A stretch of DNA of 64,000 nucleotides from Parcubacteria group bacterium M10-OD1-1 (GTDB taxonomy: Bacteria; Patescibacteriota; Minisyncoccia; Moranbacterales; UBA2206). The DNA is taken from contig LSNL01000003.1 of the NCBI GenBank assembly GCA_003056145.1, positions 201,993-265,992 of the forward strand, read 5' to 3'. Position 1 is the stretch's first letter. Each line of letters starts with the position of its first letter. The notes under the pieces were generated by a model, which saw nothing but the letters and a program-made list of their open reading frames with translations, was not told where the DNA came from and searched no databases. Shown here piece by piece: positions 1 through 64,000 of the stretch. The translations under genes were made by a program, and so were the position numbers.

Positions 1-459
1 GCTCAAAAATTTAATTTGGGTTTTGAAGAAGCAGAAGTTTTAAAAATAAAATATTCAGAAGGAAAGCTTAGCTCAGGAGCGAGTACTAAAATTGAAAAAG
101 TACTTAATGATGATTGCTCGGTTTGGCTACGAGGAGTGGAACTTACTTTGGCTGAATTTTCTGAAGCTGATCTTTTACCTCACAGATTTTTTCTTTGTGG
201 TGGTGGGTCGGGTCTAAGTGGCATTAAAAAAGTTCTTCTTTCTGAGAAATGGAGAAAAAACTTGCCTTTTGCTAAATCTATTGAAATCAGTTTTTTACAA
301 CCGAAAGATGTAGTCAGTATTATAGATGAAACTAATGAGCTAAAAGATCCTCAGGATATTACGCCGATGGGGTTAGCTAACTTAGCTTTAGATTTAGTGG
401 GAGAAGAAAAAATGATGTCTGAAATTTTACGAAGGGCAGTAAAAATGATTCAAAAATAA
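1..459 (+). CDS. ftsA: cell-division protein FtsA (actin-fold ATPase), C-terminal fragment; 5' end lies upstream of the window
   Basis: ORF is open to the window edge. Glycine loop 'FFLCGGGSGLSGI', 'DPQDITPMGLANLAL' and a short amphipathic C-terminal helix 'MSEILRRAVKMIQK' are typical of FtsA (PilM lacks the tail helix). Confidence 0.55.
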   Translation, partial: AQKFNLGFEEAEVLKIKYSEGKLSSGASTKIEKVLNDDCSVWLRGVELTLAEFSEADLLPHRFFLCGGGSGLSGIKKVLLSEKWRKNLPFAKSIEISFLQPKDVVSIIDETNELKDPQDITPMGLANLALDLVGEEKMMSEILRRAVKMIQK

Positions 460-487
460 AAAAATAATTTAAACAAATTAAAATTTA

Positions 488-2458
488 TTGATTATGCATC
501 AAACATTTTATATTGATATCGATGAAGAAATAACTTCTATAGTTGAGAGAATAAAAAAAGCTCAAGTCAAAGAGATAATTATGGTTGTGCCAAAGAGAGC
601 TTTATTAATTCAAAGTATTGTTAATTTACGAATTTTAAAAAAAGAAGCTGATGAAGTCAATCTTCAGTTAATAATTGTTACTCAAGATAAGTTGGGTAAA
701 ATTTTAATTGAAAAAGCTGGTATTTTAGTGCAGCCAAAAATTTACAAATCAGAAGAAGAAATTGAAGTAGTAGAAAAAAAGGCAGTAGTTAATTTGAATG
801 ATGATTATAAGAAAATAACAGAAACGGAAAATAAAGAAAAAGAGGAAAAAAATAGAATAGATAATATTGGCTCTAGGGATTACTTTAATGAGGAAAATAA
901 GTCAGAGGACCAGTTTGCTCAAGAATGGGAAAAGGCTAAAGAAATAGAAAATAACATTGAGAAAAAACCATCATTGCCAAATTACAAAGATTCAATTACC
1001 AAGATTAGTGAGGACATTCAATCAAAAAAAACTTCCCAAAAAATAAATTTAAAAGTAGAGAAGGAAAGTAAAAATATTTTTTTAAAACCAAAAAATAAAA
1101 AAAGTTTAGCAGAATTAACAGTAAATCAAAATAAAAAAAAGGAGAGAAAAAAAAATATTATCTTGAAAGATAATTCAGAAACTTTTTCTTGTCCATTACC
1201 AGTGAACCAAAATGAAAAAATTGAAAACTTTTTTAAGCAATCTAACGATTATAAAAAATCTAAGGATAATTATCAAAATTATAATATCTCTAGAAAAACA
1301 CGGCGTTTATTTTGGATTTTTGGTTTGATTGGAATTACTGTTGTTTTAGGTATTGGGGCTTATTTATTTATTCCTAAAGCTACTGTAACGATTATGGCCA
1401 AAACAGAAAGTAAATCTATAGATTCAGAAGTTCTTGGCAAGACTAATATTAAGAAAATAGATTATAATAAAGAAGTAATTCCAGCTAGGTTTATAACAGT
1501 TAATCAACAAATAACTAAAGAATATAATTCTACTGGCAGTAAAGTTGTTTCTAATCAAAAAGCTCAAGGAACAGTTATTATTTATAATGAATATGGACCC
1601 AAGCCACAACCTTTAATAGCGACTACTAGAATTTTAAGTGCCAGCGGAAAATTATTTAGATTGAAAGCAGGAATAGTTGTCCCAGGTTTTACCAAAGAAG
1701 GTGGAAAAGTGAAACCAGGTAGTGTAGAGGCGATAGTAGTGGCTGATTCATCTGGTGAAGATTATAATATTAGTCCGACTAATTTTACTATTCCAGGTTT
1801 TCAAAATAGTGGGGGGGATAAATATCATAAATTTTATGCTAAATCTAACCAGGCTATGACAGGCGGAGGTAATGGGACTAAGAAAGTAGGGACGATTACA
1901 GAACGAGATATTGCCTTAGCTAAGAAAAAAACTTTAAAAGATCTTAATAAACTAGTGGATAGTAAAATTAAAAAATTAGCTGGTGAAGGAGCAGTTGTTT
2001 TAGATGATGCTGTTGAAAAAGATGAAGCTACTTATAGATTATCTAATTCAGCTGGTGATATAGTAGACTCTTTTAATATTACTATTCAAATGGAAGCCAA
2101 AGCTATAATTATTCAAAGAGCGGATCTTCGTCAAGTAGTGGCGCAAATATTATCTCTAGCTGGAGATAGTGCTAAAAAAATAGATAGTCATTCAGTCCTT
2201 TTAGATTTTGGAAAAGCGGATGTTAATTTTCAGACTGGAACTATCAACATTAGATTTCATGCTAGTGGAAAAACTATCACTGGGATTGATACAGCTAAAA
2301 TAAAAAATGATATTTTAGGAAAAAGTGAGAATGATTTGGAAGCTTATTTAAGCACAATTCCTAATATTGAGAAAGTAGCGATTGTGTATTGGCCATCGTT
2401 TATGAGCGGTAGAATTCCTTTCCAAAAGAGTCGAGTGAAAGTATTACTTGACAATTAA
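488..2458 (+). CDS. hypothetical bitopic membrane protein: ~85-aa N-terminal domain, long Lys/Glu-rich low-complexity linker, single TM ('LFWIFGLIGITVVLGIGAYLFIP'), ~370-aa extracytoplasmic C-terminal domain
   Basis: 656-aa ORF sits where ftsZ normally follows ftsA. No tubulin GGGTGTG motif. One predicted TM near residue 275. Confidence 0.5.
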   Translation: MIMHQTFYIDIDEEITSIVERIKKAQVKEIIMVVPKRALLIQSIVNLRILKKEADEVNLQLIIVTQDKLGKILIEKAGILVQPKIYKSEEEIEVVEKKAVVNLNDDYKKITETENKEKEEKNRIDNIGSRDYFNEENKSEDQFAQEWEKAKEIENNIEKKPSLPNYKDSITKISEDIQSKKTSQKINLKVEKESKNIFLKPKNKKSLAELTVNQNKKKERKKNIILKDNSETFSCPLPVNQNEKIENFFKQSNDYKKSKDNYQNYNISRKTRRLFWIFGLIGITVVLGIGAYLFIPKATVTIMAKTESKSIDSEVLGKTNIKKIDYNKEVIPARFITVNQQITKEYNSTGSKVVSNQKAQGTVIIYNEYGPKPQPLIATTRILSASGKLFRLKAGIVVPGFTKEGGKVKPGSVEAIVVADSSGEDYNISPTNFTIPGFQNSGGDKYHKFYAKSNQAMTGGGNGTKKVGTITERDIALAKKKTLKDLNKLVDSKIKKLAGEGAVVLDDAVEKDEATYRLSNSAGDIVDSFNITIQMEAKAIIIQRADLRQVVAQILSLAGDSAKKIDSHSVLLDFGKADVNFQTGTINIRFHASGKTITGIDTAKIKNDILGKSENDLEAYLSTIPNIEKVAIVYWPSFMSGRIPFQKSRVKVLLDN

Positions 2459-2627
2459 TTAAAATAACGATAAAATACTTAAGACATTAAAAAAATCAAT
2501 AAATGATAAATAGAGGGTAGCGCTGTTTTCAGGAATTTGGTCCGATATCCGTCCTTAAGCTAAAATGAAATAATTTTTTTAGTTTGAGAAAAATCCGTCT
2601 ATTTTTTTGTTTTTAAAAATTAGCAAT

Positions 2628-2849
2628 ATGTCACAAGACAAAGAGTTAGTTAAATTAGAAGGTGAAATTATTGAAAATCTTCCTAGCACTACTTTTAAAG
2701 TAAAGTTGGATAATGGACACGAAATTTTAGCTCATATCTCCGGGAGAATGAGAGTGAATTATATTCGCTTAATCCCAGGCGACCGAGTTTTAATTGAAAT
2801 GAGTCCATATGATTTAACTAAAGGAAGAATAACGCAAAGATTAAAATAA
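2628..2849 (+). CDS. infA: translation initiation factor IF-1
   Basis: '[45 protein letters not shown]' S1-like OB fold matches IF-1. Start taken at the second in-frame ATG (MSQDK), not the ORF-track start at 2607. Confidence 0.85.
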
Positions 2850-2913
2850 TAGTTGATAATTTAAAATACGTTTCCTAAAATTTTTATGGAATGTAAAATA
2901 AAATTTATAAAAA

Positions 2914-3027
2914 ATGAAAGTTAGAGCTTCAGTAAAAAGAATTTGTGATAAATGTAAAATAGTAAAACGTAAAGGAACGGTTTATGTTATTTGTTCTAAT
3001 CCAAAGCATAAGCAAAGACAAGGTTAG
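2914..3027 (+). CDS. rpmJ: 50S ribosomal protein L36 (37 aa); below the ORF-track length cutoff
   Basis: Manual translation gives [37 protein letters not shown] with the L36 C-x2-C...C...H zinc ribbon, in the canonical infA-rpmJ-rpsM position. Confidence 0.85.
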
Positions 3028-3055
3028 TTTTTAAAAAGTAATTTATTAAAAGTAT

Positions 3056-3442
3056 ATGTTTAGAATTTCAGGGATTAATATTCCAGATGAAAAAAGAATA
3101 GAAATTTCTTTGACCTATATTTATGGAATAGGAAGTGTAATATCAGCTAATATTTTAGATGAACTTGGAATTTCTAAAGATAGAAGAACTAAAGATTTAA
3201 CAGAAAAAGAACAAAATGAAATTAGAAGTTACATAGAAAAGAAGTTAAAAATTGAAGGAGAATTGAAGCATTTAGTTAGAAGTAACATTAAAAGATTAAA
3301 AGAAGTAGGTTGTTATCGTGGTTCAAGGCATCAGAAAGGATTACCAGCAAGAGGACAAAGAACTAAAACTAACAATAGAACAGTTAGAGGCAATGTTAGA
3401 AGAACTATGGGATCTGGAAGAATTAAAGCGGAGAAGACTTAG
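3056..3442 (+). CDS. rpsM: 30S ribosomal protein S13
   Basis: 'INIPDEKRIEISLTYIYGIG' and 'VGCYRGSRHQKGLPARGQRTKTN' are S13 signatures; conserved position. Confidence 0.9.
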   Translation: MFRISGINIPDEKRIEISLTYIYGIGSVISANILDELGISKDRRTKDLTEKEQNEIRSYIEKKLKIEGELKHLVRSNIKRLKEVGCYRGSRHQKGLPARGQRTKTNNRTVRGNVRRTMGSGRIKAEKT

Positions 3443-3491
3443 GATTAAAATAATGAAAGTTTATAATTTATAATAACAGTTTAATATTAAA

Positions 3492-4079
3492 ATGACTGAA
3501 GAAAAAGTTACAACAACTCAAGAAGATAAAAAGAACGAAACTAAAAAAAGTGCGGAAGCTTTAGAGTTGAAAAAAACTTCTCAACTATCAGCAAAAGATG
3601 ACAAAATAGAAAATAAGAAAACAGTTAAAAAAGAAGAAAACTCTAAAAAAGGAGACGATAAAGTAGCAGAAGAAAAAATAACAGAATCTTCTGTCCTAAG
3701 TAAGAAGAAAAAAGGTAAAAAGGTAAAGAGGCAAATTCTAAAAGGAAAAGCTACCATCAAATGCTCTTATAACAATACAATGGTTAGTATTTCTGATTTG
3801 AAGGGAAATGTTTTAGGTTGGTCAACTTCTGGATTAATGGGGTTTAAAGGAGCTAAGAAAGCTACTCCTTATGCAGCTACTCAAGTAGTAGCTAATGTAA
3901 CTGAGAAAGTTCAAAAATATGGAGTTAAGGAGTTAGAAGTTTATGTTAGAGGGGTTGGAAGTGGAAGAGAATCTTCTATTAGAGCTTTATCTAATAATGG
4001 TTTTGAGTTAATTTTAATTAAAGATGTAACGCCTATTCCACACAATGGATGTCGGCCGAAAAAACCGAGACGAGTTTAA
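3492..4079 (+). CDS. rpsK: 30S ribosomal protein S11 with ~70-aa Lys-rich N-terminal extension
   Basis: Core 'KCSYNNTMVSISDLKGNVLGWSTSGLMGFKGAKKATPYAATQ' matches S11. No internal ATG that would give a canonical-length S11. Confidence 0.85.
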   Translation: MTEEKVTTTQEDKKNETKKSAEALELKKTSQLSAKDDKIENKKTVKKEENSKKGDDKVAEEKITESSVLSKKKKGKKVKRQILKGKATIKCSYNNTMVSISDLKGNVLGWSTSGLMGFKGAKKATPYAATQVVANVTEKVQKYGVKELEVYVRGVGSGRESSIRALSNNGFELILIKDVTPIPHNGCRPKKPRRV

Positions 4080-4113
4080 GTTTCGTGTTTGCAATCAATT
4101 TTTTAAAGAAAAT

Positions 4114-4746
4114 ATGGCTAGAGATATAAATGCAAAATGTAGAAAGTGTAGGAGAGCTGGAGAGAAGCTCTTTCTTAAAGGCGATAGATGTAACGGACCT
4201 AAATGTGCGATGATTAAACGTGCTTATGTTCCTGGAGTTCACGGTAAAAAAATGAGAAGAGGAGGCAGTGAATATGGTATGCAGTTAGCAGTTAAACAAA
4301 AAATAAGAAGAATTTATGGAGTTTTGGAAAAGCAATTCAAGAGACACTTTAATGAAGCTAAAAGCAAAAAAGGAGTAACGGGAGATTTACTTTTAGTGCG
4401 ATTAGAGACTAGATTAGACAATGTAGTTTACAGAATAGGGCTAGCCAGTTCAAGATCCTTAGCTAGACAATTAGTCAATCACGGTTTGATTACAATTGAT
4501 GATAAAAAAGTTACTATTCCTTCTTTCGAAGTTAAAATCGGTCAAACAATTGGGGTTAAAGAAAGTAAAAAAGAAAAGAAATATTTTCAAGAGTTAAAGC
4601 AAGTAATAAAGAATAAAAAAGACTTTCCGGCTTGGATTGACGTTAAAGGTCAATTAATGAAAGGCAAAATAGTTGGTTTGCCACAAAGAGATGATGTTGG
4701 AATTAATGTAGACGCTCAAGTCGTCGTTGAATATTATTCTCGATAA
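4114..4746 (+). CDS. rpsD: 30S ribosomal protein S4
   Basis: 'MARDINAKCRKCRRAGEKLFLKGDRC' zinc-ribbon N-terminus and S4 RNA-binding domain 'LETRLDNVVYRIGLASSRSLARQLVNHG'. Start taken at internal ATG (4114) because the ORF-track start at 4045 overlaps the rpsK 3' end. Confidence 0.85.
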   Translation: MARDINAKCRKCRRAGEKLFLKGDRCNGPKCAMIKRAYVPGVHGKKMRRGGSEYGMQLAVKQKIRRIYGVLEKQFKRHFNEAKSKKGVTGDLLLVRLETRLDNVVYRIGLASSRSLARQLVNHGLITIDDKKVTIPSFEVKIGQTIGVKESKKEKKYFQELKQVIKNKKDFPAWIDVKGQLMKGKIVGLPQRDDVGINVDAQVVVEYYSR

Positions 4747-4804
4747 TTTTTAAAATCAATTTTCCTTAATTAGTAATTCCCTCGTTTAATCGAGGACAAA
4801 AACA

Positions 4805-5779
4805 ATGCAATCAATATCACTTCCCAAAAAACCAAAATATACATCCATTGATGAAAAGACTAGCTCTTTTGAAATAGGTGGATGCTATCCAGGGTATGGA
4901 ACTACTTTAGGTAATGCCTTGAGAAGAGTTCTTTTATCTTCGTTGAGTGGCGCTGCTGTTACTTCAATTAAAATTAAAGGAATTAAGCATGAATTTTCTA
5001 CTATTCCTAATGTAGCAGAAGATGTAATTCAAATTATTCTTAATCTCAAACAAATTAGATTTAATTTACATACAGATGAAAGTGTAAAGGTTCTTTTAAT
5101 GGTTAAAGGAGAAAAAGAAGTAACTGCCAAAATGATTAAATGTCCTTCTAACATAGAAGTTGTTAATAAGGATGCTCATATTGCTACTATTACTAGTCCA
5201 AAGGGAGAGATTGAAATGGAAATTGAAATTTCGGGCGGTATTGGTTATGTTCCAGTTGAACAGCAAAAAAGAGAAAAAAAAGAAGTGGGAGTTATTGCTA
5301 TTGATGCTATTTATACTCCGATTAGAAGGGTGAATTATACTATTTCCAATATGCGGGTTGGTAAAAGAACTGATTTTGAAAAAATATTATTAGAAGTTGA
5401 AACTGATGGAAGCTTAGAACCAGTAGAAGCTTTTTCCCAAGCAGTAGAAATTCTAGTTAATCAATTTTCAGAGTTAAAAGCTATCCAAGAAGCTGAAGAA
5501 CCAGTAGAAGTTATTGAAGAAGAAAAAGAAGATATTAAGAAAGAAATTAAAGAAGAAGAAAAAGCTATTGATCCAAGAAAAATAGTAATAGTTGAATTAA
5601 AAAGTCTTTCTACTAGAACATTAAATTCTTTAGAAAAAGGAAAAATTAAAAATATAGGAGGGATTGTTGATTTAAATGAAGACGAGCTAGGTGAGTTAGA
5701 TGGAATGGGGGCTAAAGGAATTAAAGAAATTAAGAAAGCAGTTGGAGAGTTTGGATTAAATTTAAAAAAAAGAGATTAA
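4805..5779 (+). CDS. rpoA: DNA-directed RNA polymerase subunit alpha
   Basis: N-terminal dimerisation domain 'GYGTTLGNALRRVLLSSLSGAAVTSIKIKG' and C-terminal domain (aCTD) with helix-hairpin-helix; conserved position after rpsD. Confidence 0.9.
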   Translation: MQSISLPKKPKYTSIDEKTSSFEIGGCYPGYGTTLGNALRRVLLSSLSGAAVTSIKIKGIKHEFSTIPNVAEDVIQIILNLKQIRFNLHTDESVKVLLMVKGEKEVTAKMIKCPSNIEVVNKDAHIATITSPKGEIEMEIEISGGIGYVPVEQQKREKKEVGVIAIDAIYTPIRRVNYTISNMRVGKRTDFEKILLEVETDGSLEPVEAFSQAVEILVNQFSELKAIQEAEEPVEVIEEEKEDIKKEIKEEEKAIDPRKIVIVELKSLSTRTLNSLEKGKIKNIGGIVDLNEDELGELDGMGAKGIKEIKKAVGEFGLNLKKRD

Positions 5780-5834
5780 TAATCTGATTGATTTAAAATT
5801 AATATAAATCGGTAAAATAGTTCAATAAAGACCA

Positions 5835-6197
5835 ATGAAACATTTAAAAAAAGAAAGAGAATTAGGAAGAGTGAGAAGTCAAAGAAAAGCTTTGTTTAGA
5901 ACAATGCTTGGTAGTTTAATAATGCAGGAAAGAATTAAAACTACTGAAGCTAAAGCTAAAGAACTAAAGCCAAAGATGGATAAGCTAATTAATAAATCTA
6001 AAAAAACTCAAGATGCTACTAAGAAAGTGGCGGTGCTTAGAAATTTACGGAATGAAATACCAGCAATGGCAGTTAAAAAAATAACTGGAGAATTTTTAAA
6101 AAAGTTTGATGAACGGGATTGCGGATACACTAGAATTATTAAATTAGCTCCTAGAAAAAGCGATGGAGCTAAAATAGCTATTATAGAATTTGTCTAA
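5835..6197 (+). CDS. rplQ: 50S ribosomal protein L17
   Basis: 'LGRVRSQRKALFRTMLGSLIMQERIKTTEAKAKELKP' matches L17; follows rpoA. Confidence 0.9.
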   Translation: MKHLKKERELGRVRSQRKALFRTMLGSLIMQERIKTTEAKAKELKPKMDKLINKSKKTQDATKKVAVLRNLRNEIPAMAVKKITGEFLKKFDERDCGYTRIIKLAPRKSDGAKIAIIEFV

Positions 6198-6231
6198 TTC
6201 TTTATAATCTAAGTAAACTATAGTAAAATTT

Positions 6232-6630
6232 ATGGCAAAACAGATTAATAGAAAATATCATTTATTTGATGCAAAAAAAGAAATACTTGGAAGGTTAGCA
6301 ACAGAAATTGCTAAAGTATTAAGAGGTAAAAATAAAGTTGATTTTACTCCTAATATAGACGGGGGTGATTTCGTGGTGGTTATTGATTCTGATAAGCTAA
6401 GAGTTACTGGGAATAAATTAGAAGATAAGATGTACCATTACTATAGTGGTTATCCAGGAGGGATGAGAGATGTTAAACTAAAGGAAAAAATTGAAAAAGA
6501 TTCTCGAAAAGTAATTAGTGAAGCTGTCTATGGGATGCTTCCTAAAAATAAACTAAGAGATAGAATGATGACTAGACTTTTGGTCTATAAGGATAATGAA
6601 CATGATCATAAGATAGAAATAACCCATTAA
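6232..6630 (+). CDS. rplM: 50S ribosomal protein L13
   Basis: 'KYHLFDAKKEILGRLATEIAKVLRGKNKVDFTPNIDGGDFVVVI' matches L13. Confidence 0.9.
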   Translation: MAKQINRKYHLFDAKKEILGRLATEIAKVLRGKNKVDFTPNIDGGDFVVVIDSDKLRVTGNKLEDKMYHYYSGYPGGMRDVKLKEKIEKDSRKVISEAVYGMLPKNKLRDRMMTRLLVYKDNEHDHKIEITH

Positions 6631-6660
6631 ATTTTTGTATAATTTAAGTAAACAATTAGT

Positions 6661-7134
6661 ATGACAACAAAGAAAACTCAAGAAACCAAGGATATTAGCC
6701 AGGAAGTGAAAAAGGAAACTCAAGAAGAAAAAAAATCTTCCCGTTATTTCTATGCGATTGGTAGAAGGAAGACCTCTATTGCCAAAGTTAAACTTTTTCC
6801 AACTAAAACTTCTAAAAATGTAATTATTGTTAATGAAAGAAAAATAAATAATTATTTTCCTATTGTAAATCATCAGGATATTATTAATGCTCCTTTAGCT
6901 TTGACTGGAAAAGATGATAAATTTAAAGTAGTTATTAAAGTTGTCGGTGGAGGGGTAAGTGCTCAAGCTGAAGCGATAAGGTTGGGGATTGCTAGAGCTT
7001 TAGTAATTTTGGATAAAGACTTAAAGAAGGTTCTTAAAAGTGAAGGATTTCTCAAAAGAGATGCCCGAGAGGTTGAACGAAAGAAACCTGGTTTGAAAAA
7101 AGCTAGAAAATCACCTCAATGGGCTAAGCGTTAA
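6661..7134 (+). CDS. rpsI: 30S ribosomal protein S9 with ~27-aa N-terminal extension
   Basis: 'YFYAIGRRKTSIAKVKLFP' and C-terminal 'KKPGLKKARKSPQWAKR' match S9. Confidence 0.9.
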   Translation: MTTKKTQETKDISQEVKKETQEEKKSSRYFYAIGRRKTSIAKVKLFPTKTSKNVIIVNERKINNYFPIVNHQDIINAPLALTGKDDKFKVVIKVVGGGVSAQAEAIRLGIARALVILDKDLKKVLKSEGFLKRDAREVERKKPGLKKARKSPQWAKR

Positions 7135-7155
7135 ATTAAAAATTAGATTACTTTT

Positions 7156-7196
7156 AAAATCTCTGCCTGATTATTTAAGGTAGAGATTTTTATTTG
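7156..7196 (+). terminator. intrinsic terminator after rplM-rpsI
   Basis: 12-bp stem aaaatctctgcc/ggtagagatttt (one G-U), 11-nt loop, followed by tatttg T-rich tract. Confidence 0.5.
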
Positions 7197-7418
7197 AAGA
7201 AAACGAGTGTAAACTATTAGAATTTAATTAAATTCTAATTAAAAAATAAAATATTATTTAAAGTAATTAACAAGAAAAATTTAAAAATATAGTTGAATTT
7301 AAAATTAAATAAAACTAGGTAGAATGAAATAGCCAAAAAGTAGTTCTTTCAATTGCTAAGATTATTCTTTAGAATGAATTTTTATTAAAGTGGAAATAAA
7401 TTTAATTTACTCAAAAAT

Positions 7419-7447
7419 AAGATACTCAGTTAAAAACTGAGTATCTT
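7419..7447 (-). terminator. intrinsic terminator of rpmE (minus strand)
   Basis: Perfect 11-bp hairpin aagatactcag/ctgagtatctt with 7-nt loop. On the minus strand it is followed by ATTTTTGAG. Confidence 0.55.
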
Positions 7448-7467
7448 GATAGAAAAAATTTAAAAAA

Positions 7468-7776
7468 CTATTTTTTTTCAGCTGTAACTTTTTTAGTTGC
7501 AGTTTTTTTAGTTGCTTTTTTCTTTTTAGCTAAAGCTTGTTCGGTAGCTTTTTCAGTCTGAGCTTTCTTTTTAGCTGTTTTTTTGGTTAGATTTTTAAAT
7601 CTTTCTACTCGTCCAGTTGTATCCATAAGTTTCTTTTTGCCAGTATAAAGAGGATGACAAGCAGAACAAATTTCAATTTTCATTTCAGGAACAGTTGAAC
7701 CAGCTATGATAACATTACCGCAAGCACAAGTTATTTTGGCTTCAGTATAATATTTAGGATGAATATCTTTTTTCAT
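7468..7776 (-). CDS. rpmE: 50S ribosomal protein L31 with ~35-aa Lys/Ala-rich C-terminal tail
   Basis: '[10 protein letters not shown]' and '[13 protein letters not shown]' zinc-ribbon signature of L31. Confidence 0.85.
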
Positions 7777-7890
7777 AAAGTATTAATATCTCAGAATTGT
7801 TTCCGTCAAAAACTAAATTGTTTTAGGCGAAAGAACGAGTCCGATTTAGTTAGCTTATATACTCAAGTAATCTAGCACATTAGATAAAAA

Positions 7891-7919
7891 TTGACAAGTG
7901 GTCGCTAGACTGATATATT
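7891..7919 (+). promoter_or_regulatory. candidate sigma70-type promoter (TTGACA, 17-nt spacer, TATATT)
   Basis: Consensus -35 at 7891-7896 and a near-consensus -10 at 7914-7919 in the long AT-rich spacer upstream of rpsB. Confidence 0.4.
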
Positions 7920-8131
7920 ATTTAAGTAACTTGAGTAAAGCTATTAAATGAAGAGGATAGCTTATTTACTAAGTTTTCATAAAACTCATACTTTTTTAAG
8001 TTTCCTTCCTGTTTCTAATAAAAGAAATATAAAGAAACTAGTTATCTTATTTATAACAATAAAAAAGTAGCGGATTCAATTTAATTAAATTTATTATTTG
8101 TTAAATTGAAATAATTAATAAAGGAAAAAAT

Positions 8132-8935
8132 ATGGAACAAGAAGAAAAAAAGTCAACTCCAAAAGTTGCAACAAAAGTGGTAAAAAAGAATCCCCTGGGG
8201 GATTATTTTTCTAGTGTGGATTTTTCAAAGTTAGAAGTCAGTATTAGAGATATGTTTAAAAGCGGGGTACACTTTGGACATCATAAATCTAGAAAAAATC
8301 CTAAAATGAACGAGTATATTTTTGCTACTAAAAATAATATTGATATTATTGATTTGGAAAAAACTCAAATAATGCTCAAAGAGGCAATGAAGTTTATTGC
8401 GGAAACTGTCGCCAAAAATGAAGACATTTTATTTATTGGGACTAAAAAACAAGCTAAAAAAATTATTCAAGAAGTGGCAGAAAAGTGCGGAATGCCTTAT
8501 GTTAATGAAAGATGGCTAGGCGGAACTTTTACTAATTTTTCAATGATATCAACTAGAACTAGATATTTAAGAGAAGGAACTAAAAAAATGGAACAAGGAG
8601 AGTATGCTAAATACACTAAGTTTGAACAAGTGAAAAAAGCAGAAGAGCTAGAAAGATTAGAAAGAAGAATGGGTGGAATTAAGGAGATGAGAAAATTTCC
8701 AGGAGCTATCTTTGCTACTTCAGTTAATGAAGATAATTTAGCTATTCAAGAAGCTCATCAAAAAAATATTCCGATTATTGCTTTTGTAGATACTAATGTT
8801 AATCCTAAAAATATTGATTATCCAATTCCAGCTAATGAAGATGCAATTTCATCTTTGAAATTAATGTTGAGTTATATTAGCAAGGCTGTTTTAGATGGTA
8901 AGGAACAAAGAAAGTCCGTTATAGCTAAAAAATAA
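8132..8935 (+). CDS. rpsB: 30S ribosomal protein S2
   Basis: 'MFKSGVHFGHHKSRKNPKMNEYIF' and 'ERWLGGTFTNF' are S2 signatures. Confidence 0.9.
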   Translation: MEQEEKKSTPKVATKVVKKNPLGDYFSSVDFSKLEVSIRDMFKSGVHFGHHKSRKNPKMNEYIFATKNNIDIIDLEKTQIMLKEAMKFIAETVAKNEDILFIGTKKQAKKIIQEVAEKCGMPYVNERWLGGTFTNFSMISTRTRYLREGTKKMEQGEYAKYTKFEQVKKAEELERLERRMGGIKEMRKFPGAIFATSVNEDNLAIQEAHQKNIPIIAFVDTNVNPKNIDYPIPANEDAISSLKLMLSYISKAVLDGKEQRKSVIAKK

Positions 8936-8969
8936 AATTAAAAATAATTGGTTAATAGATAAAACAATT

Positions 8970-9551
8970 ATGAGTTTAGAAAAAATAAAACAACTAAGAG
9001 AGCAAACTGGTGCCGGAATAGTAGATGTCAAAAAGGCTTTAGATGAAGCTCAAGGAAATGAGATTGAGGCCATTAAAATTCTTAGAAAAAAAGGAGCTGA
9101 AAAAGCTTCTAAAAAATTAACTAGAACAACTCAAGAAGGAGTTATTGCTAGCTACATTCACTCTAATAAAAAAGTAGGAGCAATGGTAAAGCTTCTTTGC
9201 GAAACCGATTTTGTGGCGCTGAATGGTGATTTTCAAGAATTAGCTAAAGAGATTGCAATGCATATCACAGCTATGAATCCACAATGTATTAAACCAGAAG
9301 AAGTTAGCTTGGAAATAGTTGAGAAAGAAAAAGTAATTTGGGTAGAGAAGCTTAAAAATGAAGGAAAAACCAAAGAAATGATAGCCAAGATTATTATTGA
9401 AAAAGAGAAAAAATTTAGAGAGGAAAAAGCTTTATTAACTCAAGCTTTTATTAAAAATCCAGAACAAACTATTGAAGAGTTGATTACTCAAACAATTTCT
9501 AAGATAGGAGAGAATATTCAAGTCGCTAGTTTTAATCGTTTAGAATTATAA
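8970..9551 (+). CDS. tsf: elongation factor Ts (short form)
   Basis: 'IKQLREQTGAGIVDVKKALDEAQGNEIEAIKILRKKG' UBA-like N-terminus and 'LLCETDFVA' core; rpsB-tsf pair. Confidence 0.9.
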   Translation: MSLEKIKQLREQTGAGIVDVKKALDEAQGNEIEAIKILRKKGAEKASKKLTRTTQEGVIASYIHSNKKVGAMVKLLCETDFVALNGDFQELAKEIAMHITAMNPQCIKPEEVSLEIVEKEKVIWVEKLKNEGKTKEMIAKIIIEKEKKFREEKALLTQAFIKNPEQTIEELITQTISKIGENIQVASFNRLEL

Positions 9552-9620
9552 TTTTGGAATAAAGGTGGCTTTATTAACTTAATTTATTTTGAGGCGGTTA
9601 ATTTAAAAGTTTAAGATATT

Positions 9621-10397
9621 ATGATAAAAATTCTAGTCAATATATATTTATGGGAAAATCCTAGACTATTTGGAAGTAATTTCAGGGTTAAAGAAGATGA
9701 TAAAGTTATCATCCCAATGGAAAATAGCAATGAAATCGGAGTTGTTTTAAAAACTGATGTTAAAACTAAGGATAATCCTCAAGAAAAAATTATTAGAATA
9801 GCCACAGAGCGTGACAAGATAGTTTATCAGCAACATGAAAAAGAAAAATCTGAATTCATTAAACATTGTCGGAAAAAAGTCAAAGAGCTTGAATTGTCAA
9901 TGAAAATTATTGACGCTAGAATAAGCTTGGATGGGAAACAAGTAATTTTTATTTTTACAGCTGACGGAAGAGTGGACTTCAGAAGTTTAGTTAAAAATAT
10001 ATCTAGGGATTTAAAGAAGCTAATTAGGATGCAACAAATTGGCAGTCGTGATGAGGCCAGAAAGCTAGGTGGCTATGGAATTTGCGGTAGAGAATTATGC
10101 TGTGTCAAATTTCCGGGTAGTATTCCAAGTATTACTACTGATATGGCTAGGGTGCAACAAATTGCTCATCGTGGATCAGAGAGAATGTCTGGACTTTGCG
10201 GGAGGTTAATGTGTTGCTTAGCTTATGAAGCGGAACAATATAAAAAAATGCTAGAAGGAATGCCAGAATTATATAGTATTGTTGATACCAAGGAAGGGAA
10301 GGGAACTGTTGTAGAAATTATTGTTCCTACTCAGGAAATCAAAGTAAAAACTCAAAGTGGAAAATACCTAATTCTTAAAAAAGAAGATTTTAAATAG
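9621..10397 (+). CDS. PSP1 C-terminal domain protein (YaaT/RicT-like)
   Basis: 'LGGYGICGRELCCVKFPG' and 'SGLCGRLMCCLAYE' Cys-pair motifs of the PSP1/YaaT family. The true start may be downstream of 9621. Confidence 0.7.
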   Translation: MIKILVNIYLWENPRLFGSNFRVKEDDKVIIPMENSNEIGVVLKTDVKTKDNPQEKIIRIATERDKIVYQQHEKEKSEFIKHCRKKVKELELSMKIIDARISLDGKQVIFIFTADGRVDFRSLVKNISRDLKKLIRMQQIGSRDEARKLGGYGICGRELCCVKFPGSIPSITTDMARVQQIAHRGSERMSGLCGRLMCCLAYEAEQYKKMLEGMPELYSIVDTKEGKGTVVEIIVPTQEIKVKTQSGKYLILKKEDFK

Positions 10398-10400
10398 TTT

Positions 10401-11141
10401 ATGCTTTACTCAATTATACCTCCAATCATAGTAGTCTTAAGTTTATTAGGAATAATTCTATTCTTAATGAAAAAAGCTCCAGAAATAGCTCGTTTAGCTG
10501 AAGCCCAAAAGAAGATTAATAACACTGAAACATATTATACTCATTCAGTAAAAATGATTGAGAAGCAAAAAATAGTAACCATAATCGGCTTGCTTTTAAT
10601 TAAAAAAATTCATCAATTAAAAATATTTTTTCAAGAAAATAAAAGATTTTTTATTGATTGGAAAAAGCAACTAAAAATTAAAAAGGCACAGAAAGAAAAA
10701 TTAGCAGAAAGAAAAGAATTAGAACAGTTAGAAAATTTAGAAAATAAGGAAGGGGATACTTTGATTGATGTGCATAATGAGGAATATCTTAATAAACTAA
10801 TAGAGGAGAATAGTGAATTACAAAAAAAAGAAGTTACTAAACAGGCTAAGATTATTAGAAAAAGAGAAATTAGAAAAGCTATTAAACCAATAGTTAGTAA
10901 AAGAGTAGTAACACCTAAAAAAATTAGAGAGAGAAAAGATATTTTTGAAAAGATATTAATTGATAGAATCGCGGTTAATCCAAAGGATATTGAAGCTTAT
11001 GAAAGATTGGGAGAATATTATAGTGAGATTGAGAACTGGGAGTATGCTAAAGAATGTTTTAAGCAAGTTATAAGACTTGATAATAAAAATATTAGTGTTA
11101 AAATAAAAATGAAAAGATTAGAACGATTGCTGAGCAAATAG
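10401..11141 (+). CDS. hypothetical membrane-anchored coiled-coil protein with C-terminal TPR-like repeat
   Basis: N-terminal TM 'IIPPIIVVLSLLGIILFL', Lys/Glu-rich coiled coil, and 'YERLGEYYSEIENWEYAKECFKQVIRLD' TPR-like helix pair. Confidence 0.5.
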   Translation: MLYSIIPPIIVVLSLLGIILFLMKKAPEIARLAEAQKKINNTETYYTHSVKMIEKQKIVTIIGLLLIKKIHQLKIFFQENKRFFIDWKKQLKIKKAQKEKLAERKELEQLENLENKEGDTLIDVHNEEYLNKLIEENSELQKKEVTKQAKIIRKREIRKAIKPIVSKRVVTPKKIRERKDIFEKILIDRIAVNPKDIEAYERLGEYYSEIENWEYAKECFKQVIRLDNKNISVKIKMKRLERLLSK

Positions 11142-11228
11142 TTCTCAGGAAGTGTTTTATTTTTTCGCCAAGAAAGTTAAAAAATCTAAAGGCTAGTTAA
11201 CTTGGCGAATAAATTTAAAAATGATTTT

Positions 11229-11302
11229 GCCTGAATAGCTCAGTTGGTTAGAGCAACTGTTTTGTAAACAGTAGGTCGTCGGTTCGAATCCGACTTCAGG
11301 CT
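11229..11302 (+). tRNA. tRNA-Thr (anticodon TGT)
   Basis: Hand-folded cloverleaf: acceptor gcctgaa/ttcaggc, D arm gctc..gagc, anticodon stem actgt/acagt with loop tttgtaa, T arm gtcgg-ttcgaat-ccgac. No encoded CCA. Confidence 0.8.
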
Positions 11303-11325
11303 CAGTAATGATGGAATTTAATTAG

Positions 11326-11408
11326 GGGTCGGTGGCAGAGTGGTTAAATGCACCTGACTGTAAATCAGGCGACGTAAGTCTACGGCGGTTCAAATCCGTC
11401 CCGGCCCA
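11326..11408 (+). tRNA. tRNA-Tyr (anticodon GTA) with long variable arm
   Basis: Acceptor gggtcgg/ccggccc (one G-U), anticodon stem cctga/tcagg with loop ctgtaaa, long variable arm, T loop ttcaaat. Confidence 0.75.
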
Positions 11409-11463
11409 CATCAAGATTGTAAAAAGCAGGCTATTATTATAGATAGAGAACGGAGGTTTCTAC

Positions 11464-11536
11464 GCCGAGATAGCTCAGCTGGTAGAGCACGTCCATGGTA
11501 AGGACGGGGTCCCGGGTTCAAGTCCCGGTCTCGGCT
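11464..11536 (+). tRNA. tRNA-Thr (anticodon GGT)
   Basis: Acceptor gccgaga/tctcggc, D arm gctc-agctggtag-agc, anticodon stem cgtcc/ggacg with loop atggtaa, T arm ccggg-ttcaagt-cccgg. Confidence 0.8.
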
Positions 11537-11616
11537 CAGGGATTATTGAGGAAAAATAGTTTAGTAGGTAATAAAATTAATCGAAATTAAAATTTAACAT
11601 ATTTAATATAATAATT

Positions 11617-11772
11617 ATGACACGAGAAAATTTAGTGAAGATGAAATGCGAAGTTTGTAAAAATATTAATTATTTTACATCCCGAAATAAAAAAACTATC
11701 AAAGAAAAATTAGAGTTAAAAAAACATTGTCCAAAATGTCGCAAGCATACTTTACACAAAGAAATGAAATAA
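11617..11772 (+). CDS. rpmG: 50S ribosomal protein L33 (51 aa); below the ORF-track cutoff
   Basis: Manual translation [51 protein letters not shown] shows the L33 CxxC...CxxC zinc ribbon. Sits directly after the tRNA cluster, as in many bacteria. Confidence 0.85.
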
Positions 11773-12118
11773 GTGGAAGATTTGATAGGTTCTACTTTTG
11801 TGAACTTGCGAGTTTGGTTTGTTAGAATACTCTTTGACAAATAAAAGTAAATGCAGATTAATAATAAAGTGAGGATCCCCAAATTTCTTAACGGAAGCTT
11901 GATTCTCTTTTATTGTTTTGGAGGTAGTCATTTTTAAAATGGCTGTCTTTGTTTCATCAAAGGCTTTAAATAATAGTAAAGCTTGACTTAGTGCTTATTT
12001 TATATTAAACTTATATGTTGAGTAAACTTACTCACAAATTTACAATTGAATAGTTGAATATATGGATAAAAATGAATCTTATTTAAAAAAATTTTACTAA
12101 GAAAAAAGGAGGGAGAAG

Positions 12119-12571
12119 ATGAAAATAAGAAGAGTTTGTGAAGATGATAGAAAAGTTCTTAGAGTAATAGCTTTTGGCATACTTGAGCCTTTGTATGGAG
12201 ATCAGTCAAAAGCTTTGCATGAATGGATTTCTGGAGAAGGTTTTAAATATGCCTTTGCCCTAGTATCAAAAAACAATGAGGTGGCTGGATTTTTGTCTCT
12301 CAAAGCTAATCCAGCTAATCTATATCTAAAAATTTCAACACTTCTGATTTTTGATGGACATAAAAAACTTGGATATGGTAAAAAATTACTTGCTAAAGCT
12401 ATTCACGTAGCAGAAGAACTTGGTTTCAAGAAGATAAAAGTCACAGTGTCTGACAGCAAGCAGGAATCTCTGAATTTTTTTACTCATGCAGATTTTATTA
12501 TTGTTGATAAAAAGTTGGGTAAATATAGACAAGACGCTACTGAAATAATACTTGAAATGGAGGTTATATAG
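12119..12571 (+). CDS. GNAT-family N-acetyltransferase
   Basis: Acetyl-CoA P-loop-like motif 'KKLGYGKKLLAKA' (Q/R-x-x-G-x-G/A). ~150 aa. Strong SD AAGGAGGG at 12107-12114. Confidence 0.75.
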   Translation: MKIRRVCEDDRKVLRVIAFGILEPLYGDQSKALHEWISGEGFKYAFALVSKNNEVAGFLSLKANPANLYLKISTLLIFDGHKKLGYGKKLLAKAIHVAEELGFKKIKVTVSDSKQESLNFFTHADFIIVDKKLGKYRQDATEIILEMEVI

Positions 12572-12912
12572 TGAAAGAGTTAAGATTTAAACGCAAATAT
12601 TTAATGATGGTTGATTCGGAGAATAAGACTCTGGAATGTAGAGTTAATTATCCATTTATCAGAAACATCAAAAAAGGTAACGTTGTGAAATTTTTTTGGG
12701 AGAAAGTATCCTTAATTGTTAAAATTATTGAGATTAGGCGATATAAAACATTTAGGGATATGTTCATGAAAGAGAATGTTAGTAAGCTTGTTCCTGGAAT
12801 GACACCAGAACAAGCGTTGCGTGAATATGAGTCAATCTATCCGAAATGGAAAGTCCAGAGGTTTGGCGGGCTTATTGTTTTTGAATTTAAACTTATTCAC
12901 AGGGAAAAGTAA
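12571..12912 (+). CDS. ASCH-domain protein, YqfB-like (putative N4-acylcytidine amidohydrolase)
   Basis: GTG start overlaps the GNAT TAG stop by 1 nt (taGtg). ASCH 'NKTLECR' (GxKxxExR-type) motif, plus 'EQALREYESIYPKWK...LIVFEFKLI' resembling E. coli YqfB 'ADIYPGQTQFYVIEFK'. Confidence 0.65.
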   Translation: MKELRFKRKYLMMVDSENKTLECRVNYPFIRNIKKGNVVKFFWEKVSLIVKIIEIRRYKTFRDMFMKENVSKLVPGMTPEQALREYESIYPKWKVQRFGGLIVFEFKLIHREK

Positions 12913-12935
12913 AATTATATTGCAGTATCAATAAT

Positions 12936-12970
12936 AAGGTGGTAGGCTGAAAAAGCAAACCACCTTTTTT
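12936..12970 (+). terminator. candidate intrinsic terminator after GNAT-ASCH pair
   Basis: 8-bp stem aaggtggt/accacctt, ~15-nt loop, followed by TTTTTTATTTT. Confidence 0.45.
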
Positions 12971-12981
12971 ATTTTAGAATT

Positions 12982-13314
12982 ATGAAAATTATTTCAATCA
13001 ACATACAGGAACCATATTATTCATTTATTTTGAATGGAAAAAAGACTATAGAAGGACGTCTAAATAAGGGAAAATTCGCTTCTATAAACATTGGTGATAG
13101 CATAGAATTAAAGCCGGAAAAAATCAGGTTTTTGATTGTTGAAAAAAAAATATATAAAAATTTTAAGGAAATGATGAAAATAGAAGGTGTAAAAAATGTT
13201 ATTCCTGATAAAAATAGCTTAGATGAGGCAGTGAATGTTTATTATAAATTTTATACAAAAGAAGACGAACAAACATTTGGTGTTGTGGCTATTAGAATTA
13301 AAAGAGACAATTGA
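12982..13314 (+). CDS. ASCH-domain protein, second YqfB-like paralog
   Basis: Perfect ASCH motif 'NGKKTIEGR' (G-x-K-x-x-E-x-R). ~110 aa. C-terminal 'VYYKFYTKEDEQTFGVVAIRIK' resembles the YqfB C-terminus. Confidence 0.65.
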   Translation: MKIISINIQEPYYSFILNGKKTIEGRLNKGKFASINIGDSIELKPEKIRFLIVEKKIYKNFKEMMKIEGVKNVIPDKNSLDEAVNVYYKFYTKEDEQTFGVVAIRIKRDN

Positions 13315-13516
13315 AGAAGTAATTGATGATTTGCTTAAAAGAATAATAGAAGTTAAAATAAATATTAAGGAAGGTAGGAGTTAAATAAGATTAATTCTAG
13401 TTATTATCTTTGTAGATACACTTATAATTTTAACTAAACTTTTGATTGGAAATTTCTTTTATTGTTTTAAATTGATTATCTAGTAAAAAAAATTAAATGC
13501 AAAAGGAGGAAGGCTA

Positions 13517-13759
13517 ATGAAACAGAGAAAGGAAGTTATGTTAACAGTCTGTTGTGGTTGTCAGGATAGAGGAGCCTTGGGTTGTTATGATAGTCGCAGA
13601 GAAGAGGAGAAAAAAATTCTTTATTGTGAATCTTGTGGTGTCATGCATTGCCCGACAACTAATAGTCCAGATAGCTATGGGCTATGTCCAAAGTGTCATC
13701 AAGGACTTCTTCAAAAAATAAAGGAATTAGCACTAGCTGAAAAAAATAAAAAAAAATAA
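13517..13759 (+). CDS. small Cys-rich (9 Cys) putative zinc-ribbon protein
   Basis: 'VCCGCQDRGALGC' plus 'CESCG...(16 aa)...CPKCH' (CxxC-x16-CxxC). Strong SD AAAGGAGGAAGG immediately upstream. The true start may be the internal Met at 13538. Confidence 0.55.
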   Translation: MKQRKEVMLTVCCGCQDRGALGCYDSRREEEKKILYCESCGVMHCPTTNSPDSYGLCPKCHQGLLQKIKELALAEKNKKK

Positions 13760-13781
13760 AAAGAAGATTGCTCTTTTTTAA

Positions 13782-13819
13782 GTGGTATTTTTCGTAATTA
13801 CGAAAAACACCACTTTTTA
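13782..13819 (+). terminator. intrinsic terminator after the Cys-rich ORF
   Basis: ~14-bp near-perfect hairpin gtggtatttttcgta/tacgaaaaacaccac with aatt loop, followed by TTTTT. Confidence 0.65.
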
Positions 13820-13990
13820 TTAAATAAATTTTAGAGATAAAAATTTTAATAATAAAAAATAAATCAAGCTAATTAAGAATTCTTTTTATAGTGTAAATTT
13901 TAAATTGTGATATAATAATAAAAAGTGAGATAAACATTAAAAACTTTTGAAATTATAGGAGATGGGAGATATTAAATAACTGATAAATGT

Positions 13991-14695
13991 ATGAGTATAA
14001 AAAAAGAAAAAATAATAATTGCTGTTGACGATTTTGGTGTCAGTAAAAAAGCCAATCAAGCTATTTTAAAATTGGTGAAGGTCGGAAAAATTGACCGAGT
14101 AGCGGTAATGATGGGAGGAAAAATTTCCAAAGAAGAGGCACGAGAACTTTTAAATTCAGGCGTGAAACTAGATATACATTTACATCTTTTGGGAAAGAAT
14201 TTTTTCGCCAAAAGAAAGGATGAACCATCTATTAATATTTTTCAAAGAATAGCTTTTTTTTTAGTGGATATTATGATTGGGAAGTATAGTGTTCCAAAAA
14301 TTAGAAAAGCTTGGAGAAGGCAGTTGGAAGATTTTAAGGCTTCGTTTGAAAGATATCCTGATGGTATAAATTCTCATGAGCATATGCATTTTTTTCCGAC
14401 ATTCTTTAAGGTTGCCCTGAAGTTAAAAAGAGATTGTAGTATTGGCTATATTAGATTTGGGGAAGAAAAATATAATTTAAAATTTAATTTGGTGGCTTTT
14501 ATTCTTGATCTCCTAAGAATAGTGAATTTAAAATTTAACAAAGATAAATTTGAAACATCTAAGTATTTAGTCAGTTTTGATTGGATTGAAAATGATGCTA
14601 ATTTCTTTAAGCATCTTTCTTCGGTTGATAGTACTGAATTGGTTTTTCATCCAGAGCGAGACAATGAATTTGAATTTTTGATAAAAAACTTTTAG
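13991..14695 (+). CDS. YdjC/ChbG/HpnK-family carbohydrate deacetylase-like protein
   Basis: N-terminal 'IIIAVDDFGVSKKANQAI' matches the YdjC 'NADDFGLS' signature; His-rich metal-site region 'HLHLLG...HEHMHFF'. Confidence 0.65.
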   Translation: MSIKKEKIIIAVDDFGVSKKANQAILKLVKVGKIDRVAVMMGGKISKEEARELLNSGVKLDIHLHLLGKNFFAKRKDEPSINIFQRIAFFLVDIMIGKYSVPKIRKAWRRQLEDFKASFERYPDGINSHEHMHFFPTFFKVALKLKRDCSIGYIRFGEEKYNLKFNLVAFILDLLRIVNLKFNKDKFETSKYLVSFDWIENDANFFKHLSSVDSTELVFHPERDNEFEFLIKNF

Positions 14696-14891
14696 ACTAA
14701 ATTATTTTTGAAGAGTAACAAAATTTAGAAGATATATTAGAGTGTGATAATTTTTGTTTCAACGCTATTTTTTATAAAGATAGACATTAGATAATGGATA
14801 GTTTTATCGTTAATGATATGTGCAGTGATTTTAGAAAGTTCTTTCACTAGATTTTAAATAAATATAAATTTATTTTTTATTTTTCTAGTGT

Positions 14892-16133
14892 TTATGACTG
14901 TTTTATTTTTGAAATTAAACTTTTGATAGGAATAATCTTGCTCTTTATTTCGTTTCTCTTTTTAAACTCAACGCCACCAGCGTCAATGGATTTTCCACTA
15001 ATTACGACTCTATACGGAATTCCAATTAAATCTGAGTCGGCAAACTTTTCTCCAGCTCGGACATTACGATCATCATAAAGAGTTTCAATGCTGTTTTTCA
15101 ATAAATCATCGTAAATTTTTTGTGCTTCCTCATCTTTTCCAAGGCTAATGAGATGAACATTAAAAGGTGCAACAGCTTCTGGCCAAATAATTCCCTTATT
15201 ATCATTGTAGATTTCGGTGATTGTTCCCATGACGCGTTGCGGACCGATACCGTAACATCCCATGATTACCGACTTTGATTTTCCTTCCTTATCTTTATAT
15301 TTTAAATCTAGTGCTCTAGAGAATTTATCCATAAGTTTAAAAATATTTCCTACTTCTACGGCTTTTTCTTCGTGCAATTTAGCATTTCCGCACTCAGGGC
15401 ACTGGTGATTTAAATCTTTGATTATTTCCTTGTTGACGGCGATGTGACACTTATCGCAAACATAAATTAAGTCTTCTCCAGAAGAAGTAATCGTTTGAAA
15501 TTCATGGGAATATTGGGAAAAAGTCCCACCAGAAGCATAAGTCATATAGGTTTTATCTCCTAATCCTAGTCGATTAAATATTTTAAGATAAGCCTCTTGA
15601 GCTTTTTTATAATATACTTCTAAATCTTCTTGATTGGCGTGGAAGGAATAAAGGTCTTTCATAATGAATTCTCTAAGACGCATTATTCCAGATTTGGCAC
15701 GTTTTTCATTTCTAAATTTAGTTTGAAATTGGTAGACATATTTTGGTAGGTCTTTATAGGAATTGATGTGTTTTTTAATTAAATTGACTAATGGTTCTTC
15801 ATGAGTTGTTCCTAGTCCAACTTCTCCGCCAGTTTTTATTTTGGTTTTAAACCACACATCCAAAACTTCGTCGTCCCAACGTCCGGTTATTTTCCAGATT
15901 TTCGGATTTTGAAGGGCGGTCAAAAGAATTTCTTGTCCTCCTATGGCATTAATTTCTTCGCGAATTATTTCTATTATTTTATTAAGTGTTCTAAGTCCAA
16001 GTGGCAAAAAAGAATAAACTCCAGCCATTTCTTTATCAATAAACCCAGCCCTAAGAAGAAGTTGAGCATTTAGACTGACCTCATCTTTGGGGGCTTGCTT
16101 TTGGGTTTTGGTAAATAATTGTGATTGTTTCAT
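14892..16133 (-). CDS. proS: prolyl-tRNA synthetase, short bacterial form lacking the INS editing domain
   Basis: 'MKQSQLFTKTQKQAPKDEVSLNAQLLLRAGFI' ProRS N-terminus; motif 2 'FRNEKRAKSGIMRLREFIMKDLYSFH'; 'SQYSHEFQTITSSGEDLIYVC' and C-terminal anticodon-binding domain. Only ~25-aa CxxC...CxxC mini-insert where INS would be. Confidence 0.85.
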   Translation of the reverse strand: MKQSQLFTKTQKQAPKDEVSLNAQLLLRAGFIDKEMAGVYSFLPLGLRTLNKIIEIIREEINAIGGQEILLTALQNPKIWKITGRWDDEVLDVWFKTKIKTGGEVGLGTTHEEPLVNLIKKHINSYKDLPKYVYQFQTKFRNEKRAKSGIMRLREFIMKDLYSFHANQEDLEVYYKKAQEAYLKIFNRLGLGDKTYMTYASGGTFSQYSHEFQTITSSGEDLIYVCDKCHIAVNKEIIKDLNHQCPECGNAKLHEEKAVEVGNIFKLMDKFSRALDLKYKDKEGKSKSVIMGCYGIGPQRVMGTITEIYNDNKGIIWPEAVAPFNVHLISLGKDEEAQKIYDDLLKNSIETLYDDRNVRAGEKFADSDLIGIPYRVVISGKSIDAGGVEFKKRNEIKSKIIPIKSLISKIKQS

Positions 16134-16295
16134 ATTTTTTAATAAAGTTAGGAAAGAATAAATAAAATAGACTAGAGGTAGTTTATTGTAAATTTAGTGC
16201 TTTTATAATGGCATAATAAAAAATAAAAATCAACTGAAAAATTTTCCTGACTAATTTCTTAAAACCAAAGAAGGTTTATTTTTCTAGATTAATTA

Positions 16296-16304
16296 TGCTA
16301 TAAT
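16296..16304 (+). promoter_or_regulatory. candidate extended -10 promoter (TGcTATAAT) for ispG
   Basis: TG at 16296-16297 and TATAAT at 16299-16304, about 30 nt upstream of the ispG ATG. Confidence 0.4.
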
Positions 16305-16333
16305 TAGCTTAAAATAATTCTAAAATAATTATT

Positions 16334-17386
16334 ATGAAAAAATATATTTCAAGTGTAGTGAAAGTTGGTCAGTATAGATTAGGAGGAAAAAATCCAGTTC
16401 GTATACAATCAATGTGCAACACTGACACACGAGATGTTGCGATGACAGTTAAGCAGATATTAAATTTAGAAAAAGTTGGTTGTGAAATAATTAGAGTAGC
16501 GGTTCCTGATCAGGAAGCAGCTAAAGCTTTAGGAAAAATAAAAAAACAAATCCATATTCCTTTAGTAGCGGATATTCATTTTGATTATAAGCTAGCTTTG
16601 GAAGCTATGAAACAAGGAGTGGATAAACTAAGAATTAATCCTGGAAATATCGGTTCGGAGGAAAAAATCAAAGCGGTAGTTTTAATGGCTAAAAAGAAAA
16701 AAATTCCCATTAGAATTGGTATCAATAGTGGTTCGTTAGAAAAGGATATTTTGAAAAAGTACAAAGGTAAAGCTACTGCCAATGGGATGGTGGAATCAGC
16801 TATGAGGCATATTAAAATTTTAGAAAAGTATAAGTTTAAAGATATTTTAATTTCTCTTAAAGCTTCTGATATTAAAAGAACCGTAGAGGCTTATAGAATG
16901 TTAGCCGAAAAAGTTAAGTACCCTCTTCATATCGGAGTAACAGAAGCCGGAACATCCTTTAGAGGAACAATAATGTCATCTATTGGTTTAGGAATTTTAC
17001 TTTATGATGGTATTGGAGCAACAATGAGAGTTTCTTTAACGGCGGACACAACTGAAGAAGTGAAGGTGGCTTGGGAAATTCTGAAATCTTTGAAGCTTCG
17101 AAAAAGGGGAATAACTGTTACTAGTTGTCCAACTTGCGGGAGAACAGAAATTGATTTAATTGGATTGGCGAAAAAAGTTGAAGACGCAGTAGCTTTAATT
17201 GATAAGGATATTCACGTGGCGGTAATGGGCTGCGTTGTTAACGGTCCGGGGGAAGCACGCGAAGCGGATGTTGGAGTTGCTGGTGGAAAAAAATCGGGAG
17301 CTATTTTTGTGCGAGGTAAGATAAAAAAAACTGTTCCAGAAAATAAAATTTTAGAAGCTCTTTTAGAAGAGATTGATAAGTTATAA
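16334..17386 (+). CDS. ispG: 4-hydroxy-3-methylbut-2-en-1-yl diphosphate synthase (IspG/GcpE)
   Basis: 'VGQYRLGGKNPVRIQSMCNTDTRDVAMTVKQILNLEKVGCEIIRVAVP' TIM-barrel N-terminus and 'TSCPTCGRTEIDL...MGCVVNGPGE' [4Fe-4S] Cys motif. Confidence 0.9.
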   Translation: MKKYISSVVKVGQYRLGGKNPVRIQSMCNTDTRDVAMTVKQILNLEKVGCEIIRVAVPDQEAAKALGKIKKQIHIPLVADIHFDYKLALEAMKQGVDKLRINPGNIGSEEKIKAVVLMAKKKKIPIRIGINSGSLEKDILKKYKGKATANGMVESAMRHIKILEKYKFKDILISLKASDIKRTVEAYRMLAEKVKYPLHIGVTEAGTSFRGTIMSSIGLGILLYDGIGATMRVSLTADTTEEVKVAWEILKSLKLRKRGITVTSCPTCGRTEIDLIGLAKKVEDAVALIDKDIHVAVMGCVVNGPGEAREADVGVAGGKKSGAIFVRGKIKKTVPENKILEALLEEIDKL

Positions 17387-17445
17387 TTAAATAAAAAAGT
17401 AATATAAAAATTTTTTATATTTCAAAATAGATTACTAGCTAAAAT

Positions 17446-18507
17446 TTATTTCTGCATTTTTAATTTTATATCAGCTTCTTGAAGAGAAAGAATAATATTG
17501 TCTAAATCTCCACTAAGAATACCTTCTAAGTTGCTCCAACTTTTTTTGATACGGTGATCAGTTACTCTATCCTGAGGATAATTATAAGTTCTAATTTTTT
17601 CACTTCGGTCGCCAGTTCCAATTTGACTACGACGAGCATCTCCAACTTTATTTTCTCTCTTCTCTTTTTCTATTTGTAGTAATCTGGAACGAAGAACTTT
17701 CATTGCTTTATCTTTATTTTTAAGTTGGGATTTTTCATCTTGACAAGAAACTATTAAGTTAGTAGGTAAATGAGTAATCCGAACAGCTGATTTAGTAGTA
17801 TTGACGGATTGACCTCCTGGACCAGAAGAGCAAAAAGTATCAATCCGAATATCTTTCTCTTCGATAACTAAATCAACTTCTTCGGCTTCTGGTAGAATAG
17901 CGACGGTAACGGTAGAAGTATGAATTCGTCCAGATTTTTCGGTTTCTGGAATTCTTTGCACCCTGTGTACTCCTGATTCATATTTCATTTTACTATATAC
18001 ATCAGTACCTTTAATTTCAAAAATTACTTCCTTATAACCACCAATGCCAGTTGTATGAGAATTGAGAAGAGAAATTTGCCAAGTATTCTTTTCAGCGAAA
18101 TGGGAATACATTCTAAAAAGTTCAGCGGAAAATAAAGCTGATTCGTCACCTCCAGCTCCAGCTCTAATTTCTACAATAATATTTTTATTATCGTTAGGAT
18201 CCTTAGGAATTAATGCTTGCTCAAGCTTTTTTTTAAGAATTTCTTTTTGAGAAGCTAGCTCAATATTTTCAGACATAGCCATTTCTTTTAATTCTTGATC
18301 AGTATCATTATTAGCTATATCAGCATTTTCTTGCATAGTTTTTTCAAGACTTTCTAACTCATTGATTATTTTTATGGTTCCTTCTAATTCAGATTGTCTT
18401 TTGCCAAGTTGAGCTAATTTTTGAGTATCAGAAACAACCTCAGGTAAATTGAGTTGCTCTTGTATATTTTGATATTCTTGTTTAATAGCGTCTATTTGGC
18501 TTTTCAT
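17446..18507 (-). CDS. prfA: peptide chain release factor 1
   Basis: GGQ motif 'SSGPGGQSVNTTKSAVRITHLPT' and RF1-type 'RIPETEKSGRIHTS' (PxT) rather than the RF2 SPF motif. No frameshift site. Confidence 0.85.
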   Translation of the reverse strand: MKSQIDAIKQEYQNIQEQLNLPEVVSDTQKLAQLGKRQSELEGTIKIINELESLEKTMQENADIANNDTDQELKEMAMSENIELASQKEILKKKLEQALIPKDPNDNKNIIVEIRAGAGGDESALFSAELFRMYSHFAEKNTWQISLLNSHTTGIGGYKEVIFEIKGTDVYSKMKYESGVHRVQRIPETEKSGRIHTSTVTVAILPEAEEVDLVIEEKDIRIDTFCSSGPGGQSVNTTKSAVRITHLPTNLIVSCQDEKSQLKNKDKAMKVLRSRLLQIEKEKRENKVGDARRSQIGTGDRSEKIRTYNYPQDRVTDHRIKKSWSNLEGILSGDLDNIILSLQEADIKLKMQK

Positions 18508-18649
18508 TAATCCAATCTTAGCTTACTTTAAAAGGTTTGTAAACTAAAGCTTAGGAGTAAAAATTTGCTTTTTACTTATTTTTTATGCTTTAATAAAAGA
18601 AATAGTTCCTTATTAGATTATCATTCTATTAATAAAGGAGGATGGGAAA

Positions 18650-18952
18650 ATGGAAAATTATATATTTTTAGTTCTTGGTATATTGGTAGTTGATTTAGTG
18701 GCAATATTTATTTTGAAAGAGTTTGATATTTTAGAATATTGCCAAAAGAAATATCAGGACCCAATCGCCTATATAGTAATGACCATGTTGATGTATATGG
18801 CGATAATAGGCAGTTGGATTATGCTGCCATTTATTGTCACTCTTTTCTTAGTTGAGAAAATTGGTCAAGCAATTATTATTAGGATAGTTAGTTTGGCATT
18901 AATGTTGGTTTTTAATAAAATGATGGGAGAAAAATCTTTTTTGGCGAGTTAA
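18650..18952 (+). CDS. small hypothetical membrane protein (3 TM)
   Basis: Three hydrophobic helices. Strong SD AAAGGAGGAT upstream. Followed by a clean terminator. Confidence 0.45.
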   Translation: MENYIFLVLGILVVDLVAIFILKEFDILEYCQKKYQDPIAYIVMTMLMYMAIIGSWIMLPFIVTLFLVEKIGQAIIIRIVSLALMLVFNKMMGEKSFLAS

Positions 18953-18971
18953 CTAACGCCTTAAAACAGAA

Positions 18972-19007
18972 GGCTATTCTTTTGAAAACGAAAGAATAGC
19001 TTTTTTG
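18972..19007 (+). terminator. intrinsic terminator
   Basis: Perfect 10-bp stem gctattcttt/aaagaatagc with 8-nt loop, followed by TTTTTT. Confidence 0.7.
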
Positions 19008-19033
19008 ACCAAAAGGTATTTTTTTAGTAGAAT
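19005..19033 (+). promoter_or_regulatory. candidate sigma70 promoter for secA (TTGACC, 17-nt spacer, TAGAAT)
   Basis: -35 at 19005-19010 overlapping the terminator T-tract; -10 at 19028-19033; secA ATG 38 nt downstream. Confidence 0.5.
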
Positions 19034-19071
19034 AGATAAGTTAAGTTTTTAAAATTAATAAAATATAAAAT

Positions 19072-21714
19072 ATGTCATTTCTTAATAAATTATTTGGTTC
19101 CAACGAGAGAGAGGTTGTTAAGTTACATCCGACAGTAGAAAAAATAAATTCTTTAAGTCCTGAAATAGAAAAACTTTCAGATCTTGAATTGCAAGGTAAA
19201 ACAGAGGAATTTAGAAAAAGAAGTAAAACGGGAGAAAGTCTAAATGATTTATTGCCAGAAGCTTTTGCTGTGGTTAGAGAAACCGCCAAGAGGGTGATTG
19301 GCGAACGGCATTACGATGTTCAGTTAATGGGAGGTATAGTTCTTCATCAAGGAAAAATTGCTGAGATGAAAACTGGAGAAGGAAAAACCTTAACCTCTAC
19401 TTTGCCAATTTATTTAAACGCTATTTCTCAAAAAGGTGTTCATGTAGTGACAGTTAATGACTATTTAGCAAAACGAGATTGTAACTGGATGGGTTCTATT
19501 CTTCATTTTTTAGGAATTTCCACTGCTTGCATAATTCACGATACTTCTTATATTTATGGTCCGAAAATTATTGATAACGATGAAGTTAGTGTAGAAATGG
19601 AAAATCTAAAACCAGTCAGCCGAAGAGAGGCTTATCAGGCTGATGTTACTTACGGGACTAACAACGAGTTCGGTTTTGATTATTTGAGAGATAATATGGT
19701 GCAAAGCTTAGAGGAAATGACTCAAAGAGAGCCTAACTTTGTAATTATTGATGAGGTAGATTCTATTTTAATTGATGAAGCTAGAACACCGTTAATTATT
19801 TCGGCTCCAGATAATGAATCAACTAAAATGTATCAACAGTTTGCTTCATTAGTTCCAAGATTAAAAAATGGAGAAGACTATGAAGTGGATGAAAAAATGA
19901 AGGCAGTGGCTATTTCTGAAAAGGGAATTTCTAAAATTGAAGCGTGGTTAGGAATAGATAATATTTATGAACAAGGACGGATGAAATATGTTCATCATTT
20001 GGAGCAAGCGTTAAAAGCAGAAGCAATTTTTAAAAAAGATCATGATTATGTGGTGAAGGAGGGAGAAGTAATGATTGTAGATGATTTTACAGGACGATTG
20101 ATGCCTGGTCGTCGTTATAGTGAAGGACTTCATCAAGCGATTGAAGCCAAAGAGGGAGTGATGGTGCAAAAAGAATCTAGAACCTTAGCTACTATTACTT
20201 TTCAGAATTACTTTAGAATGTATGAAAAGATTTCTGGTATGACTGGGACAGCTACTACTTCTGCTGAGGAATTTTTTAGAGTATATAAAATGGAAGTCAT
20301 TGAGATTCCAACTGGGAAAAAACTTATTCGAAAAGATTTGCCGGATATTGTTTATAAATCGGAAAAAGGAAAATTTGATGCGATTGTAAAAAAAATAAAA
20401 GAAGTCCACTTAATAGGACAACCAATTTTAGTAGGAACAATTGCTATTGAAAAATCAGAATATTTAAGTGCTCTATTAAAACGATTTGGCATAGAACATG
20501 AAGTTCTTAACGCCAAGCAACACGAAAAAGAAGCCACGATAATTACGGATGCTGGTAAGAAAAATGCGGTAACCATTGCTACTAATATGGCGGGACGAGG
20601 GACAGATATTAAATTAGGAGAAGGCGTTAAAGAAGTAGGCGGATTGTTCATCTTAGGGACAGAACGACACGAAGCTCGGCGTATTGATAATCAATTAAGA
20701 GGTCGTTCTGGAAGACAAGGTGATCCAGGAGTTTCTCAATTTTATGTTTCTCTAGAGGACGAGCTTATGCGAAGGTTTGGCGGAGATAAATTGATTAAGA
20801 TGATGGATACCTTAAAACTTCCTGAAGACCAGCCAATCCAAAATAGAATTATTTCTAAAACTATTGAAAATGCTCAATCAAAGATTGAAGGATTTAATTT
20901 TGATATCAGAAAGCATGTTTTGGACTATGATGATGTAATGAATAAACAAAGAGAAATTGTTTATAAAACACGAAAAGAAGTTTTAAAAGCTAAAGACACT
21001 AAAAATGAGATTTTAAAATATATCAACGATGAGGTGGATAGGATTATTTCTTTTCATTGTGCAGGAGAAGAAAATAATTGGAATCTTGAAGAAGTCCTTG
21101 AAAATATAAAAAGTATTGTAGCTGTTGATGCAGTAGTTATAAAAAAATTAGAAGCTATTAAAAATGATAAAGTAAAAACTTTAGCTGAAAAAAATGTTGC
21201 TATGGCTGAATATCTAGTAGGTATTATCAAAGAGGCTTATAACAAGAAAGAGCAAGAAGTAGGAATAGAAAATTTAAGAATGATTGAACGATCTATTATC
21301 TTACAGACAATAGATGCAACTTGGATGGATCATTTAGATGAAATTGATTATCTTCGTGAAGGAATTGGTTTGCGTGGCTATGGACAGAGAGACCCTTTGG
21401 TAGAATATAAAAGAGAGGCTTTTATTATGTTTTCTAGTCTTTTGGATAACATTCATTCTACTGTTGTACGGACTATCTTTAAAATTACTATTGCTCCTTC
21501 AGAACCAACAGACGAAACTATTACGGCTAATAATTTAAATTATAGCGGAGGAGAAGACACTCACCAATTTGAAAATACTCAGGCAGAATTAACGGCAGAA
21601 GGTTCAAAAATAGAAGCGCCGAAGCAAGAACCTATTATTAGTAGCAAAGTTGGGAGAAATGATCCTTGTCCTTGTGGTAGCGGGAAAAAATATAAAAAAT
21701 GTCACGGAAAGTAA
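19072..21714 (+). CDS. secA: preprotein translocase ATPase SecA
   Basis: DEAD-motor motifs 'MKTGEGKTLTSTLP', 'VIIDEVDSILIDEARTPLIIS', 'MAGRGTDIKLG', and C-terminal zinc finger 'CPCGSGKKYKKCHG'. Confidence 0.95.
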   Translation: MSFLNKLFGSNEREVVKLHPTVEKINSLSPEIEKLSDLELQGKTEEFRKRSKTGESLNDLLPEAFAVVRETAKRVIGERHYDVQLMGGIVLHQGKIAEMKTGEGKTLTSTLPIYLNAISQKGVHVVTVNDYLAKRDCNWMGSILHFLGISTACIIHDTSYIYGPKIIDNDEVSVEMENLKPVSRREAYQADVTYGTNNEFGFDYLRDNMVQSLEEMTQREPNFVIIDEVDSILIDEARTPLIISAPDNESTKMYQQFASLVPRLKNGEDYEVDEKMKAVAISEKGISKIEAWLGIDNIYEQGRMKYVHHLEQALKAEAIFKKDHDYVVKEGEVMIVDDFTGRLMPGRRYSEGLHQAIEAKEGVMVQKESRTLATITFQNYFRMYEKISGMTGTATTSAEEFFRVYKMEVIEIPTGKKLIRKDLPDIVYKSEKGKFDAIVKKIKEVHLIGQPILVGTIAIEKSEYLSALLKRFGIEHEVLNAKQHEKEATIITDAGKKNAVTIATNMAGRGTDIKLGEGVKEVGGLFILGTERHEARRIDNQLRGRSGRQGDPGVSQFYVSLEDELMRRFGGDKLIKMMDTLKLPEDQPIQNRIISKTIENAQSKIEGFNFDIRKHVLDYDDVMNKQREIVYKTRKEVLKAKDTKNEILKYINDEVDRIISFHCAGEENNWNLEEVLENIKSIVAVDAVVIKKLEAIKNDKVKTLAEKNVAMAEYLVGIIKEAYNKKEQEVGIENLRMIERSIILQTIDATWMDHLDEIDYLREGIGLRGYGQRDPLVEYKREAFIMFSSLLDNIHSTVVRTIFKITIAPSEPTDETITANNLNYSGGEDTHQFENTQAELTAEGSKIEAPKQEPIISSKVGRNDPCPCGSGKKYKKCHGK

Positions 21715-21833
21715 GTATATATTTAATTAGTTAGTCAATACTATACTATTACTATAAATTAAAAAAATTCTTGACTGTTAGCTAACTACAGATTAAGCTT
21801 ATAATAGTTATTTAAAATAAAGGAGGTTTGAAA

Positions 21834-21977
21834 ATGGATTGGTTAATGAATAATTTTTTAAGATTTCTTTGGCGCAAGCTTCACAGTTTTGCTCGGCCCA
21901 CTAGTTTGGGTCAACGGGATTACTCCAAGGAAGTAACCTGGAGAAATTATAAGTTAAAAATTAAAAATAATAATCAA
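21834..21977 (+). CDS. 47-aa ORF that looks like a 3' remnant of one repeat unit of the downstream Cys-rich gene (possible pseudogene fragment)
   Basis: Manual translation MDWLMNNFLRFLWRKLHSFARPTSLGQRDYSKEVTWRNYKLKIKNNNQ. Its 3' half is encoded by direct repeat R1. N-terminal 'FLRFLWRKLHSF' resembles the 'FLAVLRYKFY' end of the downstream gene. Strong SD AAAGGAGG. Confidence 0.35.
21897..21937 (+). repeat. direct repeat R1 (41 nt), partner at 22509-22549 (3 mismatches)
   Basis: cccactagtttgGgtcaacgggattaCtccaaGgaagtaac versus cccactagtttgAgtcaacgggattaTtccaaAgaagtaac, read directly from the sequence. Confidence 0.9.
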
Positions 21978-21999
21978 TAAAACTAGGCTAAGAAGGAGA

Positions 22000-22521
22000 T
22001 TGAAAATGAAAAAAGTAGAGTGCAGGAGTATACTTGGAAATACCGTTGTGTTATATTGTTCGGATGAGGCATTGAAGCAGTTTATGATGCCAGATGGAGA
22101 ACCAGCTAAGCGTGGCGACTGCTGGAATAGTAACTGTGGTCCATTGACAATATATGGAACAATGGACAATCGTTTGTATGCAAAATGGGAAGATCCTGTA
22201 GAAGTTGTTGATTCTCTCAATGGAAGTGAGGAGCCATTTTCTGAGGCTGTTCGTAAATATAATCTAACTTTAGTTTCTAAAAATATTAAAGTGGATTGTT
22301 CAGATGAGGCATTGAAGCAGTTTATGATGCCAGATGGAGAACCAGCTAAGCGTGGCGACTGCTGGAATAGCAGCTGTGGTCCATTGACAATATATGGAGC
22401 AATGGACAATCGTTTATATGCAAAATGGGAAAAAGATGCAGAAATTCTGACTCCTCTTAATGGAAAGGATGAACCATTTTTTCTGGCGGTTCTTAGATAT
22501 AAATTTTACCCACTAGTTTGA
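22000..22521 (+). CDS. hypothetical protein made of two tandem ~80-aa Cys-containing repeats (no known family)
   Basis: Two copies of 'CSDEALKQFMMPDGEPAKRGDCWNS(N/S)CGPLTIYG(T/A)MDNRLYAKWE'. SD AAGGAGAT. GC content visibly above the flanking genes. Terminator downstream. Confidence 0.6.
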   Translation: MKMKKVECRSILGNTVVLYCSDEALKQFMMPDGEPAKRGDCWNSNCGPLTIYGTMDNRLYAKWEDPVEVVDSLNGSEEPFSEAVRKYNLTLVSKNIKVDCSDEALKQFMMPDGEPAKRGDCWNSSCGPLTIYGAMDNRLYAKWEKDAEILTPLNGKDEPFFLAVLRYKFYPLV

Positions 22522-22536
22522 GTCAACGGGATTATT
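22057..22536 (+). repeat. 2 x 240-nt tandem duplication inside the ORF; the first 134 nt of each unit are nearly identical, the remainder diverged
   Basis: Units at 22057-22296 and 22297-22536. Conserved cores 22057-22190 versus 22297-22430 differ only at the few positions named in the finding (tcGgat/tcAgat, TAA/CAG, ggaAca/ggaGca, tttGta/tttAta). Confidence 0.9.
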
Positions 22537-22549
22537 CCAAAGAAGTAAC
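22509..22549 (+). repeat. direct repeat R2 (partner of R1)
   Basis: See R1. Overlaps the stop codon of the tandem-repeat ORF. Confidence 0.9.
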
Positions 22550-22603
22550 TTAGAAAAGTTCTAGGTTTAAAAAATAGTAGAGATTTTTGATTTTTTAAAT
22601 CTT

Positions 22604-22642
22604 AAGCTACAAGGAAATTAAATTTCTTTGTAGCTTTTTTTG
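22604..22642 (+). terminator. intrinsic terminator after the duplicated Cys-rich locus
   Basis: ~14-bp stem aagctacaaggaaat/atttctttgtagctt (one G-U) followed by TTTTTTT. Confidence 0.65.
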
Positions 22643-22731
22643 TAATTTCAGAACTATTAATAAAAAGAAACTAATACAAAAAAAGAAATATCTTTTGTTT
22701 TATTTAAAATAGGTCAGGCTAAGACTAAAAG

Positions 22732-22759
22732 TTGCATTTTATGGAGAATGATGTAAAAT
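22732..22759 (+). promoter_or_regulatory. candidate promoter for secD (TTGCAT, 16-nt spacer, TAAAAT); predicts a leaderless or very short-leader secD mRNA
   Basis: -10 ends 7 nt before the secD ATG. No SD present. Confidence 0.35.
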
Positions 22760-22766
22760 ACAAAAT

Positions 22767-24467
22767 ATGAATTTAAGGAAAAAACTTTTAATAAAATTTT
22801 ATTCAGTTATTTTATTAACCCTTATTGTGGGGGTGATTTCTTATCCTAAAATTATTTCTTTTGCCCCGCCAGCTTATAATCTTTTGAATAAAGTGAAAAT
22901 TCGTTTAGGATTGGATTTGCAAGGAGGTATTCACTTAGAATATAGAGCCGATCTTTCAAAAGTTAGCTTCAATCAAAAGAAAGAAGCTATGCAAGCGTTG
23001 CAGGATGTTATTGAAAGGCGAGTTAATGCTTTTGGCGTGGCTGAACCACTTATTTATACCACTAAATCAGGAGATAAAGAACATCTAGTTGTTGAATTAG
23101 CAGGAGTTAAAGATATAGATAAAGCGAAAGCAATGATTAAAGAAACTCCATTTTTGGAGTTTAAAAAAGAAAAAGCGGATCAAACAGTTCAAAAAATTCC
23201 ACCTAAAATTTTGGAAAAAATTAATGCTGAAAAAGAAAAAAGAGCTGAAAAAATTCTTCAAGAAGCTCTAGCGGGAAAAGATTTTAATCAGTTAGCTAAA
23301 GAAAATAGTCAAGATTCTGAATCTAAAAACAAGGGTGGTGACCTAGGTTTTATCAAAAAAGGCATGCTATTGCCAGCGGTAGAGAAAGTTGCTTTTGACC
23401 CTAATTTTAAAGATGGAACAATTTACCCTAAATTAGTAAAATCTATTTTTGGATGGCATATTATCAAGAAGATTGGTGAGCGGGGTCAAGGAAATTCACG
23501 AGAAGTTCATATTGCTCACATTTTAATTATGCTTGAAATGCAACCTCAGGCACAAACTCAATATGTGCCAACTGGTTTAACAGGGAAAGATTTAAAGAGT
23601 GCTAAGATGGAAATTCCACAACAAGGATTATCTGGTCCAGAGGTATCTTTAGAATTTAATAATCAAGGTACTAAATTATTTGCAGCGCTTACCAAAGATA
23701 ATATTGGTAAACGAGTAGCAATTTATTTAGACGGAAAGTTAGTTAGTGCACCTACTGTTCAAGCTGAAATTACTAATGGAAGGGCGGTTATTTCTGGAAA
23801 TTTTACAATAGCGGGAGCGAAAAAATTAGCTAACAGATTAAACGAAGGTGCTTTACCAGTTCCTATTCACTTAATATCACAACACAGCGTTGATGCTTCT
23901 CTAGGAGCAGAATCTTTTATTAAAAGTATTAAAGCTGGAGCAGTTGGTTTAGGTGTAGTAATAATTTTTATGATTTTCTATTATCGCTTTCTAGGTTTGA
24001 TAGCTTCAATAGCTCTTTTAATTTATACTGCCTTAATGGTTGCAATTTTTAAGCTATCCACCTTAACTCCTTGGTCAATTACTTTTACTCTCTCTGGGAT
24101 TGCGGGTTTTATTTTGTCTATTGGAATGGCTGTAGATGCTAATGTTTTGATATTTGAAAGAACTAAAGAGGAATTAAAGAAAGGGAGAAATGTCCTAGGT
24201 TCTATTGAGGAAGGTTTTAATAGAGCTTGGCCGAGTATTCGGGATGGTAACTATTCTACTATCATTACCTCAATTATTTTAATTGGAGTGGGTACGGGAT
24301 TTGTCAAAGGTTTTGCTATTATTTTAGTTATTGGAGTTTTAGTATCAATGTTTACCGCGATTATTATAGTAAAAACAATTTTAGAATTTACAGTTGGCGA
24401 TTGGTTAGAAAAAAGAGTTTGGCTGATTGCTAGGGTTGAAAATAAAACTAACGAAGAAAATAAATGA
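22767..24467 (+). CDS. secD: protein translocase subunit SecD carrying an inserted parvulin-type PPIase-like domain in the periplasmic head
   Basis: SecD signatures 'LGLDLQGGIHLEYRA' and 'AIYLDGKLVSAPTVQAEITNGRAVISGNFT', plus 6 C-terminal TMs. Residues ~160-250 'GKDFNQLAKENSQDSESKNKGGDLGFIKKGMLLPAVEKVAFD...FGWHIIKK' closely parallel E. coli PpiC. Confidence 0.85.
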   Translation: MNLRKKLLIKFYSVILLTLIVGVISYPKIISFAPPAYNLLNKVKIRLGLDLQGGIHLEYRADLSKVSFNQKKEAMQALQDVIERRVNAFGVAEPLIYTTKSGDKEHLVVELAGVKDIDKAKAMIKETPFLEFKKEKADQTVQKIPPKILEKINAEKEKRAEKILQEALAGKDFNQLAKENSQDSESKNKGGDLGFIKKGMLLPAVEKVAFDPNFKDGTIYPKLVKSIFGWHIIKKIGERGQGNSREVHIAHILIMLEMQPQAQTQYVPTGLTGKDLKSAKMEIPQQGLSGPEVSLEFNNQGTKLFAALTKDNIGKRVAIYLDGKLVSAPTVQAEITNGRAVISGNFTIAGAKKLANRLNEGALPVPIHLISQHSVDASLGAESFIKSIKAGAVGLGVVIIFMIFYYRFLGLIASIALLIYTALMVAIFKLSTLTPWSITFTLSGIAGFILSIGMAVDANVLIFERTKEELKKGRNVLGSIEEGFNRAWPSIRDGNYSTIITSIILIGVGTGFVKGFAIILVIGVLVSMFTAIIIVKTILEFTVGDWLEKRVWLIARVENKTNEENK

Positions 24468-25372
24468 TCTCAATTATTAATAAAAGAAAATATTTTTATG
24501 TGGCTTCTAGCACTTTAGTGATAGCTAGTTTAGTAGTTTTATCTGTTTGGGGACTTAAATTAGGTATTGATTTTACTGGTGGAACTCAAATGAAAATTAA
24601 ATTTGAAAAGTCTGCTCCAACTAGAACTCAAATTCAAAAAGCGGTTAAAAATTTAAAGTTAGATAGCTTTATTGTTAAACCAGTAGGAGGTCAAGAAATT
24701 ATCTTAAAATATAAAAATTCTAGCGACGCAGTTAATTTAAAAGTTTTTCAGGCGATTAAAAGCATTAAACCTCAAGCTAAACGATTGAGTGTTGATTTTA
24801 TTGGCTCTTCAGTTTCTGATCAATTAAAAACTAATGCTATCAAGGCGATTGTTTTATCGGTATTGGGTATTGCTTTATATATTGCTTGGGCGTTTAGAAA
24901 GATTTCTTATCCAGTTAAATCTTGGAAATATGGCTTAGGAGCAATTATTGCTTTAGCTCATGATATTATTATTACAGTGGGAGCTTTTGTTTTACTTGGT
25001 CATTTCTTTAATATTGAAGTAGGAGTTCCTTTTATTGCGGCTTTACTAACAATTTTAGGTTATAGCGTTAATGATACAATTGTTGTCTATGATCGAACTC
25101 GGGAAAATCTGATGAAATCAAACGGTAAGGAAGATTTTGAAAATATAGTCAATCGCTCGCTTAATGAAACTTTGGCTCGGTCTATTAATACTTCATTTAC
25201 GGTGATTGTAGTTTTAATTGCTATTATCTTTTTCGGTGGAGTAGCGATAAAATATTTTTCTCTAGCTCTTTTAATCGGAGTAGTCTTTGGGACTTATTCT
25301 TCAATCTATGTAGCCTCAGCTTTGATGGTAACTATTTATAAATTTCAAGAAGTACAAAATAATAATAAATAA
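24464..25372 (+). CDS. secF: protein translocase subunit SecF
   Basis: 'GIDFTGGTQMKIKF' SecF signature and 6 TMs. 4-nt overlap with secD. Confidence 0.9.
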   Translation: MISIINKRKYFYVASSTLVIASLVVLSVWGLKLGIDFTGGTQMKIKFEKSAPTRTQIQKAVKNLKLDSFIVKPVGGQEIILKYKNSSDAVNLKVFQAIKSIKPQAKRLSVDFIGSSVSDQLKTNAIKAIVLSVLGIALYIAWAFRKISYPVKSWKYGLGAIIALAHDIIITVGAFVLLGHFFNIEVGVPFIAALLTILGYSVNDTIVVYDRTRENLMKSNGKEDFENIVNRSLNETLARSINTSFTVIVVLIAIIFFGGVAIKYFSLALLIGVVFGTYSSIYVASALMVTIYKFQEVQNNNK

Positions 25373-25386
25373 TAAATAATAAAACT

Positions 25387-25626
25387 ATGTTTAATCCTTT
25401 TAGCAAAAATAAATCAGGAGCTAACGCTGGGAAAATGGGAATGTTACAAAAAATAGCCATGAAAAAATTGGCTAAAATGAGTCCGCAAGAACAGCAAAAG
25501 GTTATGCAAGAAGCTATGAAACCAAAAAATAGAGATAAAATGATAGCAGCAATGGAACAAATGAAAAAATCTGGTCAAATTACTGAAGAACAATATAAAA
25601 TAGCGAAACAAAAAATGGGAATGTAA
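25387..25626 (+). CDS. hypothetical small Met/Lys/Gln-rich protein
   Basis: 79 aa with 11 Met ('MGMLQKIAMKKLAKM...'), loosely reminiscent of the Met-rich Ffh M-domain tail. No TM. Confidence 0.4.
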   Translation: MFNPFSKNKSGANAGKMGMLQKIAMKKLAKMSPQEQQKVMQEAMKPKNRDKMIAAMEQMKKSGQITEEQYKIAKQKMGM

Positions 25627-25717
25627 ATTTGAAAAATAGTGGAATAAAAGGCAAAATAAATTTTTTAAAATTGCCTTTTATTTTGACTTTTTAGGCTTTT
25701 AAAGCTAAAATAAACTT

Positions 25718-26776
25718 ATGAAAAAAGAAAAAATTAAAAATTTAAGTAATCAATTTTTTCAAGAAATTCAAACTGTTCAGTCCGAAGATCAGCTTTTTCA
25801 GTTAGAAAAAAAATATTTAGGACGTAAAAGCGAATTTATTGGATTTTTAAAGAGTTTAAAGAATTTAGCGCCCGAAGAAAGAAAACAATTTGGAAGGTTA
25901 GCTAATGAAATTAAAAAAGAGATTACTCAAAAATTAGAAGAGAAAAAGAAAGAATTAATAGAGAAAAGTTTTGACTTTGAAAAAGAAAGCTTAGATGTTA
26001 CGATGCCTGGAAGAAAAAAGGGAGTTGGTCATTTAAATCCTATTTCAATAGTGCGATATAAAATAGAGGATATTTTTAGTCGAATGGGCTATGAGGTAGC
26101 TGATGGATCAGAAATAGAAACAGAATTTTACAATTTTGATGCTTTAAACATTCCAGCACATCATCCAGCTAGAGATATGCAAGATACTTTTTGGCTTCAA
26201 CAAAAAATTAAAAACCAGCATCCAAAAGTTAAAAGAGAAGAAGAACGTTTGGCAATGCGATCTCAAACTTCAGCGGGACAAGTTAAATATATGGAAAAGC
26301 ATAAGCCACCATTCAGAATTATTGTTCCTGGAAAATGTTTTAGAAATGAAGCAACTGACACTACTCATGAACATACTTTTTATCAATTTGAGGCTTTGGT
26401 AGTGGGAGAGAATATTAATGTGGGTCATCTAAAGTTTACAGCTCAAGAATTTTTTTCTCAATTTTTTAAACAGAAAGTAAAAATTCGTTTAAGACCAAGC
26501 TATTTTCCTTTTACCGAGCCAGGTTTTGAATTTGATATCACTTGTACTGTTTGTCATGGAAAAGGTTGTAGCGCTTGCCAAGGTGGTGGTTGGTTAGAGC
26601 TTGGTGGAGCAGGAATGGTCAATCAAAATGTTTTTGAGGCATCGGGTTATCCAAGAAATAAATACCAAGGTTTTGCTTGGGGGTTTGGAATAGAAAGATT
26701 GGCAATGATGAAATATGGAATTGATGATGTCCGACTTTTTCATTCAGGAGATTTACGATTTATAAAACAGTTTTAA
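25718..26776 (+). CDS. pheS: phenylalanyl-tRNA synthetase alpha subunit
   Basis: 'FDALNIPAHHPARDMQDTFWL' motif, 'FRNEATDTTHEHTFYQFEALVV', 'GFAWGFGIERLAMMKYGIDD'. Has a Cys4 insert 'CTVCHGKGCSACQ'. Confidence 0.9.
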   Translation: MKKEKIKNLSNQFFQEIQTVQSEDQLFQLEKKYLGRKSEFIGFLKSLKNLAPEERKQFGRLANEIKKEITQKLEEKKKELIEKSFDFEKESLDVTMPGRKKGVGHLNPISIVRYKIEDIFSRMGYEVADGSEIETEFYNFDALNIPAHHPARDMQDTFWLQQKIKNQHPKVKREEERLAMRSQTSAGQVKYMEKHKPPFRIIVPGKCFRNEATDTTHEHTFYQFEALVVGENINVGHLKFTAQEFFSQFFKQKVKIRLRPSYFPFTEPGFEFDITCTVCHGKGCSACQGGGWLELGGAGMVNQNVFEASGYPRNKYQGFAWGFGIERLAMMKYGIDDVRLFHSGDLRFIKQF

Positions 26777-26790
26777 ATATTTTAAAGACT

Positions 26791-29175
26791 ATGAAATATA
26801 GTTACAATTGGTTAAAAGAATTAGCTAACACACAAAAGACTGCAGAGGAAATGGCAGAACTTTTAACTATGCATTCCTTTGAGCTAGAAGGATTAGAGAA
26901 AAAAGAAATTAATTTGACTGGAGTAGTAATAGGAAAAATTTTAGAGATTAAAAAACATCCAGATGCTGATAAGTTACAGCTAACTAAAATAGAGATTGGC
27001 AAAAAAAAATTAGAGATAGTTTGTGGAGCGCCAAATATTAAAATTGGTGATAAAGTGCCAGTCGCTTTGGTAGGAGCTCAATTGCCAAACGGAATAAAAA
27101 TTAGAGAAACAAAAATACGAGGAGTAAAATCCGTGGGAATGTTATGTGCAGAAGATGAATTAGATTTAGGAGAAAATCATAATGGAATTATGATTTTAGA
27201 TGAGGACGCTCCAGTTGGAATGTCCATAAAAAAATATCTAGAGATTAGAAACGACACCATTTTTGAAATAAAAATTTTACCAGATAGGGCTCACGACGCG
27301 ATGAGTTATGTTGGAGTAGCTAGGGAGATGGCAATTTTAGATAATCAAAAATTTGATTATGATTTTGCAGGTTTAAAGTTACCAAAAAAGAAATCTCGTA
27401 AATTAAAAGTTATAATCAAAGATAAAAAACTATGCCCTCGTTATATTGGTGCTGTAATGGAAGGAGTGATAATTAAAGAGTCTCCTGATTGGCTAAGAGC
27501 TCGCCTAGAAGCTTCTGGAATTCGTCCTATCAATAATGTAGTAGATGCAACTAATTATGTGATGTTAGAGCTTGGACAACCCTTACACGCTTTTGATTTT
27601 TCTCAAGTTCAAGAAATTTCAAAAAACGAGACGGCTAAAATTATAATTAGAAAAGCTCAGAAAAATGAAAAGATTGAACTTTTAGATGGAGAGGTTTTAA
27701 AATTAACGGTTGATAATTTAGTTATTGCTAATAATCAAGAACCGCTAGTCTTAGCTGGAGTAATGGGAGGAAAAAATTCTGAGATTAATAATGATACAAA
27801 ATCAATAATTTTGGAATCGGCTAATTTTAACGCAATTTCAATTAGAACAACTAGAATAGAACATAAAATTAGAACAGAATCATCAGATAGATTTGAAAAA
27901 AATATTGACCCTAATTTAGCAGAAAAAGCAATAAGAAGAGTCATAGAAATCTTAGAGCATACCGCTGAAGCTAAATTAGAAGGGGTAGTAGATATTTATC
28001 CGCAAAAAAACAAACCTCAAAAAATAGAGATTAATTTAGACTATATTAATAGTTTATTAGGAGAAGAAATAAAAAAAGCAGAGGTTTTAAAAATTTTGAA
28101 ATCTCTACAATTCAAGATTATTGGAAAAGAAGAAGAAAAAACTATTTTAGTAGAGGCACCAACTTATAGAGTTGATTTAAAAACTCCAGAAGATGTCATT
28201 GAGGATATCGGAAGAATTTGGGGCTATGAAAAAATCAAACCTCAGCCACTAGTGGAACCAATTATTCCAGCTAAAATAAATCAACAATTATTTTTAGAAA
28301 GAAAAATTAGACAAAATATAATTGGTTTAGGCTTTGATGAAATTTATAATTATTCTTTTTATGGCGAAGAAGATGTCGTAAATTGTAAATTAAATCAAAA
28401 ACAACATTTAAGATTAGAGAACCCGATGAACCCTAGTCAGCATTTAGTAAGAGCTAATTTGGTTCCAAATATCTTAAAAAATATTTTTATCAATTTAAAA
28501 CATTTTGATAGTTTTAAAATATTTAAAATAGGCAGGAATTATTGGTTGGAAAAAGGGACAGTTAAAGAAGAAAGAAAATTAGTGATGGCAAATATTTTAA
28601 AGAAAGATCAAGACGGAGAAACTTTTTATGAAATGAAAGGAGCAGTAGAAGATTTATTAGAAATTATTGGCATAGACAAAAAAGCACTTGTTATCTCAAA
28701 AATAAAAGAATTAAATAAATATTATATTCATCCAACCAGAAGTGCTGAAATAAAAATCAATGAAAAACTCATCGGCTATGTTGGAGAAATTAATCCTTTA
28801 GTGCTTTTAAAATATAAAATTGAAAAAAGAGTAGCTTTGGCTGAGATTGATTTGAGAAAACTTTTGGCTATTACTCAAACAGAAAAAAAATATCAGTCTT
28901 TAAAGAAATTTCCTAGCGTTACAAGAGATATTTCAATGCTAGTTAATCACGATGTGCAAGTTTTAGACATTGTAAATTTAATTAAAAGAGCTGGGAAAGT
29001 AATTTTGAAGGTTAGCTTATTTGATGTCTTTAAAAAAGATAAAAAAACTAGTTTAGCTTTCCATCTTGAATTTGGAGTAGATGACAGGACTTTAAAAAAT
29101 AAAGAAATTGATAAGGAAATAGGAAAAATAGTTACAGAGTTGGAAACTAAGTTAAAAGTAGAAGTCCGACAATAG
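26791..29175 (+). CDS. pheT: phenylalanyl-tRNA synthetase beta subunit
   Basis: 'MKYSYNWLKEL' N-terminus, tRNA-binding EMAP-like domain, B3/B4 and B5 domains; ~794 aa. Confidence 0.9.
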   Translation: MKYSYNWLKELANTQKTAEEMAELLTMHSFELEGLEKKEINLTGVVIGKILEIKKHPDADKLQLTKIEIGKKKLEIVCGAPNIKIGDKVPVALVGAQLPNGIKIRETKIRGVKSVGMLCAEDELDLGENHNGIMILDEDAPVGMSIKKYLEIRNDTIFEIKILPDRAHDAMSYVGVAREMAILDNQKFDYDFAGLKLPKKKSRKLKVIIKDKKLCPRYIGAVMEGVIIKESPDWLRARLEASGIRPINNVVDATNYVMLELGQPLHAFDFSQVQEISKNETAKIIIRKAQKNEKIELLDGEVLKLTVDNLVIANNQEPLVLAGVMGGKNSEINNDTKSIILESANFNAISIRTTRIEHKIRTESSDRFEKNIDPNLAEKAIRRVIEILEHTAEAKLEGVVDIYPQKNKPQKIEINLDYINSLLGEEIKKAEVLKILKSLQFKIIGKEEEKTILVEAPTYRVDLKTPEDVIEDIGRIWGYEKIKPQPLVEPIIPAKINQQLFLERKIRQNIIGLGFDEIYNYSFYGEEDVVNCKLNQKQHLRLENPMNPSQHLVRANLVPNILKNIFINLKHFDSFKIFKIGRNYWLEKGTVKEERKLVMANILKKDQDGETFYEMKGAVEDLLEIIGIDKKALVISKIKELNKYYIHPTRSAEIKINEKLIGYVGEINPLVLLKYKIEKRVALAEIDLRKLLAITQTEKKYQSLKKFPSVTRDISMLVNHDVQVLDIVNLIKRAGKVILKVSLFDVFKKDKKTSLAFHLEFGVDDRTLKNKEIDKEIGKIVTELETKLKVEVRQ

Positions 29176-29190
29176 TTTTTAAAATAGTTT

Positions 29191-31785
29191 ATGAAAGAAA
29201 TTTCAAAAAAATACGAAGCTGGAAAATACGAGGAAAATATTTATAAACTTTGGGAGAAGTCAGGTTTTTTTAATCCTGATAATATTAATTCTAAAAAAAA
29301 ATATAGTAATATCTTGCCACCACCCAATGCTAATGGTGGTTTACATTTAGGACATGCCAGTGGATACACAGTAATGGATATTTTTGGTCGCTTTGAAAGA
29401 ATGAAAGGTAAATCTGTTTTACTTTTGCCAGGCAAAGATCACGCTGGAATTCAAACTCAGGTTGTTTACGAAAAAAAATTAGAAGATGAGCAAGGAATAA
29501 ATAGAAATGATTTAGGAAGAAAAAAGTTTTTTCAATCAATTTATGATTTTTGTCTAGAACGGGCTAATTATATGCGGTCACAAGAGAAAAAAATTGGGGT
29601 GAGCGCTGATTGGTCAAGAGAAAAATTTACTTTAGATACTGAAGTTTCAAAAATTGCTATGGAAACTTTCGTTAAAATGCACAAAGACGGAATGATTTAT
29701 CAGGGTGAAAGAATTATTAATTGGTGTCCACGATGTAAAACAGCTTTATCGGATATTGAAGTGGATCATAAAACAGTTCAAGGAAAAATATACTTTATTA
29801 AATATCCTATTCAAAATTCAGAAAAGTTTATTACAGTGGCAACAACTAGACCAGAGACAATGTTAGGGGATAGTGCTGTAGCAGTTAATTCTCAAGACGA
29901 AAGATATACAAAATTGGTGGGTTTAAAAGTTATTTTACCCTTAGAAAATAGGATTATTCCGATAATTGCTGATAAAAGAATTGATAAAGAATTTGGAACA
30001 GGAGCGGTTAAAATTACTCCTGCTCACGATCTTTTAGATTGGGACATTGGTCAAGATCACCAGCTTCCTATTATTCAAGTTATTAATGAGAAAGCTCAAA
30101 TAACTAAACAGGGAGGGAAATATCAAGGTCAAGATGTTTTAGTAGCTAGGAAAAATATTTTAGCTGATTTAAAGATGCAGGGTTTTTTTGAAAAAGAAGA
30201 GGACTTAGAAATTAATAAATCAATTTGTGAAAGATGCAAGGAAACGATTGAACCCCTTATTTCAAAGCAATGGTTTGTTGCCGTAGATGCTAAAAAATAC
30301 TCGTTAAAGAAAGAAGCTTTGAAAGCTATTAAAAATGGTGAAATAAAATTTTTTCCAGAAAATTTTCGGAAAACAATGATTCAGTGGCTTTCTAATTTGC
30401 ATGATTGGTGTATTTCTCGACAAATCTGGTGGGGTCATCAAATCCCAGTTTGGTATTGTGAAAAATGTGGAGAAGAGGAATACATTGTTTCTATTGAAAA
30501 ACCCTTAGCTTGTCCAAAATGTCAAGGTAAAAAATTAAGACAAGAAACCGATACTTTTGATACTTGGTTTTCCTCTGGTCAATGGGTGCATACTACACTT
30601 GGCTATCCTCAAGGAAAAGATTTCAAAGAGTTTTATCCGACAGATATGATGATTATGGGAAGAGATCTCCTCTTTTTTTGGGCTTCCAGAATGATAATGA
30701 TGAGCTTATATAGAACAGGAGAGGTTCCTTTTAAAAACTTATTTTTTACAGGATTGATTAGAGATAAATTAGGTAAAAAAATGTCTAAATCTAAGGGTAA
30801 TGGTATTGATCCTTTACAAATGATAGATAAATATGGAGTTGATGCACTAAGACTTAGCTTGGTAATGGATACAACTCCTGGACAAGATTCTCGGTTGTAT
30901 GAAGAAAAAATTGAAGGTTTTAGAAATTTTATTACTAAACTTTGGAATATTTATCGTTATTCAACTACAGCTAGTCCAGAATTTTTCTTAAAGGAAAAAA
31001 TTGCTTCTCGAGATGTTAAATCAGTGGCTGACCAATGGATTATAGCTAAGCTAAATGAAACCATAGAAAGTGTAACAATCTTTATGGAGAAAAAGGAAAT
31101 TTCTTTAGCTCAGGAAAAACTTAAAAAATTTACTTGGGATGATTTAGCGGATTGGTATTTAGAAATTCATAAAATTGAGAAAAATAATCAAGTTTTAGGT
31201 TACCTTTTAGATAAAATTTTAAAACTTTGGCACCCATTTACTCCTTTTGTAACCGAAAAAATTTGGCAAGATTTTTGGCAAGGAGAAAAAATGTTGATGA
31301 TGGAAAAGTGGGTAAAGCCAGAAAAAAAATTAGAAATTAAAAAAGCACAAGAACTTTTTGAAGAAATCAAAGAAGTAATTTCTAAAGTAAGAAATTTAAG
31401 AGCTAATTATAGAATAGACCCAGCTAAAATTGTTCAAGCTTACTCAATAAAAATAAAGGAGCAAAAAATTATTGAAAAATTAGCTCGGATAGAAATCATT
31501 GAAAAACTAGCTAGCACTAAAAGTATTCAAATAATAACTAAGAATGTAGAGTTGTCTTTAGATATTGCTAACTTAATAGATATTGCTAAAGAAAAAAAAC
31601 GGACCAAAAAAGAAATTGAACAATTAAATCAATTAATTGTTAAAATAAAAAATTTATTAGCTAATAAAAAATTTAAAGATAGTGCTCCTGAAAAAGTTAT
31701 TTTGCAAAACCAAAAAAAGTTAAAAGAATATCAAGAAAAAATAAAAACTCAAAAAGAGTTGTTAATGAATATCACTAAATTTTAA
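29191..31785 (+). CDS. valS: valyl-tRNA synthetase
   Basis: 'PPPNANGGLHLGHASGYTVMDIFGRFERMKG' HIGH region, 'KMSKSKGN' KMSKS motif, C-terminal coiled coil. Confidence 0.9.
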   Translation: MKEISKKYEAGKYEENIYKLWEKSGFFNPDNINSKKKYSNILPPPNANGGLHLGHASGYTVMDIFGRFERMKGKSVLLLPGKDHAGIQTQVVYEKKLEDEQGINRNDLGRKKFFQSIYDFCLERANYMRSQEKKIGVSADWSREKFTLDTEVSKIAMETFVKMHKDGMIYQGERIINWCPRCKTALSDIEVDHKTVQGKIYFIKYPIQNSEKFITVATTRPETMLGDSAVAVNSQDERYTKLVGLKVILPLENRIIPIIADKRIDKEFGTGAVKITPAHDLLDWDIGQDHQLPIIQVINEKAQITKQGGKYQGQDVLVARKNILADLKMQGFFEKEEDLEINKSICERCKETIEPLISKQWFVAVDAKKYSLKKEALKAIKNGEIKFFPENFRKTMIQWLSNLHDWCISRQIWWGHQIPVWYCEKCGEEEYIVSIEKPLACPKCQGKKLRQETDTFDTWFSSGQWVHTTLGYPQGKDFKEFYPTDMMIMGRDLLFFWASRMIMMSLYRTGEVPFKNLFFTGLIRDKLGKKMSKSKGNGIDPLQMIDKYGVDALRLSLVMDTTPGQDSRLYEEKIEGFRNFITKLWNIYRYSTTASPEFFLKEKIASRDVKSVADQWIIAKLNETIESVTIFMEKKEISLAQEKLKKFTWDDLADWYLEIHKIEKNNQVLGYLLDKILKLWHPFTPFVTEKIWQDFWQGEKMLMMEKWVKPEKKLEIKKAQELFEEIKEVISKVRNLRANYRIDPAKIVQAYSIKIKEQKIIEKLARIEIIEKLASTKSIQIITKNVELSLDIANLIDIAKEKKRTKKEIEQLNQLIVKIKNLLANKKFKDSAPEKVILQNQKKLKEYQEKIKTQKELLMNITKF

Positions 31786-31880
31786 GACCTTATTTACAAA
31801 AAGTTAATTTTATGGTAAGGTTTCAGGTGGTTTAAAAAGTGAAATTTTAAGAAATAAAGTAGTTCTTTTAATACTTATCA

Positions 31881-32204
31881 AGGTAAATTGAGTAGTCGCT
31901 CCAGTTTTTGGAGAGGAAAGTCCGGACATTCAGCCTAATCTTAATTGGCAAGGGTAGCGGGTAACTCCCGTCTAGAGTAATCTAAGAGGTGCGAGCAGAG
32001 ACGCTTCCTTCAGAAATGAAGAAGCACCCTTTTGGGGTGAGCTCTAATAGTAATATTAGAGGTGAAACGGCAAAATCCTTACCTGAATGCAAGGTCGTGT
32101 TCTATTTTTGAATAAAATATAGAAAGTGCCGCGCGAGGTTTTAAGTAATTAAAACCCAAGATAAATGACTACTCACGACAAAATCCGGCTTATAGATTTA
32201 CCTT
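31881..32204 (+). ncRNA. rnpB: RNase P RNA (bacterial type, compact)
   Basis: CR-I 'GAGGAAAGTCCGGAC', CR-II-like 'AGAGGTGAAACGGC', CR-V 'GACAAAATCCGGCTTAT' (P4 halves). Terminal P1 pairing aggtaaattgagtagtc / gactactc...atttacct. Confidence 0.8.
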
Positions 32205-32260
32205 GATAAATATCAAAAGAATTAAAAACTAAATTAAGTAAAATTAGAAATAAGATTATT

Positions 32261-33688
32261 ATGAAAAAATCAGAATTATTTTTTAGTGCTGTTCAGGTCT
32301 TAATTGATTTTTTAATGATTATTTTGGCAGCCACTTCTGCTTATTATATTAGAAATGTTCCAGAAATATTAGCTTTAAAATCAAAACTTTATAATTTTTC
32401 TTTCCACAATTATATCCAAATTGTGTTAATTGTAGTGCCATTCTTCTTAATCATTTACGCGTTGGAAGGTCTTTACGATATTAGAGCTACTAGAAAATTT
32501 TGGCAAGAAGCTGTAAAAATATTTTCGGCTACTTCTATTGGCTTAGTGATAATTATTGTTGCTATATTCTTAAAACGAGAATGGTTTTCTTCCCGTTTCG
32601 TTATTTTGGCTGGTTGGATGTTGGTTACTTTTTACGTTGTTTCGGCTAGATATTTTGTGCATCTTATTCAAAAATGGTTATTAAGAAATAAAGGAATTGG
32701 TATACACAGGCTTTTATTGATTGGTAGAAACGGGAAAATTAGTACTATTGCTAAATTTATTTTACAAAATCCTAATCTTGGTTATAAAGTTATTGATCAG
32801 ATTAATACGGCCAGTGTACACTTAATTAAGCAAATAAAGAAGGAAAGGGGAATTGACGATATAATTTTGTGTGAACCTTCAATTACTGATGCGGAACAAG
32901 AGAAGTTAATTGATTTCTGCTCCATTCATAATATTAAGTATCAATATATTCCAACTACTCTACAAACTTCTAAATTTGAGATAGGTGTTTTAAATGGAGA
33001 GCCGTTAATTGAAGTTAAAAATACTCCCTTAGAAGGTTGGGGAAAAATTTCTAAGAGAATTTTTGATATAGTGATTTCTGCACTAGGAATTATTCTAGCG
33101 TCGCCAATAATGTTATTAGTGGCGATAGCTATTAAATTAGATGATGGCGGTCCAATTATCTATAAAAATGAGAGGATTGGTAACGATGGAAAAAAATTCT
33201 TAGTCTATAAATTCAGATATTTAAAACAAAATTGTTGTATTTCTAAAGACAATCCAAAGCTAGAAGAAGCCTTAAATTTAGAAAAAAAACTAATCAAGAA
33301 GCAAAGTGTTCGGAAAGGACCTCTCTATAAAATTAAAAATGACCCTAGAAAAACTATAACGGGAAACTTTATTGAAAAATATTCCATTGATGAATTACCG
33401 CAATTTTTCAATGTTCTCTTTGGATCAATGAGTATGGTTGGTCCACGTCCTCATCAAAAAAGAGAAGTAGAAAAATATATGGAATATCATAGAAGGTTAT
33501 TAACTATTAAACCAGGAGTAACGGGTATGGCACAAGTTTCTGGACGTTCTGACTTAGATTTTGAAAATGAATATAAATTAGATTTATTTTATATTGAAAA
33601 TTGGTCGTTAAAACTAGATATTCAGATATGTCTCAAAACTTTTGGAGTGTTATTTAGAAAAAGAAAAAATATTTCTTCTCAATCTTAA
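32261..33688 (+). CDS. polyprenyl-phosphate sugar phosphotransferase (WbaP/CpsE 'bacterial sugar transferase' family); initiating enzyme of the glycan locus
   Basis: 4 N-terminal TMs and C-terminal 'ISKRIFDIVISALGIIL...KLDDGGPIIYKNERIG...KFRYL...DELPQFFNVLFGSMSMVGPRPH' domain. Confidence 0.85.
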   Translation: MKKSELFFSAVQVLIDFLMIILAATSAYYIRNVPEILALKSKLYNFSFHNYIQIVLIVVPFFLIIYALEGLYDIRATRKFWQEAVKIFSATSIGLVIIIVAIFLKREWFSSRFVILAGWMLVTFYVVSARYFVHLIQKWLLRNKGIGIHRLLLIGRNGKISTIAKFILQNPNLGYKVIDQINTASVHLIKQIKKERGIDDIILCEPSITDAEQEKLIDFCSIHNIKYQYIPTTLQTSKFEIGVLNGEPLIEVKNTPLEGWGKISKRIFDIVISALGIILASPIMLLVAIAIKLDDGGPIIYKNERIGNDGKKFLVYKFRYLKQNCCISKDNPKLEEALNLEKKLIKKQSVRKGPLYKIKNDPRKTITGNFIEKYSIDELPQFFNVLFGSMSMVGPRPHQKREVEKYMEYHRRLLTIKPGVTGMAQVSGRSDLDFENEYKLDLFYIENWSLKLDIQICLKTFGVLFRKRKNISSQS

Positions 33689-33890
33689 ACTAATTAAAGA
33701 TAAGAATAGTTTAGTTTTTTATAAACTTGACCAAAGCTGACAAGAAAGTTAATCTGAATAAGTAGAAATTAACTATGACAATGAAAATTAATAATACAAC
33801 AATTTGGTTTTTCTTTTATTTGTTCTTTACTGAGCAAGAAGGCCATTTTGTTTTTGCGAAAAAAGATTAAATAAATTTTTTCCTAAAAAT

Positions 33891-33918
33891 AAACTGGTCT
33901 GATGACCAGTTTTTTTTG
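33891..33918 (+). terminator. intrinsic terminator
   Basis: Stem aaactggtc/gaccagttt with tgat loop, followed by TTTTTTT. Confidence 0.65.
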
Positions 33919-33975
33919 TTCTTTCAATTTAAGAGTATCTTCACTAATTAACAATTAAAACAGGGGGAGAAGGCT

Positions 33976-34200
33976 ATGAATTTAAAACGAGCTAAGAAGA
34001 TTAAAGAAGAAATTGCTGAAATTGTAGATGATTTTCCTTATGTAGTTTTAGAATTTTTTCTTGACTCGGGAATAAGAGTAAGTGGTAGCTACACTAAATC
34101 ATTGGAGGGCACGAGTCTTCCGTGGATAATTTTAAATGAAAATTATCCACTTAATTTGAACGAAGTGGCTAGTGTTAAAATAGCAGATGATGACTTCTAA
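33976..34200 (+). CDS. hypothetical small acidic protein
   Basis: 74-aa ORF with strong SD AGGGGGAGAAGG. No recognisable motif. Confidence 0.4.
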   Translation: MNLKRAKKIKEEIAEIVDDFPYVVLEFFLDSGIRVSGSYTKSLEGTSLPWIILNENYPLNLNEVASVKIADDDF

Positions 34201-34285
34201 TAGGTAGAAGATAATTTTTTAAAATTAATTCCTTACTGTTTCAACGAAATGGCAAGGAATTTTTTAATTAAAAAATAGTTAGTTA

Positions 34286-34954
34286 TTAGAGGGTAATCAA
34301 AATAAAAACTAAGAGAAAAGAAAGAAGAATAAATCCGAAACCAATAAAATTTAGGAAATAATGCTTTAGAAACCAAGGCTTGTATTGAGAAATTCTTTGA
34401 TTGAGTTCTTGAATATTTTGCCATAAATAATAGTTAAGATAGGCTGGACGCATAGCCAGTGATTGATTTACTATAACTTGATTGCCGATTGCTAGATATT
34501 TATTTTGAGGCATTGAATTTTTTATAATAAAAAGATAAGCGTGTTTAGATTTTGGTTTGGGATAAAAATGTAAATTTAAACAATAGATCTTTCCTTGGGA
34601 ATGGTTAATTCTAGAGAAGGCAAAATCAATAGTATCTTTGGATTTTAATGAATGTAATTTTAATTTAGAAGTTCTCAATAAATGAGAACAATCAGTTGAA
34701 GAAATCTTTAATTCTAGGGTTCCTCCATGGCTTACACGAGAATTACCGAATAAGATCCTTATCTGAGACAAACCATCATAATCAGCTTGAAATTTTTGTG
34801 TAATTCCTTGATCGGGGAGCTTTATCTTAGTTCCCTTCTCTACCGTCCAATGATTATCAGGAAAAGACCATTTTTGGTTAATTCCAGCTAAAATAATTCC
34901 AAAAAGAATAAGGAGAGAAATTAAAAAAATATTTTTTTTCAAAAGATAAAACAT
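34286..34954 (-). CDS. hypothetical membrane protein (N- and C-terminal TM, extracytoplasmic middle)
   Basis: 4-nt gap to the upstream GT-C-like gene on the same strand. Confidence 0.5.
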   Translation of the reverse strand: MFYLLKKNIFLISLLILFGIILAGINQKWSFPDNHWTVEKGTKIKLPDQGITQKFQADYDGLSQIRILFGNSRVSHGGTLELKISSTDCSHLLRTSKLKLHSLKSKDTIDFAFSRINHSQGKIYCLNLHFYPKPKSKHAYLFIIKNSMPQNKYLAIGNQVIVNQSLAMRPAYLNYYLWQNIQELNQRISQYKPWFLKHYFLNFIGFGFILLSFLLVFILITL

Positions 34955-34958
34955 AAGT

Positions 34959-36419
34959 TTATAAGTAAAAACGAGGGAGAATAAAATTAAAAATTATATA
35001 AAAACAAAAAGAAAACATTAAGATAAATCCAGTAAGAAGAATATTTTTAAAATAGCGCTCCTTTTTCAATAACATGCCCAAGCCAACAAAAACCAAAATA
35101 AGATGAGAAGCTAAATTAGGTAAGAAATATCTTCCGGGTGTGCCGAGAGTTAATCGATGGAAACTTATAAAAACTTTCCAATCGTAAGTCCGAATACCTA
35201 GCTGTAAGGCAATAATCATTAATAATAAAAAAATAATATATTTTTTATCGGGTAAATAATGAGGTATTTTTTTAGTCCAGAAAAATAAAACTAAACCTAG
35301 CACAGATAAGGTTTCTATCCAAAAAATTAAATTAGTAAAATTATGAGTAAGCCAATTACTCTTCCAACTTAAACTACCCCAATAAGTACGAGAAGATAAA
35401 GCAAAACGACCCATACTCAAGCTAGTATCAAGATATTTTTGTAAAGAGGAAAAAGTTTGAGTTGGAGTACCTTCGAAAGGCAAAAGTCCTCTTAGATTAT
35501 ACTGAGTGTTAGCTAGAAAAGTGAGAGTGATTAAAAAAACGAAAAAAAGAGATAAATAGTAGCCTAAATGTCGTTGGCGCTTTATTTTTTGATAGCTATG
35601 AAAAGCGATTAAAAAAATAAAAGCTATCAAAAGAACAATAGCTGTTCCTTTGGTTAATAAACCTAAGATTAGAGCAATCAGCATTAGAGTAAAATTTTTC
35701 CAGTTTAATCCTTGTTTTAAACTTAAAATGCCACCTAAAGTAAAAAGAAAAAAGAGAGGAATGAGTAAAACATCATAATTGATGTTAGTAAAATACATGG
35801 TAAATTTAGGCTGGAAAGCTAGTATAGCGCTTAAAATTAGGCTGTAGTCCCTTTTTAAACCGATATTAATAGCAATTAGGTAACTTAGGAAAACAGCCAG
35901 AGTACCCAAGAAAACAGAAAAAATTCTGATCAAATAAAATCTTACTAGAATATTACTACTAGAAAAAGTTTTTTCTATCCAAGAGGCGAGTGTATGATAA
36001 AGAGTATGGGTAGCGGTATCGGCTGGATAATAATAATTAAGGGGCTTCCATTGAGAAGCGCTGATAGAATTTTCATTTTGACCGATATAGCCAGGGACGA
36101 AATTGGCGGTATTATATAAACCTTTGCGAATTATATTAAGGTTGCTAGCTTCTCCAGCGTGGATTATTTCTTGGGAAAAATTATAATTCTCAATCTGTTT
36201 ATTTTTGTGTCCAATTCGGCGTTTGATTTTTTGAGCAGAAGGAACGCTGGGATAAGAAATGGATTGAATAGTATTATAGTGTCGGGCTTCATCTTGTCCA
36301 GTAAAAAGAGGATAAAGTGTAGCCAAAAAAACGCCTTTCAAAAAAAAGACACTTAAAATTAAAAGTAAAATAACTTTTGTTTTTTGGAAAGATTTTAATT
36401 TAAATAACCATTTTTGCAT
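34959..36419 (-). CDS. polytopic membrane protein, putative GT-C-fold glycosyltransferase (ArnT/PMT-like)
   Basis: ~12 TMs. Acidic 'TGQDEARHY' motif in the first extracytoplasmic loop, as in GT-C enzymes. Confidence 0.45.
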   Translation of the reverse strand: MQKWLFKLKSFQKTKVILLLILSVFFLKGVFLATLYPLFTGQDEARHYNTIQSISYPSVPSAQKIKRRIGHKNKQIENYNFSQEIIHAGEASNLNIIRKGLYNTANFVPGYIGQNENSISASQWKPLNYYYPADTATHTLYHTLASWIEKTFSSSNILVRFYLIRIFSVFLGTLAVFLSYLIAINIGLKRDYSLILSAILAFQPKFTMYFTNINYDVLLIPLFFLFTLGGILSLKQGLNWKNFTLMLIALILGLLTKGTAIVLLIAFIFLIAFHSYQKIKRQRHLGYYLSLFFVFLITLTFLANTQYNLRGLLPFEGTPTQTFSSLQKYLDTSLSMGRFALSSRTYWGSLSWKSNWLTHNFTNLIFWIETLSVLGLVLFFWTKKIPHYLPDKKYIIFLLLMIIALQLGIRTYDWKVFISFHRLTLGTPGRYFLPNLASHLILVFVGLGMLLKKERYFKNILLTGFILMFSFCFYIIFNFILPRFYL

Positions 36420-36697
36420 AAATTTAGTATACTATATTTGATTAAACCTGTCATTTCAGCATCTCAGGGAGAGTAGCACTAATATAGGAAAAGGATGACA
36501 AGTTTAATCTTTACGAATACCTAAATATAAAAAATTGATGCTTTTTAAATCCATTGTTATAATGAAAATATGAAAAAAATAAATGACAATAAAAAAATAG
36601 AAAAAGTTTTCTCATCTAATGAATTCTTTTTTGTTTTCTAGGAAAACAGTAAGTTTATGCTATAGATGAGTGATATTTTTGGATAAAAATAAAAAAG

Positions 36698-36706
36698 TGC
36701 TATAAT
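36698..36706 (+). promoter_or_regulatory. candidate extended -10 promoter (TGcTATAAT) for the AbrB-like gene
   Basis: TG at 36698-36699, TATAAT at 36701-36706. Confidence 0.4.
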
Positions 36707-36717
36707 AAATACGTATT

Positions 36718-36743
36718 TAACTCTGTATTTAAATACAGAGTTA
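36718..36743 (+). promoter_or_regulatory. perfect 26-nt palindrome taactctgtatttaaatacagagtta between promoter and AbrB-like gene; operator or leader hairpin/attenuator
   Basis: Perfect inverted repeat read from the sequence, followed by TTATTTTTT. 20 nt upstream of the ATG at 36763. Confidence 0.5.
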
Positions 36744-36762
36744 TTTTTTAAAAATAAAAAAT

Positions 36763-36945
36763 ATGAGTAGAAAATCTTTAGGGCAAAGAAGTGTTAGAAA
36801 ACTGGGTAAAGTCGGTGGCGGAACATCATATTCTGTTACTTTGCCAATTGAAATTATAAGAGAATTTAGGTGGAAAGAAGGTCAAAAACTTGTAATTAAG
36901 AAGTATGGAAAGAATAAAATTGTAATTGAGGATTGGAAAAAGTAA
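36763..36945 (+). CDS. AbrB/MazE-family (SpoVT_AbrB swapped-hairpin) small DNA-binding protein, 60 aa
   Basis: 'VRKLGKVGGGTSYSVTLPIEIIREFRWKEGQKLVIKKYGKNKIVIED' matches the AbrB-N pattern (R-K-[LV]-x-x-G-x-x-x-[IV]-P-x-E-[IL]-R-x-x-x-x-I-x-x-G-D-x-[LV]). Confidence 0.6.
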   Translation: MSRKSLGQRSVRKLGKVGGGTSYSVTLPIEIIREFRWKEGQKLVIKKYGKNKIVIEDWKK

Positions 36946-37127
36946 AATACAAGCAACCAATGATTGCTATTAGAATATAAAAAAATGGTAAGCGAATATA
37001 TTAGAATAGATAAAAAACAATAGAGTATCAGGACAAAAAATTAATATTTACCGAAGCCGAGCCTGCTCAGTATTTGTAGATAGTATATAATTTCAGTAGT
37101 AATAATTCAAAAAAGTATTTTATTAAC

Positions 37128-38060
37128 ATGAGAAAAAATGATTTTAAAATTTCAATCGTGATTCCAGTTCTCAATGAAGAATTAAATATTGCGGAGCTAT
37201 TTTCTAAATTGAAGCCATTTTTAGAAACATATTTTAATTACGAAGTAATTTTTGTTGATGATGGGAGTACTGATAATACCCTTAAAATTATTAACGATTT
37301 AAGAAATAAAAATGATAAGGTGAAATATCTTTCTTTTTCCAGGAATTTTGGACATCAAAATGCTCTTCGTGCTGGCATGCGATATACAACAGGGGGGTGT
37401 GTCATTTCAATGGATGCTGATATACAACATCCACCAGAATTAATCCCAAAAATGATTAAAAAATGGCAAGAAGGATATGAAATTGTTTATACTGTACGTA
37501 AGGATAGCAATAAAAATTCTTTTTTCAAGAAAAAAACATCGGATATTTTCTATGGTATACTGTCGAGGCTTTCCGATGTAAGAGTGCCTAAAGGTGCGGC
37601 GGATTTTCGTTTATTAGATCGTTCAGTAGTTGATATAATTTCTCAGTTAAAAGAAAATACATTATTCTTGCGTGGAATGATTGCATGGTTAGGGTTTAAA
37701 CAATATGCTATTGAATATAATCCCGGAGAGCGATTTGCTGGTGAGACTAAATATTCTATAAGAAAAATGGTATCCTTAGCATTAAATGGTATTACATCTT
37801 TCAGTATAAGACCACTAAGGTTGGCTACTTATTTAGGATTTACAATTGCCTCGCTATCTTTTTTATATGCGGCTTATGCAGTTTACCTTAAAATTTTTAC
37901 TGATAAAGTGATTTCTGGTTGGACATCAGTGCTAGTTAGTGTTTTATTCTTATCAGGCATTCAGCTGATAACGTTTGGAATCATGGGTGAATATATAGGA
38001 AAGTTATTTATAGAATCAAAAGGTCGTCCTAGCTATATAATAAAAGAAAAGAAGTTATGA
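37128..38060 (+). CDS. GT2 polyprenyl-phosphate glycosyltransferase (GtrB/ArnC/Dpm1-like) with two C-terminal TMs
   Basis: 'ISIVIPVLNEELNI...FVDDGSTDNT...DADIQHPPELIPKMI' and C-terminal TM pair. Confidence 0.8.
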   Translation: MRKNDFKISIVIPVLNEELNIAELFSKLKPFLETYFNYEVIFVDDGSTDNTLKIINDLRNKNDKVKYLSFSRNFGHQNALRAGMRYTTGGCVISMDADIQHPPELIPKMIKKWQEGYEIVYTVRKDSNKNSFFKKKTSDIFYGILSRLSDVRVPKGAADFRLLDRSVVDIISQLKENTLFLRGMIAWLGFKQYAIEYNPGERFAGETKYSIRKMVSLALNGITSFSIRPLRLATYLGFTIASLSFLYAAYAVYLKIFTDKVISGWTSVLVSVLFLSGIQLITFGIMGEYIGKLFIESKGRPSYIIKEKKL

Positions 38061-39373
38061 ATTTTTTTCAATCTAGCAAGAAAAATAAAATAATTTCTCT
38101 AATTATTTTTGTTGCTATCTTTTTTGCAATATTTTTTATCAATAATAAAACTCCAATTTATTCTGATGATTGGGCTTTTTATGTTTCTTATCAAAATCAA
38201 AGAATACAATCAGTCAACGATGTTTTTTCTTCGATAAAATATTTTTATTTGCATGTCAATGGTAGAAGCGTGGCTAATTTAATCGTTGTCTTATTCGCTT
38301 TTTTAGGGAAAAATATATTCAATTTTTTCAATACTTTAATGTTTATCCTCCTGGGTTGGGAAATTTATTTTTTTGCTAGTGACGGAAAAAAAATAAAACC
38401 TCTGGGACTACTGGCTGTATTTATTCTACTTTGGTTTTTAAGTCCTTCTCCAAATCAAACTCTTTTTTGGATGTGTGGAGCAGTAGTCTATTTATGGATG
38501 GCAGTACTTACTCTTCTATTTTTAATTCCGTTTCGCGGATTTTTTTTGAAAAATAAAAAATTTATAAAAGACAACCAGCTGGGTGTTTTTTTGATGTTTG
38601 TTCTTGGAATTTTAGTTGGAAATTCTCATGAAATTATAGTGCCAGCAGTGTTTCTAGTTATATTATTTGCTGGATATATTCTTTTTAAAAAAAGAAAGAA
38701 AATTTCAAAGTGGGCAATTAGTGGATTTATCGGGTTTATGATTGGTGCCATTATTCAATTCTTTGCACCAGGTAACTATGTAAAACTTAATCATACACTT
38801 GGTAGTAAAGGATTTTTCCAATTATCTTCAGGATTCCATCGGGTTCTAGAAAAAATATCGGCATATCAAATTGTTTTGTGGGAAATAGTTGGGGTGATAG
38901 TATTTCTATATGTAATTAATAAAATCTATTTCAAATTTAGAAAGAAAATTATGGATTCATTTATGCTATTATTAATAATAGTTGCTTTTTTTCTGGATGT
39001 TTTAGGAATATTTTTCCCCTACTTTCCGCCCAGGGCGTTTTTTTTCAGTAATGTAGCTTTAATAATTTTTATAAGTAGGTTTTTATTGAATAATGAATTT
39101 AAATTAGTAAAAACACTAGGTATAATTATTTTAATTCCAGCTTTTATTCTGTCTATGGAAACATCAATGAATAAAGCTAATATTTTATATAAACAGTATC
39201 AAAAGAGAGATGAGTCTATATTAAAACAAAAATTTCAAGGTAAACAAAATATAACGGTTAAAAAAATTAAAAGGGTTAAAAATAAAATATTACTCAATGA
39301 ACCTCTATTACCTCATTCTAAAAATGTTTGGGCTAGTCGATTCTACGGAGTAGATAGTATTAAATTAAATTAA
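38057..39373 (+). CDS. polytopic membrane protein, putative GT-C-like glycosyltransferase or polymerase
   Basis: ~11 TMs. 'IYSDDWAF' acidic motif after TM1. 4-nt overlap with upstream GT2. Confidence 0.4.
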   Translation: MNFFQSSKKNKIISLIIFVAIFFAIFFINNKTPIYSDDWAFYVSYQNQRIQSVNDVFSSIKYFYLHVNGRSVANLIVVLFAFLGKNIFNFFNTLMFILLGWEIYFFASDGKKIKPLGLLAVFILLWFLSPSPNQTLFWMCGAVVYLWMAVLTLLFLIPFRGFFLKNKKFIKDNQLGVFLMFVLGILVGNSHEIIVPAVFLVILFAGYILFKKRKKISKWAISGFIGFMIGAIIQFFAPGNYVKLNHTLGSKGFFQLSSGFHRVLEKISAYQIVLWEIVGVIVFLYVINKIYFKFRKKIMDSFMLLLIIVAFFLDVLGIFFPYFPPRAFFFSNVALIIFISRFLLNNEFKLVKTLGIIILIPAFILSMETSMNKANILYKQYQKRDESILKQKFQGKQNITVKKIKRVKNKILLNEPLLPHSKNVWASRFYGVDSIKLN

Positions 39374-39384
39374 ATTTTAAAAAT

Positions 39385-39714
39385 ATGCTTAATTACATAC
39401 TAATTTTATTAGGAATAATAACAAGTGCTTTGGCACAAGTGATGTTAAAAAAATCAAGCGAGTTTTCATTTTTTAAAGAATATAATTTCTTTATTTTCTT
39501 TATTTTGGGCGGATTGTTTTATATTATTTCTTTCGGTTTATATGCCTACATTTTAAAAATATTTGATATTAGTAAAATTAGTCCAGTAATGACTATTGGG
39601 GTAATGGTAATAGTTGTAGCATCTGGGATATTATTTTTTAAAGAAACTCTCTCATTAATTCAATCAGTTGGTATCATATTAGGTGTAATATCTATAATAT
39701 TAATTTTAAAATGA
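39385..39714 (+). CDS. small 4-TM SMR/DMT-like protein (ArnE/ArnF-like candidate polyprenyl-P-sugar flippase subunit)
   Basis: 109 aa, four TMs, 'LGIITSALAQVMLKK' resembles EamA/ArnE. Confidence 0.45.
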   Translation: MLNYILILLGIITSALAQVMLKKSSEFSFFKEYNFFIFFILGGLFYIISFGLYAYILKIFDISKISPVMTIGVMVIVVASGILFFKETLSLIQSVGIILGVISIILILK

Positions 39715-39722
39715 CATAACAA

Positions 39723-41282
39723 ATGCAAAAAAAACATAAATATATCGCGCTTATAGTATTTATTTCTATTTGGTTCGGAATAGCAGTTTTTAGTGGTTCA
39801 GTCTTTTCTGGATATCACTTAACAGATGATCATGAAATAGTTAGAATTAAAAAGGATTTAAGCTCTCAAACAACAATGCAAGTTGCGGGAAAGTGGATGA
39901 GACGGGACCAATTTTCTACGCATAGATTTAGACCATTTTATTTTTTACATAGAGTGATTGAAACAAGAATATTCGGTTCTAATTTTGTAATCTGGTCAGT
40001 CTATACAATTATTCTAGCTATTGCAACTTCTTTTTTACTATTTTATTTTTTATCGCTTGTTGGTTTTTCTTTTTGGGAGTCTTTTCTATTTTCAGAAATT
40101 TCTTTAATTGGTCCACAAGCTCAAATTTGGTGGCGTCTAGGACCTAATGAAACTATTGGAATGTTCATGCTGGCTGTTTCACTGCTCTTTCTTGGTTTAT
40201 ATTATAATTCGCAAAAAAATGAACGGATATTGAAAATACTATTTATAATATTTTCAATCCTAATGGCTTTATCGAAGGAGAGTTTTATTCTTATTCTTCC
40301 AGCATTTATTCTGATTTTAACTTATCTTTCAAAGATGAAAAATCAAATTTCTTGGAAAAAAGTGTTTCAAGAAAATTATATAAGCATTAGTATTTTGATG
40401 GGTGTATTTATTGGATTTCTTCTGTATATTAAAAATTTAATAGGAATGGCTGGCATAGGATACGCCGGAATTAATGGGTTTCAACCAGAAAAATATATTA
40501 AAACTTTTTTAAATTTATCAACTAAAAGTTGGATAGATTATCTTATTTTTATTCAATTAATTTTAATAATATTGTTTATTTTCTTAAAAGGATTAAGTAA
40601 ACAAAATATTTGGAAAATAGTAAGGAAGTATTTATTGGTAACTACTATTTTTTTAGCTATTGTTATTCCTCAGGTTATTCTTTACACTAAATCCGGATTT
40701 AATAAGAGATATTTACTGCCATCAATGTTGGGTTATTCATTCATTTTCGTTTATTTGCTCAAACAGATGAGAAAAAAGACACTTATTATTTGGAGTGGAA
40801 TAGTTTTTGTAAGTTTATTCTTTCTTCTCGGTAATTTAAGAAGCGATTTCAAAAATGCTCAAGAGTTTACTCAGAGAGGAAAAGCTATCAATGGCGTCTT
40901 TAATATTATTAAGATAAAAACATCCCCAACGGACAATATACTTATTGTTGGTGATCCAATAATGTATTATGAATGGTCAGATTCAATAAACTATTACTTA
41001 AAAAATGAGTTAAGTAGGAAAAATCTTTTTATATACCCGCTATTTAGAAAAAAACTATCTTCCTATTCTGTTTTTGGTAGAAATTTAATAAAAGGGTTTG
41101 GAAAAATTTATGGAAAAAATAGATATGAGAATATTAAGAATGAGAGTATAATTGATACAATTGTGTTATTTCCCAGAATGGAAAAAACTTTCTTGAAGAA
41201 TTTTTCAGATATTGGTTTGCTGAAGAGTGATTTTACTGAGAAAAGCTCTGGTAGATACGTAATTTATTATAAGAATAAGTAA
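39723..41282 (+). CDS. polytopic membrane protein with C-terminal soluble domain, putative GT-C-like glycosyltransferase
   Basis: ~10 TMs. 'GYHLTDDHEIV' acidic motif after TM1. Confidence 0.4.
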   Translation: MQKKHKYIALIVFISIWFGIAVFSGSVFSGYHLTDDHEIVRIKKDLSSQTTMQVAGKWMRRDQFSTHRFRPFYFLHRVIETRIFGSNFVIWSVYTIILAIATSFLLFYFLSLVGFSFWESFLFSEISLIGPQAQIWWRLGPNETIGMFMLAVSLLFLGLYYNSQKNERILKILFIIFSILMALSKESFILILPAFILILTYLSKMKNQISWKKVFQENYISISILMGVFIGFLLYIKNLIGMAGIGYAGINGFQPEKYIKTFLNLSTKSWIDYLIFIQLILIILFIFLKGLSKQNIWKIVRKYLLVTTIFLAIVIPQVILYTKSGFNKRYLLPSMLGYSFIFVYLLKQMRKKTLIIWSGIVFVSLFFLLGNLRSDFKNAQEFTQRGKAINGVFNIIKIKTSPTDNILIVGDPIMYYEWSDSINYYLKNELSRKNLFIYPLFRKKLSSYSVFGRNLIKGFGKIYGKNRYENIKNESIIDTIVLFPRMEKTFLKNFSDIGLLKSDFTEKSSGRYVIYYKNK

Positions 41283-41391
41283 GTTTTAACCAAAGAATAA
41301 ATTTCCAAAATTGTTCTCAAATCGGTGTGATAGATTTTGATGGATGAGTGTTAAAATGAAATTACAGAGCTAATTCTGTAGTTAGTGATAA

Positions 41392-41499
41392 ACTAAAAAT
41401 TATAGTACTAGTCAAGAAAAAAGTTTTAGCGAAAAAGAAAAAACAGTGAAAAAATATGGAAAAGAGAAAAGGATAATAATTAAGGATTGGAAAGAATAA
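41392..41499 (+). pseudogene. 3' remnant of an AbrB-like mini-gene (encodes ...VKKYGKEKRIIIKDWKE*; no start codon)
   Basis: 41446-41499 is 51/54 nt identical to 42906-42959. Frame is closed by TAG TGA TAA upstream; no ATG. Confidence 0.55.
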
Positions 41500-41837
41500 A
41501 ATAATGGTTGCTCTATTTAAAGAAAAATCAATGTTTTTAGCACAAGTATTGGCAGAAAGAATTTTGGGCTCTGGAGAATTTAATGAATACACTATAGCCA
41601 TTGCTATTTCCTGAATGGTGGTAATTTTTTCGGTTTTTGGTATGGATACAGGGATGGTAAAAAGTCAAAGTTTATGATGATGTCAAAAAAATATTGAGAC
41701 AAGACTGCTAGAAGTCCTTTTATTTGAATCGAAATGCTATAGGTGTTAGAATAAATAATGTAAAAAAGACAAGTGAAGTTTCGAATTAGTAGGTATAATT
41801 TTAAATAAAAAAGTAAATTCTTAATAATATATAAACT

Positions 41838-42815
41838 ATGAAGAAAAAAGCGCTCATTACAGGAATTTTAGGTCAAGATGGTCCGTATCTTGCCAAATTA
41901 CTATTAGGGAAGGACTATGAAGTTTATGGACTTATAAGGCGCTATGCCAATCCAAATTTTAGTAACACTGATTATCTTGGGATTACGGATAAAATAAATT
42001 TTATATCAGGAGATATGACAGATGAGGCATCAATAATTAACATTATAAAAGCTATCCATCCAGATGAGGTATATAATTTAGCTGCGCAATCTTTCGTGGG
42101 CGTATCATGGGATCAATCGAAAGTCACGACTGAAATAAATGCACTTGGAGTTCTTTATTTACTTAACGCAATTAAATATTTTTCTCCGACAACAAAATTT
42201 TATCAGGCATCAACTAGCGAGATGTTTGGAAATAGTCATATCGAGGGGTTGCAAACAGAAGAAACTCCCTTTTATCCAAGAAGTCCATATGCCATTGCCA
42301 AGCTCTATGCCTATTGGATAGTGATTAATTTCAAGGAAAGCTATGGAATGTATTGTGCTAATGGGATTCTTTTTAATCATGAATCTCCCATTAGAGGAAT
42401 GGAATTTGTTACAAGGAAAATAACAGATGGCGTAGCTAGGATAAAATTAGGACTGTCTAAAGAAATATATCTTGGAAATCTTGATAGCAAGCGAGATTGG
42501 GGGTTTGCCGGAGATTACGTAGAAGCGATGTGGCTTATGCTACAGCAAGAAAAACCAGACAACTATATTATTTCTACGGGAGAGACTCATTCAGTCAGAG
42601 ATTTTTTAGACATCGCTTTTAAATATGCTGGTATTGATAATTGGGAGAAATATGTAAAACTAGACCCTCGGTTTAGAAGACCAGCCGAATTGTTTTCGCT
42701 ACACGGAAAGAATGATAAGGCAAGGGAAGTTTTAGCGTGGGAGCCAAAAGTTAAATTTAATGAGTTGGTTAAAATGATGATGGAAGCAGATTTAAAAAGG
42801 TTGTCAGTAAAGTAG
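41838..42815 (+). CDS. gmd: GDP-mannose 4,6-dehydratase
   Basis: 'KKALITGILGQDGPYLAKLLLGKDYEVYGLIRR' Rossmann N-terminus and SDR catalytic region typical of Gmd. Confidence 0.9.
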   Translation: MKKKALITGILGQDGPYLAKLLLGKDYEVYGLIRRYANPNFSNTDYLGITDKINFISGDMTDEASIINIIKAIHPDEVYNLAAQSFVGVSWDQSKVTTEINALGVLYLLNAIKYFSPTTKFYQASTSEMFGNSHIEGLQTEETPFYPRSPYAIAKLYAYWIVINFKESYGMYCANGILFNHESPIRGMEFVTRKITDGVARIKLGLSKEIYLGNLDSKRDWGFAGDYVEAMWLMLQQEKPDNYIISTGETHSVRDFLDIAFKYAGIDNWEKYVKLDPRFRRPAELFSLHGKNDKAREVLAWEPKVKFNELVKMMMEADLKRLSVK

Positions 42816-42959
42816 CAAATTATAATTTGTGGAACATCATATTTTATTACTTTGTCAGCTGACATTATTCGTGAGTTTGATTGGCGTGAAGGGCAGAAAT
42901 TAGTAGTGAAAAAATATGGAAAAGAGAAAGGGATAATAATTAAGGATTGGAAAGAGTAG
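42816..42959 (+). pseudogene. N-terminally truncated AbrB-like paralog (47 codons, no ATG), contiguous in-frame after the gmd TAG stop
   Basis: Encodes 'CGTSYFITLSADIIREFDWREGQKLVVKKYGKEKGIIIKDWKE', ~70% identical to the C-terminal 42 aa of the 36763 protein. Possible TTG/ATT starts only. Confidence 0.5.
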
Positions 42960-42976
42960 GCCATCTGATTTTTTTT

Positions 42977-44332
42977 ATGGAAAAGTATATAAAAATTTTT
43001 ATTCCAGAGATTATCTGGAATAAGATTGATAAAAATCCAGAGCTTAAAAAAATATTAGCCAATCTTAATTGGCTATTTCTTGATAAAGCAATTCAGCTAG
43101 TGATAGCTTTTTTTGTAGGAATCTGGGTTATTCGGTATTTGGGTCCAGAGCGATACGGAATGCTGAGCTATGCAGTAGCATTTGTTTCATTGTTTGGTTT
43201 TATTGCATCGATGGGAATAAATGGAATTGCTGTTCGTGAATTCGTAAAAAATAAAAATAGAGAAGATGAACTCTTTGGGACACTATTCTTTCTTAAGCTA
43301 ACGGCTGGATTTTTAGCATTTATTAGCTCATGGGTTGTTATTTTTTTTGTAAAACCTGGTAATAGTTTAATTTTTTGGTTAGCTTTTATTATTGCCTTAG
43401 GTTTCATTTTTAAGGTATCGGATATCTTTGATTTTTGGTTTCAATCTAAAGTGATCTCAAAATATACGGTATATGTAAAAAGTTCAATCAGTATTATCAT
43501 TGGAGCAATAAAAGTAGTTTTAATTTTAGAAAGAGCTTCTTTAATTGCTTTTGCCTGGGTTATTTTATTAGAATCTGTAGTAACTCTCATTGGATTTATT
43601 TATATATATATTAAAAAGAAAGGAAATCTTACTATTCTAAAAATAAGCGTTCCTATTGGAAAAAAAATCTTATCAGATAGTTGGCCATTAATGTTATCAA
43701 GTATAGCAGTTACTGTGTATATGAAAATTGATCAAGTTATGATTGGTAATATGCTTGGTAATAAATCGCTTGGAATTTATTCTGCTGCTGTTTCATTGAG
43801 TGAAGTATGGTTTTTTATACCAATAATAATAACAACTTCTGTATTTCCAGCAATAATTTATGCGAAAAAAAAGAGTATAGATATATATAAAAATAGGTGG
43901 CAATCTCTTTATGATATCATGGTTTGGTTATCGATTATAATTATTTTACCAATAAGTTTATTTTCAAAAGATATAGTCAATATATTGTTTGGAATAAAGT
44001 ATGTTCAATCATCTAGCGTCTTATCTATTTATATATGGTCATCTATTTTGGTATTTTCTGGTGTGGTAGGAGAAAAATTTTTAGTTGCTGAAAATATAGC
44101 GAAAATATCTCTTCTGAAAAATATTATGGGCGGGATAATTAATATAATACTTAATTTGTGGTTAATTCCTAAATATGGGATAATTGGAGCAGCATGGGCT
44201 ACTGTAATTTCTTATATGGTTTCTTTTGCTGGTCTTGTCATTTGGAAAAGAACAAGAATAAATATTAAATTATTTTTAAATGCATTTAATTTAATTAGAA
44301 TATATAAGGATAATAAAAAATTAATAATTTGA
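42977..44332 (+). CDS. Wzx-like polysaccharide flippase (MOP superfamily)
   Basis: ~12 TMs; 'LDKAIQLVIAFFVGIWVIRYLGPERYGMLSYAVAFVSLFGF' typical Wzx/RfbX N-terminus. Start taken at the second ATG, clear of the upstream remnant. Confidence 0.75.
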   Translation: MEKYIKIFIPEIIWNKIDKNPELKKILANLNWLFLDKAIQLVIAFFVGIWVIRYLGPERYGMLSYAVAFVSLFGFIASMGINGIAVREFVKNKNREDELFGTLFFLKLTAGFLAFISSWVVIFFVKPGNSLIFWLAFIIALGFIFKVSDIFDFWFQSKVISKYTVYVKSSISIIIGAIKVVLILERASLIAFAWVILLESVVTLIGFIYIYIKKKGNLTILKISVPIGKKILSDSWPLMLSSIAVTVYMKIDQVMIGNMLGNKSLGIYSAAVSLSEVWFFIPIIITTSVFPAIIYAKKKSIDIYKNRWQSLYDIMVWLSIIIILPISLFSKDIVNILFGIKYVQSSSVLSIYIWSSILVFSGVVGEKFLVAENIAKISLLKNIMGGIINIILNLWLIPKYGIIGAAWATVISYMVSFAGLVIWKRTRINIKLFLNAFNLIRIYKDNKKLII

Positions 44333-45045
44333 ATAAAATAAATAAAAACGAATTAGTGAATAATTATTTAAATACAGCTCCTATTGGTCAAATGGGTGGT
44401 ATTTCTAATGTAAAGATAGAATGGATAAAATATAACTTCTCAAAATTTTTCAAAGGTAAAAATGCTACTTATTTAGACATAGGACCAGGGCAAGGAGAAG
44501 TATTGATTTTGTGGAAAAAAATGGGATTTAAAAATATTAATAGTGTCGATATTTCCAGTGGAGTATATGAACACATTAAAAAACTTGGTTTTAATTGCAT
44601 TCTAGTCGATAATACCGAGGCATATCTTAAAAATAATAAAGAAAAATTTGATTTTATAATGCTTAATGATGTTATAGAACATATTCCTAAAAATGAACTA
44701 GTTTCTTTTATGCAAAATGTTTATTTAAGTTTAAAAATTAATGGTAGAGTTATCATAAAAGTTCCCAATGCTCAATCACCTCATTTTTCTATTGGTAGAT
44801 ATGATGACTTGACTCATGTACAGTCGTTTACTGAGAAATCTCTTTATCAATTATTAAAAGTAGCTAAATTTAAAAAAGTAAATATTTATCCAGAGAAGTT
44901 TATTGTTAGAAATTTTAAAGATAGCTTAGTTAAATACTTTACTATGCCAATTTATTTTTGGTGGATTCGTAAAATTAGAGGTGCTAGTGGACATTTTAGT
45001 CCAAAAATATTGACACAAGCTATAATAGCAATTGTTCATAAATAA
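44329..45045 (+). CDS. class I SAM-dependent methyltransferase
   Basis: Motif I 'YLDIGPGQGEV', motif II 'FDFIMLNDVIEHI'. Confidence 0.75.
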   Translation: MNKINKNELVNNYLNTAPIGQMGGISNVKIEWIKYNFSKFFKGKNATYLDIGPGQGEVLILWKKMGFKNINSVDISSGVYEHIKKLGFNCILVDNTEAYLKNNKEKFDFIMLNDVIEHIPKNELVSFMQNVYLSLKINGRVIIKVPNAQSPHFSIGRYDDLTHVQSFTEKSLYQLLKVAKFKKVNIYPEKFIVRNFKDSLVKYFTMPIYFWWIRKIRGASGHFSPKILTQAIIAIVHK

Positions 45046-45050
45046 TTTAT

Positions 45051-46193
45051 ATGGCAATGATAAAAATAATAATAACGAGTATTTTAGATATTATTAATCC
45101 AAAAAGAATTTATATAGGTAACTTATATAAAAGTAATTTTTCTAAAAATGTCTTAATATCATATATAACATATCCATTTTTTAAGGGTTTATCTGGACAT
45201 AGCAATACGCAAGAGGTATTAGAAATTGCTAGAATCTTTAATGAATTAGAATATAATGTAGATATTATAAATTATAGTACTAATATTAAAAAAATTAAAT
45301 TTTTAAAAAAAGAATATAGTATTGTATTTGGGTTAGAGCCAAACTTTATAAAGTTAATAAAAAAGTTTAATCCTCAAAAATCAATATATTATGCAACTGG
45401 ATCACATTTTTATTTTCAAAATAAAGCTGAACAAAAACGAATAGAAAGTTTAAACTATCGAAAAAAATCGGAGCTTTCTTCGGTTAGATATGTAAAACCT
45501 CACGATTCATCTTTAATGGCTGATGCAGTAATTTGTATCGGAAATAGACAAACTAAAGAGACATATAGAAATAGATGCAATCAAATTGAATGTATTAGAG
45601 TTTCTGCATATTCATATTTTCCTTTTCAGTCTATTATAAATAATAAAAATTGGAATTTAGCAAAGAAAAATTTTTTATGGTTTGGAAGTAGCGGTGCAGT
45701 GCACAAAGGCTTAGATATTCTTTTGGATATTTTTAAAGAAACTCCAAATATTAATTTATTTATTGCAGGAAATATTAAAAAAGAAAAATCTTTTATGAGC
45801 CTCTATTCAAAAGAACTTTTCAATTTACCTAATATTTTTTTTAAAGGATTTATTAATCCTCACTCAGAGAGCTTTAAAAAGTTGATGAACACATGCGGAT
45901 TTGTAGTAATGCCATCTTGTAGTGAAGGTATGAGTAGTTCAGTAGCTACATGTATGCATGCTGGTTTAATCCCAATAATTAGCAAGGAAACAGGAATAGG
46001 AGAAAATGATATAGGTATAATTTTGAAGAAAAATAGTCATGAAATAATTAAAAATGAAATGTTAAAAAGTACAAAAAAAGAAGCTAAATGGATAGAAAAT
46101 GAGTCTAAAAAGTCTTATGATTATGCAAAAAATAATTTTACAATTAAAATATTTTCTAATGATTTTAAAAAAGCATTAATAAAAATATTATGA
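45051..46193 (+). CDS. GT-B glycosyltransferase (GT4-like)
   Basis: C-terminal 'EGMSSSVATCMHAGLIPIIS' resembles the GT4 'EGFGLSVLEAMAxGxPVIAT' sugar-donor region. Confidence 0.5.
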   Translation: MAMIKIIITSILDIINPKRIYIGNLYKSNFSKNVLISYITYPFFKGLSGHSNTQEVLEIARIFNELEYNVDIINYSTNIKKIKFLKKEYSIVFGLEPNFIKLIKKFNPQKSIYYATGSHFYFQNKAEQKRIESLNYRKKSELSSVRYVKPHDSSLMADAVICIGNRQTKETYRNRCNQIECIRVSAYSYFPFQSIINNKNWNLAKKNFLWFGSSGAVHKGLDILLDIFKETPNINLFIAGNIKKEKSFMSLYSKELFNLPNIFFKGFINPHSESFKKLMNTCGFVVMPSCSEGMSSSVATCMHAGLIPIISKETGIGENDIGIILKKNSHEIIKNEMLKSTKKEAKWIENESKKSYDYAKNNFTIKIFSNDFKKALIKIL

Positions 46194-47212
46194 AATCAAA
46201 ATTAGCGTATATTGATCATTCATTTCATAAAAAAACAAAATCAACTTATTTCTTAAGGGATATTTTAAAAAAGGAATTTGAAATAATTAATATTTGGGAT
46301 GAATCATGGAAAAGTGGAAAAAAAATAAATATAGCTAACATTAATTCCCAAAATTTTGAATATGTTTTATTTTTTCAATCGCTACCATCTATAAAAGAGC
46401 TCCAAGAGATCAAAAGTAAGATAATTTGGGTTCCTATGTATGACGGGATTGTTGGTAGTAGTTGGAGTTTTTGGAAAGAGCTGTCGTCATTACAAATTAA
46501 AATAATTTCTTTTAGTGAAACATTGACGAATAAATTGAAGAATTTTAAGATGGATGTTTTGAACGTACGGTATTTTTTTAATCCAAAGGAATTCAATGAA
46601 GCGAAAAAAAGCCAAAAGAGAAGAATTCTTTTTTGGCAACGTACAACATTTTCTTTTAATGATGTAAAAAAAATTATTGGGAATCAGCAGATTGATAGAT
46701 TTATTTTAAAATTAGATTCAGATCCTGGCTATGAACCTATAGAACCAACAATAAAAGATATAAAAAAATATAATATTAAGGTGATAAGAGGCACAATTCA
46801 AAAACAGGACTATTTAAATTTATTAGAAAATAGTAATATATTTATATCACCAAGAAAATTTGAGGGTATTGGCATGAGTTTTATCGAAGCTATGTCTATG
46901 GGAATGGCTGTGGTTGTGTTTGATAATCCTACTATGAACGAATATGTAAAGCATAATAATAATGGATATATTATAAATTCAAAACGGATAAAAAAAATTA
47001 ATTTTGATAATTTTGCAGATATGGGTAAAAATGCAAGAGAATATTGTAATTACGGATTTAAAAAATGGAGAAAAGATAAACTGGCAATAATTGAATTTTT
47101 ACATTCAGAATACGAATCAGCTGTTGAATTAAATATGGCTACAAAGTATTGTATCAAATTGTTTAAAATAATTTATAAGTTTGCTCTAAAAGTAAGGTCT
47201 TACTATAAATAG
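46190..47212 (+). CDS. GT-B glycosyltransferase (GT4-like)
   Basis: 'FISPRKFEGIGMSFIEAMSMGMAVVVFDNP...NNGYII' matches the GT4 C-terminal motif. 4-nt overlap with upstream gene. Confidence 0.5.
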   Translation: MKSKLAYIDHSFHKKTKSTYFLRDILKKEFEIINIWDESWKSGKKINIANINSQNFEYVLFFQSLPSIKELQEIKSKIIWVPMYDGIVGSSWSFWKELSSLQIKIISFSETLTNKLKNFKMDVLNVRYFFNPKEFNEAKKSQKRRILFWQRTTFSFNDVKKIIGNQQIDRFILKLDSDPGYEPIEPTIKDIKKYNIKVIRGTIQKQDYLNLLENSNIFISPRKFEGIGMSFIEAMSMGMAVVVFDNPTMNEYVKHNNNGYIINSKRIKKINFDNFADMGKNAREYCNYGFKKWRKDKLAIIEFLHSEYESAVELNMATKYCIKLFKIIYKFALKVRSYYK

Positions 47213-47223
47213 TCATAATATAC

Positions 47224-49413
47224 ATGAATTTAATCAGTATTTTTTTTATTTTTTTACTTCCAGCAAACGTAATCTTGCTTTTGTTGTTTAATTTTAACAA
47301 ATATTTTAAGTTAAAATATTATATTCAATTTATTTTTTCTTATGGAGTGGCTCCTTTGTCTAGTGCGTTAATTTTTCGTTATCTAATACTATTATTTCCA
47401 GAGAAAAGTAGCTTGTTTTATACCCTAATAATTGGTTCTTTTTGGATAATTTTATTGATCTTGTTTTTCAAAAATGTAAATAAATTAAAGATAGCTTATA
47501 GAAAGTTATATTTTTTTACAAAAAGGATTATTTCTTTTAGAAATTTTTTGATTTATTTTCCAATTATTTTTATGCTAATCATTTTTACTTTTCAAGCACT
47601 GGTTTACCCTATTGTTGATGGAGATGGAGCACGGTATATAAATCAAAGTAAAGCTATTTATACTTATAAAAATATTCAATGGGAAAAAAGAGCGGCGGTA
47701 ATTATTGCTAGTAATAATGAATACAGGTTTAATCCAATGATTAGGCCAGCTATTCCATATTTCGTAGCTTTAACTTTTATGATTGATGGAAATAGTAGAA
47801 GTTACTTTATGTATAAATTTTTAGCTTATTATTATTACTTATTACTTTATTTAATTTTTATAGTTTTGGTTTATACATTAGCAGACAAACTCAAAAAAAA
47901 TAAGAAACTTGCTATTTTTTTTGGAATGTTATTTTTTACTTTTTCTTGGGCATTGACTAGAACAATGATTTTTAGTAGTAAAGAATCAATTATTTATTTT
48001 TTTACTTTACTGGGAATTTATTTTGTATATCAACTTATTAACCATAAAAAAAGAAATGCTTATCTAGAAATTTTACTAGGTATTATTCTAGGGATTAACT
48101 CTTTTGTTAACCTCCATGGTATTATAATTGGATTGATTCTACTTTTTTTACTTCTAATATTTTCTAGCCTCAGCTTCTGGGAAAGGTTAAAACAATCTCT
48201 CGTTGTTTTTTCTCTGTATCTATTTTTTGGAGCATTTGAATTTATACTTAATTTTAAAGGTGTGTTTCCTTTTGTCTCAGCTAAAATTAGCAACTTTATT
48301 CTGAAAATATTTCCAGTCAAAGAATTAAAACAATCTTATGAAGATAATCTAGCCAGTATAAAAATAGACAGCCTTTTCTCAAAAGGAAGAGAAGGTGTTA
48401 GGCATATTATTTCAAGTAATAAAGAAATAAAGACTATTAAGGAAAGTAATCTTGGCTTATACCAAGTGAATAATGGTTGGGGTATATATCTTAAAGGAAA
48501 ATTGCAAATATTGACCAAGATAGGTGTTTTTGGTTTTTACTTTTGGTTTTTTTTAATAATAGTTGTAAATAATTTTAAAAAAATAGTATTTAGTCGGGTA
48601 GGAAAATTAATTGTAGCCTTTATAATTGTTTATTTTTTCTTATTTATGGACCCGTTTAATATAGATAAAAGTCCATTAGCTATTGTTTTATGGGGGAGTA
48701 CTAAATATGCAGAACTAGTTCTATTAATGAGTTTAGTTATTGTATCTGTGTATTTCTATGATTTTGCAAAAGGAATTTTTAGTTATTTAAATAAATATAA
48801 ATATAAAATGTTAATCTCATTAAGCTTTATAGTATTGATTCTGATTATTTTTAAAAATTTAATTAATGAAGTAGCTTTAAAAATGTTATTTGTAACAATT
48901 CCAATCTATAAGAATATTTTATTTTATAAAGATAAAATTTCTTTTTTCTATTTTTCCATGTTTCTATTTTTAATAGTAATAATATTATCATTGATAGTAA
49001 ATTCATTTAAGAAAAAGCAAATAGCATTTTATATATTCTTAACTACCTGTATTTTATTTTTCATAGGAGTACCATTTTTTATTACAAATATTGGTAAGGT
49101 TCCATTAGATAAAACTATCAGTGACTTATTTTTAGATCGTAAATTAAAATTAGAGGCAACAGTTAATAATAATGCTATATATGATGTATATTTTTATGCT
49201 AAAAAAATATTGCCAAAAAATACAATAATAACGACAAATTTTTCGGAATTATATATATATAATGATTACTTTAAATTAACAAAAACAAGGTATGTTGGGG
49301 TGGATTATCTAATAACAAAATCAGATTGTAGCGATAAATGGAGTAATATTTATTCCAATCAAGATGTAAATTTGTGCAAGAAAGTTAATGGAATAGACTT
49401 CTTTTCTGATTGA
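47224..49413 (+). CDS. large polytopic membrane protein (729 aa, ~16 TM), putative GT-C/Wzy-like polymerase or transferase
   Basis: Acidic 'YPIVDGDGARY' motif after early TMs. No soluble enzymatic motif. Confidence 0.4.
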   Translation: MNLISIFFIFLLPANVILLLLFNFNKYFKLKYYIQFIFSYGVAPLSSALIFRYLILLFPEKSSLFYTLIIGSFWIILLILFFKNVNKLKIAYRKLYFFTKRIISFRNFLIYFPIIFMLIIFTFQALVYPIVDGDGARYINQSKAIYTYKNIQWEKRAAVIIASNNEYRFNPMIRPAIPYFVALTFMIDGNSRSYFMYKFLAYYYYLLLYLIFIVLVYTLADKLKKNKKLAIFFGMLFFTFSWALTRTMIFSSKESIIYFFTLLGIYFVYQLINHKKRNAYLEILLGIILGINSFVNLHGIIIGLILLFLLLIFSSLSFWERLKQSLVVFSLYLFFGAFEFILNFKGVFPFVSAKISNFILKIFPVKELKQSYEDNLASIKIDSLFSKGREGVRHIISSNKEIKTIKESNLGLYQVNNGWGIYLKGKLQILTKIGVFGFYFWFFLIIVVNNFKKIVFSRVGKLIVAFIIVYFFLFMDPFNIDKSPLAIVLWGSTKYAELVLLMSLVIVSVYFYDFAKGIFSYLNKYKYKMLISLSFIVLILIIFKNLINEVALKMLFVTIPIYKNILFYKDKISFFYFSMFLFLIVIILSLIVNSFKKKQIAFYIFLTTCILFFIGVPFFITNIGKVPLDKTISDLFLDRKLKLEATVNNNAIYDVYFYAKKILPKNTIITTNFSELYIYNDYFKLTKTRYVGVDYLITKSDCSDKWSNIYSNQDVNLCKKVNGIDFFSD

Positions 49414-50143
49414 GTATATATAGAAAAATTAAAAATTTTAAAATGAAGTAATTCTTTATGTATGTATTATATATGTCAATATGCTCGTTGTTGTATTTTC
49501 CAATTGAGCTTTGTGAATTTTTTCTAACTGAAAAGTTGCAAATTACTAAATCAATAAAAAGTGCGTTAATCTTTTTGCTAGTGAGCCTAATCCAAAGCTC
49601 ATAATCCATTGAATTTTTATATTTTTGATTAAACAAACCATATTTTTCGAATACAGATTTTTTTAAGAAAACGGTTTGATGAGGGATATAGTTGGTTAGG
49701 AGTAACAGCCAAAAATAAGTTTTTTGATAGATTTTGCGATGGGGTATTATCCGAAAGTTTTTTGTGTTGATATTTATGAATTTGGCTTTGCCATAAATCC
49801 AATCGGGATTATTTTTTTTTGTGATAAAATTAGATACATTCTCCAGCACGTTATTATCAAAGAAACTATCATCTGAATGAAGATGGATAATATATTTTCC
49901 TAAAGACTTATTAATACCTTTGTTCATTGCATTACCAATGCCTTTAGCTGGAAACTGAAAAAACTTTACTTTATCTGGAAATTCTTGGCGATATTTTTTA
50001 ATCATTTTAACTGTGCCGTCAGTTGAAAATCCGTCAATAAAGACATGCTCAAAATCACGAAAAGTCTGATTCTTGACCGAGTTGATATTTTGTTGTAAGT
50101 ATTCTTCGCTGTTATATGTGCAGGTGATGATAGAAAATTTCAT
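49385..50143 (-). CDS. GT2 glycosyltransferase
   Basis: 'MKFSIITCTYNSEEYLQQNINSVKNQTFRDFEHVFIDGFSTDGT' GT-A N-terminus and DxD-like 'HLHSDD'. Confidence 0.8.
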   Translation of the reverse strand: MKFSIITCTYNSEEYLQQNINSVKNQTFRDFEHVFIDGFSTDGTVKMIKKYRQEFPDKVKFFQFPAKGIGNAMNKGINKSLGKYIIHLHSDDSFFDNNVLENVSNFITKKNNPDWIYGKAKFININTKNFRIIPHRKIYQKTYFWLLLLTNYIPHQTVFLKKSVFEKYGLFNQKYKNSMDYELWIRLTSKKINALFIDLVICNFSVRKNSQSSIGKYNNEHIDIYNTYIKNYFILKFLIFLYILNQKRSLFH

Positions 50144-51300
50144 AAAAATATAATACTTATCTTGTTAATCATATTTGGAATGTCTGTTTTTTTGAGAATT
50201 TCTTTGGAATTATTTCTAATATAAAGTTTATTTTCAAAAACTTTTCCAATGGCTAAAGTAATTTCTTTTGGGTTATTTGGTTTTATTATGTATCCATTTT
50301 TTCCTTCTTCAACTAAATCAGCACCAGCGCCTGCAACTATAGTGGTTATGACTGGCAAACCGCAGGCTAGAGCTTCATTGATAACTAAACCCCAAACTTC
50401 TTCGCGTGAGGGCGTTATTAATAAATCTGAAATTGAATAGTATTTATAAAGTTCATCGTACTGAATAAAATCAGTAAAAAAAACATTTTGGATATTCTGT
50501 TCTTTAATTATTTCTTTAATTCTTTCTTTTTCTTGCCCTTTGCCAAGAATAAGTAGGGAGATATCAGCGTTTGTTTTTTGATAACCCTGAAATCCTTCCA
50601 AGAGCTCAAAAATTCCTTTTCTCTCAATAATTTGTCCGCTAAATAAGATTATCTTAGAAGTTTTAATTTTTAGTTTCTGTTTGAGGAGTCTCTTTTTTTC
50701 TTCGGAAAAATTTTCCGATTTATTTTTGAAATAATCAATGTTAACTGCATTGTAGAATATTTGAATTTTTTTTGGATTAGCACCGAGAGAAATTAAATAT
50801 TCTTTAGCTCGAGTTCCATAGGCAATAAAATTATTTGAATTTCGAATAATGTATTTAACTAAAGGATTGAAAACTGTTCTACGCCAACTTTTTTCGAATT
50901 TTGTGCTACCAGACCAAAGAGTAAAAACTTTTTTATTTTTTTTACACCAGTAAGCGGCTATATAAGCAGCCCAATTATCCCAGCCGAAAGAAATAATGCG
51001 ATCAGGATTTTCTTGTTGGATTTTTTTATAAATGCCAGGGTTGATAAAAAAAGTATTAAGATCTTTTCCAGCGATTCTAATAGAAAAATTATCTAATATT
51101 TCATAGCTAAAATTCATTTTATAATTAATTTTCCAGTTACGATTTTTATCACTGACACTTAAAAAAATAACTTTAAATTTAATCTCTTTTTTCTTGTAGT
51201 ATTTATCTAATTCGTTAAATAGAAAGATTCTAATTGGGCTTATAATATTATGTAAAACTATTATTTTTTTCATATAGCTATAGTTTATAGATATTTTCAA
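50140..51300 (-). CDS. GT4 glycosyltransferase
   Basis: 'PSREEVWGLVINEALACGLPVITT...EEGKNGYII' GT4 signature. Confidence 0.8.
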   Translation of the reverse strand: MKISINYSYMKKIIVLHNIISPIRIFLFNELDKYYKKKEIKFKVIFLSVSDKNRNWKINYKMNFSYEILDNFSIRIAGKDLNTFFINPGIYKKIQQENPDRIISFGWDNWAAYIAAYWCKKNKKVFTLWSGSTKFEKSWRRTVFNPLVKYIIRNSNNFIAYGTRAKEYLISLGANPKKIQIFYNAVNIDYFKNKSENFSEEKKRLLKQKLKIKTSKIILFSGQIIERKGIFELLEGFQGYQKTNADISLLILGKGQEKERIKEIIKEQNIQNVFFTDFIQYDELYKYYSISDLLITPSREEVWGLVINEALACGLPVITTIVAGAGADLVEEGKNGYIIKPNNPKEITLAIGKVFENKLYIRNNSKEILKKTDIPNMINKISIIFL

Positions 51301-52444
51301 CTTTTTTGAGTGTAATTTTTAAATCAAAATAATTTCTAACTACATTATTCGCATTTCTTGAAAATTTTTGATGCAAAACCGGATCGTTTAATAGCGATAA
51401 TATTTTTTCTGTTATTTTATTTTCTTCGGTTAGATTAAATTCAAAACCGCCGCCATATTTTTCAATTTCTGGCACATGGCATTCTCGAGAAATAATTTGG
51501 GGCACTCCTAAAGCAGCAATTTCCAAAACAGTCATTGGAAGACCTTCATTTCTGGAAGTAAAAAGAAAAAGGTCGCAAGATTTTATTGTCTCGAGCTTTT
51601 CTTTTCCTTCTAATATTCCAGTAAAAAGAACATTTTTTTTCAATTTCAGTTTTTCAATTTTATCTTCTAGTTTTGTTTTTTCGCCTTCATCCGGACCGAT
51701 GATTAAATATGTAAGACTTATTTCATTTTTTAATTTAGCAAGAATCTCAAGTGCTATATCTATTCCTTTGATATATTGAATCCGGCCAATATAGCCAATA
51801 ATTTTATTCTCTTTTGGGAGGTTATATTTTTCATGTAAATCAATTTTTCCTATATTTTTAAATTCTTCTAGTTTTATTCCATTAGGAATAATTGCTATTT
51901 TGTTTTCTAATTTATTGTCAATGGAAATTATTTCAGTTTTTTCGTTTTCAGTGAGAGCTATAATATTTTTTGAATTTTGCAAAACATCTAGGAATAATTT
52001 TAAAAATATTTTTTTAATTGTTTTAAATCTTGCTTTTTGGCGGACGGGAGAGAGGGTACCATGGGGTTGCACAATAAATGGAACTTTATATTTTTTGCAA
52101 AAGTGTGAGACAACGATATTTTGCAGAGTGAAAAAATCATGACAATGGATCGCATCAAAATTTTTAATATTGTTTTTTGCCCAACTATAAAAACCAATCG
52201 GCAAATACCCATTATAATTTTTTGCCAGCCAATTGCTGACATTCTTAAAACGGATTACCTTTATGCCATTTATTTCTTCTTTCAGCGTTGCTATTCTATT
52301 CTTACTGTCTAGCGTATCAGTGGTCGTTACTGTTATGTCGTGTCCACGTTTGGTTAATTCCTGAGAAATGTCTAAGCAAACCTTGATTGGTCCACCATAG
52401 CTGTAGGCTGGGACGAAATAGGGTATGACTTGGAGAATTTTCAT
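51278..52444 (-). CDS. GT4 glycosyltransferase
   Basis: 'MKILQVIPYFVPAYSYGGP' N-terminus and 'SRNEGLPMTVLEIAALGVPQIIS' C-terminal motif. Confidence 0.8.
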   Translation of the reverse strand: MKILQVIPYFVPAYSYGGPIKVCLDISQELTKRGHDITVTTTDTLDSKNRIATLKEEINGIKVIRFKNVSNWLAKNYNGYLPIGFYSWAKNNIKNFDAIHCHDFFTLQNIVVSHFCKKYKVPFIVQPHGTLSPVRQKARFKTIKKIFLKLFLDVLQNSKNIIALTENEKTEIISIDNKLENKIAIIPNGIKLEEFKNIGKIDLHEKYNLPKENKIIGYIGRIQYIKGIDIALEILAKLKNEISLTYLIIGPDEGEKTKLEDKIEKLKLKKNVLFTGILEGKEKLETIKSCDLFLFTSRNEGLPMTVLEIAALGVPQIISRECHVPEIEKYGGGFEFNLTEENKITEKILSLLNDPVLHQKFSRNANNVVRNYFDLKITLKKVENIYKL

Positions 52445-53931
52445 TTTAATTTTATAAACGAGTATTCTTCTCGAGAGGAAGATATGGAGAATATTTTATA
52501 GCCCGCTTTGTTTAATTTTTTTATAGCTCTTTTTGTTCTCTGAGGAGAAATCTGAGAAAATCTGTGGTGAAACTCTACGAGTATTTGATCTATTTCCAAG
52601 TTACTTTTTAATATATCATTTATGACATCATATTCTGAGCCTTCAATGTCCATTTTTAATATGGAAATTCTATTGTGTCCTAAATTGTGCATAATAGTTT
52701 TAAGTTTTGCGATTTTTGCTTTGATAGAATTCTGCGAATCCTTTTGAAAGATACTATGGGAAATATGATTTGGATTTATTGGTGGGAAAAGTTGAATAAA
52801 CCCATCCGTTGCTCCTATTCCATATTTAAAGTATGAAAATTTTTTTGGTAGAGTTTGTTTTTTTAGCCAGGTTATTGATTTTGGCGTAGGATCAAAAGCG
52901 AAAACATTGCAATTAAACTTTCTAATTATATCTAAATCAAAAGAAACATCCTCTCCTACGCCAAAAGAATATATAATACTATTTTTGTTAATCTTATCTG
53001 GACAAATAAACCAACCGCCATACTTTTGAGACCCAAGATATTTTTTATTTATATTTCTGCTTTGGATAGGAAAATAAATTTCATTGCCTGTAATGGTTTT
53101 TATTAAAAACATAAATTTTCTATATAGTAATCTTAGCATAGTCTCTATTTTTGAATAAATTTTATTAAACATATTTAAAATTTTATAAATCCCAGTTATT
53201 TTATAATAGTTAATTTGATGTAAAAAAATTGATAGGGGATAGGCGGTGCCATATTTTTTGGCTAATCGGAGTTCATCTTGAAATTGTTTTTTATTCACGC
53301 TACCAGATTTTGAATTAATGTAGTAGCGGAAATTTGCTAGATAACTATTAATTATTCCGGCTGGATATTTTTGCCCTATTCTGAGCCAAAATTCATAGTC
53401 CATGCAGAAATTTTCTGTTGTATTAAAATTACCAATTTCATTAAGTATTTCTTTTTTCCAAAAGGTAGCTGGTTGAGAAATGAAATTCTCGGTCAGTAAT
53501 TTTTTGTAGGAATAATTTTTAAGCAATAAATTTTTATACCAAGTAATTGGTTTACGAATTTCTTGATCTTTTTCATTGATAATTTTACATTTTCCATAAA
53601 CCCATTTTTTAGTTAGATTTTTTTGAAAAAAATCAGTAACTTTTCTAAGTGTTTCTGATTCATAAGTATCATCTGAATTAAGATAGGCGATAATATCTCC
53701 AGTTGCAATCTTAAATCCTTTGTTAATAGCATCTGATTGCCCGTTATCTTTTTCAGATTTCCAAATTATTTTGTCGGAATATTTTTTTAAAATTTCAATT
53801 GTGCCATCAGTTGACCCACCGTCTATAACAATATATTCCAAATTGGGATGGTTCTGACTAAGAACACTTAAGATTGTTCGTTCAATAAATTTTGCTTGAT
53901 TGTATGACGGAGTAATAATAGAAATCTTCAT
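52441..53931 (-). CDS. bifunctional GT2 glycosyltransferase / FkbM-family methyltransferase fusion
   Basis: N-terminal 'KISIITPSYNQAKFIERTILSVLSQNHPNLEYIVIDGGSTDGT' (GT2). C-terminal 'GVGEDVSFD...FAFDPTP...YGIGATDGFIQL...ILKMDIEGSEYDVI' (FkbM-type SAM methyltransferase). Confidence 0.75.
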   Translation of the reverse strand: MKISIITPSYNQAKFIERTILSVLSQNHPNLEYIVIDGGSTDGTIEILKKYSDKIIWKSEKDNGQSDAINKGFKIATGDIIAYLNSDDTYESETLRKVTDFFQKNLTKKWVYGKCKIINEKDQEIRKPITWYKNLLLKNYSYKKLLTENFISQPATFWKKEILNEIGNFNTTENFCMDYEFWLRIGQKYPAGIINSYLANFRYYINSKSGSVNKKQFQDELRLAKKYGTAYPLSIFLHQINYYKITGIYKILNMFNKIYSKIETMLRLLYRKFMFLIKTITGNEIYFPIQSRNINKKYLGSQKYGGWFICPDKINKNSIIYSFGVGEDVSFDLDIIRKFNCNVFAFDPTPKSITWLKKQTLPKKFSYFKYGIGATDGFIQLFPPINPNHISHSIFQKDSQNSIKAKIAKLKTIMHNLGHNRISILKMDIEGSEYDVINDILKSNLEIDQILVEFHHRFSQISPQRTKRAIKKLNKAGYKIFSISSSREEYSFIKLK

Positions 53932-54275
53932 TTCTTATTGCTTATTTCTTTTAGAGAATCTTTGCGAGTAAGCTCAGAAATATTTTGTTCCAATTTTTCA
54001 ATAGCGGATAAGAGTTTAAAAATCATGAGGAAGATAAGAATGAACCCAGTTAAAATTACAGCGTTAATATTTCCTTCAATGCCAATGATGTGAGCGAGAA
54101 AAACAGTAAATTTTGGAAAAACAGCTATAAGTGCCATACTTCCCCAAACTGCAATTCGTACAGAGAGCTTTAAAAAGGTTTGTCCTTTCTTTCTTTGAAT
54201 GTATTTTTTAATGCCTTGGTAGATCATTGCAAAGGCAATTAAACTAACGAGAATTTGGTAAAGGTGAAAAGTCAT
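53928..54275 (-). CDS. small membrane protein (DUF2304-like partner of Dpm1-type GT2)
   Basis: 115 aa, 3-4 TMs, directly downstream of the soluble Dpm1-like GT2 on the same strand. Confidence 0.5.
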   Translation of the reverse strand: MTFHLYQILVSLIAFAMIYQGIKKYIQRKKGQTFLKLSVRIAVWGSMALIAVFPKFTVFLAHIIGIEGNINAVILTGFILIFLMIFKLLSAIEKLEQNISELTRKDSLKEISNKK

Positions 54276-54457
54276 ATTTCAATAAAAAGTATTTTATTTA
54301 GCACTTGTTTAATTGTAGCAAAATCAAAAGGAAAGAGCAAAATGTTGAAAAAGTTAAAGGATAATTTAAAAAACTCTCTGAAAATAGATTGAAAATATTA
54401 TTCAAATACTAAAATCAAAGTAAAATTAGGAGTAGCTAGTAAAGTAGTTTGAGGTTA

Positions 54458-55147
54458 TTAACTAATTAAATTCCAAATCATTTTATAAACAGTCTGAACT
54501 CCATTAAAAAATCCTTGTTTTTGAATTTTTCCCATTGAGTATTTTGTGTAGCGGACTTGAATAGGTATTTCTTTGTATCTTAGCTTATATTTATACACCT
54601 CGTGGATTACTTCACTGTCATATTCATAACGGTCTCCTAATGTATTGATAAGGGTAAAAGCTTTTTTGGAATAAGCACGAAAACCAGATTGACTATCTGT
54701 TACCCAAAGACCATATAAATACCAAGTGATTAAATTTCCTATTTTATTGTGAAGAATTTTATACCAAGGCATTCCTTTGGGATTTATTAAGCGAGAGCCT
54801 AAAACAACATCACACTTGTTTTCAATGAGTGGTTTAATTAATTTAATGATGTCTTGGGGATTATGCTGTCCATCGGCATCCATAGTTACAATAATGTCTG
54901 CACTGAGTAATTTAGATGCTTCAATTCCAGTTTTAGTAGTCGCTCCTTTTCCACGATTAATTTTATGACGAAAAACTAAAACACCAGTTTTTTTGGCTAC
55001 TTTAAAAGTTTGGTCTGAACTGCCATCGTCAACTAGGATTATATTTTGATAGCCAACTTTCTGAATTTCTGTAATAACTTCTGTAATAACTTTTTCTTCG
55101 TTATAGGCAGGAAGGATAATATAGATTTTTTTATTCTGTTTTTCCAT
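54458..55147 (-). CDS. GT2 polyprenyl-phosphate glycosyltransferase, soluble Dpm1-like form
   Basis: 'IYIILPAYNEEKVI...ILVDDGSSDQT...TMDADGQHNPQDIIKLI...VVLGSR'. No C-terminal TMs. Confidence 0.8.
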   Translation of the reverse strand: MEKQNKKIYIILPAYNEEKVITEVITEIQKVGYQNIILVDDGSSDQTFKVAKKTGVLVFRHKINRGKGATTKTGIEASKLLSADIIVTMDADGQHNPQDIIKLIKPLIENKCDVVLGSRLINPKGMPWYKILHNKIGNLITWYLYGLWVTDSQSGFRAYSKKAFTLINTLGDRYEYDSEVIHEVYKYKLRYKEIPIQVRYTKYSMGKIQKQGFFNGVQTVYKMIWNLIS

Positions 55148-55157
55148 AATTTATTTA

Positions 55158-56879
55158 TTATTTGAAGGCTTTTTTCCAAGTATAGACTTCGGAAATTTTT
55201 TGCATTTGATTGGTTATTTCTTTCTGTGATCTTTTCTGCCGAAGGGCTTTAGCTACATTTTTTTTAGGTTTCCAATAATCAACAGTCAAAGAACCAAATA
55301 CTTTTCTAGCTTGAAGTCTAAAATGTTTGCCAGGCTTTTTCTTCTTAATAGATTGATAAATCATAAAATAGTTACCTTTTTGATAAATAAGTTGACTGTT
55401 TATGGGTGCGTAATAATCAATGCCTCGTTTTCTTAAATGATACCAAAAAGCAGGAGCATATTCATGGAGAGTTTTTAAATAAACTGGATAATGATTTTTT
55501 TCGTATTTGGACTGAATATAATCAACAATTTCTAATTGTTGCTTGAGGGTTAAACGATTAGTATTGGGAAAAACATCTTCAGTTTCTAATTTCATTGGTT
55601 GAGTTTGAGCACGAGAGTAGTTTTTAAAAATTTTAGAAAGCTCTGTTAAATTTAAAAGGACTAGTGTTAAAGAAATTAAAATAATAATAACAAGCTGGCG
55701 ACGGTCTTTTTTGGGATAAATACTTTCAAATACTAAGCCAAGGAGAATGAAGGCTAAAGGAGTATTAAGTAGAAAAAAGCGAGGATAAAATCGGTAACCG
55801 CTATGCAAAAGAGCGAGATAATAGAAAAAAGAGAAACCAAGCCAGATGGAAATTAGCTGAAGAAATGATTTTTTATTTTCATTTTTTTCAAAATAAGTCT
55901 TTCTAAAAAGAAGGTAAATTGCTAAAAAGAAGATTAGAATACTTAGAATTTGGAGAATTCTTCCATTGATTAATAAATCTTTTAAATGATTTATTTGATT
56001 TCTAGCTTGGGCTTTTCCATTAATTTCATCTTGACCAGTCAGAACAAGTAAGCTTTCTAAAGCATTGAAACGAATATCACGAACCAAGATTTTTCCTAAA
56101 TGTTTATTTACTCTTGTTGTTCGAGTAAATTTTTTTTCAAAAAACTTAAGGTTTTCTCCATTGGTTTTTAGGTCATTAACAATCATGGGAGAATAAATAA
56201 TCAAGAAAATAGCGATAGCTCCAAGCCAAGTTTTAATCTTGAATTTTGGTTTTTTTAAAATAAGAAAAAATACTACAATTGGAGGAACTACAAAAAAAGC
56301 ATTAAAGTGAATTTGGGTAATTATAGCAATAGAAAGTACAGAAGCTAAAAACCACCAATCTCGTTTTTTTTCGTTTCGATTGATACTTTTTAACAAGAAG
56401 TAAAAGGAAAGGATGATAAAAAAAGGTAGGATATTGGGACTCCAAGAAAAACGAGAATAAAGCACTAGATAGGTAGAAGAAGAAAAAATAGTTAATAGTA
56501 GAAGCGAGATAGTAGTAGAAAAGTATTTTTTCAAAAATAAATAGAAAAGAGGAATAGCTAATAAAGAAGTGATAAGGATTAGCATTGCGTGTCCAGTAGG
56601 AGTATTGCCAAAAATCCTAGCACTTAAATATTCTAGATAATAAAAAGCTGGACCAAGACGCAAAGCACGTCCTCCGCCAGCTGTTGGTCCCAAGAGAGGA
56701 AGATTGGCGATGCCTTTTTCTATTCCTTGAGAAACTAGGATGGTGTCATAAGTTTGATCAATCTCAAAATGAAGCCAATCGGAAAAATGGTATGTTCTTA
56801 GGAAAAATCCTAGCGTAAAAATTAAAACTAGAAAAATTATTTTCCCTTGGGAAAGTTTTATTTTTTGAAAAATATTCAT
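55158..56879 (-). CDS. polytopic membrane protein (573 aa), putative GT-C glycosyltransferase (ArnT/PMT-like)
   Basis: ~13 TMs. 'HFSDWLHFEIDQTYD' acidic loop after TM1. Confidence 0.45.
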   Translation of the reverse strand: MNIFQKIKLSQGKIIFLVLIFTLGFFLRTYHFSDWLHFEIDQTYDTILVSQGIEKGIANLPLLGPTAGGGRALRLGPAFYYLEYLSARIFGNTPTGHAMLILITSLLAIPLFYLFLKKYFSTTISLLLLTIFSSSTYLVLYSRFSWSPNILPFFIILSFYFLLKSINRNEKKRDWWFLASVLSIAIITQIHFNAFFVVPPIVVFFLILKKPKFKIKTWLGAIAIFLIIYSPMIVNDLKTNGENLKFFEKKFTRTTRVNKHLGKILVRDIRFNALESLLVLTGQDEINGKAQARNQINHLKDLLINGRILQILSILIFFLAIYLLFRKTYFEKNENKKSFLQLISIWLGFSFFYYLALLHSGYRFYPRFFLLNTPLAFILLGLVFESIYPKKDRRQLVIIILISLTLVLLNLTELSKIFKNYSRAQTQPMKLETEDVFPNTNRLTLKQQLEIVDYIQSKYEKNHYPVYLKTLHEYAPAFWYHLRKRGIDYYAPINSQLIYQKGNYFMIYQSIKKKKPGKHFRLQARKVFGSLTVDYWKPKKNVAKALRQKRSQKEITNQMQKISEVYTWKKAFK

Positions 56880-57017
56880 AATTTTATTTTAGCACAATTA
56901 GTAGGAAACAAAAAAAGAAAGGTAAATGTTTGTTAAGAGGGATAAAAAAATCAAAATTTAGAAAATGTGTTATAATAAAAATAATTAAAATAAAAAATTT
57001 CCACTCAGGCAAAATTT

Positions 57018-57353
57018 TTGCAGGAGTTAGGGAAGAAAAAAAATATGATAAATGATATTGGAATTGGAAGTGTTAAAAATGAGTGGATACTAAACACCTT
57101 TTTTCTTACGTTTGCTCTAGCTCTTTCTATTTATATATGGAAAAGAAGAAAAAATCTGCTCATGGGAATTTTAATTTTTTCCTTACTAGGGAATTTGGTA
57201 TTTTATACTGACTCAGGATCTCTTTTTTACAGCATATATCATCTTAAATGGATTGTTAAATTTACTCTATGGTATTGGCCTTGGATAAATCTAGTTTTAT
57301 TAATTTTTATAATTATAAATTTTATCAAAAACAAATATGTTAAAACAAAATAA
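57018..57353 (+). CDS. hypothetical small membrane protein (3 TM)
   Basis: ORF with three hydrophobic helices. Overlaps the next gene start by 17 nt. Weak support. Confidence 0.3.
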   Translation: MQELGKKKNMINDIGIGSVKNEWILNTFFLTFALALSIYIWKRRKNLLMGILIFSLLGNLVFYTDSGSLFYSIYHLKWIVKFTLWYWPWINLVLLIFIIINFIKNKYVKTK

Positions 57354-60189
57354 AATCAAGAAAGTAACTATTATTATATCAATAATAGTTTTTATTTTTT
57401 TTCTCTTTAATTTTAGCAATCTCAGCTTTCTAAAAATAAAAAATATCGCCGATGCTGAAGAATTTAATAATTTTCCATATAGAGATAATTCTGGATCTAT
57501 CAGCATCATAGGAAATGCGATTTGGACAAAAGATACTCCAGATTTAGTTTTTGATGAGCCAGTATATATAGAGAATGGAGCTACTCTTACTATTAAAAAA
57601 GGCACGGTAATTAAATTTAAAAAAGCTATTGAATCTAATGCTCCTCCTGGAATTTTTGTTACTAACGGAAAAATTATAGCCAATGGAACTCAGGGCGAAC
57701 ATATTAAATTTACTTCTGATCAGGATGATAGCGGTTTCGTTTTAAACTTTTATGACCGAGGAGAAAGAACTTCATTTTTACGTTATGTTGAAATTTCTAA
57801 AGGCGGTAATACGGAAAAACCAATTCTTTTAGGACATTTAAAATCATCAGGCTTTTTTATTAACACAGTATATGCTTATGACAGTTCACATCCTGTGCCA
57901 GAAACAGGAGAAACTGTATTAATAGGGGCTGGGAAAGTACATATTGAAAATTCCTTTTTTCATAATAATAAAACTACAGATATTCTTATTCGAGACAGTG
58001 CAAAATATGACAATGATTATAACCAAATAGGCACATATTCTCCTGAGGTTGAGGTGATAAATTCTAATTTTTCCAAAAAGAGTTCAATTTATTCTAATAT
58101 AGCTTGCTCTAAAAATAATAATGGTAATCCTGACAAACAATGCGCTAAAAGAGTTTACTTAAAAGATAATTGGTATGGTGACTCAGCTGGTCCGACAGAA
58201 AAACAGGATAGCCGTTACAAAGGAGCATTCATTGGTGGAATTTATACGCTAGATTCTTTTCGAAAAAATAAGTTAGTAGTTGATCCAGTAATCATTATTC
58301 CAGGAATCATGGGATCAGCTAGAGTTTTCGATAAATGGAAGTTAGACCCAATTTTACATACATATGATAATTTAGTTGAATCATTAAAAGAGAATAGTTA
58401 CGAAGAAAACAAAAATCTTTTTGAATTTCCGTATGAATGGCGGGACAGCAATATAGTAACAGCTGGTTTATTGAAAAATAAGATTCAGGAAGTTAAATCT
58501 AAAACTAAAATTTCTAAAGTTGATTTAGTGGCACATTCTATGGGCGGGTTAGTTGCTCGTTATTACATTGAGAGTTCAAATTATCAAAATGATGTTGAAA
58601 AACTAATAACCTTAGGAACTCCTCAGTATGGAGCACCAGAAAGCTATCTTGAGTGGGAAGCAGGAGAAGGATTTTTTACTAGAGAAGAAAAAATAGGTAA
58701 ATTTATTTTTACTGTTGAAGCACATGAAGCAGGCTACAACAGTCTTAAAAAATATATACAATCGCGTATAAAATCAGTCGGGGAGCTTTTGCCTGACTAT
58801 AATTATCTCAAAGAAGCTTCAACTGGAAAGATGCGATCGTATCCAAATAACTATCCTAAAAATATTTTCTTAGATTTTCTAAATAAGCAAAGTAATCTTA
58901 AAAATTTAAAAAGCGTAAACTTTTTTAATATTATTGGAAAGATTAATTCAGAAAGAACTATTAAATCTTTTGATGTTGTTGATAGCACTAAAGATGGCAA
59001 ATGGGAAAATGGTATGCCCAAAAATTATTATGATGTTACTACAAATCAAGGTATTGAGTATGGCAAAGGTGATGGTACTGTTCCACTGGAAAGTGCTGAG
59101 GGAATTGCGTCTACGGAGAAAGAAATGCTAAGTTCATCTCATATAGATCTTCCTACTGAAGCTCAATGCGATGTTATCATCAAATTAACTGGACGAACGA
59201 ATTGTAATTATATCAATACTGTAAAACGAGTTATACATATTTTAATATTTGGAGTTTTTTCTCCCATTGACATTCAAGTTGTGGCACCGGATGGAAAGAG
59301 GGTGGGCAAGGATTTTGATAATCTCGGAAAGACCCTGAATGAAATTTCCGGAGCATATTACACAGGATATGAAACTGACAATGAATTCTTGACTATTCCT
59401 AACCCTCAAGACGGAGAATATAAGGTTATTACTCAAGGAACAGGGGCAGGGGATTACAAAGTAGCAATAGCTAATATTTCCGAAGATAGAAACAATCCTG
59501 GGCAAGCCACAGAAGTAACTGCGGAAATTACTGGAACAACAGAAGAGGGAAAAATTGAAACAACTCCAGCAGAAATAACTGAAAACAAGATAACCGTAGC
59601 ATCTCAAGACACCATTCCGCCTACCATAAAAATAACTTCTCCAAAAAATAAAACTTATCTAAATAATCAAAGCTTAAAAATAATTTATACTGCTAATGAT
59701 AATTTAACCATTCCTGATAAAATTAAAACAACTTTAATTTATGATAATCAGCTGTTAACTTCAAAAAAAATTGATTTATCCTTAGAACATCTAGGAAGGC
59801 ATCATTTAAAAATTATAGCCCAAGATGAAGCTAAAAATAAAATAGCAAGAAAAGTTAACTTTAAGATAGCAACTAATTTAAAAGCTATTGGTCAGAATAT
59901 TTATCATTATCGAAAACTGAAACTTATTAAAAATCAAATGGCAGCTACTATCTTAGAAGAAAGAATAAGCCATATTCAAAGAATAGAAGAGCTGTCGCGA
60001 CGTTTAGAAAAAAAATGGTTTCCTGCTTGGTGGAAGAAAAGAATTAATCGTCATTTTCAATTACAAAAGGATCAGCAGATTAAATTTTTAATTAAAATGA
60101 TTATTAAAAGTCACTATTTACAAAAAAATATTACTAAATCAGTGAGAATTATTTTAGTAGAAGATTTGAGAGACTTAGAAAAAATATAA
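57337..60189 (+). CDS. large secreted/surface protein: signal-anchor, parallel beta-helix-like region, Bacillus LipA-like alpha/beta-hydrolase (lipase/esterase) domain, beta-rich region, C-terminal coiled coil
   Basis: N-terminal TM 'VTIIISIIVFIFFLF'; beta-helix-like 'NGATLTIKKGTVIKFKK'; oxyanion 'IIPGIMGS', nucleophile elbow 'VAHSMGGLVARYY' (A-x-S-x-G), 'GDGTVP' Asp and 'SSSHIDL' His. Confidence 0.65.
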   Translation: MLKQNKIKKVTIIISIIVFIFFLFNFSNLSFLKIKNIADAEEFNNFPYRDNSGSISIIGNAIWTKDTPDLVFDEPVYIENGATLTIKKGTVIKFKKAIESNAPPGIFVTNGKIIANGTQGEHIKFTSDQDDSGFVLNFYDRGERTSFLRYVEISKGGNTEKPILLGHLKSSGFFINTVYAYDSSHPVPETGETVLIGAGKVHIENSFFHNNKTTDILIRDSAKYDNDYNQIGTYSPEVEVINSNFSKKSSIYSNIACSKNNNGNPDKQCAKRVYLKDNWYGDSAGPTEKQDSRYKGAFIGGIYTLDSFRKNKLVVDPVIIIPGIMGSARVFDKWKLDPILHTYDNLVESLKENSYEENKNLFEFPYEWRDSNIVTAGLLKNKIQEVKSKTKISKVDLVAHSMGGLVARYYIESSNYQNDVEKLITLGTPQYGAPESYLEWEAGEGFFTREEKIGKFIFTVEAHEAGYNSLKKYIQSRIKSVGELLPDYNYLKEASTGKMRSYPNNYPKNIFLDFLNKQSNLKNLKSVNFFNIIGKINSERTIKSFDVVDSTKDGKWENGMPKNYYDVTTNQGIEYGKGDGTVPLESAEGIASTEKEMLSSSHIDLPTEAQCDVIIKLTGRTNCNYINTVKRVIHILIFGVFSPIDIQVVAPDGKRVGKDFDNLGKTLNEISGAYYTGYETDNEFLTIPNPQDGEYKVITQGTGAGDYKVAIANISEDRNNPGQATEVTAEITGTTEEGKIETTPAEITENKITVASQDTIPPTIKITSPKNKTYLNNQSLKIIYTANDNLTIPDKIKTTLIYDNQLLTSKKIDLSLEHLGRHHLKIIAQDEAKNKIARKVNFKIATNLKAIGQNIYHYRKLKLIKNQMAATILEERISHIQRIEELSRRLEKKWFPAWWKKRINRHFQLQKDQQIKFLIKMIIKSHYLQKNITKSVRIILVEDLRDLEKI

Positions 60190-60306
60190 ATTACTTAAAA
60201 ATATTTAATGCATAAAGATTAAGTTGCTGTTTTTCTGAAAATAGCTTATTATTTAAATAGAAAAAATAGAAATTTTCTCAAGTAATAAAATTCTAAAATT
60301 AAATAA

Positions 60307-61251
60307 ATGGAACAAAAACCATACCTGTCTATCGTGGTACCTCTATATAATGAAGAGGATAATGTTAAAGAATTACATTCAAAAATTTTACAAGCCTGTC
60401 GAAAATTAAATAAGGATTTTGAAATTATTTTTATTGATGATGGCTCTAGTGACGAAACGGTTAAAAATTGTCAAAAACTTTCGCCTCTTAAATTAATTAA
60501 ATTTCGTCGTAATTTTGGACAAACTGCTGCTTTTGACGCAGGAATTAAAGAAGCTAAAGGAGAGATTGTTATTACGATGGACGGAGATTTACAAAATGAT
60601 CCAGCTGATATTCAGTTACTTTTAGATGAGATGAAAAAAGGTTATGATGTGGTTTCAGGTTGGCGATGGCAAAGAAAAGATAGTTTTACTAAGAAGTTTT
60701 TTTCTCGTGGAGCTAATTTGTTGCGGAAAATCTTAATTCACGATCATATCCATGATAGCGGATGTAGCTTGAAAGCTTACAAACGAAAGTGTTTTCAAGG
60801 AATTGACCTCTTTGGTGAGATGCATAGATTTATTCCAGCTATTTTAGAATTAGAAGGTTACAAAGTAGGAGAAACTAAAGTTTCCCATTACCCACGAGTT
60901 AGTGGAGTAACGAAATATAGTTGGAATAGAGCCATCAAGGGTTTTGTTGATATGATTGCAGTTTGGTTTTGGAGAAAATATTCCAATCGTCCTATTCATC
61001 TTTTTGGAGGTGCAGGAATAATTTTTTCTTTAACGGGAATTATAATTTTAATTTGGATGGTGACTGAAAAAATATTTTTTGGTGCATCTCTGGCTGAACG
61101 AATATGGCCACTTATCGGAGTCTTTTTAATTCTTGTCGGAATCCAACTTTTTGTGTCTGGTTTATTGGCGGATATTATAGTAAAGAATTACTATAAGAAT
61201 CAACATCGGATGAATTATACTATTAGCGAAATAATTACCAGAGAAGACTAG
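60307..61251 (+). CDS. GT2 polyprenyl-phosphate glycosyltransferase (GtrB/ArnC-like) with C-terminal TMs
   Basis: 'LSIVVPLYNEEDNV...IFIDDGSSDET...TMDGDLQNDPADI' plus two C-terminal TMs. Confidence 0.8.
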   Translation: MEQKPYLSIVVPLYNEEDNVKELHSKILQACRKLNKDFEIIFIDDGSSDETVKNCQKLSPLKLIKFRRNFGQTAAFDAGIKEAKGEIVITMDGDLQNDPADIQLLLDEMKKGYDVVSGWRWQRKDSFTKKFFSRGANLLRKILIHDHIHDSGCSLKAYKRKCFQGIDLFGEMHRFIPAILELEGYKVGETKVSHYPRVSGVTKYSWNRAIKGFVDMIAVWFWRKYSNRPIHLFGGAGIIFSLTGIIILIWMVTEKIFFGASLAERIWPLIGVFLILVGIQLFVSGLLADIIVKNYYKNQHRMNYTISEIITRED

Positions 61252-61555
61252 TTGATAATTAAATTTTTTAAAGGCTGAACTTTTTCACGAATATCTAAAT
61301 CTTATTTTTTCTGGTCTATTTTTACAATAAGTTTTTCCAACCTTTAAAAGATTTTGGCCTAAATTTTTCTTTATTATTCTTAATTTGATTAAGTCTTTAT
61401 TAAAAGAATTTCAAGAGCTTATAAAGGCTATTAGTTGACAAAGATTAAATTTAAATTATACTAAAATACTAGTACTTTAAATTTTTTAGTGTTTTCGGTT
61501 GGACTGATTTTGGTCTATTTGTAAATATTAACAATACAATATAAGGAGATAAAAG

Positions 61556-62893
61556 ATGAGAATTGCAATTATTGGTACTGGATATGTGGGCTCTGTAACA
61601 GGAGTTTGTTTAGCGGAAATGGGAAATATGGTTGTTTGTGTAGATAATAATAAAGAAAAAATTGCCCAATTTCGTAAAGGCGAAGCCCCTTTTTCAGAAA
61701 AGGGATTAGATGAATTGATCAAAAGAAATTTGAAAAATCAAACGCTTCTTTATACGACTGATTTTAAACAGGCGGTGAAAAAAAGTGATATGGTTTTTAT
61801 TGCAGTGGGAACGCCTTCAGGAGAAGATGGAAGTGCAGATCTGAGTTACGTTATTGCAGTGGCTCAGTCTATTGGACAAGTAATTGATCATCAACTAATT
61901 ATTGTTGATAAATCAACGGTGCCAGTGGGAACGGCTGAGTTAGTAAAAAAAACTATTTTTGCAGAGCAGAAGAAACGGGGAGTTAATTTCCCTTTTACGG
62001 TAGTTAGTAATCCTGAATTTTTGGCTCAAGGAACGGCGGTTAAGGATTTTATGGAGCCTAGCCGAGTAGTAGTAGGGGCGGATAATCCTGAAGATATTGA
62101 AATAATGAGGGAACTTTATGCTCCGTTTATGCGGAGAGAAGGGCGTTTTTATTCTATGAATCCTCAAACGGCGGAAATGGTGAAGTATGCAGCTAATAGT
62201 TTCTTAGCGGCTAAAATTTCTATTAATAATGAATTGGCCAACATCTGTGCTTTAATGGGAGCTGATTTTGATCAAGTGCGAAGAGCAATGGGAGCTGATC
62301 CAAGGATTGGTGAGGCGTTTATGTACGCCGGGCCTGGTTTTGGAGGGAGTTGTTTCCCTAAAGATGTCAGAGCTTTGATTAAGATGGCTCAAGAGAGAAA
62401 TTATGAAGCGGAGATGTTTTTGCAGACTTTGAAAACTAATGAAGAGCAGAAGCATCTTTTAGCTAAAATAGTTCAAAGGTACTTTCAGTATTTTAATCAA
62501 AGCTTAAAAGAGAAGGTTTTGGCTGTCTGGGGCTTAGCTTTTAAAGCAGGGACAGATGATATGCGGGAATCATCGGCTTTAACTGTTGTCCAAGATTTAA
62601 TTGAAGCTGGGGCTAAAATTCAAGTCTATGATCCTGAGGCTATGAAAACAGCTCAACTCCCAGAGTATTTTGGTGATAATCCAGCTATTAAATACTGCAA
62701 TAATAAGTACGAGGCTTTGGAAAAAGCGGAGACCTTATTAATTGTTACGGAATGGAAAGAATTCCGGACGCCGGATTTTGAGGAAATGAAGAAAAGATTG
62801 AGGCATCCGGTAGTAGTAGATGGTCGGTTATTGTATAATCCCGATAAAATGAAGAATAGAGGATTTGTCTATTACTCTGTTGGACGTCCTTAA
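61556..62893 (+). CDS. ugd: UDP-glucose 6-dehydrogenase (nucleotide-sugar dehydrogenase family)
   Basis: 'MRIAIIGTGYVGSVTGVCLAEMGNMVVCVD' NAD-binding N-terminus and catalytic 'GGSCFPKDVRAL'. Confidence 0.85.
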   Translation: MRIAIIGTGYVGSVTGVCLAEMGNMVVCVDNNKEKIAQFRKGEAPFSEKGLDELIKRNLKNQTLLYTTDFKQAVKKSDMVFIAVGTPSGEDGSADLSYVIAVAQSIGQVIDHQLIIVDKSTVPVGTAELVKKTIFAEQKKRGVNFPFTVVSNPEFLAQGTAVKDFMEPSRVVVGADNPEDIEIMRELYAPFMRREGRFYSMNPQTAEMVKYAANSFLAAKISINNELANICALMGADFDQVRRAMGADPRIGEAFMYAGPGFGGSCFPKDVRALIKMAQERNYEAEMFLQTLKTNEEQKHLLAKIVQRYFQYFNQSLKEKVLAVWGLAFKAGTDDMRESSALTVVQDLIEAGAKIQVYDPEAMKTAQLPEYFGDNPAIKYCNNKYEALEKAETLLIVTEWKEFRTPDFEEMKKRLRHPVVVDGRLLYNPDKMKNRGFVYYSVGRP

Positions 62894-62922
62894 TTAAAGA
62901 CAAACAGAGCTTAAACTTAGCA

Positions 62923-62957
62923 AGCCACAAGAAAATTCTCTTGTGGCTTTTTTTATT
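62923..62957 (+). terminator. intrinsic terminator after ugd
   Basis: 8-bp stem gccacaag/cttgtggc with 8-nt loop, followed by TTTTTTTATT. Confidence 0.65.
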
Positions 62958-62991
62958 GTTTTTAATTTTTATTTTTGCTACTATAAAATAG

Positions 62992-64000
62992 ATGAGAATT
63001 TTATTTTTTAATTACGAATATCCACCCTTAGGGGGCGGAGCAGCTAACGCTACCGCTTATCTTTTGCGTGAATATGCTAAAATTAAAGATCTTAAAATTG
63101 ATTTAGTAACTTCTTCAACAAATAGCCAGTACCAACAAGAAAAAATAGGTGAAAATATTATTATCCATAAATTACCTATTGGAAAAAATAAAGAAAATCT
63201 TCATTTTCAATCGCAAAAAGAATTATTAGTTTATTCTTACAAGGCTTATTTTTTTTCTAAAAAATTGATTAAAAAAAACCAATATTATTTAACTCATTCT
63301 TTTTTCTCAATTCCTTGTGGACTGCTATCTTTATTGTTTAAGTGGCAATTTGATATTCCTTTTATTATCTCTCTTCGTGGGGCAGACGTACCAGGTTACG
63401 CGGAAAGATTTACTTGGATTTATAAAATTTTAACTCCGCTAATAAAATTTATTTGGAAAAAAGCTGATAAAGTAGTAGCTAACTCTCAAGGATTAAAAGA
63501 TTTAGCTTTAAAAACTAATCCACAACAAAAAATAGAAATTATTTATAACGGTATTGATACGGAGAAGTTTCAACCTTTAGAGCTTTCTAAAATTTCTAAC
63601 GATATTCAAGAAAAATTTATTATTACCTCTGGAGCTTCTAGAATAACTTCCAGAAAAGGTCTTAAATACTTACTCCAATCGGTTCAAATATTGTCTCAAA
63701 AATATCCGCGAGTTTATTTAGAAATTATGGGAGATGGAGATCAAAAAAGCGAATTGGAAAAATTAGCGCAAGATTTAAAAATTAATGAGCGCGTAAAGTT
63801 CTTCGGTCGGATTCCGCGGGAAAAAACTGTTCAATATTATCAGAGAGCCAGTGTATTTGTTTTGCCTTCGTTTAATGAAGGAATGTCTAACGCTATGTTA
63901 GAGGCTTTAGCCACTGGTTTGCCGATTATAGCCACTAAAACTGGAGGAGCAGAGGAGCTCATTATGGAGGGAAAAAATGGATTTATAATTAAAATGAAAA
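62992..64000 (+). CDS. GT4 glycosyltransferase, 3' end beyond window
   Basis: ATG at 62992, open to the window end. 'MRILFFNYEYPPLGGGAANATAYLL' and 'PSFNEGMSNAMLEALATGLPIIATKTGGAEELIMEGKNGFII' GT4 motifs. Absent from the ORF track because no stop codon lies in the window. Confidence 0.8.
   Translation, partial: MRILFFNYEYPPLGGGAANATAYLLREYAKIKDLKIDLVTSSTNSQYQQEKIGENIIIHKLPIGKNKENLHFQSQKELLVYSYKAYFFSKKLIKKNQYYLTHSFFSIPCGLLSLLFKWQFDIPFIISLRGADVPGYAERFTWIYKILTPLIKFIWKKADKVVANSQGLKDLALKTNPQQKIEIIYNGIDTEKFQPLELSKISNDIQEKFIITSGASRITSRKGLKYLLQSVQILSQKYPRVYLEIMGDGDQKSELEKLAQDLKINERVKFFGRIPREKTVQYYQRASVFVLPSFNEGMSNAMLEALATGLPIIATKTGGAEELIMEGKNGFIIKMK

Follow-up and report, generated by a model that had tools for sequence, protein, structure and literature searches.

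The 64,000-nucleotide stretch of DNA analysed here (the window) carries, from rnpB to its end, a single glycan locus that is probably the main envelope-glycan locus of its CPR host, where it would combine two routes in a multi-component system of transmembrane glycosylation. In one route, a lipid-linked oligosaccharide would be assembled on the cytoplasmic face and exported by a Wzx-type flippase. In the other, GT-C glycosyltransferases would move single sugars from flipped polyprenyl-phosphate carriers to envelope acceptors on the outer face of the membrane. Genes are referred to below by the first of their coordinates.

Extent, Host and Conservation of the Locus

rnpB was identified as a class A RNase P RNA (31880–32208, 136 bits). 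The genes on its left are housekeeping genes (ValRS, PheRS, SecA, SecDF, RF, IspG and ribosomal proteins), and the left edge lies at rnpB, as proposed in an earlier sequence-only reading of this DNA. The same reading described an island of more than 30 kb; the size was borne out, and the locus does not stop at 64000, since the source contig carries it at least 7 kb further. Beyond 64000 lie the remainder of a GT4 gene, genes for an LPG_synthase_TM protein and a GH28-like beta-helix protein, and three PMT/PMT_2 genes; counting this extension, the locus exceeds 39 kb. Its gene order repeats in many independent metagenome contigs, indicating that the clustering is not due to chance, and related bacteria retain its architecture. 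Rather than a recent insertion, the "island" is better taken for a locus that is conserved in the lineage and whose central cassette varies. The host is a Moranbacteria/Parcubacteria-like CPR bacterium with a tiny genome; the best ValRS homologues with a specific taxon name (57–68% identity) were all from Moranbacteria, Parcubacteria or Patescibacteria.

Genes for a Lipid-Linked Oligosaccharide

The following genes were assigned to the first route:

32261–33688, + strand, WbaP/EPS-type polyprenyl-phosphate hexose-1-phosphate transferase (initiating), 475 aa; Bac_transf 205 bits, CoA_binding_3
41838–42815, + strand, GDP-mannose 4,6-dehydratase (Gmd); PF16363 409 bits
42947–44332, + strand, Wzx-type (MOP) flippase; Polysacc_synt 91 bits, Polysacc_synt_3 61 bits
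44329–45045, + strand, SAM-dependent methyltransferase; Methyltransf_23 60.6 bits
45051–46193 and 46190–47212, + strand, two GT4 enzymes; Glycos_transf_1 51 and 54.5 bits
49385–50143, − strand, GT2 enzyme; Glycos_transf_2 100.6 bits
50140–51300 and 51278–52444, − strand, two GT4 enzymes; Glycos_transf_1 130 and 111 bits
52441–53931, − strand, GT2-FkbM-type methyltransferase fusion; Glycos_transf_2 112 bits, Methyltransf_21 46 bits
61556–62893, + strand, UDP-glucose 6-dehydrogenase (Ugd/TuaD-like); all three UDPG_MGDP_dh domains
62992–64000, + strand, GT4 enzyme cut by the window end; frame open to that end, 386 aa on the source contig

The initiator, gmd, ugd, wzx, the SAM methyltransferase and the fusion had all been named beforehand, and profile matches found each of them in its place. 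Further matches were TIGR03025 for 32261 (368 bits, cut-off 296; about five membrane helices), TIGR01472 (gmd) for 41838 (411.3 bits, slightly under the cut-off of 415), TIGR01444 for the fusion (53.5 bits), and TuaD (465 bits) and TIGR03026 (450 bits) for Ugd. Wzx has about 11–12 membrane helices, and its NCBI start lies 30 nt later. The earlier count of eight GT2/GT4 enzymes has to be corrected to seven (four complete GT4, one cut GT4, one GT2 and the GT2-FkbM fusion), or to ten with the three synthases described below.

The WbaP-type enzyme would put hexose-1-phosphate onto polyprenyl phosphate, and the GT4 and GT2 enzymes would elongate this primer with sugars including Gmd- and Ugd-derived ones. 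The two methyltransferase domains would modify the growing glycan, and Wzx would flip the lipid-PP-oligosaccharide to the outside. Profile searches found no Wzy, Wzz, WaaL or LCP gene in the window, nor were these families detected in the corresponding loci of three relatives. Of the Wzx-dependent repeat-unit polymer proposed earlier, Wzx is present but the polymer is not shown: as the window encodes neither Wzy nor Wzz, the genes support no more than a lipid-linked oligosaccharide exported by Wzx.

Three Polyprenyl-Phosphate Sugar Synthases

The second route would start from three synthases, one of which has a small membrane partner:

37128–38060, + strand, GtrB/PgfS-like polyprenyl-phosphate hexose synthase, 310 aa; GT2, two C-terminal membrane helices
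53928–54275, − strand, small DUF2304 membrane protein that pairs, like GacJ, with the soluble synthase; PF10066 57.8 bits
54458–55147, − strand, GacI/PpgS-like soluble polyprenyl-phosphate HexNAc-type synthase, 229 aa; NCBIfam PpgS 148 bits
60307–61251, + strand, ArnC-like polyprenyl-phosphate sugar synthase, 314 aa; GT2, two C-terminal membrane helices

Full-length matches to GtrB, ArnC and PpgS/DPMS agree with the earlier assignment of the three as Dpm1/GtrB-like. 37128 aligned with the GtrB structure sll0501 (5EKP) over residues 6–306 (E 8.7e-84) and with ArnC at E 1e-47, while 60307 aligned with ArnC over residues 7–310 (E 1.6e-43) and with GtrB at E 1.6e-33; these alignments run end to end, C-terminal membrane helices included. 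The NCBIfam matches were also full length, with scores far under the equivalog cut-offs (37128, PgfS, 294.6 bits, cut-off 500; 60307, ArnC, 179.6 bits, cut-off 529). In 54458, for which no membrane helix was predicted, the PpgS match spans profile positions 2–217 of 226, followed by AglJ (114 bits) and the PDB entry for DPMS (E 3e-14). Ordinary processive GT2s were considered and rejected, as processive families such as PgaC and NodC match the first ~110 residues only. The mutual identity of the three synthases is just 28–29%, so that they represent three subfamilies and not recent duplicates. The gene for the DUF2304-like partner, which the sequence-only reading had named, adjoins the GacI-like gene here and in six other loci.

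Each synthase would make its own polyprenyl-P-monosaccharide. The product of 37128 is most likely a hexose carrier, and that of 54458 with its DUF2304 partner most likely a HexNAc carrier. Note that the scores of 54458 are far under the equivalog cut-offs, so its sugar may differ from that of GacI/PpgS.

Membrane Glycosyltransferases and Their Neighbours

The GT-C candidates and the genes around them are:

34286–34954, − strand, bitopic protein with a membrane helix at both ends, 222 aa; conserved partner of 34959
34959–36419, − strand, GT-C glycosyltransferase, PMT_2 type, 486 aa; PMT_2 35.1 bits, cut-off 26.1
36763–36945, + strand, 60-aa ORF with MazE/AbrB fold, ahead of the gtrB-like operon; MazE_antitoxin 30.8 bits, cut-off 24.7
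38057–39373, + strand, GtrC-family membrane glycosyltransferase (PF19528, DUF6056/GT_STM0557_N), 438 aa; PF19528 318 bits, full length
39385–39714, + strand, SMR/EamA-type small membrane protein, 109 aa; EamA 30 bits, cut-off 28.2
39723–41282, + strand, GT-C glycosyltransferase of a family without Pfam model, 519 aa; AlphaFold model pLDDT 93.5
47224–49413, + strand, membrane protein with GT-C fold, small family without Pfam model, 729 aa; last gene of the wzx operon
55158–56879, − strand, GT-C glycosyltransferase, PMT_2 type, in GacL-like position, 573 aa; PMT_2 42.5 bits, cut-off 26.1
57018–60189, + strand, 111-aa membrane protein and 950-aa exported LCAT/PGAP1-like alpha/beta-hydrolase with Ig-like domain

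The five polytopic proteins previously proposed to be GT-C enzymes (34959, 38057, 39723, 47224 and 55158) all proved GT-C-like by profiles and models. 34959 and 55158 passed the Pfam PMT_2 model, and 38057 would be GT-C-like through its membership in PF19528. In the gtr cluster LT2_I of Salmonella, STM0557 is the gtrC gene (PMC2909390). Searches of Pfam, NCBIfam and PDB sequences gave no match for 39723 or 47224 (AlphaFold model pLDDT of the latter, 85.5). Every PDB match of their models at E ≤ 1e-3 in Foldseek was a GT-C enzyme, including ArnT, STT3, PglB, Aft and Pmt. The TM-scores were moderate (0.45–0.58). The top matches were ArnT (E 1.4e-6), DPY19, ALG12/9, PglB, AftA and Pmt4 for 39723, and ArnT (E 7.6e-7, TM 0.57), STT3, AglB and AftA for 47224. 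Profile comparison linked both orphan families to PMT_2; 39723 reached 82.7% probability against 55158 in hhalign. An acidic motif in the first extracytoplasmic loop had been claimed for all five. It was found in 34959 (QDE after helix 1), 38057 (SDD after helix 1), 39723 (TDDHE, within HLTDDHE; D36 is invariant in 47 homologues) and 55158 (EIDQTYD, after the first core helix). 47224 has its acidic motif (VDGDG) after the first core helix as well, but this is its fourth membrane helix, so that the loop is not literally the first one. Outward-loop acidic residues are conserved in both 39723 (D36) and 47224 (D132 and D134).

It is hardly credible that the locus is simply a capsule or O-antigen cluster of the Wzx/Wzy type, in which these proteins would be transporters, Wzy polymerases or O-antigen ligases, with ordinary processive or Leloir enzymes as its short GT2s. 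The lack of any Pfam or NCBIfam assignment for 39723 and 47224 leaves a transporter or Wzy reading open on sequence alone, but transporters matched both models only at E > 0.2 and TM < 0.2, no WaaL or SEDS protein was listed, the PMT_2 and PF19528 matches of the other three are above threshold, and the synthases match GtrB, ArnC and PpgS over their full length. Neither of the two outcomes named beforehand as contradicting the GT-C reading (transporter, Wzy or ligase proteins; processive GT2s) thus occurred.

The operon beginning with 37128 is Gtr-like in its order of GtrB, GtrC, a small SMR/EamA-type protein and a second GT-C. The start of the gtrC-like gene overlaps the gtrB stop. The small protein had been called ArnE/F-like with four membrane helices; an SMR/EamA-type membrane protein is indeed present, but this assignment is weak (EamA 30 bits; SMR 22.3 bits, just under the cut-off of 23.7), and ArnF scored 17 bits. 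Its helix 1 has no acidic residue. It is kept between gtrB and the GT-C gene in loci L008 (77% identity) and L028 (64%). No GtrA-family flippase is encoded in the window, and 39385, in the place that gtrA would hold, is a candidate polyprenyl-P-sugar flippase that would flip the product of 37128. Since they share its operon, 38057 and 39723 would use this product. Among 35 genomes of several phyla, 16 have a GtrB orthologue next to the gene of the 39723 family, and the four-gene block is kept in a Moraniibacteriota genome. The upstream 60-aa ORF is a possible regulator, and whether it belongs to the locus is uncertain.

Among the other modules, 53928, 54458 and 55158 form a GacI/GacJ/GacL-like trio; as 54458 and 55158 are neighbours in one operon, 55158 would use what 54458 makes. 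55158 is paralogous (31–42% identity) to two PMT genes just past the window. A third module begins with the ArnC-like synthase 60307, then Ugd. 34959, with about nine membrane helices, also matched PMT (31.1 bits, cut-off 22.7). The 222-aa protein beside it gave no Pfam or NCBIfam match even at E 10; the pair is adjacent in L045/L051 and L058, with identities of 38–52% and 44–59%. The 950-aa hydrolase matched LCAT (66 bits) and PGAP1 (41 bits) and has an N-terminal hydrophobic helix. The 222-aa protein, the 60-aa ORF and this hydrolase had not been listed in the sequence-only reading.

47224 would act directly after Wzx export. Ahead of its GT-C core lie three additional membrane helices at the N-terminus and a helix rich in K and R; K253-E254 is invariant, and relatives conserve its place, which follows wzx and faces a convergent GT2 gene. 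It is always last in the wzx operon, with variable glycosyltransferase and methyltransferase genes between, and among the conserved genes of the locus it has diverged most (36–43% identity versus 51–85% for its neighbours). Specificity-determining enzymes are usually strongly diverged. These features, its structural matches to the oligosaccharyltransferases STT3 and AglB, and the missing Wzy, Wzz, WaaL and LCP families would fit a polymerase, ligase or oligosaccharyltransferase that acts on the Wzx-flipped lipid-PP-oligosaccharide in place of a Wzy/WaaL/LCP-type enzyme. We consider such a role rather doubtful, however, as the best structural match is the single-sugar enzyme ArnT (TM 0.57 versus ~0.40 for STT3), 47224 has neither a WWDYG-type motif nor a large C-terminal domain, and its distant relatives, which carry PMT_2, are ordinary PMT_2 proteins. 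In addition, the search covered the window, and the rest of the genome may carry a gene for Wzy or a ligase.

Discussion

The locus shares features with several known systems. Like Gtr (GtrA/GtrB/GtrC) of Shigella and Salmonella phages and chromosomes, it has a GtrB homologue that matches over its full length (Synechocystis 5EKP, E 9e-84), followed by a member of the GtrC family named for Salmonella STM0557, in one operon in the order synthase, transferase, small membrane protein. It differs in having an SMR/EamA-type 109-aa protein instead of a GtrA-family flippase and a second, unrelated GT-C (39723). Since the host is a CPR bacterium and not an LPS-bearing enterobacterium, an O-antigen acceptor cannot be assumed. 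The GacI/GacJ/GacK/GacL system of the group A Streptococcus carbohydrate and mycobacterial PpgS/Rv3632/Rv3779 resemble it in the ~230-aa soluble GT2 (54458, best NCBIfam match PpgS), the adjoining DUF2304 partner (we take GacJ and Rv3632 to be DUF2304 members), the PMT_2-type GT-C in the operon and a Wzx-type flippase encoded at another place in the locus. As differences, the scores here are far under equivalog cut-offs, the wzx gene lies ~10 kb off, on the opposite strand and grouped in its operon with cytoplasmic glycosyltransferases, and rhamnan (Rgp/Gac A–G) backbone genes are absent.

In Lactococcus lactis, three GT-A/GT-C pairs (CsdAB, CsdCD and CsdEF) with a shared flippase, CflA, decorate rhamnan, pellicle and LTA (PMC8035078). 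These and the Listeria/Bacillus CsbB/GtcA/YfhO and GtlA/GtlB systems likewise have several synthase/GT-C pairs per organism with few flippases and with PMT_2-type or family-less GT-Cs, and they attach monosaccharides as decorations on the outside of the membrane (PMC8035078). Here, however, the pairs are packed in one locus of more than 39 kb with a WbaP/Wzx oligosaccharide pathway, GT-C genes (at least eight with the contig extension) exceed the three synthases, and there is neither a YfhO-type enzyme nor a GtrA-type flippase.

By likeness to the streptococcal and lactococcal systems, our best guess is that the acceptors would be the Wzx-exported glycan and other wall-associated glycopolymers, with surface proteins as second choice. 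It is possible, if on the unlikely side, that the GT-Cs mainly glycosylate surface proteins (pilins, S-layer or other exported proteins) from polyprenyl-P-sugars and not a glycopolymer. Actinobacterial Pmt and Streptococcus mutans Pgf glycosylate proteins directly from such carriers. PgfS, the synthase of the Pgf system, is the best NCBIfam match of 37128, although the score is far under the equivalog cut-off; 34959 and 55158 also match the PMT protein-mannosyltransferase model, Pmt4, Pmt1/2 and DPY19 are among the Foldseek matches of 39723, and the absence of Wzy from the window speaks against the making of a long polymer here. On the other hand, PMT_2 enzymes of monoderms act more often on teichoic acids and wall polysaccharides (PMC8035078, Table 2), and the window revealed no gene for a candidate glycoprotein with Ser/Thr-rich repeats. 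Glycosylation of proteins and of wall-associated glycopolymers are compatible, not mutually exclusive.

Far less probable is an Arn-type pathway, in which the ArnC-like synthase, Ugd and a PMT_2 (ArnT-like) enzyme would add aminoarabinose to a membrane lipid and confer cationic-peptide resistance. 60307 matches ArnC over its full length and adjoins ugd, the locus has a small protein resembling ArnE/F, and the models of the two orphan GT-Cs both match ArnT best; however, ArnA, ArnB and ArnD homologues are absent from the window, the ArnC score (180 bits) is far under its cut-off, and the small SMR-like gene lies in the GtrB operon, not beside 60307. CPR bacteria are not known to make lipid A, and a lipid A acceptor is without support here; the similarity is one of fold and family, not orthology.

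Decoration of the Wzx-exported glycan and other wall-associated glycopolymers stays our best guess. Two of the enzymes, 39723 and 47224, come from families that have no Pfam or NCBIfam model, within a locus whose kind is already known and whose mechanism, the addition of sugars outside the membrane from lipid carriers, is known as well.

Boundaries of the locus and its host

The window has a G+C content of ~30%, and a class A RNase P RNA lies at 31880-32208. To its left are housekeeping genes encoding ribosomal proteins, RpoA, EF-Ts, IspG, RF, SecA, SecDF, PheRS and ValRS as well as three tRNAs, and glycan genes account for nearly all ORFs from 32261 to the window end, which agrees with the left edge at rnpB drawn in the earlier sequence-only reading of this locus. 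The best ValRS homologues with a specific taxon name came from Candidatus Moranbacteria, the Parcubacteria group and the Patescibacteria group (57-68% identity), and the closest genome carrying the family of the membrane protein 39723 (genes are named here by their start) was a Moraniibacteriota MAG, indicating that the host is a CPR bacterium. The features are listed below.

Features of the window and of its continuation
488-2458, plus strand: 656-aa ORF without a Pfam match at E≤1e-4
16334-17386, plus strand: IspG (GcpE, MEP isoprenoid pathway), 509 bits, 15 kb upstream of the locus
22767-24467, plus strand: SecD with a PPIC-type peptidyl-prolyl isomerase domain (Rotamase 67 bits, residues 145-235) inserted between the P1 subdomains
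34286-34954 and 34959-36419, minus strand: 222-aa protein and PMT_2-type GT-C
37128-41282, plus strand: Gtr-like module, tightly packed, of synthase, GtrC-type GT-C, 109-aa SMR/EamA-type protein and the GT-C 39723
From Wzx (42947) to 47224, plus strand: wzx operon of Wzx, methyltransferase, GT4, GT4 and 47224
55158, 54458 and 53928, minus strand: GacI/GacJ/GacL-like module of consecutive genes 10 and 182 nt apart
57018-60189, plus strand: 111-aa three-helix membrane protein and 950-aa exported protein with an alpha/beta-hydrolase core (LCAT 66 bits, PGAP1 41 bits; weak Ig-like match)
From 62992, plus strand: GT4 cut by the window end, after 60307 and ugd in the ArnC-like module
~62990-71250, past the window end (L005 12685-20945; contig LSNQ01000010.1, GCA_003056095.1): LPG_synthase_TM protein (MprF-flippase-like), GH28/pectate-lyase-like beta-helix protein and three PMT/PMT_2 genes

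IspG is of interest because the whole locus relies on a supply of polyprenyl phosphate. Past the window end, two of the three PMT/PMT_2 genes are paralogues of 55158 (31-42% identity), and these three additional genes bring the locus to at least eight GT-C enzymes and three synthases in ~39 kb. Note that the terminal GT4 starts at 62992 in the window and at 62991 as expected from the NCBI contig (62893-62992 versus L005 12587-12685), suggesting that the intergenic spacer carries a 1-nt indel or that another assembly of the same strain is the source of the window.

The G+C content was 24-25% across ~44000-50000, where the methyltransferase, the two GT4 and the 47224 genes are located, versus 29-33% elsewhere, and this is also the part of the locus in which gene content varies among relatives. 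Despite this composition, a recently acquired foreign island was rejected, since synteny is kept in relatives; the locus is a conserved lineage feature with a variable central cassette. A terminator scan gave few hairpins of use, at 33891-33912 (bidirectional, after the WbaP-type gene) and 62922-62949 (after ugd), and a promoter scan returned promoter-like sites at chance level only.

Three probable polyprenyl-phosphate sugar synthases

We next consider the three genes that had been read as Dpm1/GtrB-like. Residues 6-306 of 37128 (310 aa) aligned with Synechocystis GtrB (PDB 5EKP; E 8.7e-84); this protein also matched ArnC in the PDB (E 1e-47), and its top NCBIfam model was PgfS, over the full length at 294.6 bits. 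For 60307 (314 aa), residues 7-310 could be aligned to both ArnC (E 1.6e-43) and GtrB (E 1.6e-33). The third, 54458 (229 aa), covered positions 2-217 of the 226 in the PpgS profile at 148 bits, with AglJ at 114 bits, and matched DPMS and ArnC in the PDB. All three are thus similar to these enzymes past the shared N-terminal GT-A half, supporting their assignment as probable polyprenyl-phosphate sugar synthases on the basis of full-length GtrB, ArnC and PpgS homology. Ordinary processive GT2 enzymes, the alternative that could have overturned this assignment, share that half; PgaC, NodC and chondroitin synthase matched approximately the first 110 residues only, and a processive identity was therefore rejected.

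Membrane anchoring takes two forms. By hydropathy, 37128 and 60307 carry the two C-terminal membrane helices typical of the class and 54458 has no membrane helix; the latter is followed by a separate small partner, the DUF2304 protein 53928 (57.8 bits), which the sequence-only reading had listed as a DUF2304-like partner. The three synthases share 28-29% identity with one another and therefore represent distinct subfamilies. NCBIfam scores were all below the equivalog cut-offs (PgfS 295/500, ArnC 180/529 and PpgS 148/370), so that these matches assign no sugar to any of the three.

Probable membrane glycosyltransferases, including two families missed by profile libraries

The five large polytopic proteins were proposed earlier to be GT-C-like, with GT-C profiles as the suggested check. 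PMT_2 matched 34959 at 35.1 bits and 55158 at 42.5 bits, both over the Pfam gathering cut-off of 26.1, and PF19528, whose family label is GT_STM0557_N, matched 38057 end to end at 318 bits. STM0557 is gtrC of a Salmonella gtr cluster (PMC2909390). A sequence search of 38057 against the PDB gave no match even at E 10, and this PF19528/GtrC family match is the one ground on which we class it as a probable GT-C. The profile check failed for 39723 and 47224 (729 aa), neither of which belongs to PMT_2 (PF13231) at the gathering threshold or has any Pfam match even at E≤10; PDB sequence searches to E 10 were also negative for both, as was the NCBIfam search for 39723.

Structural models placed these two proteins. 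In Foldseek at E≤1e-3, the AlphaFold model of 39723 (pLDDT 93.5, pTM 0.93) matched GT-C enzymes throughout: ArnT, DPY19, ALG12, ALG9 and PglB came first, then AftA and Pmt4. Transporters appeared only at E>0.2 and TM<0.2, and no WaaL-like protein was matched. For 47224 (pLDDT 85.5), all PDB matches at E≤1e-3 were GT-C, with ArnT best (E 7.6e-7, TM 0.57) and STT3, AftA and AglB next, and none of its structural matches was WaaL-like. Both families are also linked indirectly to PMT_2. In hhalign comparisons, 39723 aligned with the PMT_2 protein 55158 at 82.7% probability and weakly, at 29%, with 34959, while 39723 versus 47224, 47224 versus 55158 and 39723 versus 38057 were not significant; the 47224-family profile recovered 341 representatives out of 1.84 billion proteins, and the distant members of this family have PMT_2 at the corresponding position. 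Taken together, the PMT_2, PF19528 and model results uphold the GT-C-like reading of all five, and identification as Wzy, WaaL/ligase or a transporter, which would have spoken against it, was rejected as none of the five resembles one.

An acidic motif had been proposed in the first extracytoplasmic loop of each protein. Acidic motifs were found in all five. Among 47 homologues of 39723, D36 in the motif HLTDDHE was invariant and D35 at least 90% conserved, and RFRPFY and KESF motifs were also evident; D134 of 47224 was at least 90% conserved among 28 homologues, and acidic motifs were visible in the sequences of 34959, 38057 and 55158. The position did not hold for 47224, in which the conserved VDGDG loop comes after membrane helix 4, because this protein has three additional helices at its N terminus, as well as a helix rich in K/R (7 K/R), ahead of the loop. 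This arrangement would place the loop outside by the positive-inside rule, and it is by that rule only that the acidic loops of the GT-C proteins are predicted to be extracytoplasmic.

Gene modules and their conservation

The stop codon of 37128 overlaps the start of 38057 (38057-38060), and the same block occurs in the Moraniibacteriota genome, so that co-transcription of the gtrB-like gene with the GtrC-type transferase is predicted from gene order. The 39723 family was found in CPR, Bacteroidota, Cyanobacteria, Clostridia, Proteobacteria and one archaeal MAG. An orthologue of the 37128 synthase (36-69% identity) lay within ~2 kb of the 39723-family gene in 16 of 35 loci, two of these 16 also keeping the SMR-like gene, and the Moraniibacteriota genome retained the whole four-gene block together with a 47224 homologue. 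Note that a single DUF6056 protein used as a query against genome contigs found no relatives, whereas an alignment-based scan did.

The 109-aa protein 39385 in this module matched EamA at 30 bits and SMR at 22 bits, with a faint ArnF match, consistent with the earlier description of it as SMR-like or ArnE/F-like. SMR drug exporters need an acidic residue in helix 1. There is none in helix 1 of the 39385 sequence, weakly favoring a lipid-sugar flippase over a drug pump. A 60-aa MazE/AbrB-fold ORF (36763-36945, plus strand; 30.8 bits) occurs by itself in the 700-bp gap that precedes the gtrB-like operon; it has no neighboring toxin gene and could be a small regulator of that operon.

On the minus strand, the GacI-like module leads into a GT2-FkbM fusion, two GT4 genes and one GT2 gene, and the wzx operon converges on this operon with a 29-nt overlap of the two terminal genes. 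Also on the minus strand, 34959 is followed by the 222-aa protein, whose two ends each carry a membrane helix and which matched no known family. This pairing recurs in two separate lineages (L045 2249-4392 and L058 4147-6120), and the 222-aa protein could be an acceptor-binding partner of 34959, of the kind speculated on in PMC8035078.

In the middle of the locus, the start of the 950-aa hydrolase gene overlaps the end of the gene for the 111-aa membrane protein, which is without a known family. As far as is known, CPR bacteria as a rule are unable to synthesize lipids themselves, and a secreted phospholipase or acyltransferase of this kind could therefore matter for lipid uptake from a host.

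The step after Wzx

A WbaP-type initiating phosphoglycosyltransferase and a Wzx flippase are both present, in keeping with the Wzx-dependent repeat-unit polymer proposed earlier. On the other hand, the window ORFs that were scanned against Pfam and NCBIfam gave no match to a Wzy, Wzz, WaaL or LCP family, so that the polymer part of the proposal lacks its counterpart in the window. Possibly the flipped oligosaccharide remains short and is transferred en bloc; alternatively, a gene elsewhere may supply the missing enzyme.

In three contigs found by exact look-up and in 19 metagenome loci, one of which repeats a look-up contig, the 47224-family gene comes after a stretch of GT and methyltransferase genes that differs from locus to locus; L057 is the metagenome-set counterpart of the look-up locus L044. 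A Pfam-annotated Wzx is upstream in L043, L044 and L045. Immediately downstream is a convergent GT2 in 13 loci (L045 and L051, being one contig, counted once), and the six longest loci (L043, L044, L045/L051, L056, L057 and L064) have a GacI-like and/or DUF2304 gene beyond it. Its product is the most diverged of the shared proteins (36-43% identity versus 51-85% for neighbors). Because its place as last gene of the wzx operon is fixed, 47224 is the best candidate for the reaction that follows flipping. In the model comparison, however, the fold nearest to it was that of ArnT, a single-sugar enzyme. We consider rather unlikely the fuller proposal that the 47224 family, lineage-restricted in Moranbacteria-like CPR, is a polymerase, ligase or O-oligosaccharyltransferase replacing Wzy, WaaL and LCP, with at least eight GT-C enzymes in the rest of the locus diversifying a host-attachment surface.

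Discussion

The genes present, their fold and family assignments, their adjacency and the synteny were observed here, and a pathway of two routes fits them best. In one, the WbaP-type enzyme and cytoplasmic GTs would build a lipid-PP-oligosaccharide that is methylated and exported by Wzx. In the other, the GtrB-, GacI- and ArnC-like synthases would make three polyprenyl-P-monosaccharides, which would be flipped and then used by outer-face GT-C enzymes; sugar identities, flippase assignments and all acceptors are what we infer for this scheme. Multi-component transmembrane glycosylation of this kind is reviewed in PMC8035078, and the mechanism itself is already known. A complete Arn pathway was rejected: ArnA, ArnB and ArnD were sought as formyltransferase/decarboxylase, aminotransferase and deformylase, and none was found in the window, where the pathway is represented by ArnC-like, SMR-like and ArnT-fold genes and by Ugd alone.

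Gtr, GacI/J/K/L with PpgS/Rv3632/Rv3779, and the Csd pairs of Lactococcus lactis are the nearest known systems, along with Arn at the level of fold. Gtr systems (GtrB/GtrC) share the synthase and the GtrC-type transferase; here, however, two GT-C genes follow one synthase, and there is no GtrA-type flippase, with no GtrA-family (PF04138) match among the locus ORFs scanned (most of those ≥90 aa and two below that length). The pair of 54458 and 53928 has the arrangement of GacI with a small membrane partner (PMC8035078). In Lactococcus lactis Csd there are three pairs, whereas here GT-C genes outnumber synthases. Compared with all of these, the present locus has no polymerase in the window and a CPR host.

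Multi-copy genes resembling Dol-P-Man synthase had been remarked on, without analysis, in previous papers on CPR genomes (PMC4736985, PMC6031116), and our literature search on CPR and GT-C found nothing. The first description of the locus was accurate overall. Added here are the modeled folds of the two orphan proteins, the predicted Gtr- and Gac-type modules, the extension past the window, the conserved synteny and the question of the role of 47224. Two GT-C families missed by current profile libraries are thereby added, and that of 39723 is widespread beside gtrB in Bacteroidota, Clostridia, Proteobacteria and CPR. Both should help to annotate membrane proteins of glycan loci that are now listed as "hypothetical".

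CPR/Patescibacteria have genomes of ~1 Mb and are believed to grow attached to other cells, and to our knowledge almost nothing is known of their surface chemistry. This bacterium devotes more than 39 kb of the locus to envelope glycans and appears to use the lipid-carrier, outside-membrane route at least three times. The locus thus offers testable candidates for how CPR bacteria build and vary their surface.

Follow-up and report, generated by a model that had tools for sequence, protein, structure and literature searches.

The window, i.e. the whole stretch of 64,000 nucleotides that was analyzed, carries three copies of a small abrB-type gene, one intact (abrB1) and two decayed (pseudo-abrB2 and pseudo-abrB3), at the positions given in an earlier note made from the sequence (Table 1); tblastn and blastn searches found no further copy in these 64 kb. 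Each of the three gene blocks found there is headed, now or formerly, by this small regulator gene. Module A encodes a GT2 (GtrB-like, 310 aa), a DUF6056/GT_STM0557 protein (438 aa), a small EamA/SMR-like membrane protein (109 aa) and a 519-aa membrane protein, and presumably resembles a gtr operon (gtrABC). The homologues of the gmd product are mostly 323-330 aa long, with identities of up to 88%. All three copies had been described as lying directly 5′ of glycan genes; this has to be corrected for pseudo-abrB2, which is followed by a wzx pseudogene fragment and not by gmd.

Table 1. Features of the abrB-headed gene blocks (positions in the window)
Feature	Position	Strand	Description or basis
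Promoter-operator-gene cassette (approximate extent)	36664..36972	+	Common to a second copy in another context
abrB1 promoter	36679..36706	+	Read from sequence; putative function
Operator-like perfect palindrome TAACTCTGTATTTAAATACAGAGTTA	36718..36743	+	11-bp stem; between -10 and ATG of abrB1
abrB1 (copy 1)	36763..36945	+	Intact 60-aa stand-alone SpoVT/AbrB-fold protein, leader regulator
Module A	37128..41282	+	Pfam results, gene calls
pseudo-abrB2 (copy 2)	41349..41499	+	Alignment of 41340-41445 to full genes; family HMM
Direct repeat, upstream arm	41445..41498	+	52/54 nt identical to 42905-42958
pseudo-wzx fragment	41505..41647	+	"36-aa ORF" and continuation beyond in-frame TGA 41613-41615
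gmd (GDP-mannose 4,6-dehydratase)	41838..42815	+	Full length, 325 aa; Pfam GDP_Man_Dehyd 408.9 bits
pseudo-abrB3 (copy 3)	42816..42959	+	5′-truncated; homology from 42831 (codon 20); includes repeat arm 42905-42958
Resident wzx flippase	42977..44332	+	451 aa; heads MT-GT4-GT4 block; Pfam Polysacc_synt

The AbrB/MazE swapped-hairpin assignment of the 60-aa ORF is corroborated by (i) its score against Pfam PF04014 MazE_antitoxin (SpoVT/AbrB domain; 30.8 bits for a gathering score of 24.7), (ii) its AlphaFold2 model (pLDDT 76.7), which has a beta-beta-alpha-beta-beta topology with strands at residues 14-17, 22-25, 43-48 and 52-57 and a helix at 29-35, and (iii) the best Foldseek PDB matches of this model, which are all AbrB, SpoVT, MazE, Sso7c4 or VapB (TM 0.63-0.70). 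This ORF therefore encodes a stand-alone protein of the SpoVT/AbrB fold, which probably binds DNA. A word search retrieved 22 homologues, and a profile search of 1.84e9 representatives revealed 537 clusters, most of them of about 56-65 aa; in these searches, the stand-alone proteins of ~60 aa that make up this family came mostly from MAGs of Patescibacteria (CPR). The downstream neighbours of family genes are on the same strand in 72 cases out of 83. They cover 94 Pfam families, the wider family not being glycan-specific. Members of the subfamily with a GGG loop, which includes abrB1, are usually followed immediately by wzx or glycosyltransferase genes, with about 14 of 19 downstream genes encoding a GT2, a GT4, Wzx, a sulfotransferase or an APS kinase. 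In three relatives (loci L094, L095 and L096), abrB precedes wzx with gaps of 4-8 nt.

Across lineages, the leader gene is 67-73% identical in aa and about 76% in nt, whereas the accompanying PMT and wzx reach only 24-28%. Its conservation, much stronger than that of the genes that follow, makes the leader gene a natural anchor for homology-based exchange of modules. Furthermore, paralogues within a genome resemble each other only over the operator plus the gene. Promoter, operator and gene probably move together, in a stretch of about 300 nt. Disrupted or partial abrB copies are also present elsewhere in CPR loci (L042, L061, L076 and L086).

The putative promoter of abrB1 comprises a -35-like TTGGAT (36679-36684) and an extended -10 TGcTATAAT (36698-36706), with a spacer of 16 nt, and its TGCTATAAT is also found in the relatives L093 and L012; at 30% GC, a generic promoter scan provides no useful information. 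Perfect inverted repeats with a stem of at least 10 are found in 40% of 72 upstream regions of family genes compared to 3.2% of 469 other ORFs from the same loci. Half-sites TACAGAG/CTCTGTA occur upstream of most genes having the same GGG(K/T)(T/S)Y loop as abrB1. More generally, the half-site 7-mer tracks the beta1-beta2 loop of the protein: GGG(K/T)(T/S)Y goes with TACAGAG, GK(K/Q)S with TACGTAA, NGSYR with GACCCAG and KKSGSY with GGTACC. This covariation suggests that each palindrome is the protein's own operator and points to autoregulation. The palindrome of abrB1, already singled out in the earlier note as a candidate target of the 60-aa protein, is thus a likely binding site, such palindromes being common upstream of family genes, where they separate promoter and ATG. 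Several subfamily members located inside operons (L120, L125 and L132) have no obvious palindrome. The palindrome and the T-run of abrB1 (36718-36753) also fit a terminator/attenuator pattern. According to the proposed mechanism, abrB1 would be transcribed from the extended -10 promoter, and AbrB1, as a dimer or tetramer, would most likely bind the palindrome, thereby regulating its own gene as well as the glycan genes that follow on the same strand. It should be emphasized that GT2 is preceded by a 182-nt gap and a promoter-like sequence, which counts against assuming its co-transcription with abrB1.

Contig VAPK010382458.1 (L012) matches the window from about 36664 to its own end at 36956, and its upstream sequence is unrelated. 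Its abrB1 copy displays three synonymous and no non-synonymous changes, so that an identical protein is encoded in a different context. Position 36972 is the last one of four independent contigs and 36943 the first one of three, which corresponds to an overlap of k-1 = 30. The presence of a second cassette copy in another context explains these recurrent breaks. This further near-identical cassette, located elsewhere in the same metagenome, had been overlooked in the earlier note.

The two decayed copies have lost different parts. In pseudo-abrB2, an extended -10 TGtTAAAAT (41349-41357) and an operator remnant TACAGAGCTAATTCTGTA (41363-41380) precede a start region (about 41405-41445) that has lost its ATG; interior codons (about 13-43) are deleted, and the tail (41446-41499) encodes 17 aa and a stop. 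The internal deletion is visible in gapped alignments, the family HMM matches at positions 38-59, and 41340-41445 aligns with the promoter, operator and start of full genes (z of 8.2 for L094, 6.9 for L014 and about 6 for L015/L016, compared to shuffles). The homology of this head concerns a short A-rich sequence whose reading frame is ambiguous. The 18-codon tail remnant initially reported is thus accompanied by remnants of the promoter, operator and start. As previously described, pseudo-abrB3 is a start-less paralog of ~70% identity directly after gmd: it continues in frame after the gmd TAG, and its residues 20-60 share 69% aa identity with AbrB1 (tblastn E 3e-15). It scores 16.2 bits against Pfam, under GA, lacks the family-invariant R12/K13 and carries P28S and I29A at invariant columns. 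Among full-length genes, L093 and L014 are most closely related to it.

The 54-nt direct repeat is the only segment still common to both relics. Identity is 51/54 nt in the register initially used and 52/54 in a better one (Table 1), with longest exact stretches of 25 and 25 nt; the blastn E value within the window (1.7e-20) indicates that the repeat is not due to chance. Its downstream arm begins 91 nt past the gmd stop, close to the ~90 nt first estimated, but its upstream arm extends from 392 to 338 nt before the gmd ATG instead of lying 362 nt upstream. Between this arm and gmd, 41531-41647 shares 41% identity, including the RxLG motif, with residues 51-89 of the L094 wzx product (tblastn; tblastx E 5e-4 against all loci), while tblastn and tblastx detect no similarity between the fragment and the resident wzx. 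Therefore, the wzx parts at least are derived from different alleles, and gmd lies between the head of a dead abrB-wzx module and the truncated head of a live one.

Independent assemblies have both arms of the repeat on single contigs, each matching the window at 100% identity (Logan contigs from SRR32234002, SRR6439372 and SRR14803397, and NCBI contig VAPK011304686.1), which dispels the suspicion of an assembly artefact. The second strain, GCA_003056095.1 (99.9%), is identical over the repeat-gmd stretch. The earlier note proposed that recombination between the repeats deletes or swaps gmd. RecA-mediated crossover would then delete (or re-insert) the 1460-bp gmd segment, varying 6-deoxyhexose decoration in the population; the repeats do bracket gmd, and the product would be a tidy promoter-operator-(head-tail)-wzx unit. 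However, gmd is kept between the repeats in all eight gmd-carrying and all six wzx-carrying contigs (at least five samples, two strains), and no strain or assembly devoid of gmd was found. Furthermore, the two strains differ only at 34670-35118, 36469/36488 and 52615, no contig breaks hinting at a branch were seen at the downstream repeat, and exact matches are merely 25 + 25 nt long. Such an active switch is thus highly unlikely. The other proposal of the earlier note, the joining of cassettes next to copies of the regulator gene, holds in outline, since the blocks are or were headed by such a gene and the closest relatives display the simpler layout PMT(-)|abrB->wzx, which is that of L095 and L096.

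We consider it probable, for the explanation as a whole, that both decayed copies derive from a second paralogue, which was of another, L014-like subtype, and that they are scars left when modules were added or replaced through recombination within or at the conserved leader gene. Pseudo-abrB2 has kept its promoter, operator and start region ahead of a dead wzx fragment, and pseudo-abrB3 has lost its promoter and first ~19 codons ahead of a live wzx. We infer a route with one homologous and one illegitimate end, followed by deletions. The two tails are 96% identical, yet the wzx sequences behind them are unrelated, a contrast that calls for a hypothetical crossover within abrB or an equally hypothetical later gene conversion. 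Alternatively, one abrB-wzx unit could have been split in situ when gmd was inserted in a single duplicative event, either of the Campbell type or by replication-template switching, both relics being halves or duplicates of one gene. The complementary deletions (promoter, head and tail in copy 2, body and tail in copy 3), the near-identity of the tails and the absence of a spacer between the gmd stop and codon ~17-20 of copy 3 would fit this scenario, but it is unlikely because the fragment behind copy 2 was not copied from the resident wzx and resembles that of L094.

It is also conceivable, though doubtful, that the relics retain cis signals, a reading compatible with module scars: the copy-2 promoter and operator would drive or regulate gmd, with AbrB1 acting in trans at TACAGAG, and the copy-3 tail would be the native upstream context of wzx. 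In copy 2, TGtTAAAAT is indeed preserved together with a single perfect TACAGAG half-site at an L014-like spacing, the AbrB1 loop is of the type paired with this 7-mer, and abrB ends just ahead of wzx in relatives. However, the other half-site carries a mutation (TTCTGTA), this promoter is about 480 nt away from gmd with the dead wzx fragment in between, promoter-like sequences lie closer to gmd, and TACAGAG is not enriched in the window (seven observed, 4.3 expected). Finally, the small proteins could be AbrB/MazE-type antitoxins whose toxins were lost, as the name of their best Pfam family, weak matches to "addiction module antidote" chains and doc_partner, and Fic/Doc proteins among downstream neighbours of family genes (3/82) may suggest. 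This is extremely improbable: no toxin-like ORF adjoins any of the three copies, the proteins stop right past beta4 without a toxin-binding tail, downstream neighbours are highly diverse, and doc_partner scores 14.9 bits for a cutoff of 55.9. As regards module scars, the dead relics indicate a cluster assembled from modules and not bearing a working on/off switch.

Overall, a surface-sugar gene cluster of a candidate-phyla-radiation bacterium has at its head an AbrB-type leader with a putative operator of its own. AbrB1 shares its predicted swapped-hairpin fold with the N-terminal domains of the Bacillus transition-state regulators AbrB, Abh and SpoVT (Foldseek 1yfb and 2w1t, TM 0.65-0.68), and a small DNA-binding module acting as a dimer or tetramer is likewise expected. 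However, proteins of the AbrB1 type are devoid of the C-terminal multimerisation domain (TIGR01439, 16.7 bits for a cutoff of 28.3), and AbrB controls a large regulon through degenerate sites, whereas the family described here has sharp palindromic putative operators directly upstream of its own genes. Sso7c4 of Sulfolobus and C68/C56 of pSSVx/pSSVi are also stand-alone AbrB-fold proteins (about 55-68 aa, no further domains), some of them carried by mobile elements, and are among the Foldseek matches (2l66, 3o27 and 7xi6), but they are archaeal and have no detectable sequence relationship past the fold. To our knowledge, neither operator-loop covariation nor association with glycan loci is known for them. 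MazE/VapB/Phd-like AbrB-type antitoxins have the same fold, autoregulate via palindromes upstream of the antitoxin gene and are frequent on mobile or variable DNA; their C-terminal toxin-binding tail and the toxin gene immediately downstream are both missing here. The C proteins of restriction-modification systems are analogous small autoregulated DNA-binding proteins that have a palindromic operator and travel with an accessory module. About 15% of the neighbours of the abrB1 family are R-M or defence genes, but C proteins are helix-turn-helix proteins not homologous to this family. In polysaccharide loci, a conserved gene also lies at the 5′ edge of variable glycan blocks (upxY/upxZ of Bacteroides; galF/gnd and cpsA-D of O-antigen and capsule loci). 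The proteins encoded there (NusG-like antiterminators, metabolic genes) are unrelated to AbrB1, and here it is the relics that suggest an exchange of modules at abrB.

Our analysis found three copies of the abrB-like gene in the window (copy 1, intact abrB1; copies 2 and 3, pseudo-abrB2 and pseudo-abrB3) and no further copy in these 64 kb. The earlier note had described two decayed copies and a direct repeat bracketing gmd, and both are present. They are no assembly artefact, a possibility that this note had raised: several independent Logan assemblies and one NCBI metagenome assembly carry both repeats on single contigs that match the window at 100% identity, and the figure is 99.9% for a second strain, GCA_003056095.1. 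The latter differs from the window at 20 positions (34670, a cluster in 35021-35118, 36469, 36488 and 52615), none of them in the copies or in gmd. Sixteen of these 20 differences fall within about 100 nt (35021-35118) of a PMT-like gene on the minus strand, a cluster that looks like a short imported recombination tract.

Coordinates of the abrB-like copies and associated features (window positions)
Feature	Position	Description	Evidence
Putative operator of copy 1	36718-36743	TAACTCTGTATTTAAATACAGAGTTA; 11 nt past TGcTATAAT (36698-36706), 19 nt ahead of ATG	
Copy 1 (abrB1)	36763-36945	encodes MSRKSLGQRSVRKLGKVGGGTSYSVTLPIEIIREFRWKEGQKLVIKKYGKNKIVIEDWKK	region read directly, all ORFs listed
30-mer of contig breaks	36943-36972	TAAAATACAAGCAACCAATGATTGCTATTA; begins at the abrB1 stop codon	
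Copy 2, -10 box	41349-41357	TGtTAAAAT	
Copy 2, putative operator remnant	41363-41380	TACAGAGCTAATTCTGTA; one half-site mutated	
Copy 2, start region		CAAGAAAAAA; ATG lost; then deletion of roughly codons 13-43, then tail	
Copy 2, tail	41446-41499	encodes VKKYGKEKRIIIKDWKE, then stop	sequence
Direct repeat	41445-41498 vs 42905-42958	52/54 identical, spacing 1460 nt	blastn E 1.7e-20
wzx fragment	41531-41647	aligns to residues 51-89 of the L094 wzx, 41% identity; RxLG motif, in-frame TGA	
Copy 3	42816-42959	in frame after gmd TAG, without start codon; 69% identity to copy 1 residues 20-60	tblastn E 3e-15

Among the residues that are invariant in the family (R12, K13, T26, P28, I29, W37, Q41, K42, D57 and W58), copy 3 lacks R12 and K13 and carries S and A at P28 and I29; it is therefore a pseudogene. 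Copy 2 is longer than its tail: the 106 nt upstream of the latter align with the promoter, operator and start regions of full-length genes at family loci in other genomes (designated by L numbers), with scores against shuffles of z = 8.2 for L094, 6.9 for L014 and about 6 for L015/L016. The 338-nt “spacer” past copy 2 is not empty, since it holds a wzx fragment, in which no similarity to the resident wzx was detected. Copies 2 and 3 are of an L014-like subtype (tail KYGKxxRIIIxDWKE-stop; operator TACAGAGC-N4-CTCTGTA 5 nt past the -10 box) whereas copy 1 is L093-like (operator CTCTGTA-N5-TACAGAG); two different paralogues were thus once present at this locus. Its map reads [P/O-abrB1]-GT2-DUF6056-EamA-519aa; [P/O-pseudo-abrB2-pseudo-wzx']; gmd; [pseudo-abrB3-wzx-MT-GT4...].

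The gmd gene (41838-42815) was not truncated at the junction: it is full length (homologues are mostly of 323-330 aa). Nor does it normally move as a cassette with abrB, as two close gmd homologues lie within glycan operons and have no abrB-like neighbour. A read-through Gmd-AbrB3 fusion was set aside: chance alone would put the two in a common frame one time in three, gmd ends in TAG, and beta1 is missing from the part beyond it. A 125-aa ORF on the minus strand (42587-42964), antisense to the gmd 3' end and to copy 3, is most probably spurious, given the AT-rich sequence. No partner for gmd (GDP-4-keto-6-deoxymannose reductase, epimerase or aminotransferase; fcl, rmd, per) was seen among the scanned ORFs of the window; the step after gmd must be encoded elsewhere or be unusual.

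We propose that modules headed by abrB-like genes would have been joined by recombination at or in this leader gene, the sole well-conserved stretch of DNA there, and that the redundant module heads would then have decayed by deletion. The gmd stop, which abuts copy 3 at about codon 17-20, looks like an illegitimate join. The tails of the two relics are 96% identical and are followed by unrelated wzx sequences, which implies a crossover inside abrB or later gene conversion. A pure duplication in situ as the origin of the relics is disfavoured, since the wzx fragment behind copy 2 is foreign to the resident wzx. An integrative element inserted into the 3' end of its target gene, with duplication of the att site, was rejected because the fragments stand in reverse order: the 3' fragment lies upstream of the 5'-truncated copy. 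Nor was an integrase or recombinase domain detected in any ORF of 32261-62893.

As one of two readings, the earlier note had proposed a switch, namely deletion or swapping of gmd by recombination between the repeats. An active switch of this kind finds no support: exact matches between the repeats reach only 25 nt, and no variant in gmd presence or absence was found in eight gmd-bearing and six wzx-bearing contigs or between the two strains, a shallow sampling of nearly clonal strains. The pair at gmd are ordinary pseudogene relics and the 54-nt repeat looks like an inert scar, so that framing this locus as a gmd switch is of limited importance.

The swapped-hairpin (AbrB/MazE) signature previously ascribed to the 60-aa protein is supported. 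Copy 1 scores 30.8 bits with the Pfam model PF04014 (MazE_antitoxin, SpoVT/AbrB domain), above the GA threshold of 24.7; copy 3, at 16.2 bits, stays under GA, as would be expected of a truncated pseudogene. An AlphaFold2 model of copy 1 built from 21 homologues (pLDDT 76.7) has the order beta-beta-alpha-beta-beta (E14-17, E22-25, H29-35, E43-48 and E52-57), a predicted half-barrel fold, and its top 11 Foldseek matches in the PDB all belong to the SpoVT/AbrB superfamily. The best of them are AbrB, SpoVT, MazE, Sso7c4, C56/C68 and VapB (TM 0.63-0.70; rmsd 1.3-2.6 A for the best). The sequence-based profile search of the PDB gave marginal matches only, to AbrB and “addiction module antidote” chains (E 0.17-0.7). 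Taken together, the Pfam score, the structural model and the Foldseek matches uphold the SpoVT/AbrB fold assignment; the copy 1 protein is a member of this superfamily, made of this domain alone.

This protein is not a typical type II antitoxin (MazE/VapB/doc_partner), since it has neither a toxin partner nor a C-terminal tail. The genes downstream of the three copies are a GT2 gene, the wzx fragment and wzx, and at the scale of the family (82 loci), downstream genes span 94 Pfam families, with only three Fic cases. Furthermore, members have 56-61 aa and end in DWKK after beta4, without a toxin-neutralising extension, and the doc_partner equivalog TIGR02609 (NCBIfam) reaches only 14.9 bits (cutoff 55.9). 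Nor is the copy 1 protein a global regulator of the AbrB type, because it has no C-domain: no residues follow the N-domain and the transition-state regulator model TIGR01439 (NCBIfam) gives 16.7 bits against a cutoff of 28.3.

A word-based search yielded 22 homologues of copy 1 (56-76 aa), and the full profile search of 1.84 billion representatives yielded 537 clusters at E <= 1e-3 and 192 at E <= 1e-10, most of them of about 56-65 aa. Scanning one genome per species with a narrower family alignment (A3) revealed 80 loci, several genomes carrying two or three. They occur mostly in Patescibacteria/CPR MAGs (Moranbacteria, Parcubacteria, Saccharibacteria and others), some bearing other taxonomic labels. 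At these loci, downstream genes are on the same strand in 72 of 83 cases, and neighbours belong to 94 Pfam families downstream and 98 upstream. Downstream neighbours include R-M methylases and endonucleases, Fic, DUF5656 and housekeeping genes, about 15% matching defence models; the upstream set is equally mixed, and both sides taken together also include Schlafen/AlbA and GIY-YIG. Given such diversity, the family as a whole is not glycan-specific. Within-genome paralogues in other CPR genomes are alike (77-82% nt) only across operator and gene. Damaged copies were also found: a duplicated head fragment in L042 (4767-4814 vs 5016-5186, 90% nt identity), a frameshifted copy in L061 (5998-6165) and a partial copy in L076 (11603-11692). 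Members of this family have therefore repeatedly decayed or been partly duplicated. L086 (5575-7546, Patescibacteria UBA2773) has a broken abrB-like gene from the subfamily of copy 1: an ORF for an 84-aa GIY-YIG endonuclease separates its pieces, and wzx lies downstream; GIY-YIG ORFs are among the commonest upstream neighbours of the family (3/81). No papers on this family, or on AbrB/SpoVT in CPR, were found in the literature that was searched.

Many family genes are preceded, within ~75 nt, by a palindrome or by repeated 7-mers that lie after a -10-like box and before the ATG. Of 72 family upstream regions, 40% contain a perfect inverted repeat with a stem of 10 or more, compared to 3.2% of 469 other ORFs from the same loci and 0% of shuffles. 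This promoter-palindrome-gene layout is the anatomy of a putative autoregulated repressor, for which we infer DNA binding. The repeated 7-mer varies by member and tracks the beta1-beta2 loop, with at least five loop/half-site classes (loci L013-L180): KVGGG(K/T)(T/S)Y with TACAGAG/CTCTGTA, RKLTK.GK(K/Q)S with TACGTAA, ERK..NGSYR with GACCCAG, IRKVYKKSGSY with GGTACC, and YKHS.SY with TGTACA. This covariation suggests a simple recognition code and lends indirect support to DNA binding by a putative swapped-hairpin homodimer. The T-run after the copy 1 hairpin (36718-36743) also fits a terminator pattern, but the other listed members show no obvious T-run behind their palindromes. A TACAGAG regulon in the window is unsupported (7 sites observed vs 4.3 expected), and generic promoter and terminator scans of the window are uninformative at 30% GC. 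Rfam searches of the spacers gave no known RNA element, the only matches lying elsewhere in the window: the bacterial class A RNase P RNA (31880-32208), just upstream of the glycan cluster, and three clustered tRNA genes (11229-11536). Also outside this cluster, 22767-24467 encodes a SecD homologue into which, close to the P1 domain, a PPIC-type peptidyl-prolyl isomerase domain is inserted (residues ~145-235), an unusual fusion.

Within the family, glycan linkage is confined to the subfamily with the GGG loop, to which copy 1 belongs. About 14 of its 19 members with a determinable neighbour, and all three window copies, fit the picture of a leader of wzx/GT modules, directly upstream of glycan genes on the same strand; a TACAGAG-type operator precedes most members whose upstream region is free. 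The genes that follow are GT2 (L013/L103, L102, L120 and copy 1), GT4 (L025, L125, L132), wzx (L094, L095/L096, L086 and copy 3), sulfotransferase (L131) or APS kinase (L111, L113), with few non-glycan cases. The L095/L096 layout, PMT on the minus strand then abrB and wzx with a gap of 8 nt, is that of the window minus everything between copy 1 and wzx. Identity between these lineages is 67-73% (protein) and about 76% (DNA) for the leader gene, and only 24-28% for PMT and wzx. Downstream of copy 1, the genes at 37128-39714 (GtrB-like GT2, DUF6056/GT_STM0557 and a 109-aa EamA/SMR-like membrane protein) are reminiscent of glycan-modification operons of the gtrABC type; in enterobacteria, such modules are carried by phages.

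Position 36972 is the end of four independent contigs, and three contigs start at 36943, an overlap of 30 nt. These breaks are due to a second copy of the cassette (promoter, operator and abrB gene), L012, a 330-nt contig of the VAPK metagenome (VAPK010382458.1, 1-330). It is unrelated to the window upstream of ~36664 (unique 5' part CGGAAACCGTCCATCGGCGG); from there on it has the same promoter, an operator with TACATAG in one half-site, a coding sequence with three synonymous and zero non-synonymous changes relative to abrB1 (identical protein), and the same 3' flank to the contig end. The extent of this match and the break positions therefore delimit a portable unit of about 36664-36972. A wider reading, which we consider rather unlikely, is that of a portable self-regulating CPR cassette of ~300 nt (extended -10, palindromic operator and 60-aa AbrB-fold repressor), with many orthogonal loop-operator specificities, located at the 5' boundary of modules exchanged by horizontal transfer (among others glycan, R-M and Fic). 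It would serve as a homology anchor for swaps because it is the only well-conserved DNA at the module edge. If so, the gmd relics, the split L086 copy with its GIY-YIG ORF and L012 would be footprints of module traffic.

The genomes of CPR/Patescibacteria are tiny and encode few recognisable transcription factors, their surface-glycan loci vary greatly, and to our knowledge almost nothing is known about the regulation and exchange of these loci. The gmd relics document a CPR glycan cluster assembled from separate modules at such leader genes. Their value is that they record this modular assembly and expose a coherent CPR regulator family whose operators can be read from sequence, member by member; the correspondence between loop and half-site gives directly testable binding predictions. 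The GGG-loop subfamily marks the heads of wzx/GT modules and could aid the annotation of glycan modules in MAGs. In form, the copy 1 protein most closely resembles archaeal and plasmid stand-alone AbrB-fold proteins, and in role, R-M controller proteins or the leader genes of polysaccharide loci.
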